A stretch of 64,000 nucleotides of DNA from Candidatus Spongiihabitans sp. (GTDB lineage Bacteria > Pseudomonadota > Gammaproteobacteria > Arenicellales > Poriferihabitantaceae). Of the stretch, positions 1-64,000 are shown one piece after another; within the stretch, counting starts at the first letter, position 1, and each line of letters starts with the position of its first letter. Below the pieces are notes generated by a model that saw only the letters and a list, made by a program, of their open reading frames with translations, was not told where the DNA came from and ran no database searches. The stretch covers positions 2,073,304 through 2,137,303 of the forward strand of contig NZ_OZ252047.1 in assembly GCF_965247905.1 (NCBI RefSeq). Direction: 5' to 3'. Position numbers and translations under genes: made by a program.

Positions 1-48
1 TTTTCAAACATCCATCGTCTCGCTAATTATAGTTGCTTATGTAGTGCG

Positions 49-92
49 CCTGAGTCGGGTACCTGAGTCAGGTACCTGAGTCGAGTACCTGA
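49..92. repeat. 13-bp tandem repeat, about 3.4 copies (cctgagtcRRgta)
   Basis: Units cctgagtcgggta 49-61, cctgagtcaggta 62-74, cctgagtcgagta 75-87, cctga 88-92; no spacers. Confidence 0.9.
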
Positions 93-109
93 TCGCGCAA
101 TTAAGCATA

Positions 110-1030
110 CTAATGAAAAAAATCGAACCAGGCATGTTCTTTATTTTCTTTAACAAAATCTTCCAGCATCCGTTTATAAATTGTCATGGCCTGGCGGGTC
201 TGCTGCCCGCCCCCGGACGGGAACTCAATCTTGCTTCCGCCGACCGAATATAATGCGCGAACCGGCATGACCTCGCGGGTGGCGCTGGTTACGAAACACT
301 CCGTGGCATCGGCGAGTTCTTTACTATGGATGGGCCGTTGCACAACCTCAATATTGGCATCGGCAAACAATGAAATCAGCGAACGCCGGGTCAGTCCATC
401 GAGGTTGCCGCCCGCCGGCGTAACCAGTTTTCCATCCACCACGAACCAAACATTGCTGTTTGAGCACTCGGTGACCAGCCCGTTTGCATCAAGCATCAAG
501 CAATCATCGGCGCCGCGTTTTTTGGCTTCGCCCAATGCAATAATATTGTTCAAATAATTTCCGCCCTTGATATTGGGATCGAGACTGTTCACGCTATTGC
601 GGCGCAATTTCGGCACCGCCAGGGTCACCCCGTTATCATAGAATTCCCGATTCCACTGCGGCGCGGCCTTGACAATAATCACCAACCTGGTTTGCAGCGA
701 CAGTTCAGGATTAAGATCAATCGGGCCTTCGCCGCGCGTAATCTGGTAGCGCGTATAAACATCTTCTCCGGCAGCCGGCAAACTTGCACGGACAGTGCGC
801 TTCACCGCATCGATAATTTCCTGCTTGCTTTGATTGATGTTCATTTCGATCAACCGCGCCGAATTCAACAGCCTTTGATAATGCTCATCAAACAGAAACG
901 GGATGCCGGAATAAGTTCTAAACACCTCATACACCGAATCGCCATACAGAAACCCCCGGTCTGCCACCGGAATGCGCGTATCCGCCAAACCGCTAATCGC
1001 CCCATCAATGTAGCCAACCGCTTTAACCAA
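110..1030 (-). CDS. PLP-dependent class IV aminotransferase (branched-chain/D-amino-acid aminotransferase or ADC-lyase family)
   Basis: DRGFLYGDSVYEVFR, IKGGNYL (PLP Lys), VTECSNSNVW, LDGLTR and FVTSATREVMPV are typical fold-type IV motifs; TTG start. Confidence 0.88.
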   Translation of the reverse strand: MVKAVGYIDGAISGLADTRIPVADRGFLYGDSVYEVFRTYSGIPFLFDEHYQRLLNSARLIEMNINQSKQEIIDAVKRTVRASLPAAGEDVYTRYQITRGEGPIDLNPELSLQTRLVIIVKAAPQWNREFYDNGVTLAVPKLRRNSVNSLDPNIKGGNYLNNIIALGEAKKRGADDCLMLDANGLVTECSNSNVWFVVDGKLVTPAGGNLDGLTRRSLISLFADANIEVVQRPIHSKELADATECFVTSATREVMPVRALYSVGGSKIEFPSGGGQQTRQAMTIYKRMLEDFVKENKEHAWFDFFH

Positions 1031-1059
1031 GTTAATCTCCCGGTAATTTCAGTCAATGT

Positions 1060-2202
1060 TCAGTTAGCACTGGCATTATCGCCATGGACGGCGTGTATGC
1101 CGCGGGCGCAGGATGCGCAGGAGCGGCCGGCGTATCGACCATATCCTGCCCCGCCATTCACGCCATCATGGGCATGATGGCGCGCGCCCATCGGCGCCGC
1201 GTTGGCGTTGGCGTTGGCGTCCGCGTCAACCCATTTTAACGCTTCATGAATCACTTCAATCCCTGCATTTTTCTTGGCACCGTGTTCAGACAGATACCTG
1301 CGCCATCTTTTGGCGCCGGGTTGCGCATGAAAAAGTCCGAGCATGTGCCGCGTCATACGACCGAGATAAACCCCCTTGCTCAACTGTTTTTCCACATAAG
1401 GCAAATAGGCATGCACAATATCCCGGCGGCTTTGCACTGGCGCGAGGCGACCTGAACTCGACTCGTCGCAGGCAAAAAAATAATCGTCAATTTCCTTGAT
1501 TATCCAGGGATTTTGGTAAGCCTCGCGACCGGCCATCACGCCGTCCACCCTGGACAGGTGATGCTCAATTTGATCGACGCTGGTGATGCCGCCGTTTAAG
1601 GTAAATTGAACACTTGGAAAATCCTGCTTCAAGCGATAGACCCGGTCGTAGCGCAGCGGCGGCAGATTGCGGTTTTGTTTCGGACTCAAGCCTTTCAGCC
1701 ACGCCTTTCGGGCATGAATAATAAAATGTCGGCAACCGGCATCCGAGACGGTGTTGATGAAACTGGCCAGATGTTCATAACTATCGCGATGGTCGATGCC
1801 AATTCGGGTTTTCACCGTGACCGGAATGGCAACGCGGCTGACCATGCGCTCAATGCAGTCCGCCACCAACTGCGGTTGCGCCATCAGGCACGCGCCGAAT
1901 TGCGCGCTTTTAACTCGGTCACTGGGGCAGCCGATGTTTAGATTGACTTCATCGTAGCCCCATTGTTCCGCTAACTGCGCGCAAAAACTGAGTGCTTCCG
2001 GATCGCAGCCACCGAGTTGCAACGCCACAGGATGCTCGCAAGGATCAAATCTTAAAAATCGTTCTCGGTCGCCATGCATGATGGAACCGACCACCACCAT
2101 TTCCGTGTATAGCCGGACATGGCGGGAAAACAGCCGAAAAAATGCCCGACAATGCCGGTCGGTACGGTCAAGCATAGGGGCGATGGAAAAATATGAATTC
2201 AC
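1060..2202 (-). CDS. dusA: tRNA-dihydrouridine(20/20a) synthase DusA with a repeat-derived C-terminal extension
   Basis: APMLDRTDRHCR, LNIGCPSDRV (catalytic Cys), VTVKTRIGID, HARKAWLKGLSPKQNR, GQPGAKRWRRYLS-like tail; GTG start. Confidence 0.93.
   Translation of the reverse strand: MNSYFSIAPMLDRTDRHCRAFFRLFSRHVRLYTEMVVVGSIMHGDRERFLRFDPCEHPVALQLGGCDPEALSFCAQLAEQWGYDEVNLNIGCPSDRVKSAQFGACLMAQPQLVADCIERMVSRVAIPVTVKTRIGIDHRDSYEHLASFINTVSDAGCRHFIIHARKAWLKGLSPKQNRNLPPLRYDRVYRLKQDFPSVQFTLNGGITSVDQIEHHLSRVDGVMAGREAYQNPWIIKEIDDYFFACDESSSGRLAPVQSRRDIVHAYLPYVEKQLSKGVYLGRMTRHMLGLFHAQPGAKRWRRYLSEHGAKKNAGIEVIHEALKWVDADANANANAAPMGARHHAHDGVNGGAGYGRYAGRSCASCARGIHAVHGDNASAN
1072..1218. repeat. Hairpin and hexamer-repeat segment inside the dusA 3' end
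   Basis: Imperfect hairpin 1072-1101; perfect 10-bp arms cgccatcatg (1161-1170) / catgatggcg (1173-1182); (gttggc)x3 at 1201-1218. Confidence 0.7.
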
Positions 2203-2375
2203 AATAACAAGGCGAAATAGCGAGCCGGCAAGATGGAAATAGTTTTAGAATGTCCCGAATAATGCCACTCTGACACGCTAAGGGCAACAAAATCCGCCCA
2301 ACAAATTCATCAAACAAATTCATCAGACAAATTAATTAAAGGTGGGTTGATTTTCTCGCTCACTGCATCCACTCT

Positions 2376-3998
2376 ATGGCTATCACAATAACAAGTCCCG
2401 CCGTGCCTGAAAATATTGAACAAACCCTGGATGCCCTGGTTTCGCGAGGAATCGAAAAACATCTGGGCAACTTGCAACGCGGTATAGAGAAGGAAAGCTT
2501 GCGGGTCGATTCGAATGGATTGCTCGCGCAAACCCCGCACCCCTACAAATTGGGATCGGCGTTAACCCACCCGATGATCACCACGGATTACTGCGAATCC
2601 CTGCTCGAATTTGTTACTCCGGTGCATAATAATATCGACAGCCTGCTGCAGGAACTCCAGGATATTCATCATTTCACCTACCAGCACATTGGCGATGAAA
2701 AACTCTGGGTGAACAGCATGCCGTGCATCGTTGAAAGCGAGGAAAAAATTCCGATTGCCCGTTACGGCTCATCCAATGTCGCTAAAATGAAGGAAGCCTA
2801 TCGCCGTGGTCTGAGTCACCGTTATGGTTCATTGATGCAAACCATTGCCGGCATCCATTTCAATTTTTCCATGCCGGATTCATTTTGGCGCGATTATTTT
2901 GCGTGCGATTCAGCCGGCGAATTGCCCGCGCACTCGCCTTACCAAGCGCGAAAATCGGAGCAGTATTTTTCCTTGATCAGGAACTTCCATCACCATTCCT
3001 GGATCGGCAGTTATTTGTTTGGCGCGTCGCCTGCGGTTTGTCGATCTTTTCTCAGAGGGCGCGAGCACATACTCGAAGATTTTGAGGCGCATAGTTTCTA
3101 CGCCGCCAACGCCACCTCATTGCGATTGAGCAAATTGGGATACAGCAATGATGCGCAGGCCGGCATTGAAATTAACTACAACGGCATCGACCACTTTGTG
3201 CAATCGTTGAGACGCGCCATTCAGACGGTGAATCCCGCTTACGAAAAATTTGGCGTCAACATCAATGGCCAATACCAACAACTCAACGCCAACCTGCTGC
3301 AAATCGAAAATGAATTTTATGCTTCAATTCGCCCGAAACGGGTCGCCGCCTCAGGCGAAAGTCCGTCCCGAGCGCTTTTGCAACGAGGCGTGGAATATAT
3401 CGAAGTGCGCAGCATCGATTTAAACCCGTTCACGCCGCTCGGAATTGATGCCGACTGCATTCGTTTTATGGACGTGTTATTGCTCTATTGCCTGTTTTCG
3501 GATAGCGCCCCATTGAGCCCGGATGATTTTCGGGCGGCGCAGGCAAACCAACAAAAAATTGTCATGCAGGGACGGGATGGGCATCTCAAAATGAATACTG
3601 ATCGGGGAGAAAAATCCGCTAAGGCTGCGATGATGGCACTGCTTGGTCAAATGCGCCCAGTCGCGGAACTGTTGGATCAAGCAAATAATTCAAATGGTTA
3701 TCGATCCATGATGACGCAACAAATCAACAAGGTTGAAGATTCGGCGCTCACGCCTTCGGCACGAATCATTAATCGGATGCGCTCGGAAAATCTCAGCTTC
3801 TATGAATTTTCGACCGAGATGTCAGAGAACTCCGAAAGGCTGTTCAAACAAAAATGCCTCGCCCCCGAGACCAATCAAAAATTTGAAAATCTTGCCGCGC
3901 AATCCCATGCCGCGCAACTTGAAATAGAAAGCGGCGATACGTTATCTTTTGATGAATTTCTTGAAGATTACTTTGAGCGGCAGAATGCACTCCAGTAA
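2376..3998 (+). CDS. gshA: Glutamate--cysteine ligase
   Basis: RGIEKESLRV, ITTDYCESLLEFVTP, IAGIHFNFS, LQIENEFY..IRPKR, GVEYIEVRSIDLNPF. Confidence 0.96.
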   Translation: MAITITSPAVPENIEQTLDALVSRGIEKHLGNLQRGIEKESLRVDSNGLLAQTPHPYKLGSALTHPMITTDYCESLLEFVTPVHNNIDSLLQELQDIHHFTYQHIGDEKLWVNSMPCIVESEEKIPIARYGSSNVAKMKEAYRRGLSHRYGSLMQTIAGIHFNFSMPDSFWRDYFACDSAGELPAHSPYQARKSEQYFSLIRNFHHHSWIGSYLFGASPAVCRSFLRGREHILEDFEAHSFYAANATSLRLSKLGYSNDAQAGIEINYNGIDHFVQSLRRAIQTVNPAYEKFGVNINGQYQQLNANLLQIENEFYASIRPKRVAASGESPSRALLQRGVEYIEVRSIDLNPFTPLGIDADCIRFMDVLLLYCLFSDSAPLSPDDFRAAQANQQKIVMQGRDGHLKMNTDRGEKSAKAAMMALLGQMRPVAELLDQANNSNGYRSMMTQQINKVEDSALTPSARIINRMRSENLSFYEFSTEMSENSERLFKQKCLAPETNQKFENLAAQSHAAQLEIESGDTLSFDEFLEDYFERQNALQ

Positions 3999-4007
3999 GC
4001 GATCGAC

Positions 4008-4045
4008 CGCGCCGAATATTTTCTTGCCAATCGGCGTGCTAAAAT
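4008..4045 (+). promoter_or_regulatory. Stem-loop overlapping an extended -10 element upstream of the trans-sulfuration gene
   Basis: cgcgccga (4008-4015) pairs with tcggcgtg (4031-4038) using one G-U pair; TG-c-TAAAAT at 4037-4045. Confidence 0.4.
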
Positions 4046-4085
4046 GTGAACCTGTTTTTCACGCTGACAGTCATCAGGGCAACCC

Positions 4086-5255
4086 ATGAGCACCGACCCA
4101 CAACCCGACTTTAAAACCAGAGAAGTTCACGCCGGCGTCCGGCCCGATCCAGTGACCGGCGCGATTTTAACGCCCATCTACCAATCAACCACCTATGTCC
4201 AGGAATCGGTGGAAAAATATCTTGACAAGGGCTATTCATACAGCCGCTCGGGCAATCCCACGGTGACCGCTTTGGAAGATCGGATCACGGCATTGGAGGG
4301 CGGCGCGGGCAGCGCCTGTTTTGCCACCGGCATGGCCGCCACCAGCGCGGTGATGATGGCCATGCTCAACGCCGGTGATCATGCCGTATTGTCAGACGTG
4401 GTTTATGGCGGCACCCACCGACTCTGCACCAAGGTGTTGGCGCGCTTTGGCGTGGCATACAGTTTTGTCGACACCGCAAATCCGCAAGCCGTGGCCGCCG
4501 CGTTGCGCGACAACACCAAACTGATTTTCACCGAAACTCCCGCGAATCCGACCTTGAAACTCACCGATATTGCGGCGCTGTCCGAAATCGCCAAAGCCAA
4601 AGGCATTCCGCATGTCTGCGACAACACATTCCTGACCCCGTACTACCAACGCCCGCTGGAATTAGGCGCCGATGTGTCGTTGCATAGCACAACCAAATTC
4701 ATGGAAGGGCATAATGTCAGCGTTGGCGGCTCGATTACCGCCGCGGATGAAGCGCAGTTGGAAGCGATAAAGTTTATCCGAAATTGTCTGGGCAGCAACA
4801 TGTCGCCGATGGTGGCCTTCTATACCTTGCAAGGATGCAAGACCATGAGCACCCGGCTGGAAGCGCAATCCGCCAACGCGCTCAAAATCGCGAATTTTCT
4901 TGAAGCCCACGCCATGGTGGAACGAGTCGCCTACCCGGGCTTGGATTCATTTCCGCAAAAAGCGCTGGCCGACCGCCAGGCCAGCGGGCACGGTTCCATG
5001 CTGTGGTTTGAAGTCAAAGGCGGCGTGACCACGGGCAAGAAATTGATGGCCAGGTTGCAACTATGGAGCCTGGCGGAAAACCTCGGTTCAGTGGAATCCA
5101 TGGTCACCCATTCGGTCACCATGACCCATGCCGACATGCCTCGGGAAGAACGCATGAAGGCGGGAATCACCGATGGCTTGGTGCGATTGTCCGCAGGGCT
5201 TGAGTCTGCGGATGATCTGATTGCCGATTTAAAACAAGCCCTGGACGGATTGTAA
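4086..5255 (+). CDS. Cystathionine gamma-synthase/gamma-lyase family PLP enzyme (Cys/Met metabolism)
   Basis: PIYQSTTY, YSRSGNPT, ETPANPT, DNTF.TP, HSTTKFMEGH (PLP Lys), LAENLGSVES, GLVRLSAGLE. Confidence 0.92.
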   Translation: MSTDPQPDFKTREVHAGVRPDPVTGAILTPIYQSTTYVQESVEKYLDKGYSYSRSGNPTVTALEDRITALEGGAGSACFATGMAATSAVMMAMLNAGDHAVLSDVVYGGTHRLCTKVLARFGVAYSFVDTANPQAVAAALRDNTKLIFTETPANPTLKLTDIAALSEIAKAKGIPHVCDNTFLTPYYQRPLELGADVSLHSTTKFMEGHNVSVGGSITAADEAQLEAIKFIRNCLGSNMSPMVAFYTLQGCKTMSTRLEAQSANALKIANFLEAHAMVERVAYPGLDSFPQKALADRQASGHGSMLWFEVKGGVTTGKKLMARLQLWSLAENLGSVESMVTHSVTMTHADMPREERMKAGITDGLVRLSAGLESADDLIADLKQALDGL

Positions 5256-5342
5256 AAACGGATTGCAAGACACAACTCGTACCCGTCGGCGTATTGTCGG
5301 GTAAAGTTTTTACTTCGGCACTTGCGATGCAATTCAATTCAC

Positions 5343-5419
5343 GCCCCGGTAGCTCAGTCGGATAGAGCGGCCGCCTCCTAAGCGGCAGGTCGGAGGTTCA
5401 AATCCTCTCCGGGGCGCCA
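5343..5419 (+). tRNA. tRNA-Arg (anticodon CCT)
   Basis: Acceptor GCCCCGG/CCGGGGC, discriminator G plus encoded CCA; D-arm AGCTCAGTCGGATAGAGC; anticodon arm GCCGC-CTCCTAA-GCGGC; T-loop GGTTCAAATCC. Confidence 0.97.
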
Positions 5420-5541
5420 GTTTTTCTAAATTTTGTTGACCAAGCAACTATTGGCTTTCCATATCAGTGTTTTCCAAGGATAAGTTTCGCAAATATTGAT
5501 TGTCGTTTTCTGGCATAGCCTATTTCCGGTCACGGTCGAGA

Positions 5542-5550
5542 TGGTATAAT
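5542..5550 (+). promoter_or_regulatory. Extended -10 promoter element for the methyltransferase
   Basis: TG-G-TATAAT perfect match, about 30 nt upstream of the ORF start. Confidence 0.55.
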
Positions 5551-5581
5551 AAATTAAGAAAATCAATGACCCAAAAGCCAC

Positions 5582-6862
5582 TTGTATTTAGAGAGTAAAA
5601 AGTATGAAATTCAAAATATGAAATACGAAGACTATAGTTGGGATTTTCGCCATGCCGACACCAAAGAACTTACGCATTGCATTCATGCCTATCCGGCAAT
5701 GATGATTCCACAAATCGCAAGAAGATTATTGCGAAAATATGGCTCTTCATCCGAACTATTGTTCGACCCTTATTGTGGTAGCGGAACTTCACTGTTGGAA
5801 GCGAATATGATAAATATAAATGCAATCGGAGCCGACTTGAATCCACTGGCTCGATTGATTGCGAATACAAAAACAACCCCAATCGATATGCAGACTTTGG
5901 ATTTATATCTAAAGGATTTTCACGATTATTCCTTTAATTTTCAGTTTAATATCCGGCAGTCATTTTCCATCGTTATTCCGCAATTTGACAATATTAATTT
6001 TTGGTTTAATGAAAATACACTGAAAAAACTCGCTTTGATTAAGAAATATATCGACAATATTAAATTACCAAAAGTTAAAAATTTTTTTCTGATCGCATTT
6101 AGTGAAACAGTGCGTGAATCATCGCTGACAAAAAAGAGCGAATTCAAATTAGTGCGTATTCCAGAAGAGAAGCGCGAGGTTTTTAATCCTGATAGTTTTG
6201 GAATTATGCTTGCCAAATTATCCCGCAACAAACAAGGACTTGCAAATTTTATTCAGCAAAAACGAAATAGCGCCTTCTCAAAAATATATGATTTCAATAC
6301 TGTGCATTCCATGCCAAAGAATCTTGTTTCAGATGAGTCCATCGACATTGTCATCACCTCTCCGCCATATGGCGATTCGAGAACCACTGTTGCCTATGGC
6401 CAGTATTCGCGACTTGCCAATCAGTGGATGGGAATAAAAAATGCTTCAAGTATCGATAAAAGCTTGATGGGGGGCGTGAAATATCACGCTGATTTTAATT
6501 TTGATTCCGCGCATTTACGCAAAATATTGGAGAAAATAAACCACCAGGATTCTAAGCGCGGCAAGGAAGTGGAATCATTTTTCATTGATTATAAAAACTC
6601 AATAGACAACGTTTCAAAAACGATTAAGAGAAAGGGAATTGTTTGTTATGTGGTCGGAAACAGAACGGTGAAAGATATTAATATCCCGATGGATTTAATC
6701 ACTCAGGATTTTTTTGAAAACAATGGTTTTGGACATTTGGAAACCATTATAAGAAACATACCAAACAAAAGAATGCCGTCCGAAAATTCCCCCTCGAATA
6801 TTCCAGGAAAAAAATCGACGACAATGAAAAACGAGTTTATCGTGGTTTTCGAGAAACATTAA
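5582..6862 (+). CDS. Type II DNA methyltransferase, probably N4-cytosine (M.MvaI-like, motif I before motif IV); alternative ATG start at 5618
   Basis: THCIHAYPAMMIP, motif I LFDPYCGSGT, motif IV ITSPPYGD; visibly AT-rich compared with flanks. Confidence 0.88.
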   Translation: MYLESKKYEIQNMKYEDYSWDFRHADTKELTHCIHAYPAMMIPQIARRLLRKYGSSSELLFDPYCGSGTSLLEANMININAIGADLNPLARLIANTKTTPIDMQTLDLYLKDFHDYSFNFQFNIRQSFSIVIPQFDNINFWFNENTLKKLALIKKYIDNIKLPKVKNFFLIAFSETVRESSLTKKSEFKLVRIPEEKREVFNPDSFGIMLAKLSRNKQGLANFIQQKRNSAFSKIYDFNTVHSMPKNLVSDESIDIVITSPPYGDSRTTVAYGQYSRLANQWMGIKNASSIDKSLMGGVKYHADFNFDSAHLRKILEKINHQDSKRGKEVESFFIDYKNSIDNVSKTIKRKGIVCYVVGNRTVKDINIPMDLITQDFFENNGFGHLETIIRNIPNKRMPSENSPSNIPGKKSTTMKNEFIVVFEKH

Positions 6863-7567
6863 ATGACCTTGCAAGAAATTCAGCGTCAACTTTTGCGCTT
6901 AAAGGAAAAAGGTTTTGTTCCTTCGAGAAGAAGGGGCGCGACGGGAATCGGCCACACGCTCGAACAAGAACTTAACTTAACCGAAAGCAATTTATCTATT
7001 CCAGATATTGGCGGACGCATAGAATTAAAAGCCACGCGCAAAAATTCAAACTCATTGATCACATTATTCACTTTTAATCGATCAGTCTGGCACAGGGACA
7101 AAAAAGAAATAATCGAAAACTATGGCTATCTTGACGAAACAAATCGCCAATCCTTGTATTCCACGATTTTTTACGCGCAACAAAATCCACACAACTTAAA
7201 ACTTGAACTGGATAAATCGAATCATACGGTCCATCTGCCGCATCATTCCGGCGCATTGCTCGCCACTTGGAGCATCTACACGATAGTAGGAAAATTTATT
7301 TCCAAACTTGAAAGATTATTAGTGGTCTTAGCGGACAGCCAGACAAATGAGATCTCAGGCGGGGAAGAATTTTTGTTTAATGAAGCCTATCTTCTCGAAA
7401 ACCCGTTGCCTGATAATTTTTTGACCGCTTTTGAGAATTCACAAATCGCCATTGACCTAAGAATGCATCTCAAAACCAGCGGCGTGGTGCGAAATCACGG
7501 AACAGCTTTCCGCATAAAAGAACGCGATATTATTGATTTATACGCAGATAGAAGAAAAATTTTGTAG
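6863..7567 (+). CDS. MvaI/BcnI-family restriction endonuclease
   Basis: GATGIGHTLEQELNL.ESN...PD.GGRIELK (PD-(D/E)xK core), ITLFT, RNHGTAFRI; starts immediately after the MTase stop codon. Confidence 0.85.
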   Translation: MTLQEIQRQLLRLKEKGFVPSRRRGATGIGHTLEQELNLTESNLSIPDIGGRIELKATRKNSNSLITLFTFNRSVWHRDKKEIIENYGYLDETNRQSLYSTIFYAQQNPHNLKLELDKSNHTVHLPHHSGALLATWSIYTIVGKFISKLERLLVVLADSQTNEISGGEEFLFNEAYLLENPLPDNFLTAFENSQIAIDLRMHLKTSGVVRNHGTAFRIKERDIIDLYADRRKIL

Positions 7568-7672
7568 CCATTTGCAGTACATAAAAACCACCCAATCGGC
7601 TCCGGCAAAACACATTCATCCTGATCAACTTTGACGCACCAGTCCGAAACCTTGAGACTCATTGAAACCTAT

Positions 7673-8293
7673 TCATTGCCGCCGCGCTACATTTGGGGGT
7701 AATGTGACAACAATATGCTGGCAATGATCCCATAACGCTTGACCGAAACTGCGATAGACATACATGTTCGCGTGTTGCCGGTCCTGGAGATGGAGCATAA
7801 TGTTGAAATGACCAAACTGCGTTGAGAAGCAAGCGTCTGGTTCGCAATTGTTCAGGTCAATCGGGCAGCCGGTATAGAGAAAATCAAGCAGGTTTTCGCC
7901 TTGCATTGCCAGGCAGGTTCTGGAATGAGAGAGATCCGTTACCGTGGCATCGGTGTCTCGCAACACAGTATTTAGCTCATCGACAAAGCCAGATAGTTCG
8001 CTATTTCGACTGGAATTTTCACAAACCAGCATCCACATGCCGGGGCCATTCCACAGCGCGGTCGCATGTTCGCGGCGATAAGCGCGGCCGGCATTAAATC
8101 GACCTGCAGCAAATTGACCGGCAGTAAATCCTGTCGATGACAACGCCAGTTGCAATGCTGATGGCTCGGTCGCGCCGTTAATCTGAACGATAATTTCCGG
8201 GCGTCGCTCGGTAATGACCAGGCCATTTACCGATATTGAAGGCGCTTGATCGGCTGCTTGCTGCAATGCGGATTTTCTTTGGATGTCAACCAC
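7673..8293 (-). CDS. soxG: Sarcosine oxidase gamma subunit (GTG start at 8293 inferred)
   Basis: LWNGPGMWMLV, TDLSHSRTCL, GCPIDL, YVYRSFGQALW; last gene of soxBDAG; overlaps the soxA stop. Confidence 0.85.
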   Translation of the reverse strand: MVDIQRKSALQQAADQAPSISVNGLVITERRPEIIVQINGATEPSALQLALSSTGFTAGQFAAGRFNAGRAYRREHATALWNGPGMWMLVCENSSRNSELSGFVDELNTVLRDTDATVTDLSHSRTCLAMQGENLLDFLYTGCPIDLNNCEPDACFSTQFGHFNIMLHLQDRQHANMYVYRSFGQALWDHCQHIVVTLPPNVARRQ

Positions 8294-11200
8294 GGGCGCG
8301 GTCTCCTTCAGGGTCGATAAATACGTGGTGGACGACTTTGACCGGCACATACGTATCGGTTAACGGTGATGCGGCATAGATGGTTTTCCCGATCCATTGT
8401 TCGCCTTTTTCCAGCAACCCCAATCCTATGTGCTGTTGCAGATTGGCGCTATAGTATTTCGATGACACATGGCCAAGCATTTTCACCGGCGGGGTATCTC
8501 CCAGTTTTTCAATCAGTTGGCAACCGCGTTTTATTTCTTCGCCATTTTCGGAAATCAATCCTACCAGTGTTTTGCGAGAATCGCAGACCATGCCGGGCCG
8601 ATCCAACGCATGCTTGCCGATAAAATCCCCCTCGGTTTTTTGCATACGCCCAAACCCAAAATCTGCAGCCGTGGTTCGACCATCCAGCTCACCGCCGACG
8701 ATGTGGCCTTTTTCAATCCGCAGCATGGACAAGGCTTCAGTGCCGTAAGGGGTGATGTCAAATTCTTCGCCCAGCCGTATCAACGCTTCCCAAACCGATA
8801 ATGCGTAGTCGGACGGAACATGTATTTCGTAGGCCAACTCGCCGGAAAAAGTGATTCTGAATATTCGCACCGGATAACCCTCGATAGTGGCTTCCTGGTA
8901 ACCCATAAACCCAATACTGCCATTACTGACATCACAATCATCCACGGCTTTTTCCAGCACTTTCCGTGAATCGGGTCCGGCCAGCGCCATGCCGCCCCAT
9001 TGGTCGGTTATTGAGGTAATATGAACATTGAGCTGCGGCCAAACGGTCTGCGCATAAAATTCCAGATGCGACATGACCGGGCCGGCGCTGGCGGTGGTGG
9101 TGGTCATGTAGTATTCGTTTTCGCCCATTCGGGTGGTCGTGCCATCATCGGCGACATGGCCGTCTTCGCGCAGCATCAATCCATAGCGCGCCTTGCCGAC
9201 CGGCAACTTCATCCATTTATTGATATACACCCGATTCAGGAACTCGGCCACATCGCGGCCGCGCAACTCGATGGTGCCCAAAGTTGAAACGTCCACAATG
9301 CCCACCTTTGCGCGTACCTGCCGAGCCTCTCGGTAAATCGCTTCCGTCATGGTTTCGTCAGGATGCCGGTAGTATTGGGCGCGTTGCCAGGCGCCGGCAT
9401 TGACCATGGTCGCGCCATGGTCTATATGCCAGTCATGCATCGGCGTGCGCCGCAGCGGCATAAAATTTACGCCGGTCTCATTGCTGGCAATGGCGCCCAT
9501 GCTGATGGCGGAAAACGGCGGTCGGAAAGTGGTGCTGCCCACTTCGGGGATTGAGCGGCCACTGAGCTGCGCCATCATCGCCAGGCCATTGACGTTGCTG
9601 GTGCGGCCCTGATCGGTGCCCATGCCCAGGGTGGTGTAGCGTTTGAGATGCTCGACCGATTGATAACCCTCGCGATGAGCCAGCGCGACATCGCTGCTGG
9701 TAACATCATTTTGGAAGTCAATGAATTGTTTGGCGGCGGGCTTGAATTTAGCGGGTTTGGATTTTTTGGCATTTGCGCCGGGAATTATCCAGCAGGCTTC
9801 GATAGGCCTTTCTATTGCTTGGTCACAGGTTGGCAGCGGCACAAATGCGCCGGGCACAAAACCCGCCTTCTCGGCCGCCAGCCGCCCAGCGTTTGCGCCT
9901 TCGATTAAACAATTTCGGGTCGCAAATTCTGCATTGATTGAACCGGCCATCAGTTGCGGGCGAACCGAAGTATGCGGAACGAAACAAGTTAGTTTATCGT
10001 CATAACGAAGTTTGCCTTGCGACTGCGAAAACAGGTGCACGGTTGGATTCCAGCCGCCGGAAACCGCCAGCAAATCACATTCAATAGCGCGCGACTCAGT
10101 TCCAAGTTCACCCCGATCAAGTTCCCCCCGATCAAGTTCACCCTGGCCAATTTCACCCTTTGCGTATGAATTCACCTCGACGCTGGTTAAGCATTTTCCG
10201 CCATTCGCAGTTACCACAACGGCGCCGGCGATCACTTCAACTTCATGCTGGCTGGCAATATCCAACGCCGTTTCGCCAGGCCCGGCGCGGCTATCGACGA
10301 TGGCGATAATCTTGCCGCCCGTTTCAATGAGCGCGGGAATGGTGGCATAAGCGGAATCGTTGTTGGTCATGATCACCGCTTTATCGCCGCAACGGACGCC
10401 ATGCTGGCGGGCGTAGCTGCGCACCGCAGAAGATAACATGACCCCGGGAAGATCATTATTTCCAAAAACAATGGGGCGCTCGATGGCACCGCTCGCAAGC
10501 ACCACCTGATTGGCGCGAATCCACCAGATTCGTTGCCGCGGCGGCCCTGATTGACCCGGCTCAAGCCCGGGCAAATGATCCCCGACCCGCTCGCAGGCTA
10601 ATAGTAAATTGTCATCGTAATAGCCAAACGCGGTGGTGCGGATGAGGACGCGCACATTTTCCATTTGCGCGAGTTGTTCTGTTATGGCAGCAACCCATGC
10701 CGCGGCAGATTCACCATTCAGCGTTTCCGCGCTATCGCGAAGCGCGCCGCCGAGAATGGCGTTGTCGTCGATCAATATCGTGCGCGCACCGCTCATTCCG
10801 GCGCTGAGCGCGGCGATTAATCCCGCCGCACCACCGCCAACAACCAGCACCTCGCAATGGGCGAATCGTTTCGCATATCGATCTGGATCCGGCTCGGTGG
10901 GGGCGACTCCCAGGCCAGCGATTTTCCTGATTCGATGTTCGTATTTCATCCACCAACTGGCCGGCCACATAAACGTTTTGTTATAAAATCCGGCCGGGAG
11001 AAGCGGGGACAGGAGGTTATTCAGCGCATTGACATCGAAATCAACGCTCGGCCAGCAGTTTTGGCTGGCCGCTTCCAGACCATCGAATAATTCCACCTGA
11101 GTACAGCGCATATTCGGCTCAGTACGATTGCCGGTGCGCAGTTGCACCAAGGCGTTTGGCTCTTCCACGCCGGCCGTCATTATTCCGCGAGGACGATGGT

Positions 11201-11363
11201 ATTTGAAGCTGCGCGCCACTAACTTCACGCCGTTTGCCAGTAACGCAGAGGCCAGGGTGTCGCCTTGATAGCCGGTGTATGGTTTGCCATTGAACTTGAA
11301 ATTCAGCGGCTTGGCGCGATCGATGGCGCCGCCGGACGGGGCGCGGAAGGGTTGTTGACTCAT
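8286..11363 (-). CDS. soxA: Sarcosine oxidase alpha subunit
   Basis: GDTLASALLANG, SFKYHRPRG, GGGAAG dinucleotide fold, EHLKRYTTLGMGTDQGRTS, GcvT-like C-terminal half (DVSTLG, LRIEKG). Confidence 0.96.
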   Translation of the reverse strand: MSQQPFRAPSGGAIDRAKPLNFKFNGKPYTGYQGDTLASALLANGVKLVARSFKYHRPRGIMTAGVEEPNALVQLRTGNRTEPNMRCTQVELFDGLEAASQNCWPSVDFDVNALNNLLSPLLPAGFYNKTFMWPASWWMKYEHRIRKIAGLGVAPTEPDPDRYAKRFAHCEVLVVGGGAAGLIAALSAGMSGARTILIDDNAILGGALRDSAETLNGESAAAWVAAITEQLAQMENVRVLIRTTAFGYYDDNLLLACERVGDHLPGLEPGQSGPPRQRIWWIRANQVVLASGAIERPIVFGNNDLPGVMLSSAVRSYARQHGVRCGDKAVIMTNNDSAYATIPALIETGGKIIAIVDSRAGPGETALDIASQHEVEVIAGAVVVTANGGKCLTSVEVNSYAKGEIGQGELDRGELDRGELGTESRAIECDLLAVSGGWNPTVHLFSQSQGKLRYDDKLTCFVPHTSVRPQLMAGSINAEFATRNCLIEGANAGRLAAEKAGFVPGAFVPLPTCDQAIERPIEACWIIPGANAKKSKPAKFKPAAKQFIDFQNDVTSSDVALAHREGYQSVEHLKRYTTLGMGTDQGRTSNVNGLAMMAQLSGRSIPEVGSTTFRPPFSAISMGAIASNETGVNFMPLRRTPMHDWHIDHGATMVNAGAWQRAQYYRHPDETMTEAIYREARQVRAKVGIVDVSTLGTIELRGRDVAEFLNRVYINKWMKLPVGKARYGLMLREDGHVADDGTTTRMGENEYYMTTTTASAGPVMSHLEFYAQTVWPQLNVHITSITDQWGGMALAGPDSRKVLEKAVDDCDVSNGSIGFMGYQEATIEGYPVRIFRITFSGELAYEIHVPSDYALSVWEALIRLGEEFDITPYGTEALSMLRIEKGHIVGGELDGRTTAADFGFGRMQKTEGDFIGKHALDRPGMVCDSRKTLVGLISENGEEIKRGCQLIEKLGDTPPVKMLGHVSSKYYSANLQQHIGLGLLEKGEQWIGKTIYAASPLTDTYVPVKVVHHVFIDPEGDRARG

Positions 11364-11650
11364 GTCGGCGTCGGCTCGGTGTCATCGGCAATTTCACCGT
11401 CAGCACTGGACGAGCCCAACATTTCGTGGGTTTGTACGTTGCGTTTGACCTTTATCCATTGTCGGCAACCGGCGCTATGCTGCCACCACTCGATATGCGC
11501 GCCGCACGGATTATCCCGAAAATAAATGTGATCCAGCCACTGCGCCTGGCTGGCAGTGGCCGGATCGGGTCGCGGTACGGTGGCATCGCCGCGATAGGTG
11601 AATTCCGTTTGCGCTCGATCGCCGCAATGCGGGCAGTTGATCAATAACAT
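11360..11650 (-). CDS. soxD: Sarcosine oxidase delta subunit
   Basis: MLLINCPHCGDR..EF.Y.G, YFRDNP.G.H.EWW.H..GC.QW zinc-binding pattern. Confidence 0.95.
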   Translation of the reverse strand: MLLINCPHCGDRAQTEFTYRGDATVPRPDPATASQAQWLDHIYFRDNPCGAHIEWWQHSAGCRQWIKVKRNVQTHEMLGSSSADGEIADDTEPTPT

Positions 11651-11660
11651 TTGATGCTCT

Positions 11661-11704
11661 CCTGATGATTCATGGCCTGATGACTCATGCCTAATGACTC
11701 ATCG
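11661..11704. repeat. Triplicated 14-15-bp unit at the soxB 3' end
   Basis: cctgatgattcatgg / cctgatgactcatg / cctaatgactcatcg. Confidence 0.8.
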
Positions 11705-12956
11705 GAGACGCGCCGACCCCTTTCTCATCGATCAACCAACCTTGGTGAAATCGATCCAGAGTAAACGCGGCATTGTATTCGTGCGGCGCATCGTTAGCGA
11801 TGGTGTGGGCGAAGCAGTATCCGGAGGCCGGGGTTGCCTTAAACCCGCCATAACACCATCCAGCGTTTAGATACAACCTTTGAATATCGGTCTTGCAGAT
11901 AATCGGACTGCCGTCCATCGACATATCCACAAGTCCGCCCCAGGTGCGCATCAAGCGCATTCGGCTGACCGCCGGGAATAAAGTGATCACCGCCTGAATG
12001 ATATGTTCGAGCACCGGAAAATTGCCGCGTTGCGCGTAGGAGTTGTAGCCATCCAGATCGCCGCCGAACACCAACTCGCCCTTGTCCGACTGACTGATAT
12101 ACAGGTGCGCCGCGCCGGAGGTGACCACGGTATCGAGCATCGGCTTGACCGGCTCGGTGACCATCGCCTGCAGCACATGCGACTCTATCGGCATACGCAT
12201 ATCCAGCATATCCATGACCCGAGTGGTATTTCCGGCAACGGCAACGCCGATTTTGCGCGCGCCGATTGCGCCGCGGGTTGTGTCGACGCCGACCACCTTG
12301 CCGCCTGCTCGTTTGAAACCCGTGACTTCGCAGTTTTCGATAATATCCACGCCGCGCGCATCGGCCGCTCGGGCATAGCCCCAGGCAACCGAGTCGTGCC
12401 GGGCGGTGCCGCCTCTGGGCTGCAGCAATCCGCCCATGATCGGGAATCGGGTTTGCGCCGAGGTGTCCAGCAATGGCACCATTTTTTTAATTTGCTTCAG
12501 ATCAAGTATTTCCGCATCGATGCCATTTAAGCGCATGGCGTTGCCGCGACGATGCAGGGCGTCCATTTGGCTGTCGTCATGCGCAAGATTGAGGACCCCG
12601 CGCTGGCTGAACATCAGATTAAAATTCAAGTCCTGCGACAATCCTTCCCATAATTTCATGCCATGCTCATAGAAATGCGCGTTCGGTTCAAGCAGGTAAT
12701 TGGAGCGAATAATGGTGGTATTGCGCCCGGTGTTGCCGCCGCCTATCCAGCCTTTTTCGAGCACTGCGACCTGGGTTATATTATGGTTTTTCGCGAGGTA
12801 ATAGGCGGTCGCCAAGCCGTGACCGCCGCCGCCGATGATAATGACATCGTAACGCGGTTTAGGTTCTGGGCTTTTCCAGGCTTGCTGCCAATTTTTATGG
12901 CCAGTCAGGGCATTGCGCGCCAGGCTAAAAATCGAATAACGCATGGGACCGTTCAC
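11691..12956 (-). CDS. soxB: Sarcosine oxidase beta subunit
   Basis: GGGGHGLATAYYLA, GNTGRNTTIIRSNY, GGTARHDSVAWGYAR, GWCYGGFKATP. Confidence 0.97.
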   Translation of the reverse strand: MNGPMRYSIFSLARNALTGHKNWQQAWKSPEPKPRYDVIIIGGGGHGLATAYYLAKNHNITQVAVLEKGWIGGGNTGRNTTIIRSNYLLEPNAHFYEHGMKLWEGLSQDLNFNLMFSQRGVLNLAHDDSQMDALHRRGNAMRLNGIDAEILDLKQIKKMVPLLDTSAQTRFPIMGGLLQPRGGTARHDSVAWGYARAADARGVDIIENCEVTGFKRAGGKVVGVDTTRGAIGARKIGVAVAGNTTRVMDMLDMRMPIESHVLQAMVTEPVKPMLDTVVTSGAAHLYISQSDKGELVFGGDLDGYNSYAQRGNFPVLEHIIQAVITLFPAVSRMRLMRTWGGLVDMSMDGSPIICKTDIQRLYLNAGWCYGGFKATPASGYCFAHTIANDAPHEYNAAFTLDRFHQGWLIDEKGVGASPMSH

Positions 12957-13074
12957 ACAGATTGATTAGAATTGATGTTGAATAGTATAAGCGATTTGTG
13001 AATGAGTAAAAATATCCTATAATGATTTGTTCATGATTATCGCCACAAGCGTCTTTGGCCCCCCTTGATTATCA

Positions 13075-13983
13075 ATGAACATGTCAACAGAACAAAATAT
13101 TCAGCAATTCCTGACCGGGTTCAGCGCAGAAACCACGCCGGGCGCGGCCGCGAAAACTGCCGATTTCAGGGAACACCTCCGCCCGGGAACCATCGTGTAT
13201 ATTACGTTTTTGCCGGGTGCGGATTTTGACGCCACCGTCGCCGTGGCTGCGCGCTTGCGTGATGAAGGCTTTATACCGGTGCCGCATTTCGCCGCGCGCA
13301 GCATTAGCGACCAAAAGACCCTGAATGAAAACATTGCACGGGTTGTCGGTGAAGCGGGAGTGGACTGGGTGTTATGTATCGCCGGTGCGGTGGATAAACC
13401 GGTCGGGGTGTACACCGATTCCATGCAACTTCTGGATTCCGGTTTGTTCGATAAACACGGCATAAAACGCATTGCCGTGGCCGGACATCCCGAGGGCAGT
13501 CCGGATATGTCCGAGCAGGCGATCCGCGCTGCGGTTAAGTGGAAAAATGAGTTTCAAAATAAAACCGATGCGGCTATGTACCTGGTCACCCAATTTGCGT
13601 TTGAATCTGAACCGATCATCGCCTGGGACAAAATGTTGCAGCGCGATGGCAACACATTGCCCATCCATATTGGCATCCCCGGCTTGGCCACGCTAAAAAC
13701 ATTGTTGCTGCATGCCAAAGCCTGTGGCATCGGCGCCTCCATGAAATTTCTCACCAAGCAAGCCAAAAACGTCACCAAACTGCTGGCGGTCAAGGCCCCG
13801 GACAAACTGGTCAGAGACCTGGCGGACTACTGCGCCAACCACCCTGATTCCGGCATTACCGGCGTTCACATGTATCCATTAGGCGGATTGCGCCGCAGCG
13901 CAAAGTGGAGTTACGCGGTCACCGATGGACTGTTTACTCTGGATAATAAAGGCGGGTTCAAGGTGGATGTTGAACTGGACTGA
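13075..13983 (+). CDS. Methylenetetrahydrofolate reductase family protein (MetF-like), divergent from soxB
   Basis: VYITFLPG, PVPHFAARSI, AGHPEGSPD, VTQFAFE, GVHMYPLGG; C1/THF context next to sox. Confidence 0.82.
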   Translation: MNMSTEQNIQQFLTGFSAETTPGAAAKTADFREHLRPGTIVYITFLPGADFDATVAVAARLRDEGFIPVPHFAARSISDQKTLNENIARVVGEAGVDWVLCIAGAVDKPVGVYTDSMQLLDSGLFDKHGIKRIAVAGHPEGSPDMSEQAIRAAVKWKNEFQNKTDAAMYLVTQFAFESEPIIAWDKMLQRDGNTLPIHIGIPGLATLKTLLLHAKACGIGASMKFLTKQAKNVTKLLAVKAPDKLVRDLADYCANHPDSGITGVHMYPLGGLRRSAKWSYAVTDGLFTLDNKGGFKVDVELD

Positions 13984-14015
13984 TTTTATGGCTTCAAACA
14001 AGGCCCCGGATTTTC

Positions 14016-14024
14016 TGATAAAAT
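14016..14024 (+). promoter_or_regulatory. Extended -10 element 9 nt before the MNT start codon (possible leaderless transcript)
   Basis: TG-A-TAAAAT at 14016-14024; no Shine-Dalgarno before ATG 14034. Confidence 0.35.
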
Positions 14025-14033
14025 CTTTCCTAT

Positions 14034-14315
14034 ATGAGACTCACAGATCAGGAACGCGCCACCATTACCGAAACCATCATGAGTTTTGATAAGGATGCTC
14101 GACTTTATCTATTCGGCTCGCGGGTGGATGACAACCGCAAAGGTGGTGATATCGACTTATTGGTGTTAACCGACAAACTAACCTTCGCCGATAAACTGAA
14201 GATCAAAGCGCGTTTGTGGGAGCGCCTGGACGAGCAAAAAATCGACTTGTTGATTACTGATGACGAGTCTCGCCCGTTTGTGCGGATTGCGTTGGAAGAT
14301 GCGATTCGGTTATGA
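14034..14315 (+). CDS. Minimal nucleotidyltransferase (MNT), antitoxin-like
   Basis: LYLFGSRV....GGDIDLL nucleotidyltransferase motif; 93 aa; ATGA overlap with the next gene. Confidence 0.88.
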   Translation: MRLTDQERATITETIMSFDKDARLYLFGSRVDDNRKGGDIDLLVLTDKLTFADKLKIKARLWERLDEQKIDLLITDDESRPFVRIALEDAIRL

Positions 14316-14755
14316 ACCAAAGAAAATTTGACCTGTTGCGCGACCAAGTGGCTCTTATGGATAAAGCCGCCAACCACTTCCGTTTTTCCTTGCAACGATG
14401 CGTGGAAATACGAGGCAAGAATAATTATAGCGCGGAAGAATTGGAACGATTTGAATCTCTTGCCAGCCGCTTTGCACGTTTGAGTGATCTGGTAATGCAA
14501 AAAATGTTCCGCCTTATCGACCAGCTGGATTTGGAAAACCAGGAAACAGTAAGAGACCGCATTAACAACGCGGAAAAAAAGGGGTTGATAAAGAACAGCG
14601 AAACCTTTGTTGAAATCAGGGAGTTGAGAAACAGCATCGCGCATGAATACGAAGAAGAAGCGATGCGGAAAATATTCAATACCGTAATCACTTACTGCCC
14701 GGATTTGTTGGATGCAGTAAAGCGCATACAACGCTATATTCGGCGCTACTATTAA
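14312..14755 (+). CDS. HEPN-domain protein (HI0074-like), toxin-like RNase
   Basis: R-x4-H-x-Y motif RNSIAHEY; DRINNAEKKGLI helical pattern; paired with MNT. Confidence 0.85.
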   Translation: MNQRKFDLLRDQVALMDKAANHFRFSLQRCVEIRGKNNYSAEELERFESLASRFARLSDLVMQKMFRLIDQLDLENQETVRDRINNAEKKGLIKNSETFVEIRELRNSIAHEYEEEAMRKIFNTVITYCPDLLDAVKRIQRYIRRYY

Positions 14756-14860
14756 GCTTTCTCGTTCAGTCGCGCCTTCGGCAATGATCAGTCCTGCCAA
14801 TTGTCATAACCCATGACCCGGGAGAATTTGATGGAGAATCGGATTAACGCTGGTTTTGGT

Positions 14861-14956
14861 TCAAGATACTTTAAGCGGTCGATTTCGGATAGATTTCAGC
14901 AGATATTGACACCCATTTTCGTGGCGCATATTGAAGCGAAACTCACACTCTTTCAA
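14861..14956 (-). pseudogene. C-terminal remnant of an IS1595-family (IS1016-like) transposase
   Basis: Translates LKECEFRFNMRHENGCQYLLKSIRNRPLKVS*, resembling the LKECE(F/W)RFN C-terminus of IS1016-type transposases; stop codon lies within the TIR. Family match is by recall, not by search. Confidence 0.75.
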
Positions 14957-15322
14957 AGGAGTCCGGCTACGCCGGACGACATATTTTAACTGGATTCCCG
15001 CCTGCGGCGAGAATGACGGGCTGGGGGGACAAGGGTGAATCGGAAGGCGATGATTTCTTTTGAGAAGACAATGGTAAATAAGTGTCACGCAAAGCGTGAC
15101 ACTAAAACGTGCTCTATTACCTATAATCCGTCATTGCCCGGCCCATATTATTATTATTGGCCGGGCAATCCAGTTATTAAACCGTTCGGCGTAGCCGAAC
15201 TCCTTTGCGGCGAAGCCGCGCTGTTTGTGTCTGGCAAAGCCGTATGCCAAAAAGAGTCACGCTACGCGTGACAGATATTTAACTGGATTCCCGCCTTCGG
15301 CGAGAATGACGAATAAGAGTCG

Positions 15323-15496
15323 TCATTGCCCGGCGATGTGTTGTCTGATTTGAGTATACAATCGGCTGGTCGCTGGACGAGAGATGCCAGTGATTCGAGC
15401 GACTTTGCAAGCCTCGATATCAAGGCAAAACAGCCGTGGAATCGCCCTGAATTTATTCTCCGAAATTCGGCAACGAATGACATGCTTGTTTTTCAT
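15323..15496 (-). pseudogene. N-terminal (HTH) remnant of the same transposase, 57 aa, below the ORF-track cutoff
   Basis: MKNKHVIRCRISENKFRAIPRLFCLDIEACKVARITGISRPATSRLYTQIRQHIAGQ*, resembling the RISE.KFR...RLF.LD..A...A..TG.SR N-terminus of IS1016-like transposases. Confidence 0.75.
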
Positions 15497-15525
15497 TTAT
15501 AGAACAATTAGTTATGACCATTTCA

Positions 15526-16182
15526 CTATACCTTAAAGTATCTTGAACCCTGGTTTTTAACGATGATGACGTGGAAGTGTCTGGGTCCGTGGGCGCCGTA
15601 AACGATGGTTTGTTCAATATCCGCGGTTTTCGAGGGGCCCGTGATAAAATTTATCGCGCGCGGCTGCGCTTTTATCACTTTCATCATGGGCCAGAACTGT
15701 TCCATAGTCGCTACCAATCGTGACTCCAGAAGCACCACAATATTAATTTCCGGCAGAAAATTAAGCGTAACTGGCGAGCGCGCGGACGACACCATGGCGA
15801 TGGTTCCGGTTTCGGCGATTCCCGCAAATGCCAGGGTAATCGAAGTGCGGTCGGATTTTCGAGCCGGTCTTGGTTCAACCACCAGGTCTGCCCAATCCAA
15901 CTGGGTCAACTTTGGGTCGGTTGCGATAGCGGCGCGTAATTTCGCACCTGCTTTTATCAGGTAGTGGGTCGCGGAATCAGGAACATCGCCCAAGTTTGCG
16001 AGAATTTCCCAGGTGCCATGCACCTGAACCAACATTTCGACAAATTGACCTGTTTTATTTGCTTCAATATCAAAGGGGTAATCCGGTTGTGGCAACGCAA
16101 TAGAAAAATCGGGCGCCGATTCAAAATCTGATGAATCGGTTGCCGCGCGAATTTTTGACAATATGGTTTCCCGGGCGCTCAT
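15526..16182 (-). CDS. lutC: Lactate utilization protein C (LutC/YkgG); C-terminus supplied by the MITE
   Basis: GIAETGT, LNFLPE..IVVL, INFITGPSKTADIEQTIVYGAHGP; last residues GSRYFKV are read from the TIR. Confidence 0.9.
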   Translation of the reverse strand: MSARETILSKIRAATDSSDFESAPDFSIALPQPDYPFDIEANKTGQFVEMLVQVHGTWEILANLGDVPDSATHYLIKAGAKLRAAIATDPKLTQLDWADLVVEPRPARKSDRTSITLAFAGIAETGTIAMVSSARSPVTLNFLPEINIVVLLESRLVATMEQFWPMMKVIKAQPRAINFITGPSKTADIEQTIVYGAHGPRHFHVIIVKNQGSRYFKV

Positions 16183-17618
16183 GTTTTATGGCGATGCCGG
16201 GCTTTCCGTAGTTGCTGAAAAGTGGATTGGGCCGGCGCCGGAAAATCCCGCGTCGCGGTCCACGGGCGTGCCAAGGGCAGCCATCGAAACCTTCCTCTGG
16301 CAGCCGTCGATTTAAGCGATTGTAGTCTTGTCAGGATGGCGATTAATATTCTCGTGATCTGGTTATACCGCTTGGGTCGGCTTGCCAATGAATACCAGCA
16401 CCACAGACCAAACTTCTGCGTCCGTGAAGGCGCGCCCATTTGCGCCAAATCCACTCGGTGCTGCCGCAATAATGACGGCAGCGGAATTTTTACCGGACAA
16501 ACCGTTTCGCAGCGCCCATTTAAAGTGCAGGCATTGGGCAAGTGCATTGCCTTTGTTTGCCCCACCAATAACGGCGTCAGCACCGCGCCCACGGGGCCCG
16601 GATAAACCCAGCCATAGGCATGACCACCGATGTTGGTGTAGACCGGGCAATGATTCAAACAGGCGCCGCAGCGGATGCAGCGAAGAATGTCCCGGTATTT
16701 GCCGTTGAGTATTTCGGCGCGACCATTGTCCAGCAACACCACATGAAATTGCTCAGGCCCGTCTAAATCATCTTCTCGTCTGGGGCCATTGAACAAGGTC
16801 GTGTACACGCTCATGCTTTGGCCGGTTGCGCTACGCCCAAGCAAGCGCAGGAATCCGCCCAGTGAAACCAGGTCGGGAATCACTTTTTCAATGCTGGCGA
16901 TAATGATATGCACGTTGGGCAAAGACGCGGTTAAATCACCATTGCCTTCGTTGGTGACGATGACGGCCGAGCCGGTGTCGGCCACTAAAAAGTTTGCCCC
17001 GGTGATGCCGACATCGGCGCTGCAAAAATGATCGCGCAGGATTTGCCGCGCCTGATTGACGATATCTTCGGGCTCGGTAACCTGTTCAAGATAGCCAAGT
17101 CCGGAATGGTGCGCATGAAACAAGTCGGTGACGTTTTGTTTCGACTTGTGCACCGCGGGGGCGATAATATGGCTGGGAGATTCCCCGGCCAACTGAATAA
17201 TATACTCGCCCAAGTCAGTTTCGATGACTTCGTAACCTTGGTCTTGCAACGACTGGTTGGTCACCGCTTCCTCCGAAACCATTGATTTTCCCTTGGTTAT
17301 CTTCCTGGCGTTGGCAGCGGCGCAAATATTTAGAATGATTCTATTCGCTTGTTCTCCGTTCCACGCCCAATGAACCTGACTGCCGTTTTTCGTTGCGTTA
17401 GTTTCAAATTGAGTCAGGTAATAATCCAAGTGTTTTAGCGTGTGATCTTTAACCTGCTGTCCGTAGGTGCGGTAATCCTCAAAGTTTCTTAACTCGGCAA
17501 CCGCTTTTTTTCGGGTATTTACAAATCCCCCCTCGGCCCGGTCAAGCGCGCAACGTAAATCATCATCAAGCAAAGCGGCTTTGGACGCCGAGTTAAAATT
17601 TTGTGATAAAACTTTCAC
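16179..17618 (-). CDS. lutB: Lactate utilization Fe-S protein B (LutB/YkgF)
   Basis: KGKSMVSEE, ETDLGEYIIQLAGE.PSHIIAPAVH, NEGNG, CIRCGACLNHCPVY, CTLNGRCETVCPVKIP. Confidence 0.95.
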   Translation of the reverse strand: MKVLSQNFNSASKAALLDDDLRCALDRAEGGFVNTRKKAVAELRNFEDYRTYGQQVKDHTLKHLDYYLTQFETNATKNGSQVHWAWNGEQANRIILNICAAANARKITKGKSMVSEEAVTNQSLQDQGYEVIETDLGEYIIQLAGESPSHIIAPAVHKSKQNVTDLFHAHHSGLGYLEQVTEPEDIVNQARQILRDHFCSADVGITGANFLVADTGSAVIVTNEGNGDLTASLPNVHIIIASIEKVIPDLVSLGGFLRLLGRSATGQSMSVYTTLFNGPRREDDLDGPEQFHVVLLDNGRAEILNGKYRDILRCIRCGACLNHCPVYTNIGGHAYGWVYPGPVGAVLTPLLVGQTKAMHLPNACTLNGRCETVCPVKIPLPSLLRQHRVDLAQMGAPSRTQKFGLWCWYSLASRPKRYNQITRILIAILTRLQSLKSTAARGRFRWLPLARPWTATRDFPAPAQSTFQQLRKARHRHKT

Positions 17619-18430
17619 TTGTTGATTTCCCGGCTTATTTCTTGCGCTTGACTTTGCGCGATGCCCGCTTCAGGCTCTTCATCCAGTAACCATTCAGCAA
17701 AATGAAAAACCTGAGTTGGTTTTCCGCATCGCGTTATGCGCCCGGCAATGTTCATTAAACAACCGAGGTCGCCTCCGAGCACAATATCCGCTTCAGTTTT
17801 ATCGATGCTGGAAATTTTATTATCGACCAGGCGGGTAGATATTTCGGGGTATTTGACGCAAAAAGCGCCGCCAAATCCGCAGCATATTTCAGAATTATCC
17901 ATCTCATCAATGCGTATCCCGGCACGCTGACTTAACAGTTTTCGCGGCTGAGAACGAATGCCCAACTCGCGCAATCCAGAGCAGGAATCGTGGTAAGTGA
18001 TTTTTTTATCATCGGCAAACCGCCGCGCTTGCGGCGGCGATTTCAGCGGCATGACCTCAACCAAAAACTGAGACAACTCATAGGTTTTGTCCGCCAACTT
18101 CCGCGCGCGGCCAAACCAATTCGGATGGTCGCTGAACAGTTTTGGATAATGCACTTTAACCATGGCCGCACAGGATCCAGACGGCGCGACGACGTAATCG
18201 AACGACTCAAATTGCTCAATCAGATTTTTTGCAAGCACCCGGGTTTTTGCATCATCGCCATTATTGTATGCGGGTTGGCCGCAACAACTCTGTTGCGGCA
18301 CTGAAACATGACAGCCACATTGCTCGATTAAGCGCGCCGCCGCAAATCCGACTTGCGGCCTGAATAAATCCGCCAAACAGGTGATGAATAAGCCTACATG
18401 GTGCGTGGAATTATTGTCGGAGCCGGCCAT
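17615..18430 (-). CDS. lutA: Lactate utilization protein A (LutA/YkgE, CCG domains)
   Basis: LFITCLAD, CCGQPAYNNG, PSGSCAAM, YHDSCSGLR, CCGFGGAF, DLGCLMNI. Confidence 0.95.
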   Translation of the reverse strand: MAGSDNNSTHHVGLFITCLADLFRPQVGFAAARLIEQCGCHVSVPQQSCCGQPAYNNGDDAKTRVLAKNLIEQFESFDYVVAPSGSCAAMVKVHYPKLFSDHPNWFGRARKLADKTYELSQFLVEVMPLKSPPQARRFADDKKITYHDSCSGLRELGIRSQPRKLLSQRAGIRIDEMDNSEICCGFGGAFCVKYPEISTRLVDNKISSIDKTEADIVLGGDLGCLMNIAGRITRCGKPTQVFHFAEWLLDEEPEAGIAQSQAQEISREINK

Positions 18431-18459
18431 GGATGATAGGCATGCCTATGTTATTGAGG

Positions 18460-19281
18460 TTATGTCGATCGATATTGATTAATCTGCCGGCAAATACTTT
18501 GCGCCTGATTGGCCGCGGCGGTCGAAAAATCCGCGCCCGCGCTTGCAAATATAACCTCTCGGGATACATTGATTATCAAGCCCTTTTTTTGTTCGGTTAA
18601 TCCATTTTTTAACGCGCCTTCCAGATCGCCGCCTTGCGCACCGACGCCGGGCACCAGCAGCGGCATGTCGCCGACGATTTGCCTGACTTCCTTAATCGCT
18701 TGCGGATAGGTTGCACCGACCACCAACGCGACATTGTTGTTTTTATTCCATTGCGATGCCGCCAGATGGGCAACATGTTGATAGACTGCCCGCTCGCCAC
18801 TGACCAATTGCTGAAAATCACCAGAGCCGGGATTGGAGGTCCGACACAGCACGATGACGCCGTGATTTTGAAAGCGCAGAAACGGTTCAAGCGCATCGCC
18901 GCCGAGATAGGGATTCACCGTCACCGCATCGGCCTGATAGCGTTCAAACGCTTCGATGGCATACATGCGCGCACTGGAGCCAATATCACCGCGCTTCGCA
19001 TCCAGAATCACCGGCATGGCGGGATATTCAGACTTGATATAGCGAATGGTTTTTTTTAACTGAAGTTCCGCACCGACTGCCGAGTAATAAGCCGCCTGAG
19101 GCTTGTAGGCGCAGGCCCATTGCGCGGTGGCATCAATGATTTCCCGGTTAAATCGATACAGCGGGTGCTTAGCGTTTTTAATGGATTTCGGCAGTCGGTC
19201 CAAGTCAGGATCAAGGCCAACGCAAAGCAGCGAATTTTGCTGCTTCCAGCTATCGGTTAATTTTTCGTAAAAGCCAGACAT
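18460..19281 (-). CDS. pyrF: Orotidine-5'-phosphate decarboxylase, subfamily 2 (ATG 19281 preferred; TTG 19308 possible)
   Basis: LCVGLDP, YKPQAAYY, VILDAKRGDIG, CRTSNPG, VVGATYP, LVPGVGAQGG. Confidence 0.93.
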   Translation of the reverse strand: MSGFYEKLTDSWKQQNSLLCVGLDPDLDRLPKSIKNAKHPLYRFNREIIDATAQWACAYKPQAAYYSAVGAELQLKKTIRYIKSEYPAMPVILDAKRGDIGSSARMYAIEAFERYQADAVTVNPYLGGDALEPFLRFQNHGVIVLCRTSNPGSGDFQQLVSGERAVYQHVAHLAASQWNKNNNVALVVGATYPQAIKEVRQIVGDMPLLVPGVGAQGGDLEGALKNGLTEQKKGLIINVSREVIFASAGADFSTAAANQAQSICRQINQYRST

Positions 19282-19381
19282 GCGCCTACCGGAAAATAAT
19301 CGTCCCAAAAAAAAATTATCTATGGCTGGTTATCATTCATTTAATTTGTCGCTAGTCTAACCGATGAACCATGACCTGCGG

Positions 19382-21907
19382 TTATTTTTCCTGTAGTTTT
19401 GGCAGCAAAATTTCCTGTCCGGTTTTCAAGCTTGAGAGTTTTAAAACCGGATTGAGTCGATATAGCAGCCACACCGGAAATTCAGACTGCCTGGACAGCA
19501 ACCAGATCGAGTCTCCGGATTGAACCGTATATCGATCGATTCCAGCGAGTGAATAATGCTCTTTTAATGCTTCACTCAGCACCTGATGATATTCGATGCG
19601 CTTGCGTTCAAAGGCGGTCACTTGATCTCCCGAAGTTACCGGCAGTTTCAGCACTCTGCCTAGGTGTAGCGTATGGCCGTATGATAGTTGGTTTAATTTT
19701 CTAATCGCCTTGGTCGAGCCCAGACCCAACCAGTCAGAATAGTGTCCCAGGGTTTCGTCGGCTTCAACCCGAATTCGGTAAACCGGATTCCCCGATGACC
19801 CGGTAATTGAAATACTGAGATCCGGCAACGTATCCAGTAAATTTGATAATGCGGGATACTTTACCGTCTGACTGGTGGTCACGTCATCAACTTGGCCGCC
19901 AGCTTGCCCTGTGGCCTTGGCGATTTCGAGGTCAACTTGCGCTAACTGTTGTGCGGTTTGCGTGGTGTCAGGCACCTCTAAGCCTGGGATTTTCAGTTTT
20001 TGGCCGGGGAAAATAACCGCTTTTTTATTCAAATTATTTAAGCGCCTGAGCGCGGCGCAATTCACCGAGAGGCGTGCGGCGATGAAACAGGCATAGTCGC
20101 CCTTGCGCACGATATACATGTTGTTTTCGTCCAGGCCCGCTATCTGACCGGATTGGGACATGGATCCCGGTATGGTCAGTTTTTGGCCGACATAAATGGT
20201 GGCTTTTCGACCTAGCTGATTCGCGCCAATCAATACACGGCAGCCGACATTAAATCGCCTGGCGATCTTGCACGCGGTATCTCCGCGTTTGACGCGATAA
20301 GTTTCATCGAATCGCAGTGGGATCGATTTGATAACCACCAACGTATCACTGCCTGTGCGCCCGGCCTGGGCGACTACAATTAACTTTCCAGGAATCGACA
20401 GTTTCTGCCCGATAAGAATAATCGCCCTTTTGCCAAGCCGATTAAGGTTGATTAACGCTCGGCAATTCACTTGCAACGCCCTGGCAATGCCGCAAGCGGT
20501 GTCGCCCTTGCGCACGATGTAATTGCCTGAGCCCGGCGCAACTGTTTCAGGCGCCATGGATTCCAGCCTTGCAATCGCGGTTTTATATTGGCTGCCATGA
20601 CCAGGCAATTTTAATTGGTAGCCTGCTGGAATCATGCGCCAGCCATTCCATACAAATCGGGTTAGTCCCAAATTCAGCGGTTTTAACTGGGCTTCCGTTA
20701 CTTTCAAAATTGATTTTATTCGCGCCAAAGAGGTTGGATGTTTTAGCACCAGGGTTTGATAATGAATTTGTTGGTCAAGATCAATGCCGCCAAAATATTT
20801 TTGCGCGTTTAAGGTAACATGCCGCGCCGCCAGAAAACTGGCGTAAAAGTTTTTTACCGCGACTTGAAATTTCGGCGATTTATAATTTTTCAGCACACTT
20901 AAATAGTCTGGTTTTATACGCGTGATCGCCCGGCGCATACCGCTTAAACCGTAGTTATAAGAGGTAATGACGAATGGATTTATTTCGTGGTGGGTGATAT
21001 TGGGATCAATGGATTTTGCCAGTTTGGTTAATGAGTTTCTGGATTTAACCAGATATCTGGCGGCCGCATGGGTGGACGCTTCCGGATCCAATCTTTCATC
21101 AATAGTCGCATTTAACTCCAGTCCCAGCGTTCGCGCCGTTCTCGGCATGATTTGCCACATGCCGGCCGCCCCGGCCTTGGAATACGCGGCCGGGTTATAG
21201 GAGGATTCCACAAAAGGCAAATAACGTATTTCCAACGGCAGTTGGTATTGCTTCAATACGGTGTCAACCAGATATCGGTAGCGATTAAACCGTTGCAAGC
21301 CCTCTAAAAAACTATCCTTGACGCCGCTTTGGCAGCGAATGTTTTCTGATGCAAATCGAATTTTTCTCGCTATCTTCTTGGCTGTCGTCTTGGACTTTGG
21401 AGTTTGGAATAAGTGCGCGAGATGAATTTGCTCGCTGGATTTTAGCTCGGCCGCCGATTCAATTTTCGCGGCGACATTGTACAAGGCGGTCTTCAGTCTC
21501 TTCCGCTCTTTGCTTAATTTTCTGGACACCCGGTCGCTGCAACCTGCACCGGTGTCAACCACCGAATACACCCGCTCTGAAATATTCGGGTCGTGAAAGA
21601 TCGCGACCTCCTTGCCCCAACTCTTGAAAACCTGTATCCAAAAATCGACTCTGCGGTGCAATTCTTTCGGGCATGGAAAGTTATCGCTACATTGCAATGG
21701 ATGCTGGGGAAGCAAATGATGTGCATGGGCTGCCTGCCCAAGCATAGACGTGGGCCCAAGCATAGACATGAACATGGGCATGGCCGCCACGGCGGCATAA
21801 CCGCCAATTGTGATTAAAACTAATCGAAAAAATTTCACAACTTGTCTTGGAAAAGACGACTTGAACGGGAAGCGGCTATTGTATTTGTCAAAATAGTTCT
21901 GTTTCAT
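19382..21907 (-). CDS. Lytic murein transglycosylase with multiple LysM domains (MltD-like)
   Basis: SLT domain LPFVESSYNP.A.S.AGAAGMWQIM, ERLDPE.ST.AAARYL, SYNYG; LysM repeats Y.V.KGD..C.IA; N-terminal hydrophobic segment. Confidence 0.88.
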   Translation of the reverse strand: MKQNYFDKYNSRFPFKSSFPRQVVKFFRLVLITIGGYAAVAAMPMFMSMLGPTSMLGQAAHAHHLLPQHPLQCSDNFPCPKELHRRVDFWIQVFKSWGKEVAIFHDPNISERVYSVVDTGAGCSDRVSRKLSKERKRLKTALYNVAAKIESAAELKSSEQIHLAHLFQTPKSKTTAKKIARKIRFASENIRCQSGVKDSFLEGLQRFNRYRYLVDTVLKQYQLPLEIRYLPFVESSYNPAAYSKAGAAGMWQIMPRTARTLGLELNATIDERLDPEASTHAAARYLVKSRNSLTKLAKSIDPNITHHEINPFVITSYNYGLSGMRRAITRIKPDYLSVLKNYKSPKFQVAVKNFYASFLAARHVTLNAQKYFGGIDLDQQIHYQTLVLKHPTSLARIKSILKVTEAQLKPLNLGLTRFVWNGWRMIPAGYQLKLPGHGSQYKTAIARLESMAPETVAPGSGNYIVRKGDTACGIARALQVNCRALINLNRLGKRAIILIGQKLSIPGKLIVVAQAGRTGSDTLVVIKSIPLRFDETYRVKRGDTACKIARRFNVGCRVLIGANQLGRKATIYVGQKLTIPGSMSQSGQIAGLDENNMYIVRKGDYACFIAARLSVNCAALRRLNNLNKKAVIFPGQKLKIPGLEVPDTTQTAQQLAQVDLEIAKATGQAGGQVDDVTTSQTVKYPALSNLLDTLPDLSISITGSSGNPVYRIRVEADETLGHYSDWLGLGSTKAIRKLNQLSYGHTLHLGRVLKLPVTSGDQVTAFERKRIEYHQVLSEALKEHYSLAGIDRYTVQSGDSIWLLSRQSEFPVWLLYRLNPVLKLSSLKTGQEILLPKLQEK

Positions 21908-22889
21908 TTTTGATTCTTTGCAGCGCGATCTTTGTGTAATCAGGATCTATCTCAAAGCCGATAAATCTGCGGTTGTCCTGCATGGCGGCTACCGCCGTGG
22001 TTCCGCTACCCATAAATGGATCCAAAACCGTCTGTCCGGAAATGGTGAACAGTCTAATCAGTTGTCGCATAACCACCACCGGCTTTATCGTCATGTGTCC
22101 GAATTCGGCGCCCTTTTTGGGCTTGGGGGCTTCCAGTATGGTGCCGGGAAAACCCTTGCCCATTATCGACTGATCGGGCGACATCAGTCCAGTTTTATGC
22201 GTAAGCCAGTTATTAATAAATGTGCCTTCCTTGGGCTTTTGCGCGAGGATAATTGGCTCGAACTGCGGTTTTAACTGTGGTGTTTTCTTGCCGGAAATTT
22301 GCTTTATTATTGCGTTTTTCTCCGTTGCGCTGAGCTTCATTTTGCGAACAAAATGCGCTTGTGAAAATGCCTTTGCCTGCCCTTCGTATTTCCACGCCAG
22401 CATATCCCTGATTTCAAAACCAGCCTCATCAAAAGCGGTACCAACGGCATACGACAATCTTGCTTGGCAAAAAACGCATGCAAAACCGCCGGGCTTGAGC
22501 ACGCGATAAAGTTCGGCAGCGGTCTTGAGCATAAATTCCCGAAGTCTCTTTGCCTGGTTTTTGTCAAACTTCATGCCCGCGGGCAGTCCGCCAATGACCC
22601 CGGGCTTGACCCGCTGGTTTAGTTTGGCTTTATTCCAGTCATCCCCCATTCCGTCTAAAAAATAGGGCGGGTCGGTGGCGACAAAATGAACCGAATCGGC
22701 GCGCAGACCGCCAAGCCCTTTGATGCAGTCAGCGTTGATTAAAGTGTATTCATTGCCGTCAAACCGTTCGGCGGCATGGATGATTTTATGGCGGTCAAAA
22801 CCAGGCGCAATACGTTGACCGGCGGGACTTGTGCAAGTGGATTTATGCGTGCGCTGTGACATATTTCTTGACTCGATTTTTGCCGGCAA
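21888..22889 (-). CDS. Orphan site-specific DNA methyltransferase, N6-adenine/N4-cytosine, motif IV before motif I (ATG 22862 possible start)
   Basis: ATDPPYF, HMTIKP, VLDPFMGSGTT, FIGFEID..Y. Confidence 0.88.
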   Translation of the reverse strand: MPAKIESRNMSQRTHKSTCTSPAGQRIAPGFDRHKIIHAAERFDGNEYTLINADCIKGLGGLRADSVHFVATDPPYFLDGMGDDWNKAKLNQRVKPGVIGGLPAGMKFDKNQAKRLREFMLKTAAELYRVLKPGGFACVFCQARLSYAVGTAFDEAGFEIRDMLAWKYEGQAKAFSQAHFVRKMKLSATEKNAIIKQISGKKTPQLKPQFEPIILAQKPKEGTFINNWLTHKTGLMSPDQSIMGKGFPGTILEAPKPKKGAEFGHMTIKPVVVMRQLIRLFTISGQTVLDPFMGSGTTAVAAMQDNRRFIGFEIDPDYTKIALQRIKNETELF

Positions 22890-22972
22890 TGTGGCGGCGC
22901 ATTGGATGCACTAATGGGCTCAGTGTGCCGATTTGGGCAAGCCGAAGCGCCGGTGGAATTCGGTTTTCCGGC

Positions 22973-24835
22973 CTATAAGTAAAACGTATTCAGCATAGCC
23001 ACGACAATGAAGATAAACATGATGGTCATGATGCTGCCGGCCTTGAGGAAATCAGCGACCTGATAACCCCCGGGGCCCATGATCAAGGCATTCACCTGAT
23101 GGGTAGGAATAAGGAACGAATTGGATGTGGCCAGCGCAACGGTCAGCGCAAACACGGCCGGATTGGTGCCGGCCCCGATTGCGATATTGATGGCCAACGG
23201 AACCAACAGCACGGTGGCCCCGACATTGGATATGATTAGCGTAAATAATGAGGCCAGGATGGCGATGGCGGTTTGCAACATCCAGATTGGCACGCCATCG
23301 AGATAGAACAAAATTTGTTGCGCAATCCAGGCGGCGGTGCCGCTGTTTTCCACCGCAATGCCAAGCGGAATCAAACTGGCGAGCAGAAACACGCTCTGCC
23401 AACCGATGGCCCGATAGGCTTCTTCAATCTTGATCACTCCGCTCAGAATCATACCCACCGCCCCGCTCATCAACGCAACGGATAAACGCACATCGGTGAA
23501 GATGATCAGGAATAGCGTAAGCGCAAAAAACCCGGTCGCGAACTTAAGTTTTTGCGGTCGTTCATCTTCTCTTGGAAAGTCGGTCACCACAACAAAGTCA
23601 TGTCTGGCATCCGCGATTGAACTCAGATTACTCCAGTTAATATGCAAGACCAAGGTGTCCCCGGATTGCAGCACGAGCTCAGGAATACCGCTATCAATAA
23701 CGTCATCGGCGCGAAAAACAGAAAGCACCGTGGCGTCATAGCGCTTCCTTAATGCAACTTCCCGCAACGATTTGCCGATCAGCGATGAGTCCGGCGGGAT
23801 GACCACTTCCGCAATTCCGGCGCTGCTTGAACTGAGTACATCAGCGAATACATCCATTTCGTTTTTCACATGTAGCGCGTATTCCCTGGCAAATTCATAC
23901 ACCGCGTCGCGGCGGCCCATAATCGCCATTTCGCTGCCAGCCCAAAAATCGGTATCGCCGCGCGGCGCGACCACCAACTCATGGCCATTTCTGATTGCAA
24001 CAATCCATCCGGCGCGGCCGGCTGCGTCTATTTCCGAAAGCGTGCGCGATATTAATGGGCTTTCCTTGGTCACGACGCATTCATAGACCTCGCCCTCAAT
24101 GCCATAGACTTCCCGAAAATATTTCAGCATGTTGCCGGATTCGCCCGGCTTATCCTTGATTACCGGCAATACAAAACGTCCAAGAAACACGAAATAACAA
24201 ATTCCGCAAAAAAGCAATGTCAGTCCGATGGGCGTGACCGAAAACATGCTGAATTGCTCCACGACCACTGAGCGGTCCGGCATCGCCTGATTGGAGTTTT
24301 CAATCAGGTCATTGAGCAAAATCAATGGACTGGAACCCACCATGGTTATCGTGCCGCCCAAAATCGCGCAAAACCCCATAGGCATGAGCAGCCTGGAAAT
24401 CGCCAGGTTTCCTCGACGCGCAATCCGATTGACCACCGGCAAAAATAATGCCGCGGCGCCAATATTTTGCAGAAAGCTGGAAATCAATCCCACCACGCTG
24501 GACAGAATCATGATCACCCGGCCTTCCGTATTGCCGCCGATTTTAAGAATTTTGTTGGCCAGTTTGCCCATCACGCCGGTACGATCCAGGCCGGCGCCGA
24601 TAATCATTACCGCAATGATGGAAATAACCGCGTTGCTGGAAAATCCGCTGAACAATTGGCTCGAAGAAACCATGCCATCGTAGCCGGGAATGAGCGCAGT
24701 CAATCCAATTAACACCATCACTGAAACCGCCGCGACATCAATTCTAACAACTTCAAAAGCAAACAAGCAAATGACCAAAAGCAGAATCGCCATAACGGCG
24801 CCCATTTCGGCGGTAAGTTGCAGGCTTTCAGTCAA
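22973..24835 (-). CDS. SLC13-family permease with two TrkA-C domains
   Basis: FSGFSSNAVI, GGTITMVGSSP, central TrkA-C repeats (SPLISRTL / SSLIGKSL), SNSFLIPTHQVNALIMGPGGY. Confidence 0.9.
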   Translation of the reverse strand: MTESLQLTAEMGAVMAILLLVICLFAFEVVRIDVAAVSVMVLIGLTALIPGYDGMVSSSQLFSGFSSNAVISIIAVMIIGAGLDRTGVMGKLANKILKIGGNTEGRVIMILSSVVGLISSFLQNIGAAALFLPVVNRIARRGNLAISRLLMPMGFCAILGGTITMVGSSPLILLNDLIENSNQAMPDRSVVVEQFSMFSVTPIGLTLLFCGICYFVFLGRFVLPVIKDKPGESGNMLKYFREVYGIEGEVYECVVTKESPLISRTLSEIDAAGRAGWIVAIRNGHELVVAPRGDTDFWAGSEMAIMGRRDAVYEFAREYALHVKNEMDVFADVLSSSSAGIAEVVIPPDSSLIGKSLREVALRKRYDATVLSVFRADDVIDSGIPELVLQSGDTLVLHINWSNLSSIADARHDFVVVTDFPREDERPQKLKFATGFFALTLFLIIFTDVRLSVALMSGAVGMILSGVIKIEEAYRAIGWQSVFLLASLIPLGIAVENSGTAAWIAQQILFYLDGVPIWMLQTAIAILASLFTLIISNVGATVLLVPLAINIAIGAGTNPAVFALTVALATSNSFLIPTHQVNALIMGPGGYQVADFLKAGSIMTIMFIFIVVAMLNTFYL

Positions 24836-24884
24836 ACTATGTATTCCAATTGTTATCGCTTGATTATTATGCAGCCGAGTCTCG

Positions 24885-24912
24885 ATTTATCCCGTGAAAT
24901 TTATCCCGTGAA
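24885..24912. repeat. Perfect 14-bp tandem duplication, intergenic
   Basis: atttatcccgtgaa x2. Confidence 0.9.
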
Positions 24913-25086
24913 ATTGGTCTTTGGAGCAGACCGCCACCGACACCCCATTCCTGACCCATTCTATCACTATCCGAATAGATTGTCAGATTTTGCCGCAAAA
25001 ACAAAAACGAGACATAAAATGGGAAACAAAAAACGTTGCCGCTTAAATTTATCCGCCACAAAAAATATCAGTCGATATTGCCCTAA

Positions 25087-25112
25087 TTAAATTCAGGTTT
25101 TAAATTCAGGCT
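25087..25112. repeat. 13-bp tandem duplication, intergenic
   Basis: ttaaattcaggtt / ttaaattcaggct. Confidence 0.8.
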
Positions 25113-25151
25113 TTATCAAAATATTCCACCCACTCGTAATACAATACCGCG

Positions 25152-26087
25152 ATGCATGGCACCACCGAAAAATCTGTTGAAAAACCTGTTTCAGGCAATG
25201 ATTGGCTAAAAAATTTTCCGCAGAAACTATTGCTTGCTTTGCTGCGGGCGTTCAGTTACCTGCCCTTGCCGGTCATTTATTTTATCGGCACGGGCTTGGG
25301 TGAAATTGTATATTGGCTGCACGGCTCCCGCAGGCATGTTACCCAAACCAATCTCACCGCCTGCTTTCCGGACTACTCGCCCGGCAAAATTCAACGACTT
25401 GCCAGACATCATTTTCACGCCATGACCATCGGCGTGATGGCCATGGCCATCGCCTGGTGGTGTTCCGCGGCAAGATGCGAGCGCCTTTCCATTTCGAAAA
25501 ACAAGCAAGTCCTGGACAACCTGATGGACGCCAAACAAAATATCATTATTCTTGCGCCGCATTTTGTCACGCTTGAGTTTCTCGGCTGTTACTTTTTCAG
25601 CCAGATGAAAATGACCAGCATGTATCGGAAGCACAAGAATCCATACCTCGATCAATTTATATTTCAAAGACGAACGCGGTTTGGCAGCCGCATGTATCAC
25701 TATAAGGACGCCTCGCGCAGCCTGATCAAATCGATCCGCAAGGGCGTGCCTTTTTATTATTTGCCGGATCAGGATCCCGGAAAAAACCGTGGCGTGTTTG
25801 CGCCCTTTTACAATATACAAACCGCGACCTATCCCGCGCTCAATAAAATATCCCGGTTGGGCAACGCCAAGGTGGTGCCGTGCATGGCGCGGCTAAGAAA
25901 ATTCGGGCGCGGCATTGAAATCATATTCGAACCGCCCCTGGAAAATTATCCGTCCGGAGATGGCGTGAAAGACACGACCACGATGAACCGCGCCATCGAA
26001 AAATTAATCGCCCACGCGCCCGAACAATATTTTTGGTCGCATAAACGTTTTAAGACGCGCCCGCCCGGAGAAGATCCTTTTTACTAA
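25152..26087 (+). CDS. lpxL: Lipid A acyltransferase (LpxL/HtrB family)
   Basis: APHF..LE, YLPDQDPG, FAPFY, EQYFWSHKRFKTRP. Confidence 0.88.
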   Translation: MHGTTEKSVEKPVSGNDWLKNFPQKLLLALLRAFSYLPLPVIYFIGTGLGEIVYWLHGSRRHVTQTNLTACFPDYSPGKIQRLARHHFHAMTIGVMAMAIAWWCSAARCERLSISKNKQVLDNLMDAKQNIIILAPHFVTLEFLGCYFFSQMKMTSMYRKHKNPYLDQFIFQRRTRFGSRMYHYKDASRSLIKSIRKGVPFYYLPDQDPGKNRGVFAPFYNIQTATYPALNKISRLGNAKVVPCMARLRKFGRGIEIIFEPPLENYPSGDGVKDTTTMNRAIEKLIAHAPEQYFWSHKRFKTRPPGEDPFY

Positions 26088-26090
26088 TTT

Positions 26091-27476
26091 TTGATTACCG
26101 ATATGCCAAAGCCTGTCACCGAATCCGTCCAACTGCGCGACAACCAGTTTTTGCATCCTTGGGAAGACATGAAAAAAATCGGCAACAACAAGCGCACGGT
26201 AATCACCCATGCTGACGGTATTTATATCGAGGATTCGGATGGCAACAAGTTATTGGACGGGCCGGCCGGCATGTGGTGCGTCAACATCGGTCACCGCCGC
26301 CAGGAAATGGCCGATGCCATCGCCGATCAAATAATGCAGTTAACTTATGCCAGCCCGTGGAGTTTAACCAACACGCCGGCTGTGAAACTCGCTGACAAAC
26401 TTGCTCAACTGTCGCCGGGTGATTTAAACCACGTTTTTTACACCACCGGCGGATCCACTGCGGTTGATTCCGCGCTCAGGTTTGTCATGTTCCGCAACAA
26501 CGTTCTTGAACAACCGCAAAAGAAACACATCATTTCCAGAACCAATGCTTACCACGGCAGCACCTATCTTTCAGCATCGGCATCCGGCAAGTCCCGCGAC
26601 AAGAATTATCTCGACTTCATGGACGACGCATTTCATCATATCGCCGATCCAAATTTGATGGACCAGCCCGCGGCCATGAGCGAGCAGGAATATTGCGAGT
26701 TGCGTGCCGGCGAACTTGAAAATAAAATTTTGGAAATAGGCGCCGACAAAGTGGCCGCGTTTATCGCCGAACCAATCATGGCTTCGGGCGGCGTGATCAT
26801 GGCGCCTCAGGGATACCACGCAGCTTGTTTGCGAATTTGTCGAGCCCACGATGTGGTTTATATCTCGGACGAAGTCGTCACCGCGTTTGGTCGATTGGGA
26901 CATTTTTTCGCCTCGCAAGCGGTTTTCGATATCGTCCCGGATATCATCACTTGCGCCAAAGGCATCACCTCGGGCTATGTGCCGTTGGGCGCATTTCTGG
27001 TGTCTGACCGGTTATTGCAATCCATTGATGCGCAACATCCCAGCATCGTCTTTTCCAATGGCTTCACCTATTCCGGCCATCCGGTGGCTTGTGCCGCCGC
27101 GCTTAAAAACATAGAAATCATGGAGCGGGAAAACATCATGCAACATGTGCGCAAGGTCGCGCCGTATTTTCAGGCTCAGTTGGCAACGCTGAATGAACTT
27201 CCTGTCGTCACCGATGTTCGGGGAATCGGATTGATGGCTTGCGTTCAATGCGACCTCAATAAAGACGGCGACAATACGCTGGCGATGGACTATGCCATTG
27301 GAGACCGAATTGATCGGCATTGCCAGCAGCTCGGACTACTGGTTAGGCCGATTATAAATATGTGTGTTATGTCGCCGCCGCTAATCATCAATGAAACGCA
27401 AATAGATGAATTAGTCGAAAAATTAAAAAGGGGAATCGAGTTGGCTGTCATTGATGCCGAGTCCGACGGTTTGTGA
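26091..27476 (+). CDS. Class III PLP aminotransferase (omega-amino acid/polyamine-pyruvate type)
   Basis: DGPAGMWCVNIGH, AYHGST, FIAEPIM.SGG, DEVVTAFGRLG, DIITCAKGITSGY, GFTYSGHP. Confidence 0.9.
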   Translation: MITDMPKPVTESVQLRDNQFLHPWEDMKKIGNNKRTVITHADGIYIEDSDGNKLLDGPAGMWCVNIGHRRQEMADAIADQIMQLTYASPWSLTNTPAVKLADKLAQLSPGDLNHVFYTTGGSTAVDSALRFVMFRNNVLEQPQKKHIISRTNAYHGSTYLSASASGKSRDKNYLDFMDDAFHHIADPNLMDQPAAMSEQEYCELRAGELENKILEIGADKVAAFIAEPIMASGGVIMAPQGYHAACLRICRAHDVVYISDEVVTAFGRLGHFFASQAVFDIVPDIITCAKGITSGYVPLGAFLVSDRLLQSIDAQHPSIVFSNGFTYSGHPVACAAALKNIEIMERENIMQHVRKVAPYFQAQLATLNELPVVTDVRGIGLMACVQCDLNKDGDNTLAMDYAIGDRIDRHCQQLGLLVRPIINMCVMSPPLIINETQIDELVEKLKRGIELAVIDAESDGL

Positions 27477-27519
27477 CTGGATTCGCGGCAGGAAGAACAC
27501 CACTTGTTTTAACAATAAA

Positions 27520-28874
27520 TCAGGGCCGCAAACTCATAGCACTGCGCGCTGACCGGAAAGATACGCGCCATGCGCGGCATTCAATGCGTCCGCCGAAGTC
27601 TTCGCCAGAAAAATACAAATGCTCATCGTTACGCACCCCGGCGGCGATCACGATTCGGTGCGCGCAAATCTTTTCTTTTCGTCTGCCGACGACGACAAGA
27701 AACGCGACTGCCGCAACCGCCGCGGCCAGCATAAATCCGTGCGGCGGAAAGATTTGCAACGCCGCGCCCGAGGCCGCCGGACCAATAACGCCGCCAATGG
27801 TGTAGGCAACGGCGATAGCCGACAATGCCGCGACAAGACGAGCACCGCCGGTTTTTTCGCCAGTCTCCATCACCGCCAATGTATTCATTCCCCCGGCCGC
27901 CCCGCCCCACAAAAATAAAACGACCCATGGCAAAACGCCGGTGCCCGCTTGCAAATTGTCGCCGTCGATGCGAGTGTGAAAACGGCGGCGCCGACGAGGG
28001 TGACAATGGCGGCGACAATTTGCGCGCGAACGCAACTGATTTTGTCGGCAAGCCAGCCGAGGGGAAATTGCAAAAGCGTGTTGCCGGCGCCGAAAGTGGT
28101 GACCAGCAAAGCGGCAGCGGCGGCACTCATCCCAAGTCCGGCGGCCGACGCCGGCAACAGAGAAATCGCCGAGGTCTCAATAAATCCGCAGACAAACGCC
28201 CCCGCCAATGCCGTCGGCAAAATCGTGAATAATACAAAAAATCCGTCGCCGTCACTGGATTTTTTCGTGGTCGCCGGACGAGCATCCCACTGCAACGCCG
28301 CCGAGAGGGGAACCAGTGCCAGCGCGAGCACTCCCGCGCACATCGCAAACGGCGCGGCGCCGTCGATGCCGGTGGCCACCAGCATCCCGGGGCCAACCGC
28401 GATTCCGAGTCCCATCAACGTCTCGTGTGCGCCAATCGCGCGTCCACGCCAGCGCTCGCCGGCGATTTGTAAAATCCACAGATCACAAACGATCCAGCGC
28501 AAAATAAGCCCGAAACCGGCGGCGAAATTGAACGCCAATAAAATTCAGAAATCACTCGCCGCCGCCATCCCGGCGACCGAGACGATGCTCGCTACAATCG
28601 CAAGCGCGCCAGCGCGAACCAGTCCAAGACTGGTGATTAGGCGCGGAACAAAACGTGATACCGCCAAAATCATCAACCACGGGGCGGCGGCGAAAACGCC
28701 AATCTGCGCCGCGGGGATTCCGCGATTTTGTAAAATCAGCGCGAGCAACGGCGGCAGAATCCCCAATTGCGCGATTTGCGCGAGCGTTGACAGCGTGCAG
28801 ACGAACGCGAGTCCGTGCCAACGGACACGACCCGACGAGAAATTGTTTATGCGCTGCATTTGTTTGCTATACAC
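27520..28874 (-). pseudogene. MFS transporter (YcaD-like) broken by an in-frame TGA (28545-28547) and a frameshift near 27975
   Basis: Three ORF pieces (28545-28874, 27885-28538, 27520-28035) join into one 12-TM-like MFS: ...ASDF*ILLAFNF..., RGRAIG, QFPLGWLADK, then LWGGAAGG and GGVIGPAASG in a shifted frame. Confidence 0.85.
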
Positions 28875-28943
28875 GCATGAAAATAAGAAAAAACCTCATC
28901 TAAAGTTCACCGGAACCTTCTATGATACGCTAATCGCGTTGCT

Positions 28944-29471
28944 ATGACTCAGTCCGAAAAATTGTTGCGGGATTGGCTGGCCAATTGTCTGGGCTGCGTC
29001 GCCGGTCGGCGAGAATTTCAACTCGATCGGTACATGGTGAAAGCGGTAAAAAACTGTCAAGATGTATTAAGCGCCTACGATGATTTTGTCGTTGCTCTGA
29101 AAGAAAAAGCGGCCGTCGCGTGTCTGTTTGTCCTCGACGACTTGCCCGGCATATATTCGTCTGACGGCACCAATGCGATTGTGCAAATCAATCAAATCGC
29201 CGAAATGATGGTGGTCTTGTCCGAAGCGCCGACCCGCGATTTGGTTAACGGTGGCAATTTGTTTGAAAAAAAAATTCTAGTTCGTGGCAACGCTTTGCGG
29301 TGCGAACGATTAACAATTACATTCAAATTACTAATTCCCAGCGGTGTCCGACTTTTCTTACCGACGACCATCGTCACTGGTACGCCAACCACCAAGCCCC
29401 CGCTTTTGCCGAGACCTGCAAAAATCTTTATCGGCATGATATGCCAATCATTTAGGTTCAAGATACTTTAA
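28944..29471 (+). CDS. Hypothetical protein; C-terminus rewritten by MITE copy 2
   Basis: 175-aa ORF divergent from the MFS pseudogene; no family recognised with confidence; last residues RFKIL* come from the TIR. Confidence 0.55.
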   Translation: MTQSEKLLRDWLANCLGCVAGRREFQLDRYMVKAVKNCQDVLSAYDDFVVALKEKAAVACLFVLDDLPGIYSSDGTNAIVQINQIAEMMVVLSEAPTRDLVNGGNLFEKKILVRGNALRCERLTITFKLLIPSGVRLFLPTTIVTGTPTTKPPLLPRPAKIFIGMICQSFRFKIL

Positions 29472-30062
29472 GGTATAGTGAAATGGTCATACCTAATTGT
29501 TCTATAAATGAAAAACAAGCATGTCATTCTCGCCGGCAGGCGGGAATCCAGAGTGGCGTAGCCGCCGAGACGCGTGCATACATTAGCGGTAAGCAACAAG
29601 CATCATCGCCTTGCCGTCATTCTCGCATCAAACGGCGCGGCTTCGCCGAAAATGAGTCCGGCTACGCCGGACGGCATATTCAACTGGATTGCCCGGCCAA
29701 TAATAATATGGGCCGGGCAATGACAAATGATAGGCAATGGTGAATTGAGAAGACAAAAGCGCGTTGAGACGCCAAAGCACACGAGAGAAAATGTCCAGCT
29801 ACGCCAGAGCACGTTTTAGTGTCACGCTTTGCGTGACAATTATTTACCATTGTCCTCTCAAAAGGAGTATTGCCTTCCGATTCACCATTGTCCCCCCAGC
29901 CCGTCATTCTCGCCGCAGGCGGGAATCCAGTTAAAATATGTCGTCCGGCGTAGCCGGACCCCTTTGAAAGAGTGTGAGTCTCGCTTCAATATGCGCCACG
30001 AAAATGGGTGTCAATATCTGCTAAAATCTATCCGAAATCGACCGCTTAAAGTATCTTGAACC
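29455..30062 (+). mobile_element. IS1595-derived MITE, copy 2, 608 bp, opposite orientation to copies 1 and 3
   Basis: Same 18-bp TIRs at 29455-29472 and 30045-30062; TSD ATCATTTA at 29447-29454 and 30063-30070; transposase remnants MKNKHVI (29508-29528) and LKECESRFN...KVS* (29964-30059). Confidence 0.93.
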
Positions 30063-30393
30063 ATCATTTATCTTCGGCATCTGATTCAATCGTGGATGAA
30101 CTATTACAAAAAGGGTGTCCTACCTAATCTGGACAAGATTACCGAACCGGGAACTTTTGATCAATGCCCCCGACAATGAGTGAAGACCAGCCACATCACT
30201 GCCATCGGCGACTTGTCGCAGAATATCTTCAGCGTACATGGGGGAACAGGGTTAGCGTGACGCATTTGGTTTAATAGCCTAGTGAAATGCCAGCAAGGTT
30301 GCGCGGGTATTTTTTCTATCTGTTTATTTTCTATATTGAGCATTTGTTCAATCGATTATAATCGCTCAATTATTGTTTCAATGAGAGTTCAAA

Positions 30394-31590
30394 ATGCCGT
30401 CCGGCGACAATGCAAAACCAGTCCAAACCCGAATAAATTCGGAAACCAGCGACTGTTTGGCGCCGTGGGCTTATTACGATGACGAGTTATTGGAATTGGA
30501 AAAGGATCACCTGTTCAAGAAAAACTGGCTGCTGGTCGGGCATATCAATGACATGCCAAATCCGCGCGACTATCTGACCCTGGATGCGGTCGGCGAACGC
30601 GCGTTGGTGGTCAGGGGAAACGATAACCAAATTCGGGCGTTTCACAATGTCTGCCGGCACCGTGGCGCAAAACTGCTGGACTCGCCTTGCGGACAATGCG
30701 CGCCCGCGCTGACCTGCCCGTTCCACGGCTGGACCTACCAACTTGACGGCAAGTTGATCGGCGTTCCCGCGGAAAATACATTTCGTAATCTGGACAAATC
30801 GAGAAACGGCTTAGTGCCGTTGGATCTCGAAGTATGGATGGGATTCATTTTCATTCGTTTTCAAGGCGGAAAACAGTCCCTGGCTGAAATGCTGCGGCCC
30901 ATGCAAGATGAAATCGCGGCGTATAAAATCGCGCAAATGCAGCCGCTTGAAAACACCCGGTATGACGATATTCGACCCTACAACTGGAAGGTGTTTCACG
31001 ATATTGACAACGAAGGCTATCATGTCCCGATCGGGCATCCGGCTCTGCAGCAACTTTATGGCAAGGATTATTCCGACCATTTGGTGGGCGGCGTGCCACT
31101 CTCATATGGCGTGATCAATGCCGAGCCGGCGAAGTTATGGAGCGTGCGGCATTATCAAAAATTGCTGCCGCGGTTCGCGCATCTGCCGAAGAAAAATCAA
31201 GACTGCTGGTTGTATGGCGGAATTTTTCCGAGCATGGTTCTGGGCTTATATCCCGACAGCATCGAGTTTTACATGACCATCCCGGTCGCGATCGATAAAA
31301 CCCGCGTGCGCGGCGGATGCTACGCGCTGCTCGACTCGCGCCGCGAAGCCCGCGCCGTTCGATATCTGAACCGGCGCATCAATAACGCAACCAGCGCGGA
31401 AGATGACAACTTCGTGAGATGGCTTCAGGACGGTATGCAATCCAGCGTTTTCCCGCAACCGAATCTGTCTTCCATTGAACAAGGGGTTCGTGAGTTTCAT
31501 CACCGGTTGCAGGCTACATTGCCGGTCGCCCGATTGAAGCATCATCCCGGAACCGGAAAAGTGGCGCAAGCCAATCTCAGATTGTCGTAG
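30394..31590 (+). CDS. Rieske non-heme iron oxygenase alpha subunit (quaternary-amine oxygenase/demethylase-like)
   Basis: Rieske ligands CRHRG...CPFHGW; catalytic DIDNEGYHVPIGHP; ED near the C-terminus. Confidence 0.88.
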   Translation: MPSGDNAKPVQTRINSETSDCLAPWAYYDDELLELEKDHLFKKNWLLVGHINDMPNPRDYLTLDAVGERALVVRGNDNQIRAFHNVCRHRGAKLLDSPCGQCAPALTCPFHGWTYQLDGKLIGVPAENTFRNLDKSRNGLVPLDLEVWMGFIFIRFQGGKQSLAEMLRPMQDEIAAYKIAQMQPLENTRYDDIRPYNWKVFHDIDNEGYHVPIGHPALQQLYGKDYSDHLVGGVPLSYGVINAEPAKLWSVRHYQKLLPRFAHLPKKNQDCWLYGGIFPSMVLGLYPDSIEFYMTIPVAIDKTRVRGGCYALLDSRREARAVRYLNRRINNATSAEDDNFVRWLQDGMQSSVFPQPNLSSIEQGVREFHHRLQATLPVARLKHHPGTGKVAQANLRLS

Positions 31591-31611
31591 TTGCCGGGCT
31601 AATCGCTCGGC

Positions 31612-32454
31612 TTATTTATTGGCCGCGGTTGCCAACTGCATATCCCTTTCCTTTTGCTTCTGCTGGCGGAACAGGATCCAGCCGGCGATGATCACGCCTA
31701 TCGCGACGGTGAATATAATGATGGTTGCCAACGCGTTAATGTCCGGCTTCAGGCCGGTTTTTATTCTGGAATAAATCAGGATCGGCAGTGTATTCGCTCC
31801 CGGGCCGGTGACGAAACTAGCGATAACCAAGTCATCAAGGGATAAGGTGAATGAGAGCAACCATCCCGCCAACATGCCGGGCGCCAGTAACGGAAATGTA
31901 ATATCGACTAAAACCCGCAATGGTTTGGCGCCTAAATCCTGAGCCGCTTCTTCCAGCGTCTGCCCCATTCCGGCTAACCGGGATTGAATAATGACGGCCA
32001 CATAAGCCATGGAAAACGTGATGTGCGCAATGGCAATAGTGGAAAACCCGCGCTTATCCGGCCATCCGAAAAGCTCTTTCAGCGTTATAAACAACATCAA
32101 CAACGACAAACCGGTAATCACTTCCGGCATCACCAGTGGTGCGGCAATCATTCCACCAAACAATGTTCTGCCACGAAATTTACCAAATCGCACTAACGCT
32201 AATGCGGCCAGAGTTCCGAGCAGGGTTGCAAAGGTGGCATTGACTACGGCAATTTTCAGGCTCAACGACAGTGCCGCCCATATTTTTTCGCTTTCAAACA
32301 AAGAGACGTACCAGCGTGTTGAAAAACCACCCCAAACCGGAACAATTTTGGAATAGTTGAAGGAATACGTAATCAACACCACCAGCGGGATATACAAAAA
32401 TGCCATGCCAAAGCACAACACCGAAAACAGGAACCTGGAACGTTTTTTCTCCAT
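31612..32454 (-). CDS. potI: Putrescine/polyamine ABC transporter permease
   Basis: LVMPEVITGLSLL, EAA loop LEEAAQDLGA, SLDDLVIASF..GPG. Confidence 0.9.
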   Translation of the reverse strand: MEKKRSRFLFSVLCFGMAFLYIPLVVLITYSFNYSKIVPVWGGFSTRWYVSLFESEKIWAALSLSLKIAVVNATFATLLGTLAALALVRFGKFRGRTLFGGMIAAPLVMPEVITGLSLLMLFITLKELFGWPDKRGFSTIAIAHITFSMAYVAVIIQSRLAGMGQTLEEAAQDLGAKPLRVLVDITFPLLAPGMLAGWLLSFTLSLDDLVIASFVTGPGANTLPILIYSRIKTGLKPDINALATIIIFTVAIGVIIAGWILFRQQKQKERDMQLATAANK

Positions 32455-32456
32455 GC

Positions 32457-33422
32457 CTAACCTTGCTCCGACTCTTTGCTCTGGACGCGCTGGTACAGCA
32501 TCATCGGCACCACCAGCAAAATCACCAATGCAATCGCCACCGCCGAGGCCACCGGCCAGTCATGGTTGGAGTGGAATTCGCCATACAGCACCCGGCCAAT
32601 CATCAATACATTACCGCCGCCCAGCAAATCGGGAATCACAAACTCCCCGGTTGCCGGTATGAATACCAACAACGATCCGGCAATTATCCCGGGCATAGTC
32701 AACGGCAAGGTTACGGTCAAAAATGTTTTAAACGGCCGTGCGCCCAAATCCGCGGCCGCTTCGTGCAAGGTCATATCCAGTTTTTCCATGTTGGCGTACA
32801 ACGGCAAAATCATGAATGGCACATAGGTATAGACGATGCCGACATAGACCGCGAAATGAGAATACAGCAACCGTACCGGGCTCTCAATAAATCCGAGCCA
32901 AATGAGCAGATCGTTGATCAGCCCTTGGTCGGCCAGCAATCCCATCCAGGCATAGACGCGCAATAAAAATGAGGTCCAGAACGGCAAGATGACCAACATC
33001 AATAAAACATGCTTTGCGGTATGCGACGAGGTTACGATGGCATACGCGATGGGGTAGCCAATCAATAAGCACGCTACCGTGGATATGAAAGCAATTTTGA
33101 CCGAACTTAAATAGGTGTTGAGATACAGCTCGTCTTCCCAAAGATAAGCGTAATTATCAAAAATCACGCGGATGTTCATGGCGCCGTCGCTGGCCCATTC
33201 AAACAACGGCGAAAACGGTGGGCTGGCGATTAGCGACTCCGCCAGGCTAATTTTCAGGATGATAAAAAATGGGGCTAAAAAGAACAGCAGCAGCCAAAAA
33301 TACGGAATGAAGACAACCGCTGTTTTCCAGCGCGACTGCAACAGCTCGAAAATTTTTGGGATATGCGTACGGCCAATGGGGTGCGCCCTGAATTTTCCAA
33401 TAATGTCGGTCGCCGATCGCAT
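32457..33422 (-). CDS. potH: Putrescine/polyamine ABC transporter permease
   Basis: LPFWTSFLLRVYAW, LHEAAADLGA, GEFVIPDLLGG, DWPVASA. Confidence 0.9.
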   Translation of the reverse strand: MRSATDIIGKFRAHPIGRTHIPKIFELLQSRWKTAVVFIPYFWLLLFFLAPFFIILKISLAESLIASPPFSPLFEWASDGAMNIRVIFDNYAYLWEDELYLNTYLSSVKIAFISTVACLLIGYPIAYAIVTSSHTAKHVLLMLVILPFWTSFLLRVYAWMGLLADQGLINDLLIWLGFIESPVRLLYSHFAVYVGIVYTYVPFMILPLYANMEKLDMTLHEAAADLGARPFKTFLTVTLPLTMPGIIAGSLLVFIPATGEFVIPDLLGGGNVLMIGRVLYGEFHSNHDWPVASAVAIALVILLVVPMMLYQRVQSKESEQG

Positions 33423-33448
33423 GGTCGCTTTAATGTTATCTGGCTATG

Positions 33449-34609
33449 TTATTTAGTCAGCACCACCGGGCTGGTGGCATCCCATCCCAGGTATACTTCA
33501 TCTTCCCAATCGACTGCATGGCGTCCATCTTTCGGTCGCACCTGATTCGGAACGGTAACCGCAATGATCTTGCTACTGGGGAGTTTAATTCGATAGGTTG
33601 AAATATTTCCCAAATAGCCTATATCTTGAACCACTCCTTTTAGATTATTTGCGCTTGAATTATTTGCACTTGAGTGTTCAGGCGGCGTTTTGGACAGCCA
33701 GATTTTTTCTGGCCGCACCGCGACCCAAACCTTGCTGCCCTCCGTGATGGATAATCCGTGATCGATAAAAAACTCGGCATCATGGTCATCTGAGCGCACT
33801 CGAACATGGTCGGCGCCGTTTTCAGTAATTCGCCCTTCAAACATATTTGCCGTGCCAATGAAATCCGCGACCATTCGGGATGAGGGGTATTCGTAAATTT
33901 CTGTTGGCGTGCCGATTTGCACAAATTTCCCGGCATCCATGACCGCAATGCGGGTGGACAATGTCATTGCCTCTTCCTGATCATGGGTGACCACAATAAA
34001 AGTTACCCCGAGTTTTTCCTGGATGTTCATTAACTCAAACTGGGTTTGCTCTCTGAGTCGTTTATCCAGCGCCGCCAGCGGCTCATCCAGCAATAATACT
34101 TTGGGTCGCTTGACCAAGGCCCTTGCCAACGCCACTCGCTGACACTGCCCGCCGGACAATTGATGGGGTTTGCGCTTGCTGAATTCGGCAAGTTCCACCA
34201 TTGCCAGCATGTCGGCGACACGCGACCTGATTTCTTCCTTGTCCACGCCATCGCACTTCAATCCATAACCGACATTATTCTCCACATCCATATGCGGAAA
34301 TAACGCATAGGATTGAAACATCATGTTGACCGGACGATTGTAGGGCGGCACCTCGCTCATTTCCATGCCGTCAATATAGATGGTGCCCGAACTTGGCGTT
34401 TCAAAGCCCGCCAACATTCGCAAAAGCGTGGACTTGCCACAGCCGGAACCGCCCAAAAGGCAGAACAATTCCCCGCGATAGATATCCAGGTCAACGCTGC
34501 TTACCGCCGCGAAATCCCCAAAATTCTTGGTAACATTCTGGATACGAATAAACGGTTTTGCCTCAGGGTCTAACCATGGCTCGCACTGAAAATCAACCGA
34601 ATCAGGCAT
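33449..34609 (-). CDS. potG: Putrescine/polyamine ABC transporter ATP-binding protein
   Basis: Walker A GGSGCGKST, LSGGQCQR, LLLDEPL, VTHDQEEA, TOBE C-terminus. Confidence 0.92.
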   Translation of the reverse strand: MPDSVDFQCEPWLDPEAKPFIRIQNVTKNFGDFAAVSSVDLDIYRGELFCLLGGSGCGKSTLLRMLAGFETPSSGTIYIDGMEMSEVPPYNRPVNMMFQSYALFPHMDVENNVGYGLKCDGVDKEEIRSRVADMLAMVELAEFSKRKPHQLSGGQCQRVALARALVKRPKVLLLDEPLAALDKRLREQTQFELMNIQEKLGVTFIVVTHDQEEAMTLSTRIAVMDAGKFVQIGTPTEIYEYPSSRMVADFIGTANMFEGRITENGADHVRVRSDDHDAEFFIDHGLSITEGSKVWVAVRPEKIWLSKTPPEHSSANNSSANNLKGVVQDIGYLGNISTYRIKLPSSKIIAVTVPNQVRPKDGRHAVDWEDEVYLGWDATSPVVLTK

Positions 34610-34642
34610 GACTCACCTCATTGAAAATTCATGGCAGCAAAC

Positions 34643-34694
34643 TTCGGCGCGTCGCATAAACAGCGATGGCACGATAACCACATGACGCGCCGAA
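34643..34694. terminator. Stem-loop between potF and potG (possible mRNA stabiliser or attenuator)
   Basis: 11-bp inverted repeat ttcggcgcgtc (34643-34653) / gacgcgccgaa (34684-34694), 30-nt loop. Confidence 0.5.
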
Positions 34695-34699
34695 TTTTT

Positions 34700-35827
34700 C
34701 TAATTACCCGCCTTGAAATTGGTCCAGGTTCGGGTCAACAAACGTTCGATTTTTGGTGGCAATACCGCAGAGGTGTACATTAACGCCACGGCTTCCGGCG
34801 GCGGGAAAGCGGCCGGGCTGCTGGTCACCTCAGCATCAATTAAATCCACCGCGTCTTTATTTGCGGTCGCATACCACAAATAATTGGTATCCGCCGCACC
34901 AACCTCAGGGCGCATCATGTAGTTCAAGAACAGGTGTGCATTTTCCACATTCTCGGCGTCGGCGGGAATCACCCAGCCATCCACCCAAAAAGTAGCCGCA
35001 TTCTTGCCAGGCGGAATGAAAAAATTCAGTTCTATGCCAGTATCCAGTTCTGCCGCCTGTGACATCGCCAACAAGCCATCCGGACCCCAACTGGTTACCA
35101 CGCAAAACTCCTTTTGGATCAATCGTTGATACGCATAATTATCGAAAGTCTTGATATAAGGGCGGATTTTTAACAACATTTCCTCGACCGCCGCATAGTC
35201 GGCCTTGTTGGTTGAACTTGGGTCAAACCCCAGGTAAGACAATGCCATTGGCACCATATCGGATGGCGCGTCCAGGAAGGCCACGCCGCAGGCATCAATT
35301 TTAGAAATATGCTCTGGATCGAAAATCAAGTCCAGCGAGCCAATCGGCGCATCGGGATAGGTTTCCTTGACCAACGCTTCGTTATAGGTAACGCCATGCG
35401 TCCCCCACATATACGGCACCACATATTGATTGCCCGGATCCCAGTTTTCGCCTAACTGCGCCATAACCTCGGGGCGCATGTGCTTGAAGTTATCCAGTTT
35501 GGACTTGTCAACTGGTTGCAGGATACCGGCCGGAATCAATCTCGCAATTGCGCTGCCCGCATGACTGACCACATCGTAACCGGAGCTCCCAGCCAGAAGT
35601 TTGGAATCAATCGCTTCCTGGGATTCGTAAACATCATAAATCACTTTGATATCATATTCCGCTTCAAAGTTTGAAATGGTGTCCTCGGCGATGTATTCGT
35701 CCCAGTTGGTCACGTTTAATACCCCGGCAGCCGATGCTGAACCGGTGCCAACTAGCAGGACTAAAGATGCCACGCTGACCGCGCCGCCTTTCAATAATTT
35801 AGATAGTTTTATCATTTTTGCCTCCAC
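34700..35827 (-). CDS. potF: Polyamine ABC transporter periplasmic binding protein
   Basis: Signal peptide, NW.EYI, KLLAGSSGYDVV, PYMWGTHG, WVDGWVIPADA.N...A..FLNY. Confidence 0.88.
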   Translation of the reverse strand: MEAKMIKLSKLLKGGAVSVASLVLLVGTGSASAAGVLNVTNWDEYIAEDTISNFEAEYDIKVIYDVYESQEAIDSKLLAGSSGYDVVSHAGSAIARLIPAGILQPVDKSKLDNFKHMRPEVMAQLGENWDPGNQYVVPYMWGTHGVTYNEALVKETYPDAPIGSLDLIFDPEHISKIDACGVAFLDAPSDMVPMALSYLGFDPSSTNKADYAAVEEMLLKIRPYIKTFDNYAYQRLIQKEFCVVTSWGPDGLLAMSQAAELDTGIELNFFIPPGKNAATFWVDGWVIPADAENVENAHLFLNYMMRPEVGAADTNYLWYATANKDAVDLIDAEVTSSPAAFPPPEAVALMYTSAVLPPKIERLLTRTWTNFKAGN

Positions 35828-35947
35828 AGCGATAAATTAAAGAATAACGGACACAGTATAACGTAACTTTTGCGAAATTCCATACACTTCGATAATGATG
35901 GCGATAATTGCAAGCGCGCTGAAATTTCCTTGGTGATGATGGATAAA

Positions 35948-36421
35948 TTAACGTTTCTGCTTGAAGAATTGTTGGATCAATTCCTGGCACTGCCGTTGCA
36001 TTATTCCAGCGGTGATTGAACAGCGGTGATTCAAGAACCTGGACTGCAGCAAATTGAGTTGGCTGCCGGCGGCGCCAAATTTCAGGTCGTGGGTCGCAAA
36101 AATCAGACGCTCGATGCGCGCATGCAAAATAGCACCGGCGCACATAATGCACGGCTCCATTGTGACATACAAACTGCATTTATCGAGGCGATAGTTTTCG
36201 ATGTTTTTACCGGCAGCGCGCAACGCCTCTATTTCCGCGTGACCGCTGGCGTCATGATTTCCTATTGAGCAGTTAAATCCCTCGCCAATGATTTTTTCAT
36301 TTTGCACGACCACGGCGCCAACCGGAATTTCATCGCGATCCTGCGCCATGATTGCCAGCTCCAAAGCCCGCGCCATAAACTGATGGTCTAGTTGACGTCG
36401 CGTCATTCCGCCTGGCGTCAT
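35948..36421 (-). CDS. tadA: tRNA adenosine(34) deaminase (start at the ATGA overlap with guaA, or ATG 36406)
   Basis: [30 protein letters not shown]. Confidence 0.95.
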
Positions 36422-38007
36422 TCCCACTCTATCGTGGCCGGCGGCTTGCCTGATATATCATAGACCACTCGACTAATTCCGCGCACTTCATTGATGATGC
36501 GGTTGGAAATTACCCCAAGCACATCATATGGAATCTGCTTCCACCTGGCAGTCATAAAATCCACGGTTTCTACTGCACGAAGGGCGATGATGTATTCATA
36601 GGCGCGATTATCCCCGACCACGCCCACGGATTTAATCGGCAGGAACACCGCAAAAGCCTGACTTATTTCGTCATATAAATCATGGACATACAACTCTTCA
36701 AGAAAAATCGCATCGGCCTGGCGCAAGATTTCCGCATACTCCCGTTTAACTTCGCCAAGAATTCTCACGCCCAATCCGGGGCCTGGAAATGGATGCCGGT
36801 AGACCATTTTTTTCGGCAGCCCCAACGCCAGGCCCATGCTTCGCACCTCATCCTTAAACAACTCGCGCAACGGCTCCAATAACTTTAGATTCATATCCGC
36901 CGGCAGTCCGCCGACATTATGATGGGATTTTATGACTTTGGCCGTTCCATGCTTATTTCCTGCCGACTCGATCACATCCGGGTAGATTGTTCCCTGCGCC
37001 AACCATTTCGCATTTTTTATTTTGCGCGACTCCCGTTCAAATATTTCTATAAAAAGGTTGCCGATGATTTTTCGTTTTTGTTCAGGATCATCAATGCCTT
37101 TCAGGCGTTCGAAATAATCATCCGCAGCATTTACGCGAATAACCTTTGCCCCCGGATGTTCGGAAAAAGTTTCCATAACCTGGTCGCCTTCGTGCAAACG
37201 CAGCAACCCGGTATCCACAAAAATACAGGTCAACTGAGCGCCGATGGCGCGATGCAACAGCGCCGCCACAACAGCCGAATCGACGCCGCCGGAAAGTCCC
37301 AGTATCACGCGCTCACTGCCAACCCGATTTTTAACCCACTGCAATTGGCTTTCAATAATATTCGCCGAAACCCAGTCCGCGCCACAGCCACAAATGTCAT
37401 GAACAAAGCGCGATAAAATCCTTTTACCGTCCACGGTGTGAGTCACTTCGGGATGAAACTGAACGCCATAGTAATCCCGGTCTTCATCGGCGATGATGGC
37501 GTACGGGCAACGGCCGGTGGCGCCGATGACCTTGAATCCAGCCGGCAGTTCGCTCACTCGATCGCCGTGACTCATCCATACCGCCAGCGCCTGACCGGCT
37601 GGCCCGCACAATTTGCTATTGGCACAAGTGTTGACCACGGCATGCCCATATTCGGCATGTCCATTTTCAGCATATCCATATTCTTGAGCGGTCGTATTTT
37701 CAACCACTCCCCCAAGCTGAGAGACCAATGTTTGCATCCCATAACAAATTCCAAGAATCGGCAGTCGCGTATCAAAAACTATGCCGGGAGCGTTGGTTTC
37801 GTGATCCTGATAAGTTGACGCAGGGCTGCCTGAAAGAATAAAACCGTTTGCGGCAAATGCCTTTATTTTGTCGGGGTCAACATCAAATGGAAAAATTTCA
37901 CAATAAACCCCCAGCTCCCGCACGCAACGCCCAATAAGCTGGGTGTATTGCGCGCCAAAATCCAGTATCAGTATTTTTTGTTGCTGCGGGTCATGGAATG
38001 TGTTCAT
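36418..38007 (-). CDS. guaA: GMP synthase (glutamine-hydrolyzing)
   Basis: [60 protein letters not shown]. Confidence 0.98.
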
Positions 38008-38057
38008 GCGCTAATCAAAACGACAAAATTCATCGGCGCGAAAATTACTGGAAATTG

Positions 38058-39518
38058 CTAACTGGTTTGATAATTCGGCGCTTCCTTGACGATGGAAACA
38101 TCATGCACATGGCTTTCCTTCATGCCCGCATTGGTGATGCGAATAAATTGCGTTTTATGGCGCATATCTTCTATCGTGCCACTGCCGGTATAACCCATGC
38201 TGGCGCGCAGCCCGCCCATCAACTGATGGATAATATTCACCATCGGGCCCTTATAAGGCACGCGCCCTTCAATCCCTTCCGGCACTAATTTATCCGCGCT
38301 ATCGACGCTTTCCTGAAAATACCGATCCTTGGAGCCCTTCTGCATGGCGCCGAGGGAGCCCATGCCCCGATAAGATTTGTAAGAGCGTCCTTGAAATATT
38401 TCGATTTCACCCGGCGATTCATCGGTACCCGCTAAAATACCCCCGACCATCACCGTATTCGCGCCACAAGCGATGCACTTGGCGATATCGCCGGAAAATC
38501 GGATGCCGCCATCCGCAATGAAAGGAACATCCGTTCCCTTTAAGCCTTTAGCAACTTGCTGGAGCGCATGAATCTGCGGCACGCCGACGCCAGCGACAAT
38601 TCGGGTGGTACAAATCGAACCGGGACCAATGCCCACTTTGACCGCATCAGCACCGGCATTGACCAAGTCCCTGGCCGCTTCCGCTGTGGCGATGTTACCG
38701 CCGATCACCTGCATACCGGCGTAAGTTCTTTTAATCATCGCGATCCGATCAAGCACCCCGCGAGAATGACCATGAGCAGTATCCACGACGAGGGCATCGA
38801 CCCCGGCGTTCGCCAGACACTCCACTCTTTCATCCGCATCTTCGCCAACGCCAACCGCCGCGGCTACCAGCAGCCGCCCTTGATCATCCCTGCAAGCATT
38901 GGGGTAATCACTGGATTTTTGAATATCCTTCACGGTCACCAACCCGTTAAGTTCATTGTCGCCGCTCACCACCAAGACTTTCTCGATACGATGTTGATGC
39001 AATAAGCGTTGAATTTCGTCCGAAGATGCGCGCTTACCCACCGTCACCAGATGCTCTTCTGTGGTCATCACTTTATCAACCGGCGTATCCATATTCTTTT
39101 CAAACCTCAAATCACGATTGGTGACGATACCAATGACCTTTCGGCCATCAACCACGGGAACGCCCGATATTGAATACTTTTGCATCAGCTGAAGCACATC
39201 CTTGACCCGAGCGGTTTTTTCCACCGTTACCGGATCGGTGATCACGCCACTCTCGAATTTCTTTACCTGATTGACTTCCTTGGCCTGTAATTGCGGCGTT
39301 AAATTTCTATGAATCACACCCACACCGCCTTGCTGTGCCAGACAAATCGCCGCCTTGGCAGCGGTTACGGTGTCCATAGCCGCAGAAACCAAAGGAATAT
39401 TTATTGTGAGATTGCGGGTAAAGCGGGTTTTTAGATCCGCATCCTGAGGCAGAATTTCAGATTTTGCAGGAACCAACAAAACATCGTCGAAAGTCAGTGC
39501 TAAATCAATGGCTTTCAT
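38058..39518 (-). CDS. guaB: IMP dehydrogenase
   Basis: [12 protein letters not shown] pair, [29 protein letters not shown]. Confidence 0.98.
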
Positions 39519-39637
39519 CTACGAATTATACAGCATTAAATATCGGTAGAGAAATAGAATCTTTACCCCCTAAAAACCTGCTCATATTGATCGCAAGCGT
39601 TAGCGCGTTTAAGGTGGTCGTCCGCGTACAACAGTTG

Positions 39638-40117
39638 CTACAACAGCCGCAGGATGGTTTCGGCATCGCTGACCTCGAAATTGGCGCCTTGCTCGACGTT
39701 GAGATGAGTGACCACACCGTCGTCAACGATCATGGCGTAGCGTTGCGATCTCACGCCCATGTGCTTCGCGGTCAAGTCCAACTCCAGCCCGACCGCCGCG
39801 GTGAACGCGCCACTGCCATCCGCCAGCATCACGATGTCGTCGGCGTTTTTGTCTGCGCCCCACGCGCCCATCACGAACGCATCGTTGACCGACAGGCAGG
39901 CAATGGCATCGACCCCTTTCGCCACAATGGCATCGTGATGCACCACAAACCCGGGCAAGTGCGCGGCCGAGCAGGTCGGCGTATACGCGCCCGGCAACGC
40001 GAACAACACCACCTTCTTGCCGCCGAAAATTTCATCGGTGGTGGTCTCGGCCGGGCCATCCGCAGTCATGCGCGCCAAGGTCACATTCGGTATTAAGTCA
40101 CCAACTTTAATCGTCAT
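39638..40117 (-). CDS. Peroxiredoxin, Prx5-like
   Basis: ATG at 40117 (MTIKVGD); LPGAYTPTCS..HLPGF, SVNDAFVM, RSQRYAM. Confidence 0.92.
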   Translation of the reverse strand: MTIKVGDLIPNVTLARMTADGPAETTTDEIFGGKKVVLFALPGAYTPTCSAAHLPGFVVHHDAIVAKGVDAIACLSVNDAFVMGAWGADKNADDIVMLADGSGAFTAAVGLELDLTAKHMGVRSQRYAMIVDDGVVTHLNVEQGANFEVSDAETILRLL

Positions 40118-40298
40118 TTCAAATTCTCGCTTAGTGAATACATTGAACAACAGGAGCAACAATAGCCGCTCTCGCAAAACCCGCCTATTCTACACCCCCG
40201 ATTGTTTGTTACAACACAGGCGTAGCCGCAATCGTAGCAGAGACGAGAAGGGATTGCGACCCCCTCTTAACTGTCGGAACATCCTGCACTTCGCCATT

Positions 40299-40334
40299 AA
40301 TCACAACTGGCAATCACAACTGGCAATCACAACT
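40299..40334. repeat. 13-bp tandem repeat, about 2.8 copies, over the stop of the NHase accessory gene
   Basis: aatcacaactggc x2 plus aatcacaact. Confidence 0.85.
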
Positions 40335-40587
40335 CGGTTTTTTCCGCGACGATTTGCTCCAGGGTTTGTTGCCAGAGTCGATAGTATGTATCGCTGTCTT
40401 CAATGGCGTTATGTTGCTCAAACTCGGCGATGTTGCTCGCCAAAAGCGCGGCCCATTCTTTCCACTCGAATAACCCCGATTGATTGAGCTGCACCGCCAT
40501 GGCGAATGTTCGTGCCTGCCACGGTGCGGCAAAGACCAGTTCGCCGTCGGCCCGGGGTTGCCCGGGAATGGGTTCAGGGCGCGACAT
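40327..40587 (-). CDS. Nitrile hydratase accessory (activator/P14K-like) protein
   Basis: ELVFAAPWQARTFAMAV.L...G.F.W.EW, YYRLW..TLE; overlaps the nthB 3' end. Confidence 0.85.
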   Translation of the reverse strand: MSRPEPIPGQPRADGELVFAAPWQARTFAMAVQLNQSGLFEWKEWAALLASNIAEFEQHNAIEDSDTYYRLWQQTLEQIVAEKTEL

Positions 40588-41251
40588 CCACCATCTCCAG
40601 ATAAGGCTCGAACAGATCGACATACACCGCGGTATTCCCTTCTGCGTCCGCTTCGCCCCAAAGCTCGTGGGCTTCAAAACGAACGTTATAAAGATGTTTC
40701 GGTTGTTTTTCGCCGCTTGCCGCGTGCTGGTCCGGGAAAACATGCGCACCGTGATGGAACACAATCACCCCTTCGCGTCCTCGCGTGTAGCGCGGCGCGC
40801 GGGTATGGGATTTGGGCGTGCCATTTCGCGCCCTGACGCGCGCGCCGCTGATAAACCGGGGTGCGGCTTCAGCAGGTAAAATGGTCGGTGCGCCTTGGCC
40901 CAGAATTTCCGCCACGCGCTCAACCGTAACCGCTTGCAACCGCCCCTTGCCCGTCGCTTTGCCGCTTTGTAGCTCGGCCGTGCTGAGCAAACCGCGTTCG
41001 ACCAGCAGTCGTTCCAGGCCATCGAGCCAGTGTTCATAATAGGTGCTGGCAAGATAATGCGCCGGCCGCATTTGCTCGCGGGCGAAGCGCGTCTGGTCGA
41101 GATTCCACTGGCCCAACATGCCGCAAGCCAGAGTCATGCCGAATACCGTTGCCTCCCATTCATTGGGAAATAGCGCGCTCTGCCCATCACCAATAAACAT
41201 GTCGTCAATCGCGCCAAACCCGCATCGCCCACCGAGGTCATGTGCCTTCAT
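40574..41251 (-). CDS. nthB: Nitrile hydratase beta subunit
   Basis: HDLGG..GFG, WNLD..RFAREQM.P..YL..TYYEHWL, HTRAPRY.RG..G, YNVRF...ELWG, VDLFEPYL. Confidence 0.95.
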   Translation of the reverse strand: MKAHDLGGRCGFGAIDDMFIGDGQSALFPNEWEATVFGMTLACGMLGQWNLDQTRFAREQMRPAHYLASTYYEHWLDGLERLLVERGLLSTAELQSGKATGKGRLQAVTVERVAEILGQGAPTILPAEAAPRFISGARVRARNGTPKSHTRAPRYTRGREGVIVFHHGAHVFPDQHAASGEKQPKHLYNVRFEAHELWGEADAEGNTAVYVDLFEPYLEMVDVAP

Positions 41252-41252
41252 T

Positions 41253-41876
41253 TCAGGCGTTCACCGGGTCGGCCAAGGGCGCGTCGAGCACCGCTACGCC
41301 AATCATCGAATCGCGGGTGACCAGGCGTGCCAGTTGCTGCGCGCTCAGGTTTTCGCTGCCGCGCGGTCTTCGCGGCAACACCAGATAGCGGATTTCCGCG
41401 GTGGAATCCCAAACCCGCACTTCAACGTCGCGCTCAAGAACAATGCCGAATTCGGCCAGCACCGCACGCGGCTCACGCACTGCCCTGGCGCGGTAGCTCG
41501 ACACCTTGTACCAGATTGGCGGCAGGCCGAGCACCGGCCATGGATAGCAGGAACACAGCGTACACACCACCATGTTGTGCACCTGCTCGGTGTTTTCCAC
41601 AACCCGCATGTGCTCTCCCTGGCGGCCGGCATAGCCGATTTCCATGATTGCATCGGTGGCATCCGCAAGCAAGCGCTGTTTGTATTTCGCATCAGTCCAG
41701 GCTCTGGCAACGACCTGCGCGCCGTTCTTGGGGCCGACCCGGTTTTCATAGGTATCGACCAATTCGTCCATCGCTGCGGCCTCCACCAGCCCTTTTTCGA
41801 TCAACAAATTTTCCAACGACTTGACCCGCGCCTCGATGTCGCCATCGGGGTCATGGGGATGATTGTGTTCGCTCAT
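41253..41876 (-). CDS. nthA: Cobalt-type nitrile hydratase alpha subunit (ATG 41876)
   Basis: Metal motif [10 protein letters not shown] (Thr and Tyr indicate Co-type), [32 protein letters not shown]. Confidence 0.95.
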
Positions 41877-41911
41877 GGGGTTCGCCTCTTGTTCAAGGTT
41901 TGTTCGCAAGC

Positions 41912-43303
41912 TCACAAATACCAACTGCTCTCGCTGGGATCGCTTTCGGTGAAAGCCTGGTATTCTTTCAACTTGCAACTGCTGTATGCATTCAGGTACC
42001 GCTGGCCGAAATAGTCGGGCAGGATCTTGCCGCGGCGGCATTTCTCGAAGGCGCTTTGCGCATCGAACGGCATCCCCTCGTGCAGTTGCTGGCCAGCATT
42101 TCCCGAGGTCGGTTGACCCGCATCAATGTGGTTGCTGAGGCCATGGTGAATACCGACCAGCAATGCCGCCAGAGTCAAATAGGGATTGGCATCAGCACCG
42201 GCCACGCGGTGTTCGATACGCTGTGCGCTACCCGGACTTTTGGGGATGCGCATCGCCACCGAGCGGTTCTCGAAACCCCAACTCGGGCTCACCGGCACAT
42301 AACTGTTGGCGACGAAGCGCCGATAGGAATTGACGTTGGGGGCGAATATCGCCATCGATTCGGCCATGGTTTGCTTAAGCCCGCCGATGGCGTGCCTGAG
42401 TTGCGCGCTGGCGCAAGCGCGTGTGCCGTAGCGATCATCATGCCCGCCATCGAATACGTTTTCTCCATCGTCGTTGAGCAAGCTGATATGCAAGTGCAGC
42501 CCGCTGCCGGCGCGCGCCGCATAAGGCTTGGCCATGAATGTGGCTTGCAGTTGGTGTTTTCTGGCGACGCACTGCACCGCGCGGCGAAATAGTACGCATT
42601 GATCGGCCGCTGCGAGTGGTTGGTCGCTGTGGCGCAGGTTGATCTCGAACTGGCCGGGCGCGTATTCGGCCGAGATTGCGCCGGTGGCAATGCCTTGTTG
42701 CGCGCACGCCTCGCTCACCGCGTGCAGGTAGTGACTGAAATCTTCGATGTGGTCGATGCTGTAAACCTGAGTGGCTTCGCTTCGCTGCCCGCTTAACGGC
42801 GAGCGCGGCGGCTGAATGCGCTCGCCGTTGTCGTGCGTCGGGTCGAGCAGATAGAACTCCAGTTCAAACGCCACCACCGGGCGCAACCCCATCTCGCCGA
42901 AGCGCGCCAACACGCGCGCCAGCACATTGCGCGGCTCAAAGTAATACGGTGCGCCGCCCAAACTCTGCAGGGTCAACATCACTTGCGCGGTGGGATATCT
43001 CGCCCACGCAACCGGCGCCAGGGTGCCGTCGATGGGAATGGCGACTTCGTCCGGGTCGCCGTCGGAAAACCCCAGTCCCTCTGGATCATGCGAATCGCCG
43101 GTGACTGCCAGCAAAACCGACGAACCGGGCAACATCATGCCGTCGCTGAAAATCTTGTCCGCCAGATCAATCGGGTAACGCTTGCCGCGCATCACGCACG
43201 ACAAGTCGCACAGCATTGCGTCGACATACTGCGTGTCCGGATGGCGCTTCAAGTATTGCCTAAAGTCTGGATTAGGGAGCGGGTCGGTCACGGCGCTAGC
43301 CAC
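41912..43303 (-). CDS. Glutamine synthetase-family ligase (gamma-glutamylputrescine synthetase PuuA-like)
   Basis: [32 protein letters not shown]...[37 protein letters not shown]. Confidence 0.88.
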
Positions 43304-44198
43304 TGTGCGCGGCGAGTTTGTATTCGCGGCGGGCGATGAACACGCCGCTACCGACCACGATGCCGGTGCCCAGCAATGTGGTCAGGGACAGCACTTCGCC
43401 GTACAGCAAGAAGCCGATGATGATGGCCCAGACCAGCACGAAGTAGTTGAACGGCTGCAGGATGACCGCCGGCGCCAGCGCCAGGGATTTGATCAACAGC
43501 AAGTGGCCGATGATGGACGTGGTGCTGATGACCAGCAGCCAGACGGCTTCGGCGGCGGCGAGCGGGCGCCAGTAAAATGGCGCGATGAGCATGGCGCCGG
43601 CGAAGCCGACCACGCCCAGGTAGAGCAGCGAGGTCTCGAACGAATCGTAGCGCGAGACCAGGCGCGTCAGCACATTATAGACAGCGAACATCAGCGCCGA
43701 GGCGAGCGCGATGAGCGCGGCTGGCTGGAACACTCCGCTGTCGGGGCGCAGGATGATCAGCGTGCCGATGAAGCCGACCATGACCGCGAGCCAGCGACGC
43801 CAGCCAACGGATTCGCCCAACAGCGGCACCGACAGCGCGGTGATCAGCAGCGGGAAGCACGCGAACAGGGTATGCATTTCAGCCAGCCCGAGAAACTGAA
43901 TGGCATAGGCGAACATAATAATTTCACCGGACAACAGTAGCCCGCGGGCAATCTGCAGCCACGGCCGTTGTGAACGAAATGCCGCGGCAATGCCGCCTTT
44001 GATGTCGGTGCCGCGGCCGACATAAACCAGCGCGAACAACGCGAAAAAGAAAAACCGCACGGCCACAATCTGCGACGCCGGCAGGGTTTGCACCAGATGC
44101 TTGGTCAAGGCATCCTGCCAGGCGAAAAACAACGTGGCGATTACCAGCATGACGATCGCCCTAACGGTCGGGTCCGACCAGTCACGAGCGCCACTCAT
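43296..44198 (-). CDS. DMT/EamA-family transporter (ATG 44198 preferred)
   Basis: Ten hydrophobic segments, LLGESVGWRRW.AV.VGF.G.LIILRP, PFNYF.LVW; stop overlaps the PuuA-like start. Confidence 0.88.
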   Translation of the reverse strand: MSGARDWSDPTVRAIVMLVIATLFFAWQDALTKHLVQTLPASQIVAVRFFFFALFALVYVGRGTDIKGGIAAAFRSQRPWLQIARGLLLSGEIIMFAYAIQFLGLAEMHTLFACFPLLITALSVPLLGESVGWRRWLAVMVGFIGTLIILRPDSGVFQPAALIALASALMFAVYNVLTRLVSRYDSFETSLLYLGVVGFAGAMLIAPFYWRPLAAAEAVWLLVISTTSIIGHLLLIKSLALAPAVILQPFNYFVLVWAIIIGFLLYGEVLSLTTLLGTGIVVGSGVFIARREYKLAAHSG

Positions 44199-44347
44199 AT
44201 CGTTTTTGTCATGATGAAAAAATCGGCTGTTGTTGAATGTGAAGTTGAATGTGAAGTTAAATCCCAAATGGAATACGACGACTAAACAGTCTAATCAATC
44301 CGCCCGATACACGCAACGGCATCCACCATCATTCCGTCCCCCGCCTC

Positions 44348-44495
44348 GTCATTCCTGCGGAAGCAGGAATCCAGTTGATCATCCGTCCCGCGTAGCGGGA
44401 CACATCACCGACGTGGTGTGGTGTGGCGACGCGGTCACGGTGGTGCGGCTAAAGCCGCGCAGGTCTTACTGGATTCCTGCTTCCGCAGGAATGAC
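44348..44495. repeat. REPIN-like unit: two 27-bp REP-like hairpins in perfect inverted orientation
   Basis: gtcattcctgcggaagcaggaatccag (44348-44374) and its exact reverse complement (44469-44495). Confidence 0.9.
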
Positions 44496-44672
44496 GGCGG
44501 GGGTGGCGAAGGCGGTGACGGCGTAACACCACCGCCGTTGGCATCGTCACCGTCGTCTCGACCGCGACGACAACCGCGACCGCCGCCGTGGTCGGCCGAT
44601 TTTTGCTCCTGCAAAATCGGCACTTCCGCCATCCCTGGCGGTCGTGTCCCACTGCGCGGTACGAATGTTTCA

Positions 44673-44796
44673 CTGGATTGCGCGTATCGTCCCTGATACG
44701 CGTTCTGGCGAACTCGCTGCGCTCGCGAAAAATCGCTCCTGGCGATTTTTTCCAACTCCTGTTTTCACAGGGGTGACGTTCTTTAGTTGGAATGAC
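44673..44796. repeat. REP-like hairpin interrupted by a ~71-bp mini-element (44680-44750)
   Basis: ctggatt [insert] tccaac...gttggaatgac; insert is similar to 53903-53973. Confidence 0.75.
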
Positions 44797-44845
44797 GACG
44801 GGGGGTGTGAAGGGCGGGAATGACGGCGGCCTAGCGTCCCCGCCC

Positions 44846-44875
44846 GTCATTATCGGGCTTGACCCGATAATCCAG
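44846..44875. repeat. REP-like hairpin of the same GTCATT...AATCCAG family
   Basis: gtc-attatcggg-cttga-cccgataat-ccag. Confidence 0.85.
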
Positions 44876-45196
44876 TGAAAAACCCAGCGGCGGCAGCCGC
44901 TGACATTACCTGGCAGCGGGGCCGGCGCTCGCTCAACTGCGGGCCGGTTTTGCTTCTGCCAAACCTCGCCTGCCGCAGCCGGTCATGCTCATCCGTCATT
45001 TTCGCATGTGTTCACTCATGCGCTGACAGTATTGTAATGGCGGGAAGAGGTGCCAACGGTTTCTGAACTTACGCCGGCGGTCTTAATGCGGGCGGCGGCA
45101 TCTATCCGATATTGAACTTTTGTCGATTTTTGAGGTATTTCAAATTGATGTTACACTGCCACTCATATTTAATAAAACTAACAATGTATAGGGTTT

Positions 45197-47884
45197 ATGT
45201 CCAGTAACGAGACGCACACCGACACCGATGCGACCGAAACCAGTGAATGGCTTGATGCGCTTTCGTCGGTCATCGAAACACAGGGGCACGAACGCGCGCA
45301 TTTCTTGATTGAATCGCTTATTGATACGGCGCGTCGGTCTGGCGCCCATATCCCGTATCGAGCCAATACTGCTTATTTAAATACTATCCCGGTTCATCAG
45401 GAACAGCCCAGTCCTGGGGATCACGGCCTGGAAAGGCGAATTCGCGCGCTGATTCGCTGGAATGCGATGGCCATGGTGGTCAGAGCGAACCGCATCTCGT
45501 CCGAGTTGGGCGGACACATTGCCAGTTTTGCGTCTGCCGCCACTCTTTATGACGTTGGATTTAATCATTTCTGGCGGGCCAGCGTGTCTGGACAAGACGG
45601 TGCCGAACATTTGGGCGATATGCTGTTTATTCAGGGACATTCTGCGCCGGGAATTTATGCACGCGCCTATCTGGAACGACGGTTGAACAAAGAAGATCTG
45701 AGATTATTTCGCCAAGAAGTGGATGGCGCTGGTCTGTCCTCCTACCCCCACCCCTGGTTGATGCCGGACTTCTGGCAATTTCCCACGGTCTCTATGGGGC
45801 TCGGTCCGATTATGGCGATCTATCAGGCGCGTTATATGAAGTATTTGCATAATCGTGGATTGATTGACGCCAAGGATCGGAAGGTATGGGCATTTCTTGG
45901 TGATGGCGAAATGGATGAACCTGAATCCACCGGTGCGCTTGCGATTGCTGGCCGGGAAAACCTGGACAACCTGATTTTTGTAGTCAACTGCAACCTGCAA
46001 CGGCTGGATGGGCCGGTGCGCGGCAATGGAAAAATTATTCAGGAGTTGGAACGCGATTTCCGTGGTGCTGGCTGGAATGTGATCAAGGTAATTTGGGGAG
46101 GGTATTGGGACAAATTGTTACAGCGCGACGACAAAGGATTACTCAAGCAACGTATGGAGGAAGCGGTTGATGGCGAGTATCAAGCTTTTAAAGCCAATGA
46201 CGGTGCCTATGTGCGGGAAAAATTCTTTGGTGCCAACCCTGAATTAAAAGCAATGGTCGCCAATATGACCGACGACGATATTTGGCGGTTGAATCGGGGC
46301 GGACACGACCCGCATAAAATCTACGCCGCCTATCATGTCGCAACCCGGCATAGCGGTCAGCCAACAGTGATTCTGGCGAAAACCGTAAAAGGTTATGGCA
46401 TGGGTGAAGCCGGCGAGGGGCAGAACACCACGCACCAACAAAAGAAAATGGGGGAAGAATCCCTGCTGGCATTTCGCGATCGTTTTAATATTCCCTTGAC
46501 CGATGAAGAAGTCGCCAAAGCGCCGTTTTATCGCCCGGAAAAAGACTCGGCAGAGACCCAATACTTACTGGCTCATCGAGAAAAATTAGGCGGATTTCTA
46601 CCGGCACGCCGAAGTCTGAGCGCGCCAGCACTTAAATTGCCGGCGCTGTCAATTTTTAAATCTCAGTTGGAGGGCACCGGTGCTCGAGAAATTTCCACCA
46701 CCATGTCATTCGTGCGCATCCTCTCCGCTCTGGTGCGAAACAAGGAACTTAAAAATATTATTGTTCCAATCATCCCCGATGAATCACGCACCTTTGGCAT
46801 GGAGGGCATGTTTCGGCAATTGGGAATTTATTCTCCCAAAGGGCAGTTATATGAGCCGGTGGATTCCGAGCAGTTGATGTTTTACCGCGAAGATAAAAAT
46901 GGGCAAGTGCTGCAGGAGGGCATCAATGAAGCGGGCGCCATGTCATCGTGGATTGCGGCCGGCACGGCCTATAGCAATCATGATATATACACCATCCCGT
47001 TTTACATTCTCTATTCCATGTTCGGCTTTCAGCGTATCGGTGATTTATGTTGGGCCGCTGGCGATAGCAGAGCGCGCGGATTCATCATGGGCGGCACCGC
47101 CGGGCGAACCACGCTGGCGGGTGAAGGTCTGCAACACCAGGACGGGCATAGCTTAATCCTGGCGGCAACGGTGCCCAATTGTATTTCCTACGATCCGACT
47201 TATTGCTACGAGTTGGCAGTCATCATCCACGATGGTATGCGGCGCATGTATCAGCAGCAGGAAAGCGTTTATTACTACATTACCGTAATGAATGAAAACT
47301 ACACCCACCCTGAAATGCCAAAAAATGCTAATGAGGGCATTCTGCGCGGCATGTATTTACTCAAGCAGGTGGGTAAAAAGAAAAATAAAAACAAAGTGCA
47401 ATTGCTGGGCAGCGGCACCATATTAAGGGAGGTCGAAGCTGCCGCACAAATGCTGGATACAGAATTTAGCATTAGCGCGGACCTTTGGAGCGTGACCAGT
47501 TTCAATGAATTAACCCGTAACGGGCAGGATGTGGAGCGTTACAATCGGCTGCATCCCGATGAAAATCCGAAACAAAATTATGTGGAAATGTGCTTGGGAA
47601 ACACCGAAGGCCCGGTGATTGCCGCAACCGATTATATGCGATTGTATGCCGAGCAAATTCGCGCCTTCGTGCCGCGCCAGTATTATGTGCTGGGCACCGA
47701 CGGTTACGGCCGCAGCGACACCCGCCAGCAGTTGCGAAAATTCTTTGAGGTGGATCGTCATCATGTGACGGTGTGTGCATTGAAAGCGCTGGCCGACCAG
47801 GAAGCCGTAACCAATCAACAAGTTGAACAAGCCATCGCCAAGTATGGCATCGACCCGGAAAAACCCAACCCGGTAACGGTGTGA
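45197..47884 (+). CDS. aceE: Pyruvate dehydrogenase E1 (homodimeric)
   Basis: GGHIASFAS, YPHPWLMPDFWQFPTVSMGLGP, GDGEMDEPES, GRTTLAGEGLQHQDG, LGTDGYGRSD. Confidence 0.98.
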   Translation: MSSNETHTDTDATETSEWLDALSSVIETQGHERAHFLIESLIDTARRSGAHIPYRANTAYLNTIPVHQEQPSPGDHGLERRIRALIRWNAMAMVVRANRISSELGGHIASFASAATLYDVGFNHFWRASVSGQDGAEHLGDMLFIQGHSAPGIYARAYLERRLNKEDLRLFRQEVDGAGLSSYPHPWLMPDFWQFPTVSMGLGPIMAIYQARYMKYLHNRGLIDAKDRKVWAFLGDGEMDEPESTGALAIAGRENLDNLIFVVNCNLQRLDGPVRGNGKIIQELERDFRGAGWNVIKVIWGGYWDKLLQRDDKGLLKQRMEEAVDGEYQAFKANDGAYVREKFFGANPELKAMVANMTDDDIWRLNRGGHDPHKIYAAYHVATRHSGQPTVILAKTVKGYGMGEAGEGQNTTHQQKKMGEESLLAFRDRFNIPLTDEEVAKAPFYRPEKDSAETQYLLAHREKLGGFLPARRSLSAPALKLPALSIFKSQLEGTGAREISTTMSFVRILSALVRNKELKNIIVPIIPDESRTFGMEGMFRQLGIYSPKGQLYEPVDSEQLMFYREDKNGQVLQEGINEAGAMSSWIAAGTAYSNHDIYTIPFYILYSMFGFQRIGDLCWAAGDSRARGFIMGGTAGRTTLAGEGLQHQDGHSLILAATVPNCISYDPTYCYELAVIIHDGMRRMYQQQESVYYYITVMNENYTHPEMPKNANEGILRGMYLLKQVGKKKNKNKVQLLGSGTILREVEAAAQMLDTEFSISADLWSVTSFNELTRNGQDVERYNRLHPDENPKQNYVEMCLGNTEGPVIAATDYMRLYAEQIRAFVPRQYYVLGTDGYGRSDTRQQLRKFFEVDRHHVTVCALKALADQEAVTNQQVEQAIAKYGIDPEKPNPVTV

Positions 47885-47893
47885 TAAAAATCA

Positions 47894-49264
47894 ATGGCTG
47901 AAGTAAAGGTTCCAGATATTGGTGATTTCGATGCGGTTGAAATCATTGAAATTTTGGTGAATATTGGGGATACGGTTGCCGCAGAAGACCCGTTGCTGAC
48001 CCTGGAAAGCGACAAGGCGACCATGGACATTCCGGCGCCGGGCAAGGGTACCATCACCGCTATTAGTGTTGCCGTTGGCGATAGCGTATCCGAAGGCATG
48101 GTGATCATGCACATTGATACTGTCGGCGATACTGTCGGCGAAGTTGCTGACCCAGCACTTCAAAAGCAGGAAGCTCAAAAGCCAGCCGAAAAAGAAGTCC
48201 AAACAGCCGACATTAAACAACCCGCTAATGCGGTTGTGGAAACGCTGGTAACTCAAGTACATTCTCCGGCACACTCCCCGGCTTCCATCTCGCCCGCTGC
48301 AATGGAAAAATCCGACGGCGCACTTCATTCCAATCGGCTACATTCCAACCCGCCTCATGCCAGCCCGGGGGTACGCAGGTTTGCCAGAGAACTTGGTGCA
48401 GATTTAGGTCAAATCGGCGGTAGCGGGCCGAAAGCGCGCATCCTTAAACAGGATGTCATCGCCTGGGTTAAATCATGCGTCAAACAAAAACTCTCATCGC
48501 CAACCCCCGCCAGTGAAACCACCGGCGCTGGAATCCCGCCCATACCTGAAGTCGATTTCTCCCAGTTTGGAGAAATTGAAACCATTAAGTTATCCCGGAT
48601 TAAAAAATTATCCGGTCCCCACCTGCAACGCGCTTGGTTAAATATTCCGCATGTTACGCATCATGATGAAGCCGATATTACCGAACTCGAGCAGTTTAGA
48701 AAGTCGTTAAAAAACGAAGCGGAAAAAGACGGCATACGAATCACATTGCTGTCATTCGTAATGAAAGCAATGGTTGGCGCGCTAAAAAAATATCCGAATG
48801 TCAATGCATCCCTTGCGGTCAACGGCGAGGAACTAATATTAAAAAAATATTACAACATCGGCATAGCGGTGGACACACCCAATGGACTTGTAGTCCCGGT
48901 AGTCCAGGATGTCGATCGAAAAAGTGTTTTTGATTTGGCGCGAGAGATGGCCGACATTAGCCAACGATCGCGCGCCGGGAAACTAAAACCTGATGACCTT
49001 AAAGGCGGATGCATCAGTATTTCCAGTTTGGGCGGCATTGGCGGAAGCGCTTTTACACCTATCGTCAACGCGCCGGAAGTCGCTATCCTCGGCGTCTCAA
49101 GGGCGAAGATGATGCCGCTGTGGAATGGAGAATCATTCGACCCCCGACTAATCTTGCCGCTGGATTTATCTTACGATCATCGCGTCATTGATGGGGCGGA
49201 AGCGGCCAGATTTGTCGCCTATCTCACTCAATCTTTTGGGGATGTCCGCAGACTATCTCTGTAA
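47894..49264 (+). CDS. aceF: Dihydrolipoamide acetyltransferase E2 with one lipoyl domain
   Basis: LESDKAT lipoyl site, HASPGVRRFARELG, catalytic SYDHRVIDGA. Confidence 0.97.
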   Translation: MAEVKVPDIGDFDAVEIIEILVNIGDTVAAEDPLLTLESDKATMDIPAPGKGTITAISVAVGDSVSEGMVIMHIDTVGDTVGEVADPALQKQEAQKPAEKEVQTADIKQPANAVVETLVTQVHSPAHSPASISPAAMEKSDGALHSNRLHSNPPHASPGVRRFARELGADLGQIGGSGPKARILKQDVIAWVKSCVKQKLSSPTPASETTGAGIPPIPEVDFSQFGEIETIKLSRIKKLSGPHLQRAWLNIPHVTHHDEADITELEQFRKSLKNEAEKDGIRITLLSFVMKAMVGALKKYPNVNASLAVNGEELILKKYYNIGIAVDTPNGLVVPVVQDVDRKSVFDLAREMADISQRSRAGKLKPDDLKGGCISISSLGGIGGSAFTPIVNAPEVAILGVSRAKMMPLWNGESFDPRLILPLDLSYDHRVIDGAEAARFVAYLTQSFGDVRRLSL

Positions 49265-49311
49265 GCCCTGTCTCTATAAGATAAGTGCCAATTTGTTAGC
49301 AGCCCTTATTT

Positions 49312-51054
49312 ATGACCAATCTGATTGAAATTAAAACTCCTGATTTGGGCGAGTTTGAAAACGTCCCCATCATCGAAATTTTTGTACAAGTTGGTGATGT
49401 CATAGCGACAGACGACCCTCTGGTCGCCATAGAAAGCGATAAAGCCACAATGGAAATCCCCGCCAGCCATAGCGGTGTCATTAAGGAAATGAAAATTGCG
49501 GTCGGCGATGCAATTTCCTCCGGTCAAGTCTTGCTCGTGGTCGAGTCGCGCGGCACCAGCGTGACGAAAAAAGTCGCGGATGAAATCGCCGATGAAGTCG
49601 CCGTGACGAAAGAAGTCGCACCCAAAACCGCGAAAGGGAATGGCGATAAGCATGCCGCGTTGGTGGTATTGGGCTCGGGACCAGGTGGCTACACCGCCGC
49701 ATTCCGCGCCGCGGATTTGGGGCTTGATGTTATCTTGATCGAGCGCCATGAAAATCTCGGCGGGGTTTGTCTCAACGTGGGCTGCATCCCGTCCAAAGCG
49801 CTGTTGCATGTCGCAAAAGTGGTCACCGATGCCGCCGATGCCAAAGCCATTGGACTTGACTTTGCACCGCCCACGGTGGACCTCAAGCAAACGCTTAAAT
49901 GGAAAAACGGCATTGTCAATCAGTTGACGCAAGGGCTGGCGGGTTTGGCCAAAAAACGCAAAGTCACGGTGATTCATGGCTTGGGGCAATTCATAAGTCC
50001 AAACAGGATTGAAGTCGCTTCCAACTCGGGCGCTGAAACCGTCTCCTTTGAACAGGCCATTATCGCGGCCGGCTCGCAACCGATTGAAATACCGGGCTTC
50101 CCCCATGCTGATCCAAGGTTGCTGGATTCAACCAGCGCATTGGCGCTGGACGACATCCCTGAAAGGCTGCTGATTGTCGGCGGCGGCATCATTGGCCTGG
50201 AAATGGCGACCGTATATCATGCGCTGGGCAGCAAAATCAGCGTCGTGGAAATGCTGGCTGGACTGATGGCCGGCGCCGATGCGGACTTGGTGCGGCCGTT
50301 GCAAAAACGCATCAAGCACCAGTACGAAAACATTTGGCTAAAGACCAAAGTCACGCAGATGAAAGCGCTGAAAAATGGCATCAAAGTCAGTTTTGAAGGC
50401 GACCAAGCGCCGGAGAATGAAACCTTTGGCAAGGTGCTGGTGTCGGTTGGCAGAACGCCCAATGGCAATAGAATAAATGCACAAGCGGCCGGTGTCAGCG
50501 TTTCAGAGCATGGATTTATCGCGGTTAATGATCAACAACAAACCAATATTCCGCATATCTTTGCCATTGGCGATATAGTGGGTCAGCCCATGCTAGCGCA
50601 CAAAGCGGTGCATGAGGGCAAGGTCGCTGCCGAAGTCGCGGCCGGACTGAACAGCGGGTTTGATGCCAGAGTGATTCCGAGCGTGGCTTATACCGATCCA
50701 GAGGTAGCATGGGTTGGTGTCACCGAAGCCGAAGCCAAAGCGCAAGGTCTGGACTATGGCAAAGGCGTTTTCCCCTGGGCCGCCAGCGGTCGATCTCTGT
50801 CTCAAGGCCGTCGCGACGGCGTGACCAAACTTCTTTTTGACAACCATACCCATAGAATCATTGGCGCCGGAATTACCGGCAGCAATGCTGGGGAACTTAT
50901 CGCCGAAGCCACGCTCGCCATTGAGATGAATGCGGATGCTGCGGATATTGGATTGTCGATACACGCCCACCCTACCCTGGCCGAAACTTTGGGCTTGGCT
51001 GCGGAAGCGTTTGAAGGCACGATTACTGATTTGTATCTGCCGAAGAAAAAATAA
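49312..51054 (+). CDS. lpdA: Dihydrolipoamide dehydrogenase with an N-terminal lipoyl domain
   Basis: IESDKAT lipoyl site, GSGPGGY, GGVCLNVGCIPSKAL, GGGIIGLE, HAHPTLAE. Confidence 0.97.
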   Translation: MTNLIEIKTPDLGEFENVPIIEIFVQVGDVIATDDPLVAIESDKATMEIPASHSGVIKEMKIAVGDAISSGQVLLVVESRGTSVTKKVADEIADEVAVTKEVAPKTAKGNGDKHAALVVLGSGPGGYTAAFRAADLGLDVILIERHENLGGVCLNVGCIPSKALLHVAKVVTDAADAKAIGLDFAPPTVDLKQTLKWKNGIVNQLTQGLAGLAKKRKVTVIHGLGQFISPNRIEVASNSGAETVSFEQAIIAAGSQPIEIPGFPHADPRLLDSTSALALDDIPERLLIVGGGIIGLEMATVYHALGSKISVVEMLAGLMAGADADLVRPLQKRIKHQYENIWLKTKVTQMKALKNGIKVSFEGDQAPENETFGKVLVSVGRTPNGNRINAQAAGVSVSEHGFIAVNDQQQTNIPHIFAIGDIVGQPMLAHKAVHEGKVAAEVAAGLNSGFDARVIPSVAYTDPEVAWVGVTEAEAKAQGLDYGKGVFPWAASGRSLSQGRRDGVTKLLFDNHTHRIIGAGITGSNAGELIAEATLAIEMNADAADIGLSIHAHPTLAETLGLAAEAFEGTITDLYLPKKK

Positions 51055-51057
51055 TTT

Positions 51058-51069
51058 GGGTCATGACCC
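51058..51069. promoter_or_regulatory. 12-bp perfect palindrome between lpdA and the MMPL gene (candidate operator or hairpin)
   Basis: GGGTCATGACCC, flanked by aaataa and ttattt. Confidence 0.3.
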
Positions 51070-51092
51070 TTATTTATTTCAGGTAATTTTCA

Positions 51093-53435
51093 ATGGAGCA
51101 ATTCGCAATCAAGTGGGGAAGTTGGGTCACCCGTAATCGAATCCTGACGCTGGCGCTTTCTTTGATGCTCGCCATGGCGGCCGCTTCCGGCGTTCAGTTT
51201 CTGGGATTCACCAATGATTATCGCGTGTTTTTTTCTGGTGATGATCCGCATTTGCTGGCCTTTGAAAACCTGCAAAGCACCTATACAAAAAACGATAATG
51301 TTTTATTTGTTATCGCGCCTGATGATGGCAAGGTGTTCACCCGCGATACGCTGGCGGCGATTTCGCAGTTGACCGATCGCGCTTGGCAGACGCCGTTTTC
51401 GATCAGGGTGGATTCGCTGTCAAACTATCAGCACACCGAGGCGCAAGGCGATGACCTGATAGTGGCCGATTTGTATGAAGACGCCGACTCCCTGAGCGCT
51501 GCCGACCTGGCGCACATTCGCGCCATCGCGGTCAACGAGCCTTTCCTGGTGCATCGCCTGATCTCCGCGGATGCTCATGTTGCCGCCATTAATATTACGG
51601 TCGAGACCCCAGGAATTGATGAAGCCACCGAAGGCCCCCAGGTTGTTGAGCATGTTCGGGCGATGCGAAGTTATGCCGAGCAAGCCTATCCAAACCTGAA
51701 CATTTACCTGACCGGCATCATGATGATGAACCAGGCCTTTCCGGAAGCCTCGTTATACGACATGACCCATCTGGTGCCGGCCGCTTTCGCCCTCATCCTG
51801 TTTCTTGTATTCCTGCAGTTAAGGGGATTTAGCGGCACGCTGGCGACCTTCATCACCATCGCGCTTTCCATCGTCTCGGCAATGGGCATGGCCGGCTGGA
51901 TGGGCATTAAACTGACCCCGCCGTCGATGTCCGCACCCACAATTATTCTGACCTTGGCGGTCGCGGACTGTGTGCATGTCCTGGCCAACTGGCTGCAGAA
52001 ATACCGCGGCGGGATGGACAAGATCACGTCCATGGCGGAAAGCCTGAGAATCAATTTCAGCCCGGTCTTGCTGACCTCGGTGACCACCGCCATCGGCTTC
52101 CTGTCCCTGAATTTTAGTGATGCCCCGCCGTTCGGCGACCTCGGCAACATCGCCGCAATGGGCGTTTTGTTTGCCTGGTTCTACGCTATGACGCTATTGC
52201 CTGCTCTGGTTACGTTACTGCCTGCAAGTACCAGGAAGGGCCGGGCTTACGGCGGTGAAATAATGAACACGTTTTCAGGCTGGGTGATTCGCCGGCGCGC
52301 TATGCTGATGCCAGTGGTCAGTTTAGTGATTGTTGGCTTGGTATTGTGGATTCCAAAAAACCAGTTAAATGATATTTTCGTCAACTACTTCGATGAGCGC
52401 ATCGAGTTTCGCACCGACACCGATTTCGTTGTGGACAATCTGACTGGCATGTATTTCATCGATTATTCACTGAATGCCGGGCAGTCCGGCGCAATTTCTG
52501 AACCGCGCTACCTGCAACAGGTGCAACAATTCACCGACTGGCTGCGGCGGCAGCCCGAGGTCATTCATGTCAATACCGTGACCGATGTGTTCAAGCGCAT
52601 CAACAAAAGTATGCATGGCGATGATCCATTCTGGTACGCGTTGCCGGAACAACGCGAAATGGCGGCGCAGTATCTGCTGCTGTACGAACTGTCCCTGCCC
52701 TATGGCTTGGACTTGAACAATCAAATCGATATCGATAAACAACGCACACGGCTGAGCGCCACGCTTAAAACCTTGTCCACAACGAATACCCTGGCTTTCG
52801 AGCAGCGGGTAAGTCTTTGGCTGCAGCAGAACACGCCGGAAATTCACACCATCGGCGCCAGCCCAACCATCATGTTTTCCCATATCGGCATGCGCAACAT
52901 TATCAGTATGTTAGGCGGCACCGCGTTCGCGCTGGTGGCAATATCGTTGTTGCTGATGCTGGCGTTCGGCTCGGTGCGGTATGGCTTGCTGACCTTGCTG
53001 CCCAATATCGCCCCGGCGGCGATGGCGTTCGGACTGTGGGGCATCGTGGACGCCGAAATAGGTTTGGGTTTGTCGGTTGTTACGGCAATGACGCTCGGCA
53101 TCGTGGTCGACGACACCATCCACTTCATGAGCAAATACTTGCGCGCGCGCCGCGACCAAGGTCTGGATGCAATCGAAGCGGTTGGTTACGCATTTTCGAC
53201 CGTGGGCATTCCGTTATGGATTACCTCGGTGGCATTGGCCGCCGGCTTTTTGGTGTTAGCAACTTCTTCGTTTACGTTGAATGCGGAGATGGGCTTGTTG
53301 GTCGCTATCGTGATCATGTTCGCCCTGATCGTTGATTTCCTGTTGCTGCCGACCTTGCTGATTCGATTCGATCGATGGTTGATTGGCGCAACGCGGAAAA
53401 ATTCAGAAATCGAGGCCACCGCCCAGTCGGCATAA
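51093..53435 (+). CDS. MMPL/RND-family exporter
   Basis: Two repeats of TM + periplasmic + 5 TM; LAVADCVH, LLTSVTTAIGFLSL, GIVVDDTIHF. Confidence 0.9.
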   Translation: MEQFAIKWGSWVTRNRILTLALSLMLAMAAASGVQFLGFTNDYRVFFSGDDPHLLAFENLQSTYTKNDNVLFVIAPDDGKVFTRDTLAAISQLTDRAWQTPFSIRVDSLSNYQHTEAQGDDLIVADLYEDADSLSAADLAHIRAIAVNEPFLVHRLISADAHVAAINITVETPGIDEATEGPQVVEHVRAMRSYAEQAYPNLNIYLTGIMMMNQAFPEASLYDMTHLVPAAFALILFLVFLQLRGFSGTLATFITIALSIVSAMGMAGWMGIKLTPPSMSAPTIILTLAVADCVHVLANWLQKYRGGMDKITSMAESLRINFSPVLLTSVTTAIGFLSLNFSDAPPFGDLGNIAAMGVLFAWFYAMTLLPALVTLLPASTRKGRAYGGEIMNTFSGWVIRRRAMLMPVVSLVIVGLVLWIPKNQLNDIFVNYFDERIEFRTDTDFVVDNLTGMYFIDYSLNAGQSGAISEPRYLQQVQQFTDWLRRQPEVIHVNTVTDVFKRINKSMHGDDPFWYALPEQREMAAQYLLLYELSLPYGLDLNNQIDIDKQRTRLSATLKTLSTTNTLAFEQRVSLWLQQNTPEIHTIGASPTIMFSHIGMRNIISMLGGTAFALVAISLLLMLAFGSVRYGLLTLLPNIAPAAMAFGLWGIVDAEIGLGLSVVTAMTLGIVVDDTIHFMSKYLRARRDQGLDAIEAVGYAFSTVGIPLWITSVALAAGFLVLATSSFTLNAEMGLLVAIVIMFALIVDFLLLPTLLIRFDRWLIGATRKNSEIEATAQSA

Positions 53436-53440
53436 ATTAA

Positions 53441-54335
53441 GGTTCAAGATACTTTAAGCGGTCGATTTCGGATAGATTTTAGCAGATATTGACACCTGTT
53501 TTCGTGGCGCATATTGAAGCGAAACTCACACTCTTTCAAAGGAGTCCGGCTACGCCGGACGACATATTTTAACTGGATTCCCGCCTGCGGCGAGAATGAC
53601 GGGCTGGGGGGACAATGGTGAATCGGAAGGCAATGAGTCCTTTTGAGAGGACAATGGTAAATAATTGTCACGCAAAGCGTGACACAACCGGCGGCTACGC
53701 CACTCTGGATTCCCGCCTGCCGGCGAGAATGACAAATGAGGGTCGTCATTGCCCGGCCCATATTATTATTGGCCGGGCAATCCAGTGGAATATGCCGTCC
53801 GGCGTAGCCGGACTCATTTGCGGCGTAGCCGCCGGTTTGTGTCTGGCAAAGCCGGATGCCAATAAAGAGTCACGCTACGCGTGACAGATATTTAACTGGA
53901 TTTGCGCGTATCATCCCTGATACGCGCCCTTCGGGCTCGCTTCGCTCGCGAAAAATCGCTCCCAGCGGTTTTTTCCGCCTTCGGCGAGAATGACGGCAGG
54001 GAGGGCGATTCTTTCCGCCTGCCGGCGAGAATGACGGCCGAGAGGGCGGCGCTAAAACACCGCCGGAAAGGAACAAAACGGGCAATGAATTAGTGAACAC
54101 ATACGCTCGCATTGCCCGGCGATGTGTTGTCTGATTTGAGTATACAATCGGCTGGTCGCCGGGCCAGAGATGCCGGTGTTTTGTGCGACTTTGCAAGCCT
54201 CGATATCAAGGCAAAACAGCCGTGGAATCGCCCTGAATTTATTCTCCGAAATTCGGCAGCGAATGACATGCTTGTTTTTAATTTATAGAACAATTCGTTA
54301 TGACCATTTCACTATACCTTAAAGTATCTTGAACC
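53441..54335 (-). mobile_element. IS1595-derived MITE, copy 3, 895 bp
   Basis: Same 18-bp TIRs at 53441-53458 and 54318-54335; TSD TAAATTAA at 53433-53440 and 54336-54343; transposase C-remnant 53444-53539; N-remnant about 54100-54282 with ATG changed to ATT. Confidence 0.93.
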
Positions 54336-54363
54336 TAAATTAATTCATTCCAAAGGAGGAAAA

Positions 54364-55182
54364 ATGCCTTTCGTCAAAGTTATCGTAAAAACTGTCATGG
54401 TTGCTCAGCTGGGTTTCCTGACGCTGTTTGGCCTGGCGTTTAATCCGGCGTTCGCTCAGACTGCCGAGCAACTCGGCACCGAAATTGCCATTGCCGCCGA
54501 CCAGCGCGATAGCGGTTGGAAGCATATGAGTGCCGATATGGAAATGATTCTGCGCAACCGCGCCGGCCGGGAAAGCCACCGCAGGATCACCAATCGCCAA
54601 CTGGAGGTCAGCGGTGATGGCGATAAATCGCTGTCTCTGTTCAAACAGCCCAAGGACGTGGCCGGGACCGCTATGCTGACCTTCTCGCATGGTCTGGCGC
54701 CGGATGACCAGTGGCTGTTCCTGCCCTCGATCAAGCGCGTCAAACGCATTTCGTCCAAGAACAAATCCGGCCCGTTCATGGGCAGCGAATTCGCTTTTGA
54801 AGACCTCGGCTCGCAGGAAATAGAAAAATACACCTACAAACTGTTGCGCGAAGAAGCGTGCGGCGCGGGCTATCAATGCTATGTTATCGAGCGCATTCCG
54901 CAATACGAAAATTCCGCGTATACGCGCCAGATCACCTGGGTCGACAAGGCGCAGTATCGCAACATTAAGGTCGAGTTTTATGACCGCAAGGATGCGCTGC
55001 TGAAGACCTTGGAGATGATCGGCTTCAAGCAATACGCCGGCGGTTACTGGCGCGCCGACCGGTTCGAGATGACCAATCACCAGACCGGCAAGAGCACTCG
55101 CTTGAACTGGAGCAATTATGATTTTGAGACGCCGCTGGATGCACTGGACTTTAGCCAAAACGCGCTGAAGCGATTGTTGTAA
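54364..55182 (+). CDS. Outer-membrane lipoprotein-sorting (LolA-like) periplasmic protein
   Basis: AGGAGG RBS at 54354-54359; signal peptide; F..PKDV.GTA.L, DDQWLFLP..KRVKRISS.NKSGPFMGSEF.FED. Confidence 0.82.
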   Translation: MPFVKVIVKTVMVAQLGFLTLFGLAFNPAFAQTAEQLGTEIAIAADQRDSGWKHMSADMEMILRNRAGRESHRRITNRQLEVSGDGDKSLSLFKQPKDVAGTAMLTFSHGLAPDDQWLFLPSIKRVKRISSKNKSGPFMGSEFAFEDLGSQEIEKYTYKLLREEACGAGYQCYVIERIPQYENSAYTRQITWVDKAQYRNIKVEFYDRKDALLKTLEMIGFKQYAGGYWRADRFEMTNHQTGKSTRLNWSNYDFETPLDALDFSQNALKRLL

Positions 55183-55196
55183 CGCGACCACTTTTT

Positions 55197-56408
55197 ATGC
55201 ACACATCCATCCGGCTGGCATCGTCGGCGGTGGCGTTTATGTTGTTGCTCGGCGCACCCATCGCACACGGCATTGAATCCAGTTACATCCTGGAGGTCGA
55301 GGCGCGCGGCTATACCGGCGCAGATAGCGATTCGGCGCGCTTCGACAGCAATTTTGCAGTCAGTATCAAGCCCGAATTCAAGCACAGTTTCAACGGCGGC
55401 GACACGATATTCACGTTCACGTCTTTTGGCCGATGGGACAATAAAGACCAGGCACGGCGGCATACCGATATTCGCGAACTCAATGTGGTGCACGTGGCTG
55501 GTAACTGGGAAACCCTGGCCGGCGTGAGCAAGGTGTTCTGGGGAGTCGCGGAATCCAGTCATCTGGTGGACGTGATCAACCAAACCGATTTCCTCGAGGG
55601 CATCGATGGCGAGGACAAGTTGGGCCAGCCGATGTTGCGACTGAGCCGCACCTTCGACCAAAGCGCATTGACATTGTTTGCCCTGCCGGGTTTTCGGGAA
55701 CGGAAATTCCTGTCGCGTGAAAATCCCCTTGCCCTGCCCTTTGAAGTGCATAACCATCCTCAATACCAATCCGCTGACGGCGCTGATCACGTTGACTATG
55801 CGCTGCGTTTTAGCGGCTATCGCGGTATTGTTGACTATGGATTTTCCTGGTTTCGCGGCACTTCCCGCGATCCAATCTTCAATTGCGATAGTTGGCGGGT
55901 TCCCTTTTATGCGCAGATTGATCAATATGGACTCGATGTCCAGGCGACAAGCGGCGCCTGGCTGTGGAAACTCGAAGCCATTAGACGTGAATTTCGTCAC
56001 CATATTGATTTTTGCGCGCAAGATTTCACCGCCGTGGTCGGCGGCTTCGAGTACAGTTTCTACGGTATGTCGGATGGGCTGTTCGACCTTGGGGCGCTGG
56101 CCGAATACCACCATGACAGTCGGGGTAATCGCATGGCGGTCGCTTTTCAGAACGACCTGTTCCTGGGACTGCGTTTAGGGTTTAACGATGCGCAAAGCTC
56201 CGAGGTTCTGGCCGGCGCATTGATTGACCTGGACGATCAAACATCCAGCTTCAGGATTGAAGCCAATCGCCGTGCCGGTAAATTTTTGTGGGCTGATGCA
56301 CGTATCAGTTTAGAGGCTCAGGCATTTTCAAATGTCGCTGCCGACAACCTCAGTTTCAGCCTGCGTGACAGCGATTTTGTCCGTTTGTCTCTGGCGTTGT
56401 TTTTTTAA
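55197..56408 (+). CDS. Putative outer-membrane beta-barrel protein
   Basis: Signal peptide, alternating amphipathic strands, KVFWG..ES..LVDVINQ, terminal LSLALFF (C-terminal Phe signature). Confidence 0.7.
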   Translation: MHTSIRLASSAVAFMLLLGAPIAHGIESSYILEVEARGYTGADSDSARFDSNFAVSIKPEFKHSFNGGDTIFTFTSFGRWDNKDQARRHTDIRELNVVHVAGNWETLAGVSKVFWGVAESSHLVDVINQTDFLEGIDGEDKLGQPMLRLSRTFDQSALTLFALPGFRERKFLSRENPLALPFEVHNHPQYQSADGADHVDYALRFSGYRGIVDYGFSWFRGTSRDPIFNCDSWRVPFYAQIDQYGLDVQATSGAWLWKLEAIRREFRHHIDFCAQDFTAVVGGFEYSFYGMSDGLFDLGALAEYHHDSRGNRMAVAFQNDLFLGLRLGFNDAQSSEVLAGALIDLDDQTSSFRIEANRRAGKFLWADARISLEAQAFSNVAADNLSFSLRDSDFVRLSLALFF

Positions 56409-56512
56409 TGTCGCGGCTTGCAATCTTGTGTACAATGCCTGATACAATATCAATCCGAGCGCCAAATGCGGTGGACTTATAGACTATTGACTAATCATGC
56501 GAGGATTCGCCC

Positions 56513-57310
56513 ATGTCCATGACCATGACCCTGAAAAGCGACTATGACAAACTGGGTTTTTTGTCCCCGGTTGATGTGCTCAGCCAGAAACAAGCCCTGC
56601 GACATCGGCGATGCGTGCAGGATGCGGAGCGCCGCATCGGGCGGTTGCATTACCTGGCAAAGGTGCATACCATTTTGCGCTCGCCTTACCAACTGGCGAC
56701 GCACCCCGCGGTGCTTGATGTGGTGGAGCAGATTCTGGGCGCGGATATCCTGCTGTACAACACCACTTATATCATCAAGGAAGCCAACACGCCGGCCTAT
56801 GTCAGTTGGCATCAGGATCTCACTTACTGGGGGCTGGACGGCGCTGAGCAGGTATCGGTATGGCTGGCGTTGACGGTCGCCGACGAACAAAGCGGCTGCA
56901 TGCGCATGATCCCCGGCAGCCATGTCAACGGCCAGATGGAACACGACATTTCGCATCCGGACGAAAATAATGTGCTGTTCCAAAGCCAACAGGTGCACGG
57001 CGTGAATGAACCAGATGCGATGCATTGCCCGCTTATGCCGGGTCAAGCCTCCTTTCATCACGGCTGGACTTTGCATTCCTCCCTGCCCAACCACAGCCAT
57101 GACCGGCGCATCGGGCTCAACATTCAGTACATCGCGCCGCATGTGCGCCAGACCAAGTTGCCGGGCTATAGTGCGTTGTTGGTGCGCGGCACTGACCGGT
57201 TTCATTATTATGAAGAAGAAATTCCAGCGACCTGCGACCTCGACCCGGCAGCGTTAATCTGGCACGAGCAAAAAAATCAACTGCATTTCCGTATTGCCGG
57301 CAACGCTTGA
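56513..57310 (+). CDS. Phytanoyl-CoA dioxygenase (PhyH)-family Fe(II)/2-oxoglutarate dioxygenase
   Basis: WHQD (H-x-D), GCMRMIPGSH, distal HHGWTLHSS.PN.S..RRIG. Confidence 0.88.
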   Translation: MSMTMTLKSDYDKLGFLSPVDVLSQKQALRHRRCVQDAERRIGRLHYLAKVHTILRSPYQLATHPAVLDVVEQILGADILLYNTTYIIKEANTPAYVSWHQDLTYWGLDGAEQVSVWLALTVADEQSGCMRMIPGSHVNGQMEHDISHPDENNVLFQSQQVHGVNEPDAMHCPLMPGQASFHHGWTLHSSLPNHSHDRRIGLNIQYIAPHVRQTKLPGYSALLVRGTDRFHYYEEEIPATCDLDPAALIWHEQKNQLHFRIAGNA

Positions 57311-57316
57311 TTGTAT

Positions 57317-58045
57317 TCAGCTTTTATCTGAAATCCGCGCCTGGTAGCGTTTCATTTCCCGCATCACCCGGCGCGATCTCAACTCTTTTCCATTTAACTG
57401 GATATCAATCAGCAACCGGGTAAGCCAGCGCGCCTGAGATCGATCATGAGCCGATTTAAATTCTTCATTTTGCAACGCGATTAGCGTGGCGCCGGAAATA
57501 ATATTGCCGTGCTGCCGATTGGTTGCTATCGGGCCCTGCTGCGGAAAATATTGATAACGATGATCTGCTGCAATGGGTTCTCCGCTTTCAACGTCATGGT
57601 CGAGCACCAGCCCAAAGCCAATTTCCTGAAGCAAGTATTTTTCAAATACGCGCAACACCGTATTTGGATTTTTTTTATCCGATAATTCAAAAACCGCCTT
57701 ATCGTATTTATCATACAGCGCTGCATGAGGATCATGGCGGTGCAGCAATTTTAGAATGAGTTCGTTTATGTAGTAGCCGCAAGCGACTCTGGAAGCATCC
57801 AGTTGCGGACAGAAGCCGGTTTGCTCGATTGAAGTCAAAATGGGCAACTCACCCTTTCCGGTCCAACTTAGCAGCAATGGCTTAAAGGATAAAAACAACC
57901 CCTGAACCTGAGATTTTTTGGTTCGACAACCTTTTGCAATTAACGTCAGCCTGCCAAAATTCCGAGTGAATATTTGAACCAATAAGCTGCTTTCCCGATA
58001 AGACTGGCGATGCAGTATGTAGCCGGATTGTTGATTGACCTTCAC
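57317..58045 (-). CDS. recO: DNA repair protein RecO (GTG start at 58045 inferred)
   Basis: GYILHRQSYRESSL, GRLTLIAKG, CGYYINEL, LRVFEK.LL.EIGFG; follows era. Confidence 0.92.
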   Translation of the reverse strand: MKVNQQSGYILHRQSYRESSLLVQIFTRNFGRLTLIAKGCRTKKSQVQGLFLSFKPLLLSWTGKGELPILTSIEQTGFCPQLDASRVACGYYINELILKLLHRHDPHAALYDKYDKAVFELSDKKNPNTVLRVFEKYLLQEIGFGLVLDHDVESGEPIAADHRYQYFPQQGPIATNRQHGNIISGATLIALQNEEFKSAHDRSQARWLTRLLIDIQLNGKELRSRRVMREMKRYQARISDKS

Positions 58046-58080
58046 GGGGCGGCTGGCTTCAGGTTCGCTACGGCAGGCCG

Positions 58081-59031
58081 CTAGTTTTCGGTGTATCCAA
58101 GAGCATGCAGTAGCGCGGCTTTGTCGGCCCATCCTTGCTTCACTTTTACCCAGAGGCTCAGATAAACTTTTTTATTAAACGACCTTTCCATCTGCTTGCG
58201 CGCATTCATGCCAATAGTTTTAAGTTGTTGCCCCTGCTTGCCGATCACGATGGCTTTTTGTCCGATTTTTTCTACCCAAATCACAATATCAATACACAGA
58301 ACGCCCCGCTCATTGGTTTCAAATTTATCGACTGCAGTCGCGATGGCATAAGGCAACTCCTGGCCGAGCGTCATGAATATTTGCTCCCTGACCAATTCCG
58401 CAGCCAGGAACCGTTCGGAACGATCGGCAATCCGATCCTCTGGAAACCCGGCCGGGCCGGCCGGCAGATGTCGGGATACCGTTTTTAGGAAATCATTTAT
58501 GGGTTCCAGTTTGAGCGCCGAAATGGGCACGATTTCGACAAAATCGTGCCGGTTTTTCGATTCCTGAATCAGGGGCAATAACCGGGATTTGTCTTTAAGC
58601 CGATCAATTTTATTGATGAGCAAAATAATCGGCGTGTTTTTTGATTTGGCATGTCTGAAAACCGCGGACCGGGATTCCGACCAGCCTTTATAGTCAATCA
58701 TAAATAAGATCACATCCGCGTCGGACATACTGCTGATGGCCGTTTTATTGATTACTTTACTTAATGTTTTTCGCTGGGTTTTTCGCTGGGTTTTTTGCCG
58801 GGTTTTTTGCTGGCTTTTTTGCAGCTCGCCGTGCAGTCCCGGGGTATCAACAAATGCAATCTGGAATTCGGGCAGCGTTTTAATGCCTAAAATTCTATGC
58901 CGCGTGGTCTGCGGCCGTCTGGAAACAATGGATATTTTTTGGCCAATAATTCGGTTCAGCAGTGTGGACTTGCCGACGTTTGGCGGGCCCGCCAATGTTG
59001 CGAATCCAAAACGATGCTGAGCCATGATCAT
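58081..59031 (-). CDS. era: GTPase Era
   Basis: GPPNVGKSTL, PQTTR, DTPG, NKID, GQELPY, KH domain IVIGKQG, LWVKVK.GW. Confidence 0.97.
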   Translation of the reverse strand: MIMAQHRFGFATLAGPPNVGKSTLLNRIIGQKISIVSRRPQTTRHRILGIKTLPEFQIAFVDTPGLHGELQKSQQKTRQKTQRKTQRKTLSKVINKTAISSMSDADVILFMIDYKGWSESRSAVFRHAKSKNTPIILLINKIDRLKDKSRLLPLIQESKNRHDFVEIVPISALKLEPINDFLKTVSRHLPAGPAGFPEDRIADRSERFLAAELVREQIFMTLGQELPYAIATAVDKFETNERGVLCIDIVIWVEKIGQKAIVIGKQGQQLKTIGMNARKQMERSFNKKVYLSLWVKVKQGWADKAALLHALGYTEN

Positions 59032-59038
59032 TGACCGG

Positions 59039-59743
59039 TTATTGGTTTAAGGCTTCGACTGCAAGCGCAGCCGCGCTTTGCTCCGCTTTTTTTCGGCTAT
59101 TGCCGGTCGCAATAAACGCCGATTCAATGCCTGGAACTGTGCACGACACCGTGAAAGTCAAGCGATGGGCTTGGCCGGACTGCTCGATGACCTGATAGAC
59201 TGGCAGCGGTAATTCCTGCTTTTGCAGGACTTCCTGTAACAATGTTTTGCTGTCTTTCAGTTCAGCGGGCTTGATGGTCTCGAGCAGCTCTTGGTATAAT
59301 TTTTCCAACACATGTTTTACCGCCGACATTCCGCCATCCAGATAAAGCGCACCCACCACCGCCTCAAAGGCATCGGACAAAATAGAATCCCGATTGCAAC
59401 CACCGCTTTTTACCTCCCCGCTGCCCATGATCAAATGCGCCTGAAAATCCAACTCTCTTGCCAGGCTTGACAATGTTTTTTGACACACCAGCGCGGCGCG
59501 CATTTTGGTTAAATCCCCTTCGGGCAGTTCCGGGAACCGATGATAGAGAAACTCCGCGATGACATACCCAAGGATGCTGTCCCCTAAGTATTCCAGACGC
59601 TCGTTGTTCGGGCTGCCCACGCTGCGATGCGACAACGCTTGCGCCAATATGCCTGTATCCTTGAATTTATACCTTAAGTTTTTTTCTAGAGCCAGGGGTT
59701 CGCTCGCGGCTGAATCACTGGACATGCCACTCACTAAAATCAC
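59039..59743 (-). CDS. rnc: Ribonuclease III
   Basis: ALSHRS, NERLEYLGDS, DAFEA.VGA.YLD, dsRBD KDSKTLLQE...SRKKAEQSAA. Confidence 0.97.
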   Translation of the reverse strand: MILVSGMSSDSAASEPLALEKNLRYKFKDTGILAQALSHRSVGSPNNERLEYLGDSILGYVIAEFLYHRFPELPEGDLTKMRAALVCQKTLSSLARELDFQAHLIMGSGEVKSGGCNRDSILSDAFEAVVGALYLDGGMSAVKHVLEKLYQELLETIKPAELKDSKTLLQEVLQKQELPLPVYQVIEQSGQAHRLTFTVSCTVPGIESAFIATGNSRKKAEQSAAALAVEALNQ

Positions 59744-60555
59744 TCAATGAAATCGCCGATTCGACTCCATTCCACGCCGCCGCCGCTCAGGCCTTTCCAA
59801 CTGAACCAGATGAAAAAGGCGCGCCCCACCACATTCTCTTCGGGCACAAAGCGCCAGTATCTGCTGTCATTGCTGTGGTCGCGGTTGTCGCCCATTACAA
59901 AATAGTGGCCCGGGGGGACAATCACCCGTTCCAAGTTCCGCGACCTGCGGGAGCTGTCCAGCAGAATTTTATGAGTGGCGCCGTCTATGGTTTCAATGAA
60001 TTGATCCGCGGATTGCCCCTTGAGCCGCACTTGCGTGTACGCGTACTTACCGTCATCCTCAGCCTCAATCGGCTGCCCATTGATTGAAAGTCGCTTGTCT
60101 TTATAAGTGAGGATGTCGCCCGGCAGTCCGATCACGCGCTTGATAAAATTCAATTTTGGATCAATCGGATACCTGAATACCATCACGTCTCCCCGTTTCG
60201 GGCTGCTGACCGATAATATTTTTTTATTGATAATCGGCAATCGAATGCCGTAGGAAAACTTGTTGACTAAAATAAAATCTCCAATATGCAAACTCGGCAG
60301 CATTGAGCCGGACGGAATCCTGAATGGTTCAACGATAAAAGATCGAAGTACAAACACGACCAGTATCACCGGAAACAAAGCCCTGGCGTATTCAACAATA
60401 ATCGGCTCTGACCTTATTGCCTTTCCTTCGGCGTCCAGCCCTCCTGTATCCAAACCGGGCGCAACGCTGTTTTTCCGTTTGGAGAAAATTTTGTGCAACA
60501 GGATAATGCTGCCGGTCACCAGCAGTGCAATAAATAAAATAATCGAAAAATCCAC
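59740..60555 (-). CDS. lepB: Signal peptidase I
   Basis: EPFRIPSGSM, FIKRVIGLPGD, GDNRDHS.DSRYW. Confidence 0.97.
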   Translation of the reverse strand: MDFSIILFIALLVTGSIILLHKIFSKRKNSVAPGLDTGGLDAEGKAIRSEPIIVEYARALFPVILVVFVLRSFIVEPFRIPSGSMLPSLHIGDFILVNKFSYGIRLPIINKKILSVSSPKRGDVMVFRYPIDPKLNFIKRVIGLPGDILTYKDKRLSINGQPIEAEDDGKYAYTQVRLKGQSADQFIETIDGATHKILLDSSRRSRNLERVIVPPGHYFVMGDNRDHSNDSRYWRFVPEENVVGRAFFIWFSWKGLSGGGVEWSRIGDFIE

Positions 60556-60621
60556 AGATCACGCCCGAAAGTCAAAAGAGGTTAAATAGTTAATCTGAAT
60601 ATTAATTGTTTCATGGTGCAG

Positions 60622-62445
60622 TCAGTCTCGCTCTATCTGCAAAATGGATAAAAAAGCTTCTTGAGGGATGGCAACGGAGCCAATTTGTTTCATTCTTTTC
60701 TTGCCGGCTTTTTGTTTTTCCAGCAATTTGCGTTTTCTGGTGATGTCGCCACCGTAACATTTTGCGGTTACATTTTTCCGTAATGCCTTGACCGTTTCTC
60801 GAGAGATGATTTTAGCGCCAATGGCAGCCTGGATGGCGACATCAAACATTTGCCTGGGAATCAGTTTTCTCATTCGCGACACCAATTCCCGGGCGCGATG
60901 CTGGCTTTGCGCTTTATGCACTAATACCGACAGCGGCGCAACTTTCTCGCCATTAATGAGTATATCCACCTTAACCATATCAGCCGGGCGGCTTTCAATA
61001 AACTCATAATCCAGCGACCCATAACCGCGACTAACGGATTTTAGATGATCGAAGAAATCCACCACCACCTCATTCAATGGCATTTCAAATTCCAGCATCA
61101 CCTGACGACCATGGTAATGGATATTTTTCTGAATGCCGCGTCTTTCAACACACAGCGAAATGACCGCGCCCACGTAGTCATGCGGCACCAGAATCCGCGC
61201 GCTCAAATAAGGCTCCTTGATTAACTCAATTTTCGACCGCTCCGGTAAATCCGCCGGATTATCAATAAACAGCACTTCGCCATTGTTCTGAAGTATCTCA
61301 TAAACGACCGTCGGCGAGGTGGTAATCAGTTCAATCTGATACTCCCGCTCCAGGCGTTCCTGCACTATTTCCATATGCAACATGCCTAAAAATCCGCACC
61401 TGAATCCAAACCCCAGAGCCTGCGAGGATTCAGGCGCAAACACCAACGAGGCGTCGTTCAAACTCAGCTTATCCAAGGCCACCCTGAATGCCGCGAAATC
61501 AGCATTGTTAATCGGATACAGTCCTGCAAACACGGTCGGCTTGATTTTTTTAAAGCCCGGCAATGGCTGCTCGGCAGGCTGATTGGTTAAGGTTACGGTG
61601 TCGCCGACGCGCGCTGATTTAATCTCTTTCAACCCCGCGATCAAATAACCCACATTCCCGGCCGACAGTTTTTCAACATGACACGGCTTAGGTGTGAACA
61701 CGCCAATATTTTCGACCTGATAATCCCGCATCGTTGACATCATTTTTATCCGCGTGCGCCCGGCATTCAAGACCCCCTCCATAATCCGAATCAAGGAAAC
61801 CACGCCAAGATAATTGTCAAACCAGGTATCAATGATCAGCGCGCGCAACGGCGCGCTTTCGCTACCACGCGGCGGCGGCAACAGGGTCACTATTTGCTCA
61901 AGCACACCCTCTACGCCCTGCCCGGTTTTCGCGCTCACCGACAAGGCGGCATGACTATCAAGTCCAATGACATCCTCGATTTCCTGAAGCACGCGCTCGG
62001 GCTCGGCTGCGGGCAAGTCAATTTTGTTAAGCACCGGGATGACGGTTAATCCAAGGTCCACCGCGGTATAACAATTAGCCACAGTCTGGGCTTCAACGCC
62101 TTGCGCGGCATCGACCACTAGCAAAGCACCTTCACAAGCGGTCAATGATCGCGACACTTCATACGAAAAATCCACATGGCCGGGGGTATCGATCAGGTTG
62201 AGTTGATAGACCTGCCCATCGTTTGCCTGGTATTGCAGGGCGACGCTTTGCGCTTTTATGGTGATGCCGCGTTCGCGCTCCAATTCCATTGAATCAAGAA
62301 CCTGCTCCTTCATTTCGCGCTGCTCCAAGCCGCCGCAAAGCTGAATGAATCGATCGGCCAAGGTGGATTTGCCATGATCAACATGCGCGATGATGGAAAA
62401 ATTTCTAATCCTGGAGGGATGGGGAATGAAGTGGCGCCCAGACAT
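60622..62445 (-). CDS. lepA: Elongation factor 4
   Basis: [55 protein letters not shown]. Confidence 0.98.
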
Positions 62446-62699
62446 GGCTACACGGCTTGCAAAGAGGCTAAAAATAAATAGAACATGATAAAGAACATGG
62501 CGGAATGTTGGAATCAGGCTGCGGATAACGGGCTAATGTAGCCACGGCATAGCGTATTAAAAGTGTGCGGATTTTACCCTTTCCCCCAGACAAGTTGCAT
62601 ATTAATTGATGGCCACGCTAATTTATATTGAATATCAGCCATTAAAAATTGTACTCGTATAAAATACGACCACTCTTTTGTCGATCATAAAAACTACCT

Positions 62700-64000
62700 T
62701 TGGAACATATCAATTCAAGCCAGGCCGAATCAAGTCGAGCCAAATCGAGACAGGCCAAATCAAATCAGGATCAACATGAAGCCTTGCGCGCCGATGTGCG
62801 ACTGCTCGGCAATCTGCTCGGCGAAACAATTAAACAGCGGCATGGCGACAAGTTGTTCAACCTGATCGAGGAAGTGCGCGGCGTGGCCAAGCAAGCGCGC
62901 CGCGGCGATGCCGACCAAACTCAGAAACTGATCGAAATTTTATCTGGATTGAGACCGGTGCATCTTTTCAATCTTGCCCGCGCTTTCACCTTGTTTCTGA
63001 ATCTTGCAAACATCGCCGAGCAACACCACCAAATACGTCAGCGGCGCGCCCTTGCGGCGCAAAAATATCGATTTACCGGCTGCACTGATGAACAATCGGC
63101 AACCACCCACCCCGGCGGGTTTCTGGAATCGGAACTGAGAAACTTAATCAATGCGAAGATAAAACCTGAAGATTTATACGAGCAAGTTTGCAAACTTAAT
63201 ATTGATCTCATACTAACCGCGCACCCGACCGAAATTTTGCGGCGCAGCGTGTCATCAAAATTTCAACGCATTGCCGGCTTGTTAGCCGAGCAGGATGGTC
63301 ACGATCTATCGGACACCGAACGGTTTGAAATCAAACTTGGGCTACATCGCGCCATTGCCGAAGTGTGGGAGACCGATGAAATAAGGCGGCTGCGCCCAAC
63401 GCCGGTGGATGAAGCAAAAACCGGGCTGGTTGCCATGGAACATTCCCTTTGGGATGTTGTGCCGCGCATTTTGCGCGAACTTGACCACGCCATGCGCAAG
63501 GTAACCGGAAAACGGCTGCCGCTGAAAGCCGTGCCCATTCGCTTTGGTTCGTGGATGGGCGGCGACCGCGATGGCAACCCCAATACCACGCCAACAATCA
63601 CCGCTCAGGTTTGCGCGTTGTCGCGCTTGAAAGCCGCCGAAATGTTTTGGGCGGAAATCGATGCGTTGCGCCGCGACCTGTCGATGTCCAAATCCAACCA
63701 AGCATTGCGGCAGGTGGTCGGCGACCGGGTTTTGGAGCCCTATCGGGCGCTGCTTGACGGCGTGTTGAAAAAATTGGACGTAACCATAAAGCACCACGCG
63801 CGGGTGCTTGAGCGTTGCGCGGCGGAGGAAAAATCCGGCGCCGCGCGCGCGCCAAAAATCCGCCGCGATGCTGGCGACATCTACCAAGCCCGAGACGACC
63901 TGCAGCAGCCGCTGATGCTGTGTTACCAATCGCTGATTGATTGCGGCGATGAAATGATTGCCGATGGTCGGTTAACCGATATTCTGCGACGACTGGGCGC
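62700..64000 (+). CDS. ppc: Phosphoenolpyruvate carboxylase, 5' part, runs off the window (absent from the ORF track)
   Basis: Frame from TTG 62700 after in-frame TAA 62688: EALRADVRLLGNLLGE, ARAF..FLNLANIAEQ, LILTAHPTEILRRS, FGSWMGGDRDGNP. Confidence 0.95.
   Translation, partial: MEHINSSQAESSRAKSRQAKSNQDQHEALRADVRLLGNLLGETIKQRHGDKLFNLIEEVRGVAKQARRGDADQTQKLIEILSGLRPVHLFNLARAFTLFLNLANIAEQHHQIRQRRALAAQKYRFTGCTDEQSATTHPGGFLESELRNLINAKIKPEDLYEQVCKLNIDLILTAHPTEILRRSVSSKFQRIAGLLAEQDGHDLSDTERFEIKLGLHRAIAEVWETDEIRRLRPTPVDEAKTGLVAMEHSLWDVVPRILRELDHAMRKVTGKRLPLKAVPIRFGSWMGGDRDGNPNTTPTITAQVCALSRLKAAEMFWAEIDALRRDLSMSKSNQALRQVVGDRVLEPYRALLDGVLKKLDVTIKHHARVLERCAAEEKSGAARAPKIRRDAGDIYQARDDLQQPLMLCYQSLIDCGDEMIADGRLTDILRRLG

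Follow-up and report, generated by a model that had tools for sequence, protein, structure and literature searches.

The three repeat-filled elements in the window (the whole 64-kb stretch of DNA that was analysed) very probably belong to one non-autonomous family derived from an insertion sequence of the IS1016 subgroup (IS1595 family), the founder of which captured an array of CGTC-tagged REP repeats and spread in trans. CGTC-tagged REPs, among them the dRS3/NTS repeats of Neisseria and the Ssn-related motifs of many symbionts, are abundant and, to our knowledge, have no known means of spreading. Here there is a concrete and countable case, in which a REP array, captured once between IS1016 ends, was carried by transposition to at least 65 sites and 59% of the units now lie in shells, so that REP dispersal becomes a question open to experiment.

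The three copies in the window

The sequence GGTTCAAGATACTTTAAG has exactly six matches in the window, forming three inverted pairs (14858/15549, 29455/30062 and 53441/54335), against 0.03 matches in shuffled sequence. The 8-bp target duplications CTGGTTTT, ATCATTTA and TAAATTAA are perfect and exactly border copies 1, 2 and 3. The initial annotation was therefore right in giving the three elements identical 18-bp TIRs and a duplication of their own, and also in its reading of the coding remnants as the start and the last ca. 31 residues of a transposase, both of which were found in copy 1 (MKNKHVIRCRISENKFRAIPRLFCLD..., 57 aa, and ...PLKECEFRFNMRHENGCQYLLKSIRNRPLKVS). The interior, which it took for REP hairpins, does contain those that it quoted (gtccggc-tac-gccggac, gtcacgc-aaa-gcgtgac, gtcacgc-tac-gcgtgac and the GTCATT...AATCCAG units), and the cargo hairpins fold as DNA better than shuffles (z -2.5 to -6.3). 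Two larger units, A (CGTCATTCTCGCC..GGCGGGAATCCAG) and B (CGTCATTGCCCGGCC..GGCCGGGCAATCCAG), are arranged in head-to-head B/A pairs with small tri-loop hairpins, c and d, between them. Every canonical A/B unit of the window (9/9) falls within the three shells, the parts of which are the following:

14858..15549, minus strand: copy 1, an IS1016-type shell (non-autonomous, 692 bp) whose transposase remnant reads on the minus strand
14850..14857 (left) and 15550-15557 (right): target-site duplication CTGGTTTT of copy 1
14858-14875 and 15532-15549: perfect 18-bp TIRs of copy 1
14858..14955, minus strand: 3' IS-derived end of copy 1, equal to parent nt 606-703; last ca. 31 codons, ...LKECEFRFN...PLKVS
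14956..15323: whole REP cargo of copy 1
14961-14977, c hairpin; 14990-15018, minus strand, A unit; 15084-15100, d hairpin: first part of this cargo
15129-15173, plus strand, B unit; 15184-15200, g/c hairpin; 15256-15272, e hairpin; 15283-15311, minus strand, A unit: second part of this cargo
15324..15549, minus strand: 5' IS-derived end of copy 1, equal to parent nt 2-189; TIR, leader and first 57 codons, MKNKHVIRCRISENKFR...
29455..30062, plus strand: copy 2, a shell of 608 bp, trimmed on the 5' side back to parent nt 36
29447..29454 (left) and 30063-30070 (right): target-site duplication ATCATTTA of copy 2
29528..29964: whole REP cargo of copy 2
29523-29551, plus strand: leading A unit of copy 2, overlapping the final bases of the 5' IS-derived end
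29656-29672, c; 29684-29724, minus strand, B; 29821-29837, d; 29902-29930, plus strand, A; 29943-29959, c: rest of this cargo
29965..30062, plus strand: 3' IS-derived end of copy 2, equal to parent nt 606-703; its TIR occupies 30045-30062
53441..54335, minus strand: copy 3, a shell of 895 bp whose transposase remnant reads on the minus strand
53433..53440 (left) and 54336-54343 (right): target-site duplication TAAATTAA of copy 3
53441-53458 and 54318-54335: TIRs of copy 3
53539..54106: whole REP cargo of copy 3
53544-53560, c; 53573-53601, minus strand, A; 53667-53683, d; 53705-53733, minus strand, A: first part of this cargo
53744-53785, plus strand, B; 53797-53813, c; 53869-53885, e: second part of this cargo
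ca. 53893-53996: further A-type unit of copy 3, interrupted by a nested mini-repeat of ca. 71 bp
54107..54335, minus strand: 5' IS-derived end of copy 3, parent nt 4-192

The first A unit of copy 2 begins at a GTCATTC located within the transposase start (ATGAAAAACAAGCATGTCATTC), and in copy 3 the stop codon of a 780-aa ORF located upstream falls within the left TAAATTAA. Copy 3 as a whole is placed between a stop codon and the ribosome-binding site of the following gene.

The empty sites in relatives that the initial annotation had proposed to look for exist for all three copies, each with a single 8-mer, in two species of the same genus (G002 and G004) whose flanks are 85-97% identical. Copy 1 corresponds to a single CTGGTTTT in G002 and to CGGGTTTT in G004, copy 2 has its empty site in G004, and copy 3 in both. 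The sites are exact to the base and, together with the duplications, they establish that the copies arrived by transposition.

The parent insertion sequence and the single founder

The remnant peptides alone gave no family match in profile searches. A decayed full-length copy resides at 516190-516892 of the genome, with ends that are ca. 90% identical in DNA to the window remnants. Read through its two stops, it reaches 149 bits with NF033547 (cut-off 75) and 81 bits with PF12762 (cut-off 27), which upholds the assignment to IS1595, and it bears the signature DExYFG..YTD..HINGIENF..KECEFRF described for IS1016 (PMC12561309). The parent with the same TIRs envisaged by the initial annotation is found intact in the congener G004, as a 730-bp IS that encodes a transposase of 224 aa, has the same 18-bp ends and is bordered by an 8-bp duplication; the related IS in G034, a member of another genus, measures 738-740 bp. 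With its perfect 18-bp TIRs, AT-rich 8-bp duplications and the motifs DESYFG..YTD..HINGIENF..KECEFRFN, the parent has the traits of the IS1016 subgroup (IS1595 family) and is a member of it.

What had been called a three-copy family amounts in the whole genome to 65 complete copies (TIR pairs) plus about 23 solo ends. None of the 65 has a transposase of its own, so they are not autonomous ISs. Complete copies range from 368 to 1686 bp, with a median of about 800 bp, that is, as long as the parent IS or longer. Perfect 8-bp duplications, all different, accompany 50 of the 65, and their A+T content is 93%, compared with 49% genome-wide. Parent nt 193-605 are missing from every copy (65/65), and this middle part (nt ca. 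200-605) is single-copy genome-wide, whereas the ends are present in 65-83 copies. The breakpoint lies at parent nt 606 in all copies and at nt 192 in most. The sequence that follows the 5' junction is common to about 43 of 50 copies and that preceding the 3' junction to about 55 of 65, the founder-specific junctions being REP / TTTGAAAGAGTGTGAG and GCCGGGCAATGCGAGCGTATGTG. Because deletion breakpoints and junction sequences are both shared, the family descends from a single founder that already had the hairpin cargo, and since the junctions are shared the cargo travelled with the shell.

Among copies at different loci, 134 pairs can be aligned colinearly along 95% or more of their length, with identities of up to 98.3%. 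The architecture 'A> c <B c d A> c' recurs in five copies, and the 'A> c' module at the end shows next to no variation. Close copies differ by the gain or loss of units, for example by an insert of 34 bp corresponding precisely to one A unit. We rejected the notion that cargo architecture is inherited with the shell, as it did not track the divergence of the IS-derived ends (permutation p=0.44) and in a tree of the ends the cargo labels changed as often as in shuffles. Architecture must then not be simply shell-inherited, either through frequent rearrangement or conversion between copies or with too little signal in the ends. Neither shells nor REP units showed a replication-strand bias.

A very probable course of events is that in the founder parent nt 193-605, roughly codons 60-200 of the transposase with the entire DDE core, were swapped for a short array of host CGTC-tagged REP hairpins. 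Having retained both 18-bp TIRs, the founder could be acted upon in trans by a full-length IS1016-type DDE transposase, which would move it, by cut-and-paste or by copying, to AT-rich targets of 8 bp until at least 65 copies carried the REP array. Inside the copies the array later gained or lost entire REP units, for which slippage or unequal recombination between them is the probable cause, and a few copies lost more of their 5' part, presumably through recombination at the REP-like motifs that are native to the IS and lie at breakpoints (GTCATTC and GCCGGGCAATG). The cognate transposase responsible has presumably been lost or has decayed in this genome, where there is no intact one, only the decayed copy; the closest intact resident transposase of IS1016 type is only 48-49% identical, and 13 of the 18 positions of its TIR, GGGTCATGACAACTTAAGC, agree. 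The sequencing runs that contain the organism gave no insertion polymorphism (contigs end at the TIRs, with no empty-site joint), a result that is uninformative about present activity. With no intact matching transposase and no polymorphism in the reads, current mobility, and with it the description of the shell as still mobilisable, is unproven.

REP units inside and outside the shells

We counted 530 A/B units in the genome, of which 422 (80%) have the preceding C of the CGTC head. Complete shells account for 47% of the units and partial shells for 12%. The remaining 219 (41%) are shell-free, in 82 arrays, at least one of which is an insertion, of ca. 350 bp relative to G002, without IS ends. 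For these two reasons the shell is one carrier of REP repeats and not the sole one; the initial idea of an IS shell as REP vehicle is supported, the cargo having moved with the shell, and it withstood all three of the conditions set for its refutation, but shell transposition leaves the shell-free arrays unexplained. Free arrays and shell cargo are one family, since identical long modules occur in both. The 5' interior module, with 39 copies inside shells and 4 outside (at most two mismatches), was rejected as a marker of shell origin, because a more diverged form starts two free arrays. Unit A fits the SRM pattern HGTCWYN(0-2)YYVSBRHN(0-5)WNVSBRGN(0-2)RNCYNB (PMC11893778), with 189 genome matches, and unit B does not.

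As for other movers, the Y1_Tnp genes (4-5 loci) score 69-70 bits against a RAYT cut-off of 80 (NF047646), and no REP hairpins were found in their flanks. A RAYT was accordingly rejected as mover, all five loci being below the cut-off and devoid of flanking REPs. The claim that the spread was independent of RAYT is thus true, the tag being CGTC, although it is less surprising than it was framed, because CGTC-tagged REPs without RAYT are already in the literature (PMC3733652), as is their link to Ssn nucleases (PMC11893778). There is also a 98-aa ORF of the GIY-YIG type (putatively Ssn-like) at 472110-472403 of the genome, with the repeats around it in the order B> B> <A / gene / <B <B <B; a search for solved structures related to the protein gave only spurious WD40 matches.

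It could be argued that the REPs spread by a mechanism of their own, possibly linked to Ssn or to recombination, and that the MITE captured one array and adds little, the word vehicle being then an overstatement. The 82 shell-free clusters would agree with this, as would the free array inserted relative to G002, the GIY-YIG gene flanked by repeats like the NTS-ssnA-NTS arrangement (PMC11893778), and the genome of G034, where the type-A 13-mer GGCGGGAATCCAG is matched exactly 103 times and the IS has only about 9 copies. We nevertheless consider it quite improbable, as 59% of the A/B units are in complete or partial shells while complete shells make up only 1.7% of the genome. Moreover, the nearest congeners, G002 and G004, have 2-3 matches to the 13-mer and lack the MITE, which implies that the REP and MITE expansions coincide in this lineage.

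Another explanation would start from an empty deletion derivative of the IS, which multiplied before REP units invaded each of its copies independently, drawn by the shell interior or its REP-like motifs. Single-unit gain and loss between close copies, the motifs GTCATTC and GCCGGGCAATG at breakpoints and the lack of correlation between cargo architecture and end divergence could be read in this way, and a REP-free 155-bp mini-derivative of the IS does exist in G034. However, not one of the 65 copies in this genome is REP-free, the terminal 'A> c' module hardly varies, and both REP-IS junctions are shared by a large majority of the copies, where independent invasions would have left differing ones; this makes the explanation very improbable. 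The copies might instead have arisen without transposition, by segmental duplication or by recombination of REP arrays with IS fragments at their sides, and the 15 of 65 copies that lack a perfect duplication would agree with this. Against it stand the 50 different perfect ones, the unrelated flanks and the base-exact empty sites, by which it is refuted for the three window copies, and for the family as a whole its probability is close to nil. The capture of a REP array by one founder and its spread in trans thus remains our preferred reading.

The cargo and 3' IS end of copy 2 are 94.7% identical to a locus in G034. A metagenome scan with the REP-IS junction gave no matches, and one with the TIR gave three, without further homology. 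Hitch-hiking in IS1016 shells might even be a principal route by which Ssn-related CGTC REPs multiply and cross between genera, through trans DDE mobility and with some free arrays being shells without ends. We regard this as unlikely, but if it were true a DDE transposase acting in trans would be the missing mobility function of the CGTC REPs.

Comparison with known systems

The parent resembles ISApl4 and other IS1016 elements (PMC12561309) in its size (730-740 bp against 712 bp in ISApl4), its single DDE transposase of ca. 220 aa, its signature motifs, its short perfect TIRs and its AT-rich 8-bp duplications. The window elements depart from the subgroup in keeping only the first ca. 57 and the last ca. 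31 codons, around an interior of foreign repeat DNA.

With MITEs and mobile insertion cassettes (MICs) the family has in common IS-derived TIRs, target duplications, the lack of a transposase, many copies, a location in intergenic spacers or at the ends of genes and a presumed mobilisation in trans. Classical MITEs are 70-300 bp long. The family exceeds this size (368-1686 bp) and a cassette-like, MIC-like description fits it better, but the passenger, instead of being a gene, is a tandem array of a different repeat family, and a variable one. Our literature search found no described MIC or MITE with REP cargo. Annotators should be warned that REP clusters may be the cargo of DDE elements.

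Unit A differs from the NTS consensus of Neisseria, CGTCATTCCCGCGMAVGCGGGAATCYRG, at only two stem positions, and the head-to-head units, clustered in mosaics with other small repeats, recall the NIMEs of the same genus. We rejected Neisseria as the identity of the host, as no DUS dialect (the Neisseria DNA uptake sequence) was detected in its genome, where the commonest 12-mers are the REPs themselves. The CGTC head in 80% of the units and the lack of a RAYT gene flanked by them are likewise as in NTS/SRM repeats (PMC3733652, PMC11893778), and the flanked GIY-YIG gene may be a counterpart of ssnA. Unit B, on the other hand, with its longer stem and AT-rich loop, falls outside the SRM pattern, and the location of more than half of the units in IS1016 shells is not described for NTS/SRM.

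Inverted REP doublets, high copy number and intergenic location are shared with the REPIN/RAYT systems (PMC3116915, PMC2817692), but the tag here is CGTC and not GTAG, and it was a DDE-type element, with duplications of 8 bp, that dispersed the shell-borne units. The conclusion of Di Nocera et al. 2013 was that CGTC REPs have no dedicated transposase and may be moved "by a broad spectrum of transposases". No new class of element is involved here: these are a MITE or mobile insertion cassette loaded with REPs, and what is unusual is this cargo within a familiar kind of mobile DNA.

The three elements and their genome-wide family

The 18-mer GGTTCAAGATACTTTAAG, for which 0.03 matches are expected in shuffled sequence, occurs six times in the window, as three inverted pairs that exactly bound the elements listed below. 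The direct repeats around the three pairs (CTGGTTTT, ATCATTTA and TAAATTAA) are all perfect over 8 bp, so the identical terminal inverted repeats (TIRs) and individual target duplications claimed in the initial annotation were both found.

Insertion points of the three copies (window coordinates)
Copy 1, 14858-15549: last codon of lutC
Copy 2, 29455-30062: close to the end of a 175-aa open frame
Copy 3, 53441-54335: between a stop codon and the ribosome-binding site of the next gene

The joined flanks of all three align uninterrupted, at 85-97% identity, to one or both of two genomes of the same genus (G004 and G002), and every one of these empty sites has the 8-mer exactly once. Short ORFs of copy 1 give the peptides MKNKHVIRCRISENKFRAIPRLFCLDIEACKVARITGISRPATSRLYTQIRQHIAGQ and ...PLKECEFRFNMRHENGCQYLLKSIRNRPLKVS, the transposase remnants noticed earlier, and the hairpins named there were all located, their folding as single-stranded DNA being clearly better than that of shuffled sequence. 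By interrupting the final sense codon of lutC (window 15526-15557), copy 1 has changed the C-terminus of the lutC product from ...IIVKNQR*, the native form as in the empty site, to ...IIVKNQGSRYFKV*, with the final residues and the stop coming from the TIR. Within copy 3, an insert of ~71 bp (window ~53899-53974; TGCGCGTATCATCCCTGATACGCGC...AAAAATCGCTCCC..GGTTTTT) splits an A-type REP after CTGGATT. This insert has ~44 copies genome-wide, often within REP hairpins, some of them tandem arrays of 72-bp period (e.g., genome 293232-293450).

In the whole genome (3.03 Mb in a single contig, 51% G+C) we identified 65 TIR pairs, spanning 368-1686 bp, and 23 solo ends, which bears out the large family suspected from three copies. 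Perfect 8-bp duplications, with an A+T content of 93%, accompany 50 of the 65 pairs, and transposase coding was found in none of the 65. These shells, i.e., IS-derived ends around REP cargo, have an interior of tandem 'c <B (d) A>' units in which A and B stand head to head.

Hairpins of the cargo
Unit A: CGTCATTCTCGCC-loop-GGCGGGAATCCAG
Unit B: CGTCATTGCCCGGCC-AT-rich loop-GGCCGGGCAATCCAG
c and d: small tri-loop hairpins

No other 12-mers are as frequent in the genome as those of the cargo, and 80% of all units carry a CGTC head. Of the 530 A/B units, complete shells (65, together 1.7% of the genome) hold 248, partial shells 63 and 82 shell-free clusters 219; long modules are common to free arrays and shells. 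All nine canonical units of the 64-kb window lie within its three shells. The type-A 13-mer GGCGGGAATCCAG has 213 matches here, 103 in a genome from another genus of the same family (G034) and 2-3 in the nearest congeners. Uninterrupted runs of C or G, 12-28 nt long, also occur at ~20 places in the genome (e.g., at 1072527, 1401850 and 582436); they may reflect phase variation or errors of long-read assembly.

The parent IS and a single founder

By themselves, the remnant peptides had no match in NCBIfam IS1595 and Pfam family searches, but the shell ends are ~90% identical in DNA to a decayed IS1595-family element, and the IS1016-like assignment therefore holds. Among the 16 loci above the cut-off for Pfam DDE_Tnp_IS1595, one (genome 516190-516892) has a perfect TIR at one end. 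It is a full-length parent copy, minus ~40 bp at the 5' end and with two in-frame stops; read through these, it scores 149 bits with NCBIfam IS1595 (cut-off 75 bits) and 81 bits with Pfam PF12762 (cut-off 27 bits), and it bears the signature of the IS1016 subgroup, as published for ISApl4 (PMC12561309). The exact TIR was found in three others among 60 related genomes: G004, with one intact 730-bp IS (224-aa transposase, duplication TTAAAATA), G002, with one copy across two contigs, and G034, where ~9 copies measure 728-740 bp and the best one has 97% protein identity to the decayed parent. A parent with the same TIRs thus exists, decayed in the genome studied here and intact in G004.

The genome's remaining IS1016-type elements, though intact, have different TIRs, the nearest being 48-49% identical in protein and agreeing at 13 of 18 TIR positions (GGGTCATGACAACTTAAGC). 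Three such families have the TIRs GGGGCTGTCCTAGATAACTAA, GGGTCATGACAACTTAAGC and GGGGCTGGCACCTAACA (genome 2577563-2578254, 1861738-1862491 and 2246916-2247626, among other loci), and a 316-aa IS1595-type element is present in four copies. One of these other ISs is inserted beside a solo shell end (genome 2577292).

When the decayed parent was compared with the genome by BLAST, nt 1-195 had ~65 copies, nt 610-703 ~83 and the middle one. The 3' breakpoint is at parent nt 606 in every shell (four at 608) and the 5' breakpoint at nt 192 in 44 of the 63 copies with a 5' end found, the rest being shorter ends (nt 36, 78, 95-97, 128, 171, 182 or 189). The same sequence lies immediately inside the 5' junction in ~43 of 50 copies and immediately inside the 3' junction in ~55 of 65. 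Such shared breakpoints and junctions mean that the REP cargo was in place before the family began multiplying. A separate deletion event is seen in G034, a REP-free 155-bp mini-derivative of the same IS (L137:173-327; G034:C3:939572-939726) that retains, besides the TIR, ~65 bp from the 5' end and ~74 bp from the 3' end, a classical MITE.

Spread of the repeats with and without the shell

The cargo has not remained static. Among copies at different loci, 134 pairs align colinearly along 95% or more of their length, with identities up to 98.3%; several architectures recur, each in 3-5 copies, and the indels between close pairs are whole or half REP units. Shared architecture was not predicted by divergence of the IS-derived ends (p=0.44); therefore, either rearrangement of the arrays outpaces divergence of the ends or the copies exchange sequence. 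In G034, 545 bp of cargo plus 3' IS end (G034:C3:~783764-784307) match several copies here, copy 2 among them, at 94-96% identity. This is far over the non-coding expectation for two genera and implies that the loaded element, or relatives of it, were transferred horizontally. The decayed parent (in-frame TAA at genome 516563) and the best G034 copy (L116; G034:C1:276712-277392) have a TAA nonsense codon in common, which suggests that an IS lineage passed between the two genomes after it had become defective. In L116 it is the single stop, presumably at the same site, after ...LPIIR; the corresponding codon of another G034 copy is CAA.

A RAYT could be considered as the mover, but the five Y1-transposase loci of the genome score under the RAYT cut-off and no REPs were found in their flanks. 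A RAYT-like Y1 transposase ORF of 221 aa lies ~6.2 kb past the window end (genome 2143467-2144129), its flanks without palindromes, with two near-identical paralogues at 14736-15440 and 24218-24928. The result for the five loci agrees with the report that no transposase is dedicated to CGTC REPs (Di Nocera et al., PMC3733652), so that the proposed independence from RAYT stands but is less of a surprise, RAYT never having been the expected mover for such REPs. The shell is not the sole route either. Comparison with G002 shows one shell-free array (genome ~2222520-2222875) to be an insertion of ~350 bp in which IS ends are absent; therefore, the repeats also colonise sites without a shell, by at least one other route.

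The structural reading of the initial annotation, an IS shell with REP cargo, was right on every point at which it might have failed. As a vehicle the shell holds historically, because the founder was loaded, at least 65 insertions followed and 59% of units are in shells. 'Still mobilisable' goes further than this, current mobility being unproven, since the host genome has no intact cognate transposase and no insertion polymorphism was seen in reads.

The literature searched yielded no account of REP repeats carried as cargo between IS ends. Unit A of this cargo is nearly identical to the Neisseria NTS (CGTCATTCCCGCGMAVGCGGGAATCYRG) and matches the published motif related to Ssn, the GIY-YIG nucleases linked to CGTC-tagged REPs. 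Two GIY-YIG paralogues (genome 1312828-1313184 and 154710-155018) are without flanking inverted B-type REPs, and a 98-aa, putatively Ssn-like GIY-YIG gene (genome 472110-472403) has inverted B units on both sides, as in the NTS-ssnA-NTS arrangement (PMC11893778).

What the first reader, a model, noticed from the sequence alone, without database searches (positions are those of the whole stretch)
14990..54112. Hairpin cassettes are shuffled between MITE copies, with junctions at GTCATT/CATTGCCC motifs native to the transposase gene
Seen: about 245 bp at one end and 70 bp at the other are conserved, but the middle differs in content and order. In copy 2 the transposase reads ATG AAA AAC AAG CAT GTC ATT and switches to a REP exactly at its own GTCATT (29523). 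In copy 1 the switch is 50 codons later, where native gCATTGCCC (kept in copy 3 at about 54109) has become a REP-type gtCATTGCCC (15322). The module ggcggctacgccactctggattcccgcctgccggcgagaatgac is next to the end core in copy 2 (about 29523-29566, reverse) but mid-element in copy 3 (about 53690-53733). Inference: REP units integrate or recombine at short REP-end-like motifs, repeatedly and independently, producing a cassette-like variable cargo.
Basis: partly seen in the sequence, partly recalled or inferred. Interest (0 to 1): 0.7.

Follow-up and report, generated by a model that had tools for sequence, protein, structure and literature searches.

The report
Hairpin arrays decaying inside gutted transposons
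The three elements are old, disabled copies of a small jumping gene (IS1595/IS1016 type) whose interior is filled with the host's Ssn-type DNA hairpins, and they differ mainly through ordinary deletions and duplications between short repeated stretches, not through hairpin cassettes inserted or shuffled at a special motif.

Summary
The window holds three copies (692, 608 and 895 bp) of a family with at least 63 complete members. Each has perfect 18-bp terminal inverted repeats and an 8-bp AT-rich target duplication. Each keeps only the first 58 or fewer and the last 31 codons of an IS1016-type transposase. The interior is an array of hairpin modules, two of them NTS/SRM-type hairpins (GTCATT-stem-AATCCAG) of the Ssn nuclease system.

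The shuffling and integration reading is not supported:
- Module order and orientation follow a tight grammar: 70 adjacency types against about 235 in shuffles.
- All three window copies are collinear deletion derivatives of longer copies elsewhere in the genome.
- Eleven junction classes average 4.8 nt of microhomology against 0.66 by chance. Only four of them involve those motifs.
- No copy shows native sequence resuming after an inserted hairpin.

The best explanation is an old transposition burst followed by slippage and unequal recombination between short direct repeats. One item remains unexplained: a 72-nt structured block sits inside one hairpin of copy 3.

The parts
14858..15549 (-). 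Copy 1 (692 bp). Modules in transposase-sense order: N1 N2 | A B C D E F V G T A E' | Ct. It lacks N3 and K.
   Evidence: TIRs, module string, TSD CTGGTTTT at 14850-14857 and 15550-15557.
15324..15549 (-). Copy 1: relic of the IS left end (TIR, leader and 57 codons, MKNKHVIRCRISENKF...IAGQ). It ends in GCCGGGCAATG, which is fused to the right arm of an F hairpin (11-nt microhomology).
   Evidence: (class 226).
14858..14955 (-). Copy 1: last 98 bp of the parent IS (codons ...LKECEFRFNMRHENGCQYLLKSIRNRPLKVS*, with the stop inside the TIR).
   Evidence: Alignment to the degenerate parent copy G000:C1:516153-516892.
29455..30062 (+). Copy 2 (608 bp): N1 | A J Q S E F (W) G T A E' | Ct. It equals the real copy E198583 minus one 462-bp deletion.
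   Evidence: TSD ATCATTTA.
29522..29529 (+). Deletion junction TGTCATTC. This 8-nt stretch is shared by codons 5-7 of the transposase relic and by the 5' flank and arm of the A (NTS-type) hairpin.
   Evidence: the gap edges both read TGTCATTC; second-longest native/array shared k-mer; microhomology 8.
29523..29566 (+). A-J module pair (GTCATTCTCGCCGGCAGGCGGGAATCCAG AGTGGCGTAGCCGCC).
   Evidence: The A hairpin fits the published SRM search motif.
53441..54335 (-). Copy 3 (895 bp): N1 N2 N3 | K A(long) B C D E F A J G T U A E' | Ct.
   Evidence: TSD TAAATTAA at 53433-53440 and 54336-54343.
53690..53733 (-). The same A-J pair in copy 3. It is preceded by one extra K-A-B-C-D-E-F unit and followed directly by G-T-U (Q-S-E-F-W deleted), so it is collinear with copy 2.
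53903..53974 (-). 72-nt structured block lying between GGCGG and AATCCAG of the first A hairpin. It is the one gain-type difference in the window.
   Evidence: searches (K 108 B; 71-nt query-only gap; the same position in other A hairpins of different paralogue types), fold.
54036..54106 (-). N3 module, the first non-IS module. Homology to the parent IS stops at GGGCAATGCGA. N3 also occurs outside the MITEs.

Best explanation
The three elements are fossil, non-autonomous derivatives of an IS1595-family (IS1016-subgroup) insertion sequence.

Origin:
- The catalytic core of the transposase gene was replaced by an array of the host's own hairpin repeats.
- The array contains NTS/SRM-type hairpins of the Ssn system (A and F, bracketed by GTCATT...AATCCAG). 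It also contains small hairpins with GTA or TAC loops (B, D, E and J; G has a TTT loop) and longer modules (C, Q, S, K, V, T, U).
- A DDE transposase acting in trans once scattered about 90 copies into AT-rich sites, each with an 8-bp duplication. This step is shown by the sequence.
- No intact partner transposase remains, and the copies are now about 92% identical pairwise.

Diversification:
- The arrays are internally repetitive and rich in hairpins, so each copy has changed by deletions and tandem duplications between short direct repeats. The repeats are either paralogous modules within the array or chance microhomologies between the array and the IS relic.
- The likely processes are replication slippage or unequal recombination. 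This step is inferred.
- The GTCATT and CATTGCCC junctions are the two longest such microhomologies, not recognition sites.
- Module order and orientation are inherited, not shuffled.
For: Element identity:
- Perfect 18-bp TIRs.
- 63 paired copies plus 27 solo ends.
- 48 of 63 copies have a perfect 8-bp TSD, 93% A+T, as for the IS1016 subgroup (PMC12561309).
- The ends match the degenerate parent copy over its first 229 and last 98 bp.
- Relics of the transposase N terminus occur at about 70 loci.

Conserved grammar:
- 931 adjacencies fall into 70 types, against 235 (minimum 221) in 500 shuffles.
- 96% of adjacencies belong to recurrent types, and 986 of 994 modules have the canonical orientation.
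- All three window copies, and 31 to 44 of the 63 copies, are subsequences of one template.

Base-level collinearity:
- Copy 2 equals E198583 minus one 462-bp deletion at TGTCATTC.
- Copy 1 equals E2797197 minus an N3+K deletion at GCCGGGCAATG and a 133-bp deletion between two E modules.

Microhomology:
- The 11 N-side junction classes have 6, 2, 8, 0, 3, 0, 6, 6, 11, 11 and 0 nt. The mean is 4.8, against 0.66 by chance (maximum 2.3 in 300 trials).
- GCCGGGCAATG and TGTCATTC are the longest native/array shared k-mers.

Change after insertion:
- Tandem duplications have periods of 24, 41, 180, 197, 198, 231 and 253 bp.
- In-element tandem copies are 98.3% alike, against 96.2% between elements.
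- The tree of the element ends is star-like, with terminal branches of about 0.03. Architecture is not clustered on it (22 changes against 24.4 in shuffles).
- No intact IS carries these TIRs.
- The family is absent from six same-genus genomes.
Against: - 19 of 63 copies cannot be derived by deletion alone. Both unit orders (K-A-B-C-D-E-F before A-J-Q-S-E-F, and the reverse) occur, and 8 modules are inverted.
- The 72-nt block inside the A hairpin of copy 3 is a gain. The same site is occupied in A hairpins of other paralogue types. Slippage does not explain this.
- Three junction classes show no microhomology.
- The loop variant of A is tightly linked to what lies downstream (GAA to B in 31 of 34; GGCA to J or its variant J2 in 18 of 20). 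It is only loosely linked to what lies upstream. Many exchanges therefore lie at or 5' of the NTS 5' arm, which a nuclease-stimulated model would also predict.
- The module tokens cover 80% of the sequence; linkers were read by eye.
- In-situ change could not be seen directly, because public short-read contigs break at the repeats.
Confidence: 0.78

Rival explanations
1. Rearrangement stimulated by Ssn nicks. The genome's Ssn-type GIY-YIG nucleases cut single-stranded DNA a few nucleotides 5' of NTS-type hairpins. The breaks are repaired through nearby short homologies. Array junctions would then concentrate at GTCATT because of cleavage, not only because of homology.
For: - Two single-domain GIY-YIG genes of about 98 aa lie at G000:C1:472110-472406 and 1312891-1313187. 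Each is bracketed by an inverted pair of GTCATT...AATCCAG hairpins, and the first sits inside A/F/K/E arrays.
- Module A fits the published SRM motif and folds better on the GTCATT strand.
- SsnA cuts ssDNA a few nucleotides upstream of the NTS (PMC11893778).
- The A loop type is linked to its downstream context but not to its upstream context.
Against: - The same positions are also the longest stretches of identity, so the sequence alone cannot separate cleavage from homology.
- 7 of 11 N-side junction classes are not at an NTS flank.
- Markers inside the E-F blocks also assort nearly independently (Cramer's V 0.18), so exchanges are not confined to GTCATT.
- No activity data exist for these paralogues.
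Confidence: 0.2
2. Individual REP or hairpin units integrate site-specifically at short REP-end-like motifs (GTCATT, CATTGCCC, CTGGAT), repeatedly and independently. This would build a shuffled, cassette-like cargo.
For: - 59 architectures occur among 63 copies.
- The modules also occur in 162 clusters outside the MITEs, in both orientations and in other combinations, including solitary A...F units.
- A 72-83-nt block occupies the same site in several different A hairpins.
- Different hairpin cores share the GTCATT/AATCCAG brackets: 769 in the genome against 4 in the control.
Against: - No copy has native IS sequence on both sides of a hairpin. Every junction with native sequence is a deletion.
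- Order and orientation are conserved far beyond chance.
- The window copies are collinear with longer copies.
- Junctions follow microhomology of any sequence.
- The RAYT-like Y1 genes carry their own unrelated inverted repeats and have no array module within 600 bp.
Confidence: 0.06
3. The diversity predates insertion. Many master elements with different arrays existed, and each transposed once or a few times, so present differences reflect the donor and not decay in place.
For: Four architectures are each found at two loci, for example E2052241 with E2335431 and E607349 with E1446130. Some arrays were therefore copied intact by transposition.
Against: - The tree of the ends is star-like and shows no clustering of architecture.
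- Tandem duplicates within an element are younger than the between-copy divergence.
- 59 of 63 architectures are unique.
- The rearrangement mechanism would be the same in either case.
Confidence: 0.2

Closest known systems
IS1595 family, IS1016 subgroup (e.g. ISApl4, 712 bp; PMC12561309) and its non-autonomous MITE derivatives
   Same: - Short terminal inverted repeats.
- A/T-rich 8-bp direct repeats at the insertion site.
- A parent of about 740 bp encoding a DDE transposase of about 220 aa with the ...DE.YFG...HINGIENF...KECEFRFN signature.
- The derivatives keep only the two ends of the IS.
   Different: - The interior is not a simple deletion. It is replaced by 40-1350 bp of host hairpin arrays.
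- Many copies are as long as or longer than the parent IS.
- No intact partner transposase is left in the genome.
NTS / SRM hairpins with Ssn GIY-YIG single-strand nucleases (Chenal et al. 2025, PMC11893778)
   Same: - Module A (CGTCATTCTCGCCGCAGGCGGGAATCCAG) has the NTS layout and fits the SRM search motif.
- The hairpins are oriented by non-palindromic flanks.
- The small GIY-YIG genes are flanked by inverted hairpin pairs.
- The genome shows a massive expansion and is reported to be a symbiont.
   Different: - Here the hairpins ride inside a DDE-transposon shell.
- The same GTCATT/AATCCAG brackets enclose several unrelated stems (the A type, the F type and an ATCGGG type).
- Some hairpins are split by a 72-83-nt block.
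- Membership of the proteins in cd10448 and their activity were not tested.
Neisserial intergenic mosaic elements (NIMEs: dRS3 hairpins flanking RS modules; PMC1797815) and E. coli BIMEs (REP mosaics; own knowledge)
   Same: - Arrays alternate hairpin repeats with other repeat modules.
- Composition varies between loci.
- Recombination within arrays is proposed to generate new variants.
   Different: - This is not Neisseria.
- The stem reads ATTCTC...GGGAAT with 9-10 nt between the halves, not the dRS3 ATTCCC-N8-GGGAAT.
- About one third to three fifths of each module type's copies lie inside transposon relics.
- There is no RAYT link, unlike BIMEs.
Deletion and duplication between short direct repeats at palindromes (replication slippage; nearly precise excision of Tn10/Tn5; own knowledge of the classical E. 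coli literature)
   Same: - The junctions lie in 2-11-nt direct repeats next to hairpin-forming DNA.
- Both deletions and tandem duplications occur.
- No sequence motif is required.
   Different: The process is inferred here from end products only. Its dependence on RecA or on Ssn is unknown.
BOX elements of Streptococcus pneumoniae (boxA-(boxB)n-boxC; own knowledge)
   Same: A modular non-coding mobile-like element with fixed end modules and a variable number of internal modules in conserved order.
   Different: BOX elements have three module types and no transposase relic. Here about 20 module types were tokenised (about 16 of them internal), there is a recognisable IS skeleton, and the copies carry target-site duplications.

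Membership tests
IS1595/IS1016-derived non-autonomous element (MITE-like) | Terminal inverted repeats matching those of a parent IS | tested here: met
   Perfect 18-bp TIRs occur on all three copies. The right end is identical to that of the degenerate parent copy at G000:C1:516153-516892.
IS1595/IS1016-derived non-autonomous element (MITE-like) | 8-bp (7-9 bp), A/T-rich target-site duplication | tested here: met
   48 of 63 copies have a perfect 8-bp TSD, 54 of 63 have at most one mismatch, and the TSDs are 93% A+T. The family trait is described in PMC12561309.
IS1595/IS1016-derived non-autonomous element (MITE-like) | Sequence descent from a DDE_Tnp_IS1595 transposase gene, with no intact transposase inside | tested here: met
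   The copies retain 58 N-terminal and 31 C-terminal codons. The parent relic hits PF12762. The interior holds only hairpin modules.
IS1595/IS1016-derived non-autonomous element (MITE-like) | Miniature size (well below the parent IS) | tested here: not met
   The median copy is 793 bp and the range is 368-1686 bp, against a parent of about 740 bp. 'MITE' is therefore used loosely.
IS1595/IS1016-derived non-autonomous element (MITE-like) | A cognate autonomous IS able to mobilise it in trans | tested here: not met
   None of the 16 PF12762 loci has these TIRs together with an open frame. The family looks extinct in this genome.
NTS/SRM hairpin of the Ssn system | Fits the published SRM motif HGTCWYN(0-2)YYVSBRHN(0-5)WNVSBRGN(0-2)RNCYNB | tested here: met
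   Module A fits. The genome has 189 hits against 12 in the reversed control. Module F and the ATCGGG-stem hairpin do not fit the motif, but they share the GTCATT/AATCCAG brackets.
NTS/SRM hairpin of the Ssn system | A small single-domain GIY-YIG gene flanked by an inverted pair of the hairpins | tested here: met
   The 98-aa PF01541 genes lie at 472110-472406 (F-type pair, with A and K adjacent) and at 1312891-1313187 (GTCATTATCGGGCTTGACCCGATAATCCAG pair).
NTS/SRM hairpin of the Ssn system | The protein belongs to cd10448 and cuts ssDNA upstream of the hairpin | not testable with these tools
   No CDD library or assay is available. NCBIfam gives only weak hits to generic GIY-YIG-containing models, far below their cut-offs. 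A sister GIY-YIG family cannot be excluded.
NIME (Neisseria) arrays | dRS3 = ATTCCC-N8-GGGAAT flanking RS modules | tested here: not met
   Read directly from the sequence: A is ATTCTC-N9/10-GGGAAT. The architecture is analogous, not identical.
REP/BIME mobilised by a RAYT (Y1 transposase) | A RAYT gene flanked by the same REPs | tested here: not met
   The five PF01797 loci carry unrelated inverted repeats and have no array module within 600 bp.
Site-specific cassette integration (integron- or IS200-like) | A unit is inserted with target sequence intact on both sides at a defined motif | tested here: not met
   In all 21 truncated N-side copies the downstream native sequence is lost. N2 directly follows N1 in all 53 copies that carry both, and 45 of the 47 N3 modules directly follow N2.

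The most novel reading that the evidence does not exclude
Ssn-type hairpins may be both targets and vehicles of a single-strand-DNA process that has not been described.
- The 72-83-nt structured block (AAAAAA...CGCGAGCGAAGCGAGCCCGAAGGGCGCGTATCAGGGATGATACGCGCA) would insert site-specifically between the 3' stem and the AATCCAG flank of bracketed hairpins of several stem types.
- The GTCATT...AATGAC doublet units (A...F) would be discrete mobile cassettes that land next to existing hairpins.
- Arrays, including those inside the transposon shells, would then grow by insertion as well as by slippage, with the GIY-YIG nucleases supplying the nicks.
Probability: 0.1. Interest if true: 0.7.

Novelty: new variant of a known kind. 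Interest (0 to 1): 0.35.

Why it matters
How NTS/SRM hairpins multiply is an open question (Discussion of PMC11893778). This genome shows one concrete route. An IS1016-type shell captured an array and spread about 90 copies of it. Those copies hold roughly three fifths of the genome's A-type hairpins and two fifths of its F-type hairpins.

The 63 dated, independent copies also form a natural experiment on how hairpin arrays mutate. The result is sobering for cassette models. Nearly every copy is unique, yet order is conserved and the junctions follow microhomology. Apparent motif-specific junctions in repeat mosaics should therefore be tested against the available homology before a recombinase is invoked.

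Tried and rejected
- Fuzzy-regex tokenising timed out. It was replaced by blastn-short.
- Chaining BLAST HSPs against long copies gave implausibly low coverage, because repeated modules produce overlapping HSPs. It was replaced by the module-subsequence test and affine-gap global alignment.
- Public read sets were laid on copy 1 to look for array heterogeneity in place. They are short-read contigs that break at the repeat. They show only that a second sample, with flanks about 2.3% diverged, shares the insertion.
- The tree of the ends against architecture has too few informative sites. It is star-like with one starred branch, and the association is p about 0.1.
- Linkage between markers along E-spacer-F-linker-A was inflated by rare categories. 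It shows only that exchanges also occur inside E-F blocks.
- A RAYT link was rejected.
- Rfam gave no hit above threshold on copy 3.
- Founding of the MITE at the F arm was checked and rejected. The native sequence runs 4-6 nt past GCCGGGCAATG before N3 starts.

Full report
**1. What is there**

The three regions are copies of one element, bounded by a perfect 18-bp terminal inverted repeat, GGTTCAAGATACTTTAAG (six matches in the window, none expected).
- Copy 1 is 14858-15549, copy 2 is 29455-30062 (opposite orientation), and copy 3 is 53441-54335.
- Each copy is flanked by a perfect 8-bp direct repeat.

In the whole 3.03-Mb genome:
- There are 63 TIR-paired copies of 368-1686 bp (median 793, 50.7 kb in all) and 27 solo ends.
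- 48 of the 63 have a perfect 8-bp target duplication, and the targets are 93% A+T.

One end keeps the TIR, a leader and up to 58 codons of a transposase (MKNKHVIRCRISENKFRAIPRLFCLDIEACKVA...; about 70 loci). The other end keeps the last 31 codons (...LKECEFRFNMRHENGCQYLLKSIRNRPLKVS*). A degenerate full-length parent of about 740 bp lies at G000:C1:516153-516892. The short copies match it over its first 229 and last 98 bp only. It hits DDE_Tnp_IS1595 and carries the IS1016-subgroup signature. Size, TIRs and A/T-rich 8-bp repeats agree with that subgroup (PMC12561309). None of the 16 IS1595-type loci combines these TIRs with an open frame, so the family has no visible partner transposase left.

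**2. The interior**

I tokenised all 63 copies with a library of modules (the tokens cover 80% of the bases).
- The interior is an array of hairpins and linkers.
- A is GTCATTCTCGCC-loop-GGCGGGAATCCAG.
- F is CTGGATTGCCCGG-loop-CCGGGCAATGAC, the same brackets on the other strand.
- B, D, E and J are small hairpins with GTA or TAC loops; G has a TTT loop.
- The remaining modules are C, Q, S, K, V, T and U.

Module A has the layout of the Neisseria NTS (CGTCATTCCCGCGMAVGCGGGAATCYRG) and fits the published SRM search motif. There are 189 genome hits against 12 in a reversed control. GTCATT...AATCCAG brackets number 769 against 4. A folds better on the GTCATT strand.

The genome has two 98-aa single-domain GIY-YIG genes, each flanked by an inverted pair of such hairpins, as described for ssn genes (PMC11893778). 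The five RAYT-like Y1 genes have unrelated inverted repeats and no array module nearby.

The modules are as abundant outside the transposon shells as inside. There are 162 outside clusters, in both orientations and in other combinations. The arrays are therefore host repeats that an IS captured, not parts of the IS. Both the element and the A-type stem are absent from six genomes of the same genus.

**3. Is the cargo shuffled?**

It is not.
- Among 931 module adjacencies there are 70 types, against a mean of 235 (minimum 221) when modules are shuffled within elements.
- 96% of adjacencies belong to recurrent types, and 986 of 994 modules have the canonical orientation.
- The grammar is cyclic. 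It runs A-B-C-D-E-F, or A-J-Q-S-(D)-E-F, optionally with K in front, and ends with (W/V)-G-T-U-A-E' and the IS end.

The window copies read as follows:
- Copy 1: N1 N2 A B C D E F V G T A E' Ct.
- Copy 2: N1 A J Q S E F G T A E' Ct.
- Copy 3: N1 N2 N3 K B C D E F A J G T U A E' Ct.

All three are subsequences of one 24-module template.

At base level:
- Copy 2 equals the real 1028-bp copy at 198583-199610 minus a single 462-bp deletion.
- Copy 1 equals the 924-bp copy at 2797197-2798120 minus two deletions.
- Copy 3 differs from those copies by one 239-bp deletion and one 72-nt gain.

Copy 3 has one more unit in front of it and lacks Q-S-E-F behind it.

Genome-wide, 31 copies (one template) to 44 copies (a three-unit template) of the 63 are deletion-only derivatives. 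The other 19 need tandem duplications or rare small inversions. TRF finds duplications with periods of 24, 41, 180, 197, 198, 231 and 253 bp.

**4. Are the junctions motif-specific?**

I catalogued every copy whose homology to the native IS left end stops early.
- This gave 11 junction classes, at native positions 57, 74, 75, 115, 132, 134, 165, 220, 226 (two classes) and 232.
- In every class the downstream native sequence is gone. No copy has a hairpin inserted with native sequence resuming afterwards.
- The other classes use AAATGA, GGCA, CGCCGG or nothing.
- Microhomology at the junctions is 6, 2, 8, 0, 3, 0, 6, 6, 11, 11 and 0 nt. The mean is 4.8, against 0.66 for random native positions (maximum 2.3 in 300 trials).
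- The longest exact words shared by the native 229 bp and the arrays are GCCGGGCAATG (11 nt, 82 array occurrences) and TGTCATTC (8 nt, 41 occurrences).
- The 11-nt junction has been used at least three times independently, with different downstream partners.

This is the signature of illegitimate recombination or replication slippage between short direct repeats in hairpin-rich DNA, not of a site-specific reaction.

**5. When did it happen?**

- Copies are about 92% (N2, N3) to 94% (IS 3' end) identical pairwise.
- The tree of the IS-derived ends is star-like, with terminal branches of about 0.03. Array architecture is not clustered on it (22 changes against 24.4 in shuffles).
- Tandem copies within one element are more alike (98.3%) than the same segment between elements (96.2%).
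- 59 of the 63 architectures are unique, while four recur at two loci each.
- A second public sample, whose flanks differ by about 2.3%, has the copy-1 insertion at the same site.

Together these results point to an old burst from a few long masters, followed by independent decay and occasional expansion in place. I could not observe change in place directly, because the public contigs break at the repeat.

**6. What remains open**

(a) The loop variant of A predicts its downstream neighbour much better than its upstream one.
- GAA is followed by B in 31 of 34 cases.
- GGCA is followed by J or its variant J2 in 18 of 20 cases.
- GCA is followed by the terminal E' in 42 of 60 cases.

Many unit exchanges therefore lie at or 5' of the 12-nt arm GTCATTCTCGCC. 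That is where homology is, but it is also where an Ssn nuclease would nick ssDNA. The sequence cannot separate the two, and markers inside the E-F blocks also assort nearly freely.

(b) Copy 3 carries a 72-nt structured block (53903-53974) between GGCGG and AATCCAG of its first A hairpin.
- Dozens of sibling copies have the short hairpin at that position.
- The same site is filled in A hairpins of other paralogue types (GCA loop followed by E', GGCA loop followed by J) and after other 5' hairpins.
- This is a gain, by insertion or by gene conversion. It is the only observation that favours integration of any kind.

**7. Verdict**

The object is a variant of known kinds, namely an IS1016-type shell carrying a NIME-like array of Ssn-type hairpins. 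It is of specialist interest as one route by which such hairpins spread and as a data set on how they mutate.

Noticed in passing
window 53903-53974 (also G000:C1:2316023, 2239357, 1824504, 528533): A 72-83-nt structured block (AAAAAA..CGCGAGCGAAGCGAGCCCGAAGGGCGCGTATCAGGGATGATACGCGCA) sits between the 3' stem (GGCGG) and the AATCCAG flank of A hairpins of different paralogue types. Sibling MITE copies have the short hairpin, so this is a derived gain at a fixed site.
   Followed up: partly
window 44679-44739 (- strand): The same block family lies behind a different 5' hairpin (GTCACCCCTGTGAAAACAGGAGTTGG AAAAAA ...) and ends in AATCCAG. The bracket-plus-block layout is therefore shared by several stem types.
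   Followed up: partly
G000:C1:947488-947692, 2264801-2265076, 293231-293447 (outside the window): Tandem arrays of three to four copies of the block with a 72-nt period, each array opened by a GTCA hairpin plus A6 and closed by ..AATAATCCAG.
   Followed up: no
G000:C1:2026830-2028341 (outside the window): Six tandem K-A-B-C-D-E-F units (period about 232 bp) ending in the IS 3' end with only one TIR. This is the largest array expansion in the genome.
   Followed up: no
G000:C1:519515, 526318, 533288 (outside the window): The same 500-bp module pattern (D F A F B' F A E' D' B' F) recurs at about 7.0-kb spacing, which suggests a large tandem duplication of a gene block separated by hairpin arrays.
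   Followed up: no
G000:C1:2668777-2669804 (outside the window): A different small element (TIR GGGAACTATCAAGGAAAGTTGACAA) is nested in the IS 3' relic of one copy, with its own 8-bp duplication TCAATATC.
   Followed up: no
G000:C1:443783-444527, 2138855-2139600, 607349-608140 and others: These are chimeric copies. One end carries the variant TIR GGTTCAAGATACTATAAA. Two copies also carry a different N-terminal relic (MKNRYIKHSRISEATF..) fused in frame to the usual one. This indicates recombination between two related IS1595-type elements.
   Followed up: no
window 28944-29471 (+) and 15526-16182 (-): The open frames of the neighbouring genes run into the TIRs of copies 2 and 1. Copy 3 starts 6 nt after a stop codon. 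The AT-rich target preference places the elements right at gene 3' ends.
   Followed up: partly
G000:C1:38886-39016, 353497, 523116, 2176028, 2222531: Module N3 (GTATGTGTTCACTAATTCA.TGCC..) also occurs outside the MITEs. In four of the five solitary copies outside the MITEs, and at the A...F unit at 38886, it directly follows the ..AAT of an NTS-type arm in place of CCAG or GAC. This looks like a recurrent array-start module.
   Followed up: partly
G000:C1:14736-15443 and 24218-24931; 2143464-2144129: RAYT-like Y1 transposase genes are each flanked by their own inverted repeats (GGATTAGGGTCAGAGTAGAAAT.. and GGGGACACAATACGGAA..). These are unrelated to the arrays studied here.
   Followed up: partly

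Follow-up and report, generated by a model that had tools for sequence, protein, structure and literature searches.

Two homologous inserts of about 71 bp in the window (the whole stretch of 64,000 nucleotides that was analysed) were found to belong to two subfamilies of one family of non-coding repeats of 65-80 bp, each unit having three hairpins (hp1, hp2 and hp3). Whole units are inserted in a single orientation immediately 3' of a T-run, and the target is W-T-T^C and not the REP hairpin as such, the ATT^CC feet of NTS/dRS3-like REP hairpins being plentiful insertion sites. No known enzyme could be linked to the movement of the element. The reading that we tentatively prefer, with confidence a little short of even, is that the units form a family of non-autonomous, single-strand, hairpin-recognised mobile elements moved by a putative trans-acting enzyme.

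A preliminary description had reported the pair as homologous and inserted at the same bond of two different REP hairpins, and both points, as well as the positions given, proved correct. Copy A (44680-44751, + strand, 72 nt, subfamily A; nhmmer E = 7.5e-21) begins with GCGCGTATCGTCCCTGATACGCG and ends with GGCGATTTTTT. It directly follows CTGGATT, the left foot of its host hairpin (44673-44679, +; target ...ATT^), and precedes the rest of that hairpin (44752-44796, +), which consists of CCAAC, a 27-nt nested insert, GTTGGAAT and GAC, the whole segment reading CCAAC...GTTGGAATGAC. The identical hairpin is found intact elsewhere and, read on the complementary strand, is an NTS/SRM-like REP. Copy B (53904-53974, +, 71 nt, subfamily B) follows the same left foot (53896-53902, +) after one additional T at 53903. 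The rest of its host hairpin (53975-53994, +), identified by alignment with the empty paralogues as CCGCC-TTCG-GCGAG-AATGAC (CCGCCTTCGGCGAGAATGAC), has one C fewer than these paralogues (CCGCC vs CCCGCC). Both copies thus split a REP-type hairpin at ATT^CC and, as had been stated, neither has a long target duplication, the duplication being limited to the T-run. Within the window the 23-mer and 20-mer cores were confined to copies A and B (0/100 shuffles). The middle hairpin is GTTC-TGGC-GAAC in copy A and CCC-TTC-GGG in copy B; the copies fall in different subfamilies and so are not a single duplicated block, the alternative that had been raised against independent insertion.

The host of copy B is a MITE of 895 bp (53441-54335), bounded by 18-bp inverted ends, GGTTCAAGATACTTTAAG, and flanked at 53433-53440 and 54336-54343 by an 8-bp duplicated sequence, TAAATTAA. 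It has more than ten paralogues in the genome and is missing at the orthologous sites of two sister species (G002 and G004). The three-level nest proposed earlier, of mini-element in REP in MITE, holds. The proposed derivation of this MITE from IS1595 could not be confirmed, Pfam having found no match in the MITE remnants. The uninterrupted host at 15283-15310 (+), CTGGATT followed by CCCGCCTTCGGCGAGAATGAC in another MITE copy, is real and is one of six intact paralogues of copy B's host.

In copy A, hp1 (44680-44703, +) has the arms GCGCGTATC and GATACGCG around the loop GTCCCT according to the single-stranded DNA fold and pair counts, hp2 (44702-44713, +) is G-TTC/TGGC/GAA-C according to pair covariation, and hp3 (44728-44751, +) has the arms AAAAATCGC and GCGATTTTT around TCCTG plus a final T, according to the fold and compensatory pairs. 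The last of these is an A-run/T-run hairpin whose T-run forms the 3' terminus of the unit, and it is unlike hp1 in both stem and loop. The unit has no coding capacity and no terminal inverted repeats, since its beginning, GCGCGTATC..., and its end, ...GCGATTTTTT, do not form an inverted pair. When the folding and covariation check suggested in the preliminary description was carried out, the outer hairpins formed in both copies as single-stranded DNA (z = -4.4 and -4.2 vs shuffles). The middle hairpin was missing from the centroid folds of both copies, and its support comes from compensatory changes: at pair 24-34, 72 units have CG and 15 have TA, and at pair 25-33 the counts are 78 and 13. 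One pair of hp3 changes likewise (TA/AT/CG = 33/12/10). Pairing in hp2 and hp3 is thus preserved through two-sided changes, and hp1 keeps its pairing without sequence change. Across the family its consensus is GCGCGTATC-RTCCYT-GATACGCGC, with stem and loop nearly invariant in pair counts over 92 distinct units, and the core CGTATC-RTCCYT-GATAC is kept even in distant metagenome relatives. That hp1 is conserved in both stem and loop across orders, in contrast to the drifting hp2 and hp3, argues for a protein that reads this sequence.

That the units are insertions was established by comparing empty and filled sites. The copy B segment is exactly missing from the six paralogous host MITE copies, and the host hairpin of copy A is intact after CTGGATT at about 12 genomic loci and filled at 5-7. 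An orthologous site is empty in G001, G002 and G004, which read GATTTTTT, and reads GATTTTTT, 72 nt and CGG in the present genome, the insert (1445615-1445685) being flanked by the full 8-mer. In G051 an empty site, GGGAGATT followed by CCCGAGG, has filled counterparts. In all these comparisons duplication is limited to the T-run, the length of which varies. In copy B, a point that the preliminary description had missed, the filled site is more than the empty one with a unit added: GGATT-CCCGCC became GGATT-T-unit-CCGCC, a difference of 71 nt plus either the replacement of a C by T or the deletion of one C. Its junction, GGATTT...TTTTTTCCGCC, is the one found in all other subfamily-B copies, and the empty paralogues read GGATTCCCGCC; since copy B shares this odd junction, it may derive from another filled REP by short-homology copying and not by transposition.

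Since T-run microhomology is present on both sides of every junction, an enzyme-free origin through replication template switching or short-homology gene conversion is a serious rival, which we nevertheless consider rather doubtful. The nascent T-run end, perhaps stalled by a hairpin, would re-anneal to the A-run beside a distant unit, the unit would be copied up to its own T-run and the strand would return, with the arms of same-class REPs adding homology. Every unit is flanked by T-runs, so any copy could act as donor; the full 8-mer around the insert at 1445615-1445685, the copy B junction, the correlation of subfamily with REP class (A with CCAAC, B with CCGCC) and the shuffling of left and right flank types among the units of G055 are all in keeping with such copying. 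However, it leaves unexplained why one 70-nt sequence has proliferated among many T-run-bounded segments, and why hp1 is invariant across orders and the other hairpins drift.

The target rule also bears on this rival. Among the distinct left flanks of non-tandem units, taken from several genomes, 60/60 end in TT (positions -2 and -1) preceded by A or T (position -3), and the base 3' of the insertion is C in about 59/61. Each of the 60 contexts has exact boundaries, yet the microhomology available to a template switch at REP sites is only 2-3 nt. REP classes reading ATT^CC serve as targets, and 336 hairpins of two other classes (255 ATT-GCCCGG and 81 ATT-ATCGGG) hold no unit; these share ATT, yet are never filled. 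Either REP foot can be used, since units follow CTGGATT in the present genome and CGTCATT in G050. The suggestion that the element targets REPs does not hold in that form: 22/38 loci are at CTGGATT-type REP feet, but the other 16/38 (42%) are T-runs elsewhere without such a hairpin, found at hairpins resembling terminators, in a Correia-like MITE, at unique intergenic sites and at the 3' end of the element itself. Because the 3' end of a unit itself offers target sites on either strand, tandem arrays and inverted self-nests arise; unlike units are arrayed in tandem at, for example, 293232-293446, and at 1313401-1313560 the T-run of a complementary hp3 is followed by an inserted unit in reverse orientation. 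The earlier view of an inserted, non-autonomous passenger was supported, the element being non-coding, and so was insertion specific in orientation and position.

The 3.03-Mb sponge-symbiont genome carries about 55 units of five subfamilies at 38 loci. Occurrence is patchy, copy numbers reaching the tens in a few relatives that are also sponge symbionts: three species of the same genus have 44, 5 and 2 copies and four others none, and four species of another genus have 95 (G055), 63 (G050), 45 (G051) and 12 (G052). In a class-wide sample the element was present in only 2/400 other genomes. Related units that share the hp1 core are also present in environmental metagenome contigs, where tandem arrays and copies next to REPs occur as well.

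We also considered a functional RNA or cis-regulatory module (an sRNA running from hp1 to an hp3 terminator, a bidirectional terminator or an insulator) whose spread would be secondary. Such a role could be read from the 3' end, which is a hairpin plus T-run, from the UCC(C/U) motifs in both loops, from the structure conserved with covariation and from a copy upstream of a solute-binding-protein gene that is kept at the orthologous site in three species. We regard it as quite improbable. The units show no orientation bias towards neighbouring ORFs (20 co-oriented vs 23 opposed) and lack promoter space; a simple terminator scan left hp3 unflagged, and the Rfam 15 covariance models gave no match with E <= 1 in positions 44400-54200 of the window except an unrelated weak one. 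Tandem arrays, inverted self-nests and insertion into other repeats are the behaviour of selfish DNA, and RNA-mediated copying is unlikely because reverse transcriptase is missing from most of the unit-rich genomes.

A longer element with the same ends, which the preliminary description had proposed to look for, was not found. Among the hp1-only and hp3-only matches in this genome and at 99 loci in relatives there was no autonomous copy; these matches all proved to be truncated or interrupted units, and none marks the end of a longer element with a gene. Four gene families of mobiliser type (Y1/RAYT, IS110, reverse transcriptase and DUF559) were tested and none tracks the element, which speaks for a template switch. 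Y1/RAYT genes (PF01797) are missing from the unit-rich G050, G051 and G052, and the RAYT-like genes of the present genome are flanked by an unrelated REP of their own, GGGTCAGAGTAGAAA. In the other genus the unit-rich genomes lack both reverse transcriptase and DUF559.

A further candidate was a miniature IS110/IS1111 (bridge-RNA) element, or a derivative of another REP-targeting IS, mobilised in trans. IS110-family elements and the Neisseria Nf phages are known to insert at REP/dRS3 hairpins and have neither inverted ends nor long duplications (cited in PMC11893778). A 2-nt TT core would fit most junctions, and 13 IS110 copies in G051 adjoin CGTCATT hairpins. The ends of these copies, CGTCATT...TTGCCGCC, are however unrelated to the unit ends, the present genome has a single IS110 remnant bearing a stop codon, G055 (with its 95 units) and G050 have none, and G006 has 20 IS110 copies and no units. 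With no co-occurrence of units and a transposase bearing matching ends, this origin is largely refuted and we hold it to be very improbable.

The host hairpins share the NTS/SRM design, CGTCATT-stem-loop-stem-AATCCAG, and CTGGATT occurs 1502 times in the genome vs 370 expected. By sequence they class as NTS/SRM hairpins, being CGTC-tagged, present in hundreds of copies and flanking small GIY-YIG genes. Two predicted Ssn-like genes of about 95 aa (472125-472343 and 1312906-1313124) are both flanked by hairpins of this type, as has been reported for ssnA (PMC11893778), and one of them adjoins a cluster of units. The mini-element itself does not fit the SRM motif HGTCWYN(0-2)YYVSBRH... (PMC11893778), since GCGCGTA, as judged by eye, does not match YYVSBRH, even at the G050 loci where CGTCATT precedes hp1.

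The host hairpins and these genes speak for another explanation, in which the units would be mosaic modules resembling NIMEs and a site-specific recombinase or nuclease acting on the REP foot would exchange them; an Ssn-type GIY-YIG nuclease, for instance, might nick single-stranded REPs, followed by homing-like repair from a filled REP. Homing would account for the correlation of subfamily with REP class and for the copy B junction, and the NIMEs, in which dRS3 repeats are separated by RS elements, offer a precedent (PMC1797815). We nevertheless think this explanation improbable. SsnA cleaves about 3 nt 5' of CGTC (PMC11893778) and not at ATT^CC, units are found at either foot of the hairpin and at the 42% of loci outside REPs, and each parts a single hairpin from its flank where an RS element lies between two complete dRS3. 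Small GIY-YIG genes (Ssn-type, cd10448-like) were present in 16/16 genomes tested, with or without units, and so have no discriminating power, a distribution in keeping with template switching; the loci of such genes in seven of the other genomes, one each, had no units.

Under the reading that we prefer, the element would move as folded single-stranded DNA, and the cutting or joining after TT would be the work of a putative enzyme acting in trans and recognising hp1, by analogy with the 'peel and paste' elements of IS200/IS605 and with PATE or REPIN derivatives, although the enzyme may not be a Y1 transposase. Once inside a REP, a unit could also spread among REPs of the same class by short-homology copying. 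Several observations weigh against this reading. The hairpins hp1 and hp3 differ, unlike the two similar end hairpins of IS608, and the correlation of subfamily with REP class and the junction of the recent copy B fit homology-assisted copying better than free transposition. IS200/IS605 elements are usually biased towards the lagging-strand template; here 24/38 loci lie on it, which is no significant bias (p = 0.14), and many copies are carried within other mobile repeats. The search for an autonomous copy found none, and each of the four gene families is missing from some unit-rich genomes.

A further proposal, which seems to us possible but doubtful, is that the units are passengers of a previously undescribed single-strand DNA mobilisation system whose hp1-reading protein (recognising CGTATC-RTCCYT-GATACG), encoded by the host or by a mobile element, is not a Y1, IS110 or reverse transcriptase protein and joins them after any W-T-T. 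The outcome would be a 70-nt transposon without terminal inverted repeats or duplication, able to nest in MITEs, in hairpins of the NTS/dRS3 type and in its own copies, and with a sporadic distribution among marine bacteria. In one variant the protein would be a paralogue of the Ssn-like single-strand nucleases and, if this is true, a newly described nuclease family would gain a role in the spread of repeats.

In many symbionts the space between genes is filled with small hairpin repeats, and for most of these, including dRS3, NTS and NIME of Neisseria, we know of no established mode of spread. The present family has unusually clean boundaries, with empty and filled sites in paralogues and sister species, a simple target rule (after TT, before C), an invariant hairpin that resembles a protein recognition site and a spread without the usual suspects, and thereby offers a tractable handle on what moves mini-elements that lack terminal inverted repeats, be it an enzyme or a replication accident. 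For annotation, it accounts for the 'split' REPs of sponge-symbiont genomes and for their arrays of 66-72-bp tandem repeats.

Among known systems, a MITE of a DDE transposon can be rejected for the mini-element, which has no terminal inverted repeats and only a T-run of variable length as flanking repeat. Pneumococcal BOX, enterobacterial BIME and Correia/CREE repeats are likewise intergenic, strongly structured, modular and nested with other repeats, with a number of middle units that varies among loci; BOX and Correia elements, however, have defined inverted ends or TA duplications, whereas the mini-element has neither and keeps a strict W-T-T^ junction. Repeated insertion at one fixed REP position is shared with IS1397/ISKpn1 (IS3 family) and with IS621, ISPa11 and ISPpu9/10 (IS110/IS1111), but these are coding elements of 1.2-1.5 kb, the mini-element has 70 nt and no coding parent that we could find, and the REP is only one of its several T-run contexts.

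NIMEs, which are dRS3 arrays separated by more than 100 families of RS elements of 19-214 bp (PMC1797815), also consist of short repeat modules interleaved with hairpins in variable arrays, the host hairpins share the design of those of Neisseria, and small Ssn-like GIY-YIG genes flanked by such hairpins are present (PMC1797815, PMC11893778). The mini-element shows that there is NIME-like nesting outside Neisseria, although the 2007 description considered NIME genus-specific. The mini-element is not itself a NIME RS element: it is bounded by ...ATT on the left and a hairpin stem on the right, splits one hairpin at ATT^CC instead of lying between two complete ones, and at 16/38 loci has no hairpin of this kind at all, occurring also far from such hairpins, and the Ssn cut lies 5' of CGTC.

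Our preferred reading takes its analogy from IS200/IS605, PATEs and RAYT-moved REP/REPIN. The mini-element differs from these in that its two end hairpins are dissimilar and its target T-run resembles its own 3' end, which is why it nests in itself. Mutually similar end hairpins shared with a coding parent were not found in the genome and the 99 related loci, nor was a Y1 (HUH) gene flanked by the same hairpins in element-bearing genomes, Y1 being missing from three unit-rich genomes; a clear lagging-strand bias as in IS200/IS605 is also lacking. In common with these systems, the mini-element is asymmetric, has a hairpin near each end, lacks terminal inverted repeats and target duplication, and is inserted in one orientation directly 3' of a short fixed sequence. 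Like PATEs and REPINs, it occurs as short, gene-less copies, tens per genome, with compensatory changes in their stems.

Based on a profile search of the whole genome we found that the two homologous mini-elements of the window, copy A (window 44680-44751) and copy B (window 53904-53974), belong to a family of about 55 non-coding units at 38 loci, which are 65-80 bp long and fall into five subfamilies. The genome, that of a gammaproteobacterial sponge symbiont, is a single contig (C1) of 3.03 Mb with 51% G+C, and the window corresponds to C1:2073304-2137303. A preliminary description had placed both copies after CTGGATT and before the stem of a REP hairpin, and this was confirmed; the hairpin ends in AATGAC in both cases, and the uninterrupted host hairpin at window 15283-15310 also proved to be real. 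The cores of the two copies occur in the window only at these two sites, and not at all in shuffled sequence. The unit lacks both coding capacity and inverted ends and shows no duplication other than its T-run, and an Rfam search gave no family match for it.

Each unit is built of three hairpins. In a set of 92 distinct units drawn from several genomes the stem and loop of the first, hp1 (GCGCGTATC / RTCCYT / GATACGCGC), are practically invariant, and the pairing of the middle one, hp2, is kept through two-sided CG-to-TA exchanges (72/15 and 78/13). The last, hp3, is a hairpin of an A-run and a T-run, the pairing of which is kept through TA/AT/CG exchanges (33/12/10). Folding of the two window copies as single-stranded DNA gave z = -4.4 and -4.2. 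Tandem arrays contain up to five units with a period of 72 bp (e.g. C1:2264789-2265138 and 947477-947754), and dissimilar units are joined in some of them (293232-293446). At 947477-947754, 2264789-2265138, 348557-348693 and 987167-987289, the array-internal units end in GGCGAAGTTTT and the last unit in GGCGATTTTTT; the recurrence of this pattern at several loci points to array growth through slippage of a dimer junction or from a single source variant. Some units are broken inside hp1 by an element of about 45-50 nt (e.g. ggctttggcttcctgcgtcgctctacctccgccgtccatggcg) with TCGTC repeated on both sides (789113-789176, 987167-987478 and 1148340-1148404), and an insert of like kind is present in two metagenome relatives (L167, L172).

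Comparison of filled sites with empty ones, i.e. the same host sequence without the unit, showed insertion directly. The host of copy B is a MITE of 895 bp (window 53441-54335). Its inverted ends of 18 bp match perfectly (GGTTCAAGATACTTTAAG), it is bordered by an 8-bp duplication (TAAATTAA), and its orthologous site is empty in two sister species. Six other genomic copies of the MITE are unit-free and read AACTGGATT|CCCGCCTTCGG, where the bar marks the insertion bond. The unit has therefore entered one MITE copy, and the three-level nest that had been proposed is a true one for copy B. The attribution of the MITE to IS1595 was not supported by Pfam, which found no transposase remnant. The MITE lies 5 bp past the stop of a gene for a 782-aa membrane transporter.

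The host hairpin of copy A reads CCAAC-[27-nt insert]-GTTGGAAT; after CTGGATT, about 12 loci have it intact and 5-7 have it filled. The CCAAC...GTTGG hairpin comes in two forms, one short, with the loop TTTC, and one long, with a hairpin-bearing loop insert of about 27 nt (CCCTGTTTTCACAGGGGTGACGTTCTT), and these forms were found at window 44757-44783 and at about 17 other places in the genome (e.g. C1:445812, 656016 and 728919). Like the unit, the loop insert is a mini-insert that occupies a fixed position within a REP. Two relatives (G002 and G004) lack the whole repeat-filled spacer of about 800 bp around copy A (window 44229-45050), and their orthologous intergenic region measures about 90-140 bp.

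An orthologous empty site was identified for the unit at 1445615-1445685, where three relatives (G001, G002 and G004) read ...G GATTTTTT G... and this genome reads GATTTTTT[GCGCG...GGCGATTTTTT]CGG. Similarly, in G051, an Arenicellales genome of a unit-rich second genus, the empty sequence GGGAGATT|CCCGAGG has many filled counterparts. The unit at 969181-969244 is old, since it is common to the same site in three species (orthologues L136 and L137). It lies about 100 nt upstream of an ORF resembling a solute-binding protein, its substitutions keep the hp1 pairing in part, and it may have been co-opted.

To define the target we used 60 distinct, non-tandem left flanks. Both bases before the unit were T in all 60, the third was A in 29 and T in 31, and the first base past the T-run of the unit was C in nearly all flanks. 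CTGGATT-type hairpin feet hold 22 of the 38 loci in this genome; the remaining 16 are at T-runs after terminator-like hairpins, in a Correia-like MITE, at unique intergenic sites or behind another unit. Units are taken by REP classes with a stem starting with CC (CCCGCC, CCAAC, CCGTGT and CCTGCT; about 285 empty copies), and zero insertions were found in 255 ATT|GCCCGG and 81 ATT|ATCGGG hairpins. In a sea-cave MAG the unit follows CGTCATT, the opposite foot of a like hairpin, and as it thus occurs after either foot it is ATT^CC that is read and not an asymmetric tag. The earlier view of a site-specific, non-autonomous passenger that targets REPs holds for the kind of element and for the nesting, but it was too narrow on the target, which is a T-run followed by C rather than the REP; the mobiliser is putative. 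Since the hp3 palindrome has a T-run on both strands, reverse entry is possible immediately ahead of the A-run of a second unit, which accounts for the composite at 1313401-1313560 and for the 'E-type' copies at 346864, 350847, 1148340 and 987167.

All exact copies of hp1 came from MAGs with the labels Candidatus Poriferihabitaceae, Arenicellales and Candidatus Spongiihabitans, apart from those in the sea-cave MAG and a single Xanthomonadaceae MAG. Three species of this genus carry 44, 5 and 2 copies and four carry none; four species of the second genus carry 95, 63, 45 and 12, and a sample of 400 further genomes from across the class yielded only 2 with the unit. No copy was detected in the phage or viral contigs and plasmids searched, and a JGI metagenome scan with a 21-base hp1 query gave no match. 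A shorter hp1 core found related units in metagenomes, plus many chance matches within genes; these relatives retain CGTATC-RTCCYT-GATAC, with hp2 and hp3 altered. The sea-cave MAG also has a lone hp1 (L050:162-193), GTCATT-GCGCGTATCATCCCTGATACGCGC-AATGAC, where a REP would have its stem-loop, with the usual ATT/AAT feet on either side.

With slightly less than even confidence, we place the unit closest to the IS200/IS605-type elements, which move as single strands by 'peel and paste', and to their gene-less derivatives, moved by a putative enzyme, because it shares with them an asymmetric anatomy, a hairpin at each end, strictly oriented insertion 3' of a short sequence and the lack of a duplication. 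The invariance of hp1 across orders, loop included, argues for a putative protein that would read this hairpin. Copying by short homology or by T-run microhomology, instead of transposition, also fits: T-run microhomology is present at every junction, subfamily correlates with REP class, and the recent copy B has the subfamily-B junction GGATT-T...TTTTTT-CCGCC where the empty paralogues read GGATT-CCCGCC. Both processes may be at work, in that units would first be inserted at T-runs and later spread among REPs of the same class.

The preliminary description had proposed a search for a longer element with the ends of the unit and an IS110/Piv or HUH/RAYT gene; none was found in this genome or in 99 loci from relatives. 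All sites with hp1 only or hp3 only (203778, 576877, 578954, 652952, 1261349, 2173906 and 2176490 in this genome, and those in the 99 loci) were truncated, interrupted by repeats or beside ordinary genes. Co-occurrence with the distribution of the unit was tested for five gene families. Y1/RAYT proteins were rejected, having their own unrelated REP in this genome and being absent from three unit-rich genomes. An inverted repeat of their own, GGATTAGGGTCAGAGTAGAAA, with 11-25 copies genome-wide, borders the RAYT-like Y1 genes (221-237 aa; C1:14736-15443, 24218-24931 and 2143464-2144129), and a 235-aa type is common to this genome (G000), G002, G004 and G055. IS110 has one broken copy here, none in the genome with the most units and many in a genome that has no units; the IS110 ends, mapped from five copies in G051, are unrelated to those of the unit. 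This 1.25-kb G051 element (L131-L135; 330-aa frame, 13 copies) starts with CGTCATT, 8-10 nt past a GAATGAC hairpin foot, and seems to have the NTS-like hairpins of G051 as its target. A reverse transcriptase, and thus RNA-mediated copying, was rejected by absence from the unit-rich G050, G051, G052 and G055, and a DUF559 nuclease by absence from this genome, G050, G051 and G055.

The hp1 loop/3'-arm junction reads C(C/T)TGATAC in all copies, and its T variant contains CTTGATA, like the nick-site consensus CTTG^ATA of HUH proteins of the pC194/phiX174/IS91 type. This reading was set aside and the likeness may be coincidence, because the mapped boundary of the unit is 5' of hp1 and not within it. 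Mimicry of Xer/dif was likewise rejected, the chromosomal dif (1690060, at the skew maximum) being unlike hp1. A terminator role was dismissed, as there was no orientation bias to flanking ORFs (by crude ORF calls) and hp3 was unflagged by a terminator scan; a bias towards the lagging-strand template (24 of 38 loci) was not significant (p = 0.14).

Among small hairpin repeats the unit is a new variant, and it is mainly of interest to research on mobile DNA and the NTS/Ssn system. Its host hairpins share the design CGTCATT-stem-loop-stem-AATCCAG with the dRS3/NTS of Neisseria and the wider Ssn-related motifs (PMC11893778). Two genes for Ssn-like GIY-YIG proteins of about 95 aa (PYVYIM..NGTLYIGVTS..; C1:472125-472343 and 1312906-1313124) are both flanked by GTCATT...AATCCAGT hairpins, an arrangement as in ssnA. 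Next to the second of them is a dense cluster of repeats, units among them. As a marker of a mobiliser such genes do not discriminate, since they are present in all 16 genomes tested, and the loci of Ssn-like genes in seven other genomes, one each, held no unit. SsnA cleaves single-stranded DNA about 3 nt 5' of CGTC (PMC11893778), a cut site that differs from the position of the unit. The NIME arrays of Neisseria (PMC1797815) are similar in that short repeat modules are interleaved with such hairpins, whereas the unit separates one hairpin from its flank and is not placed between two complete hairpins.
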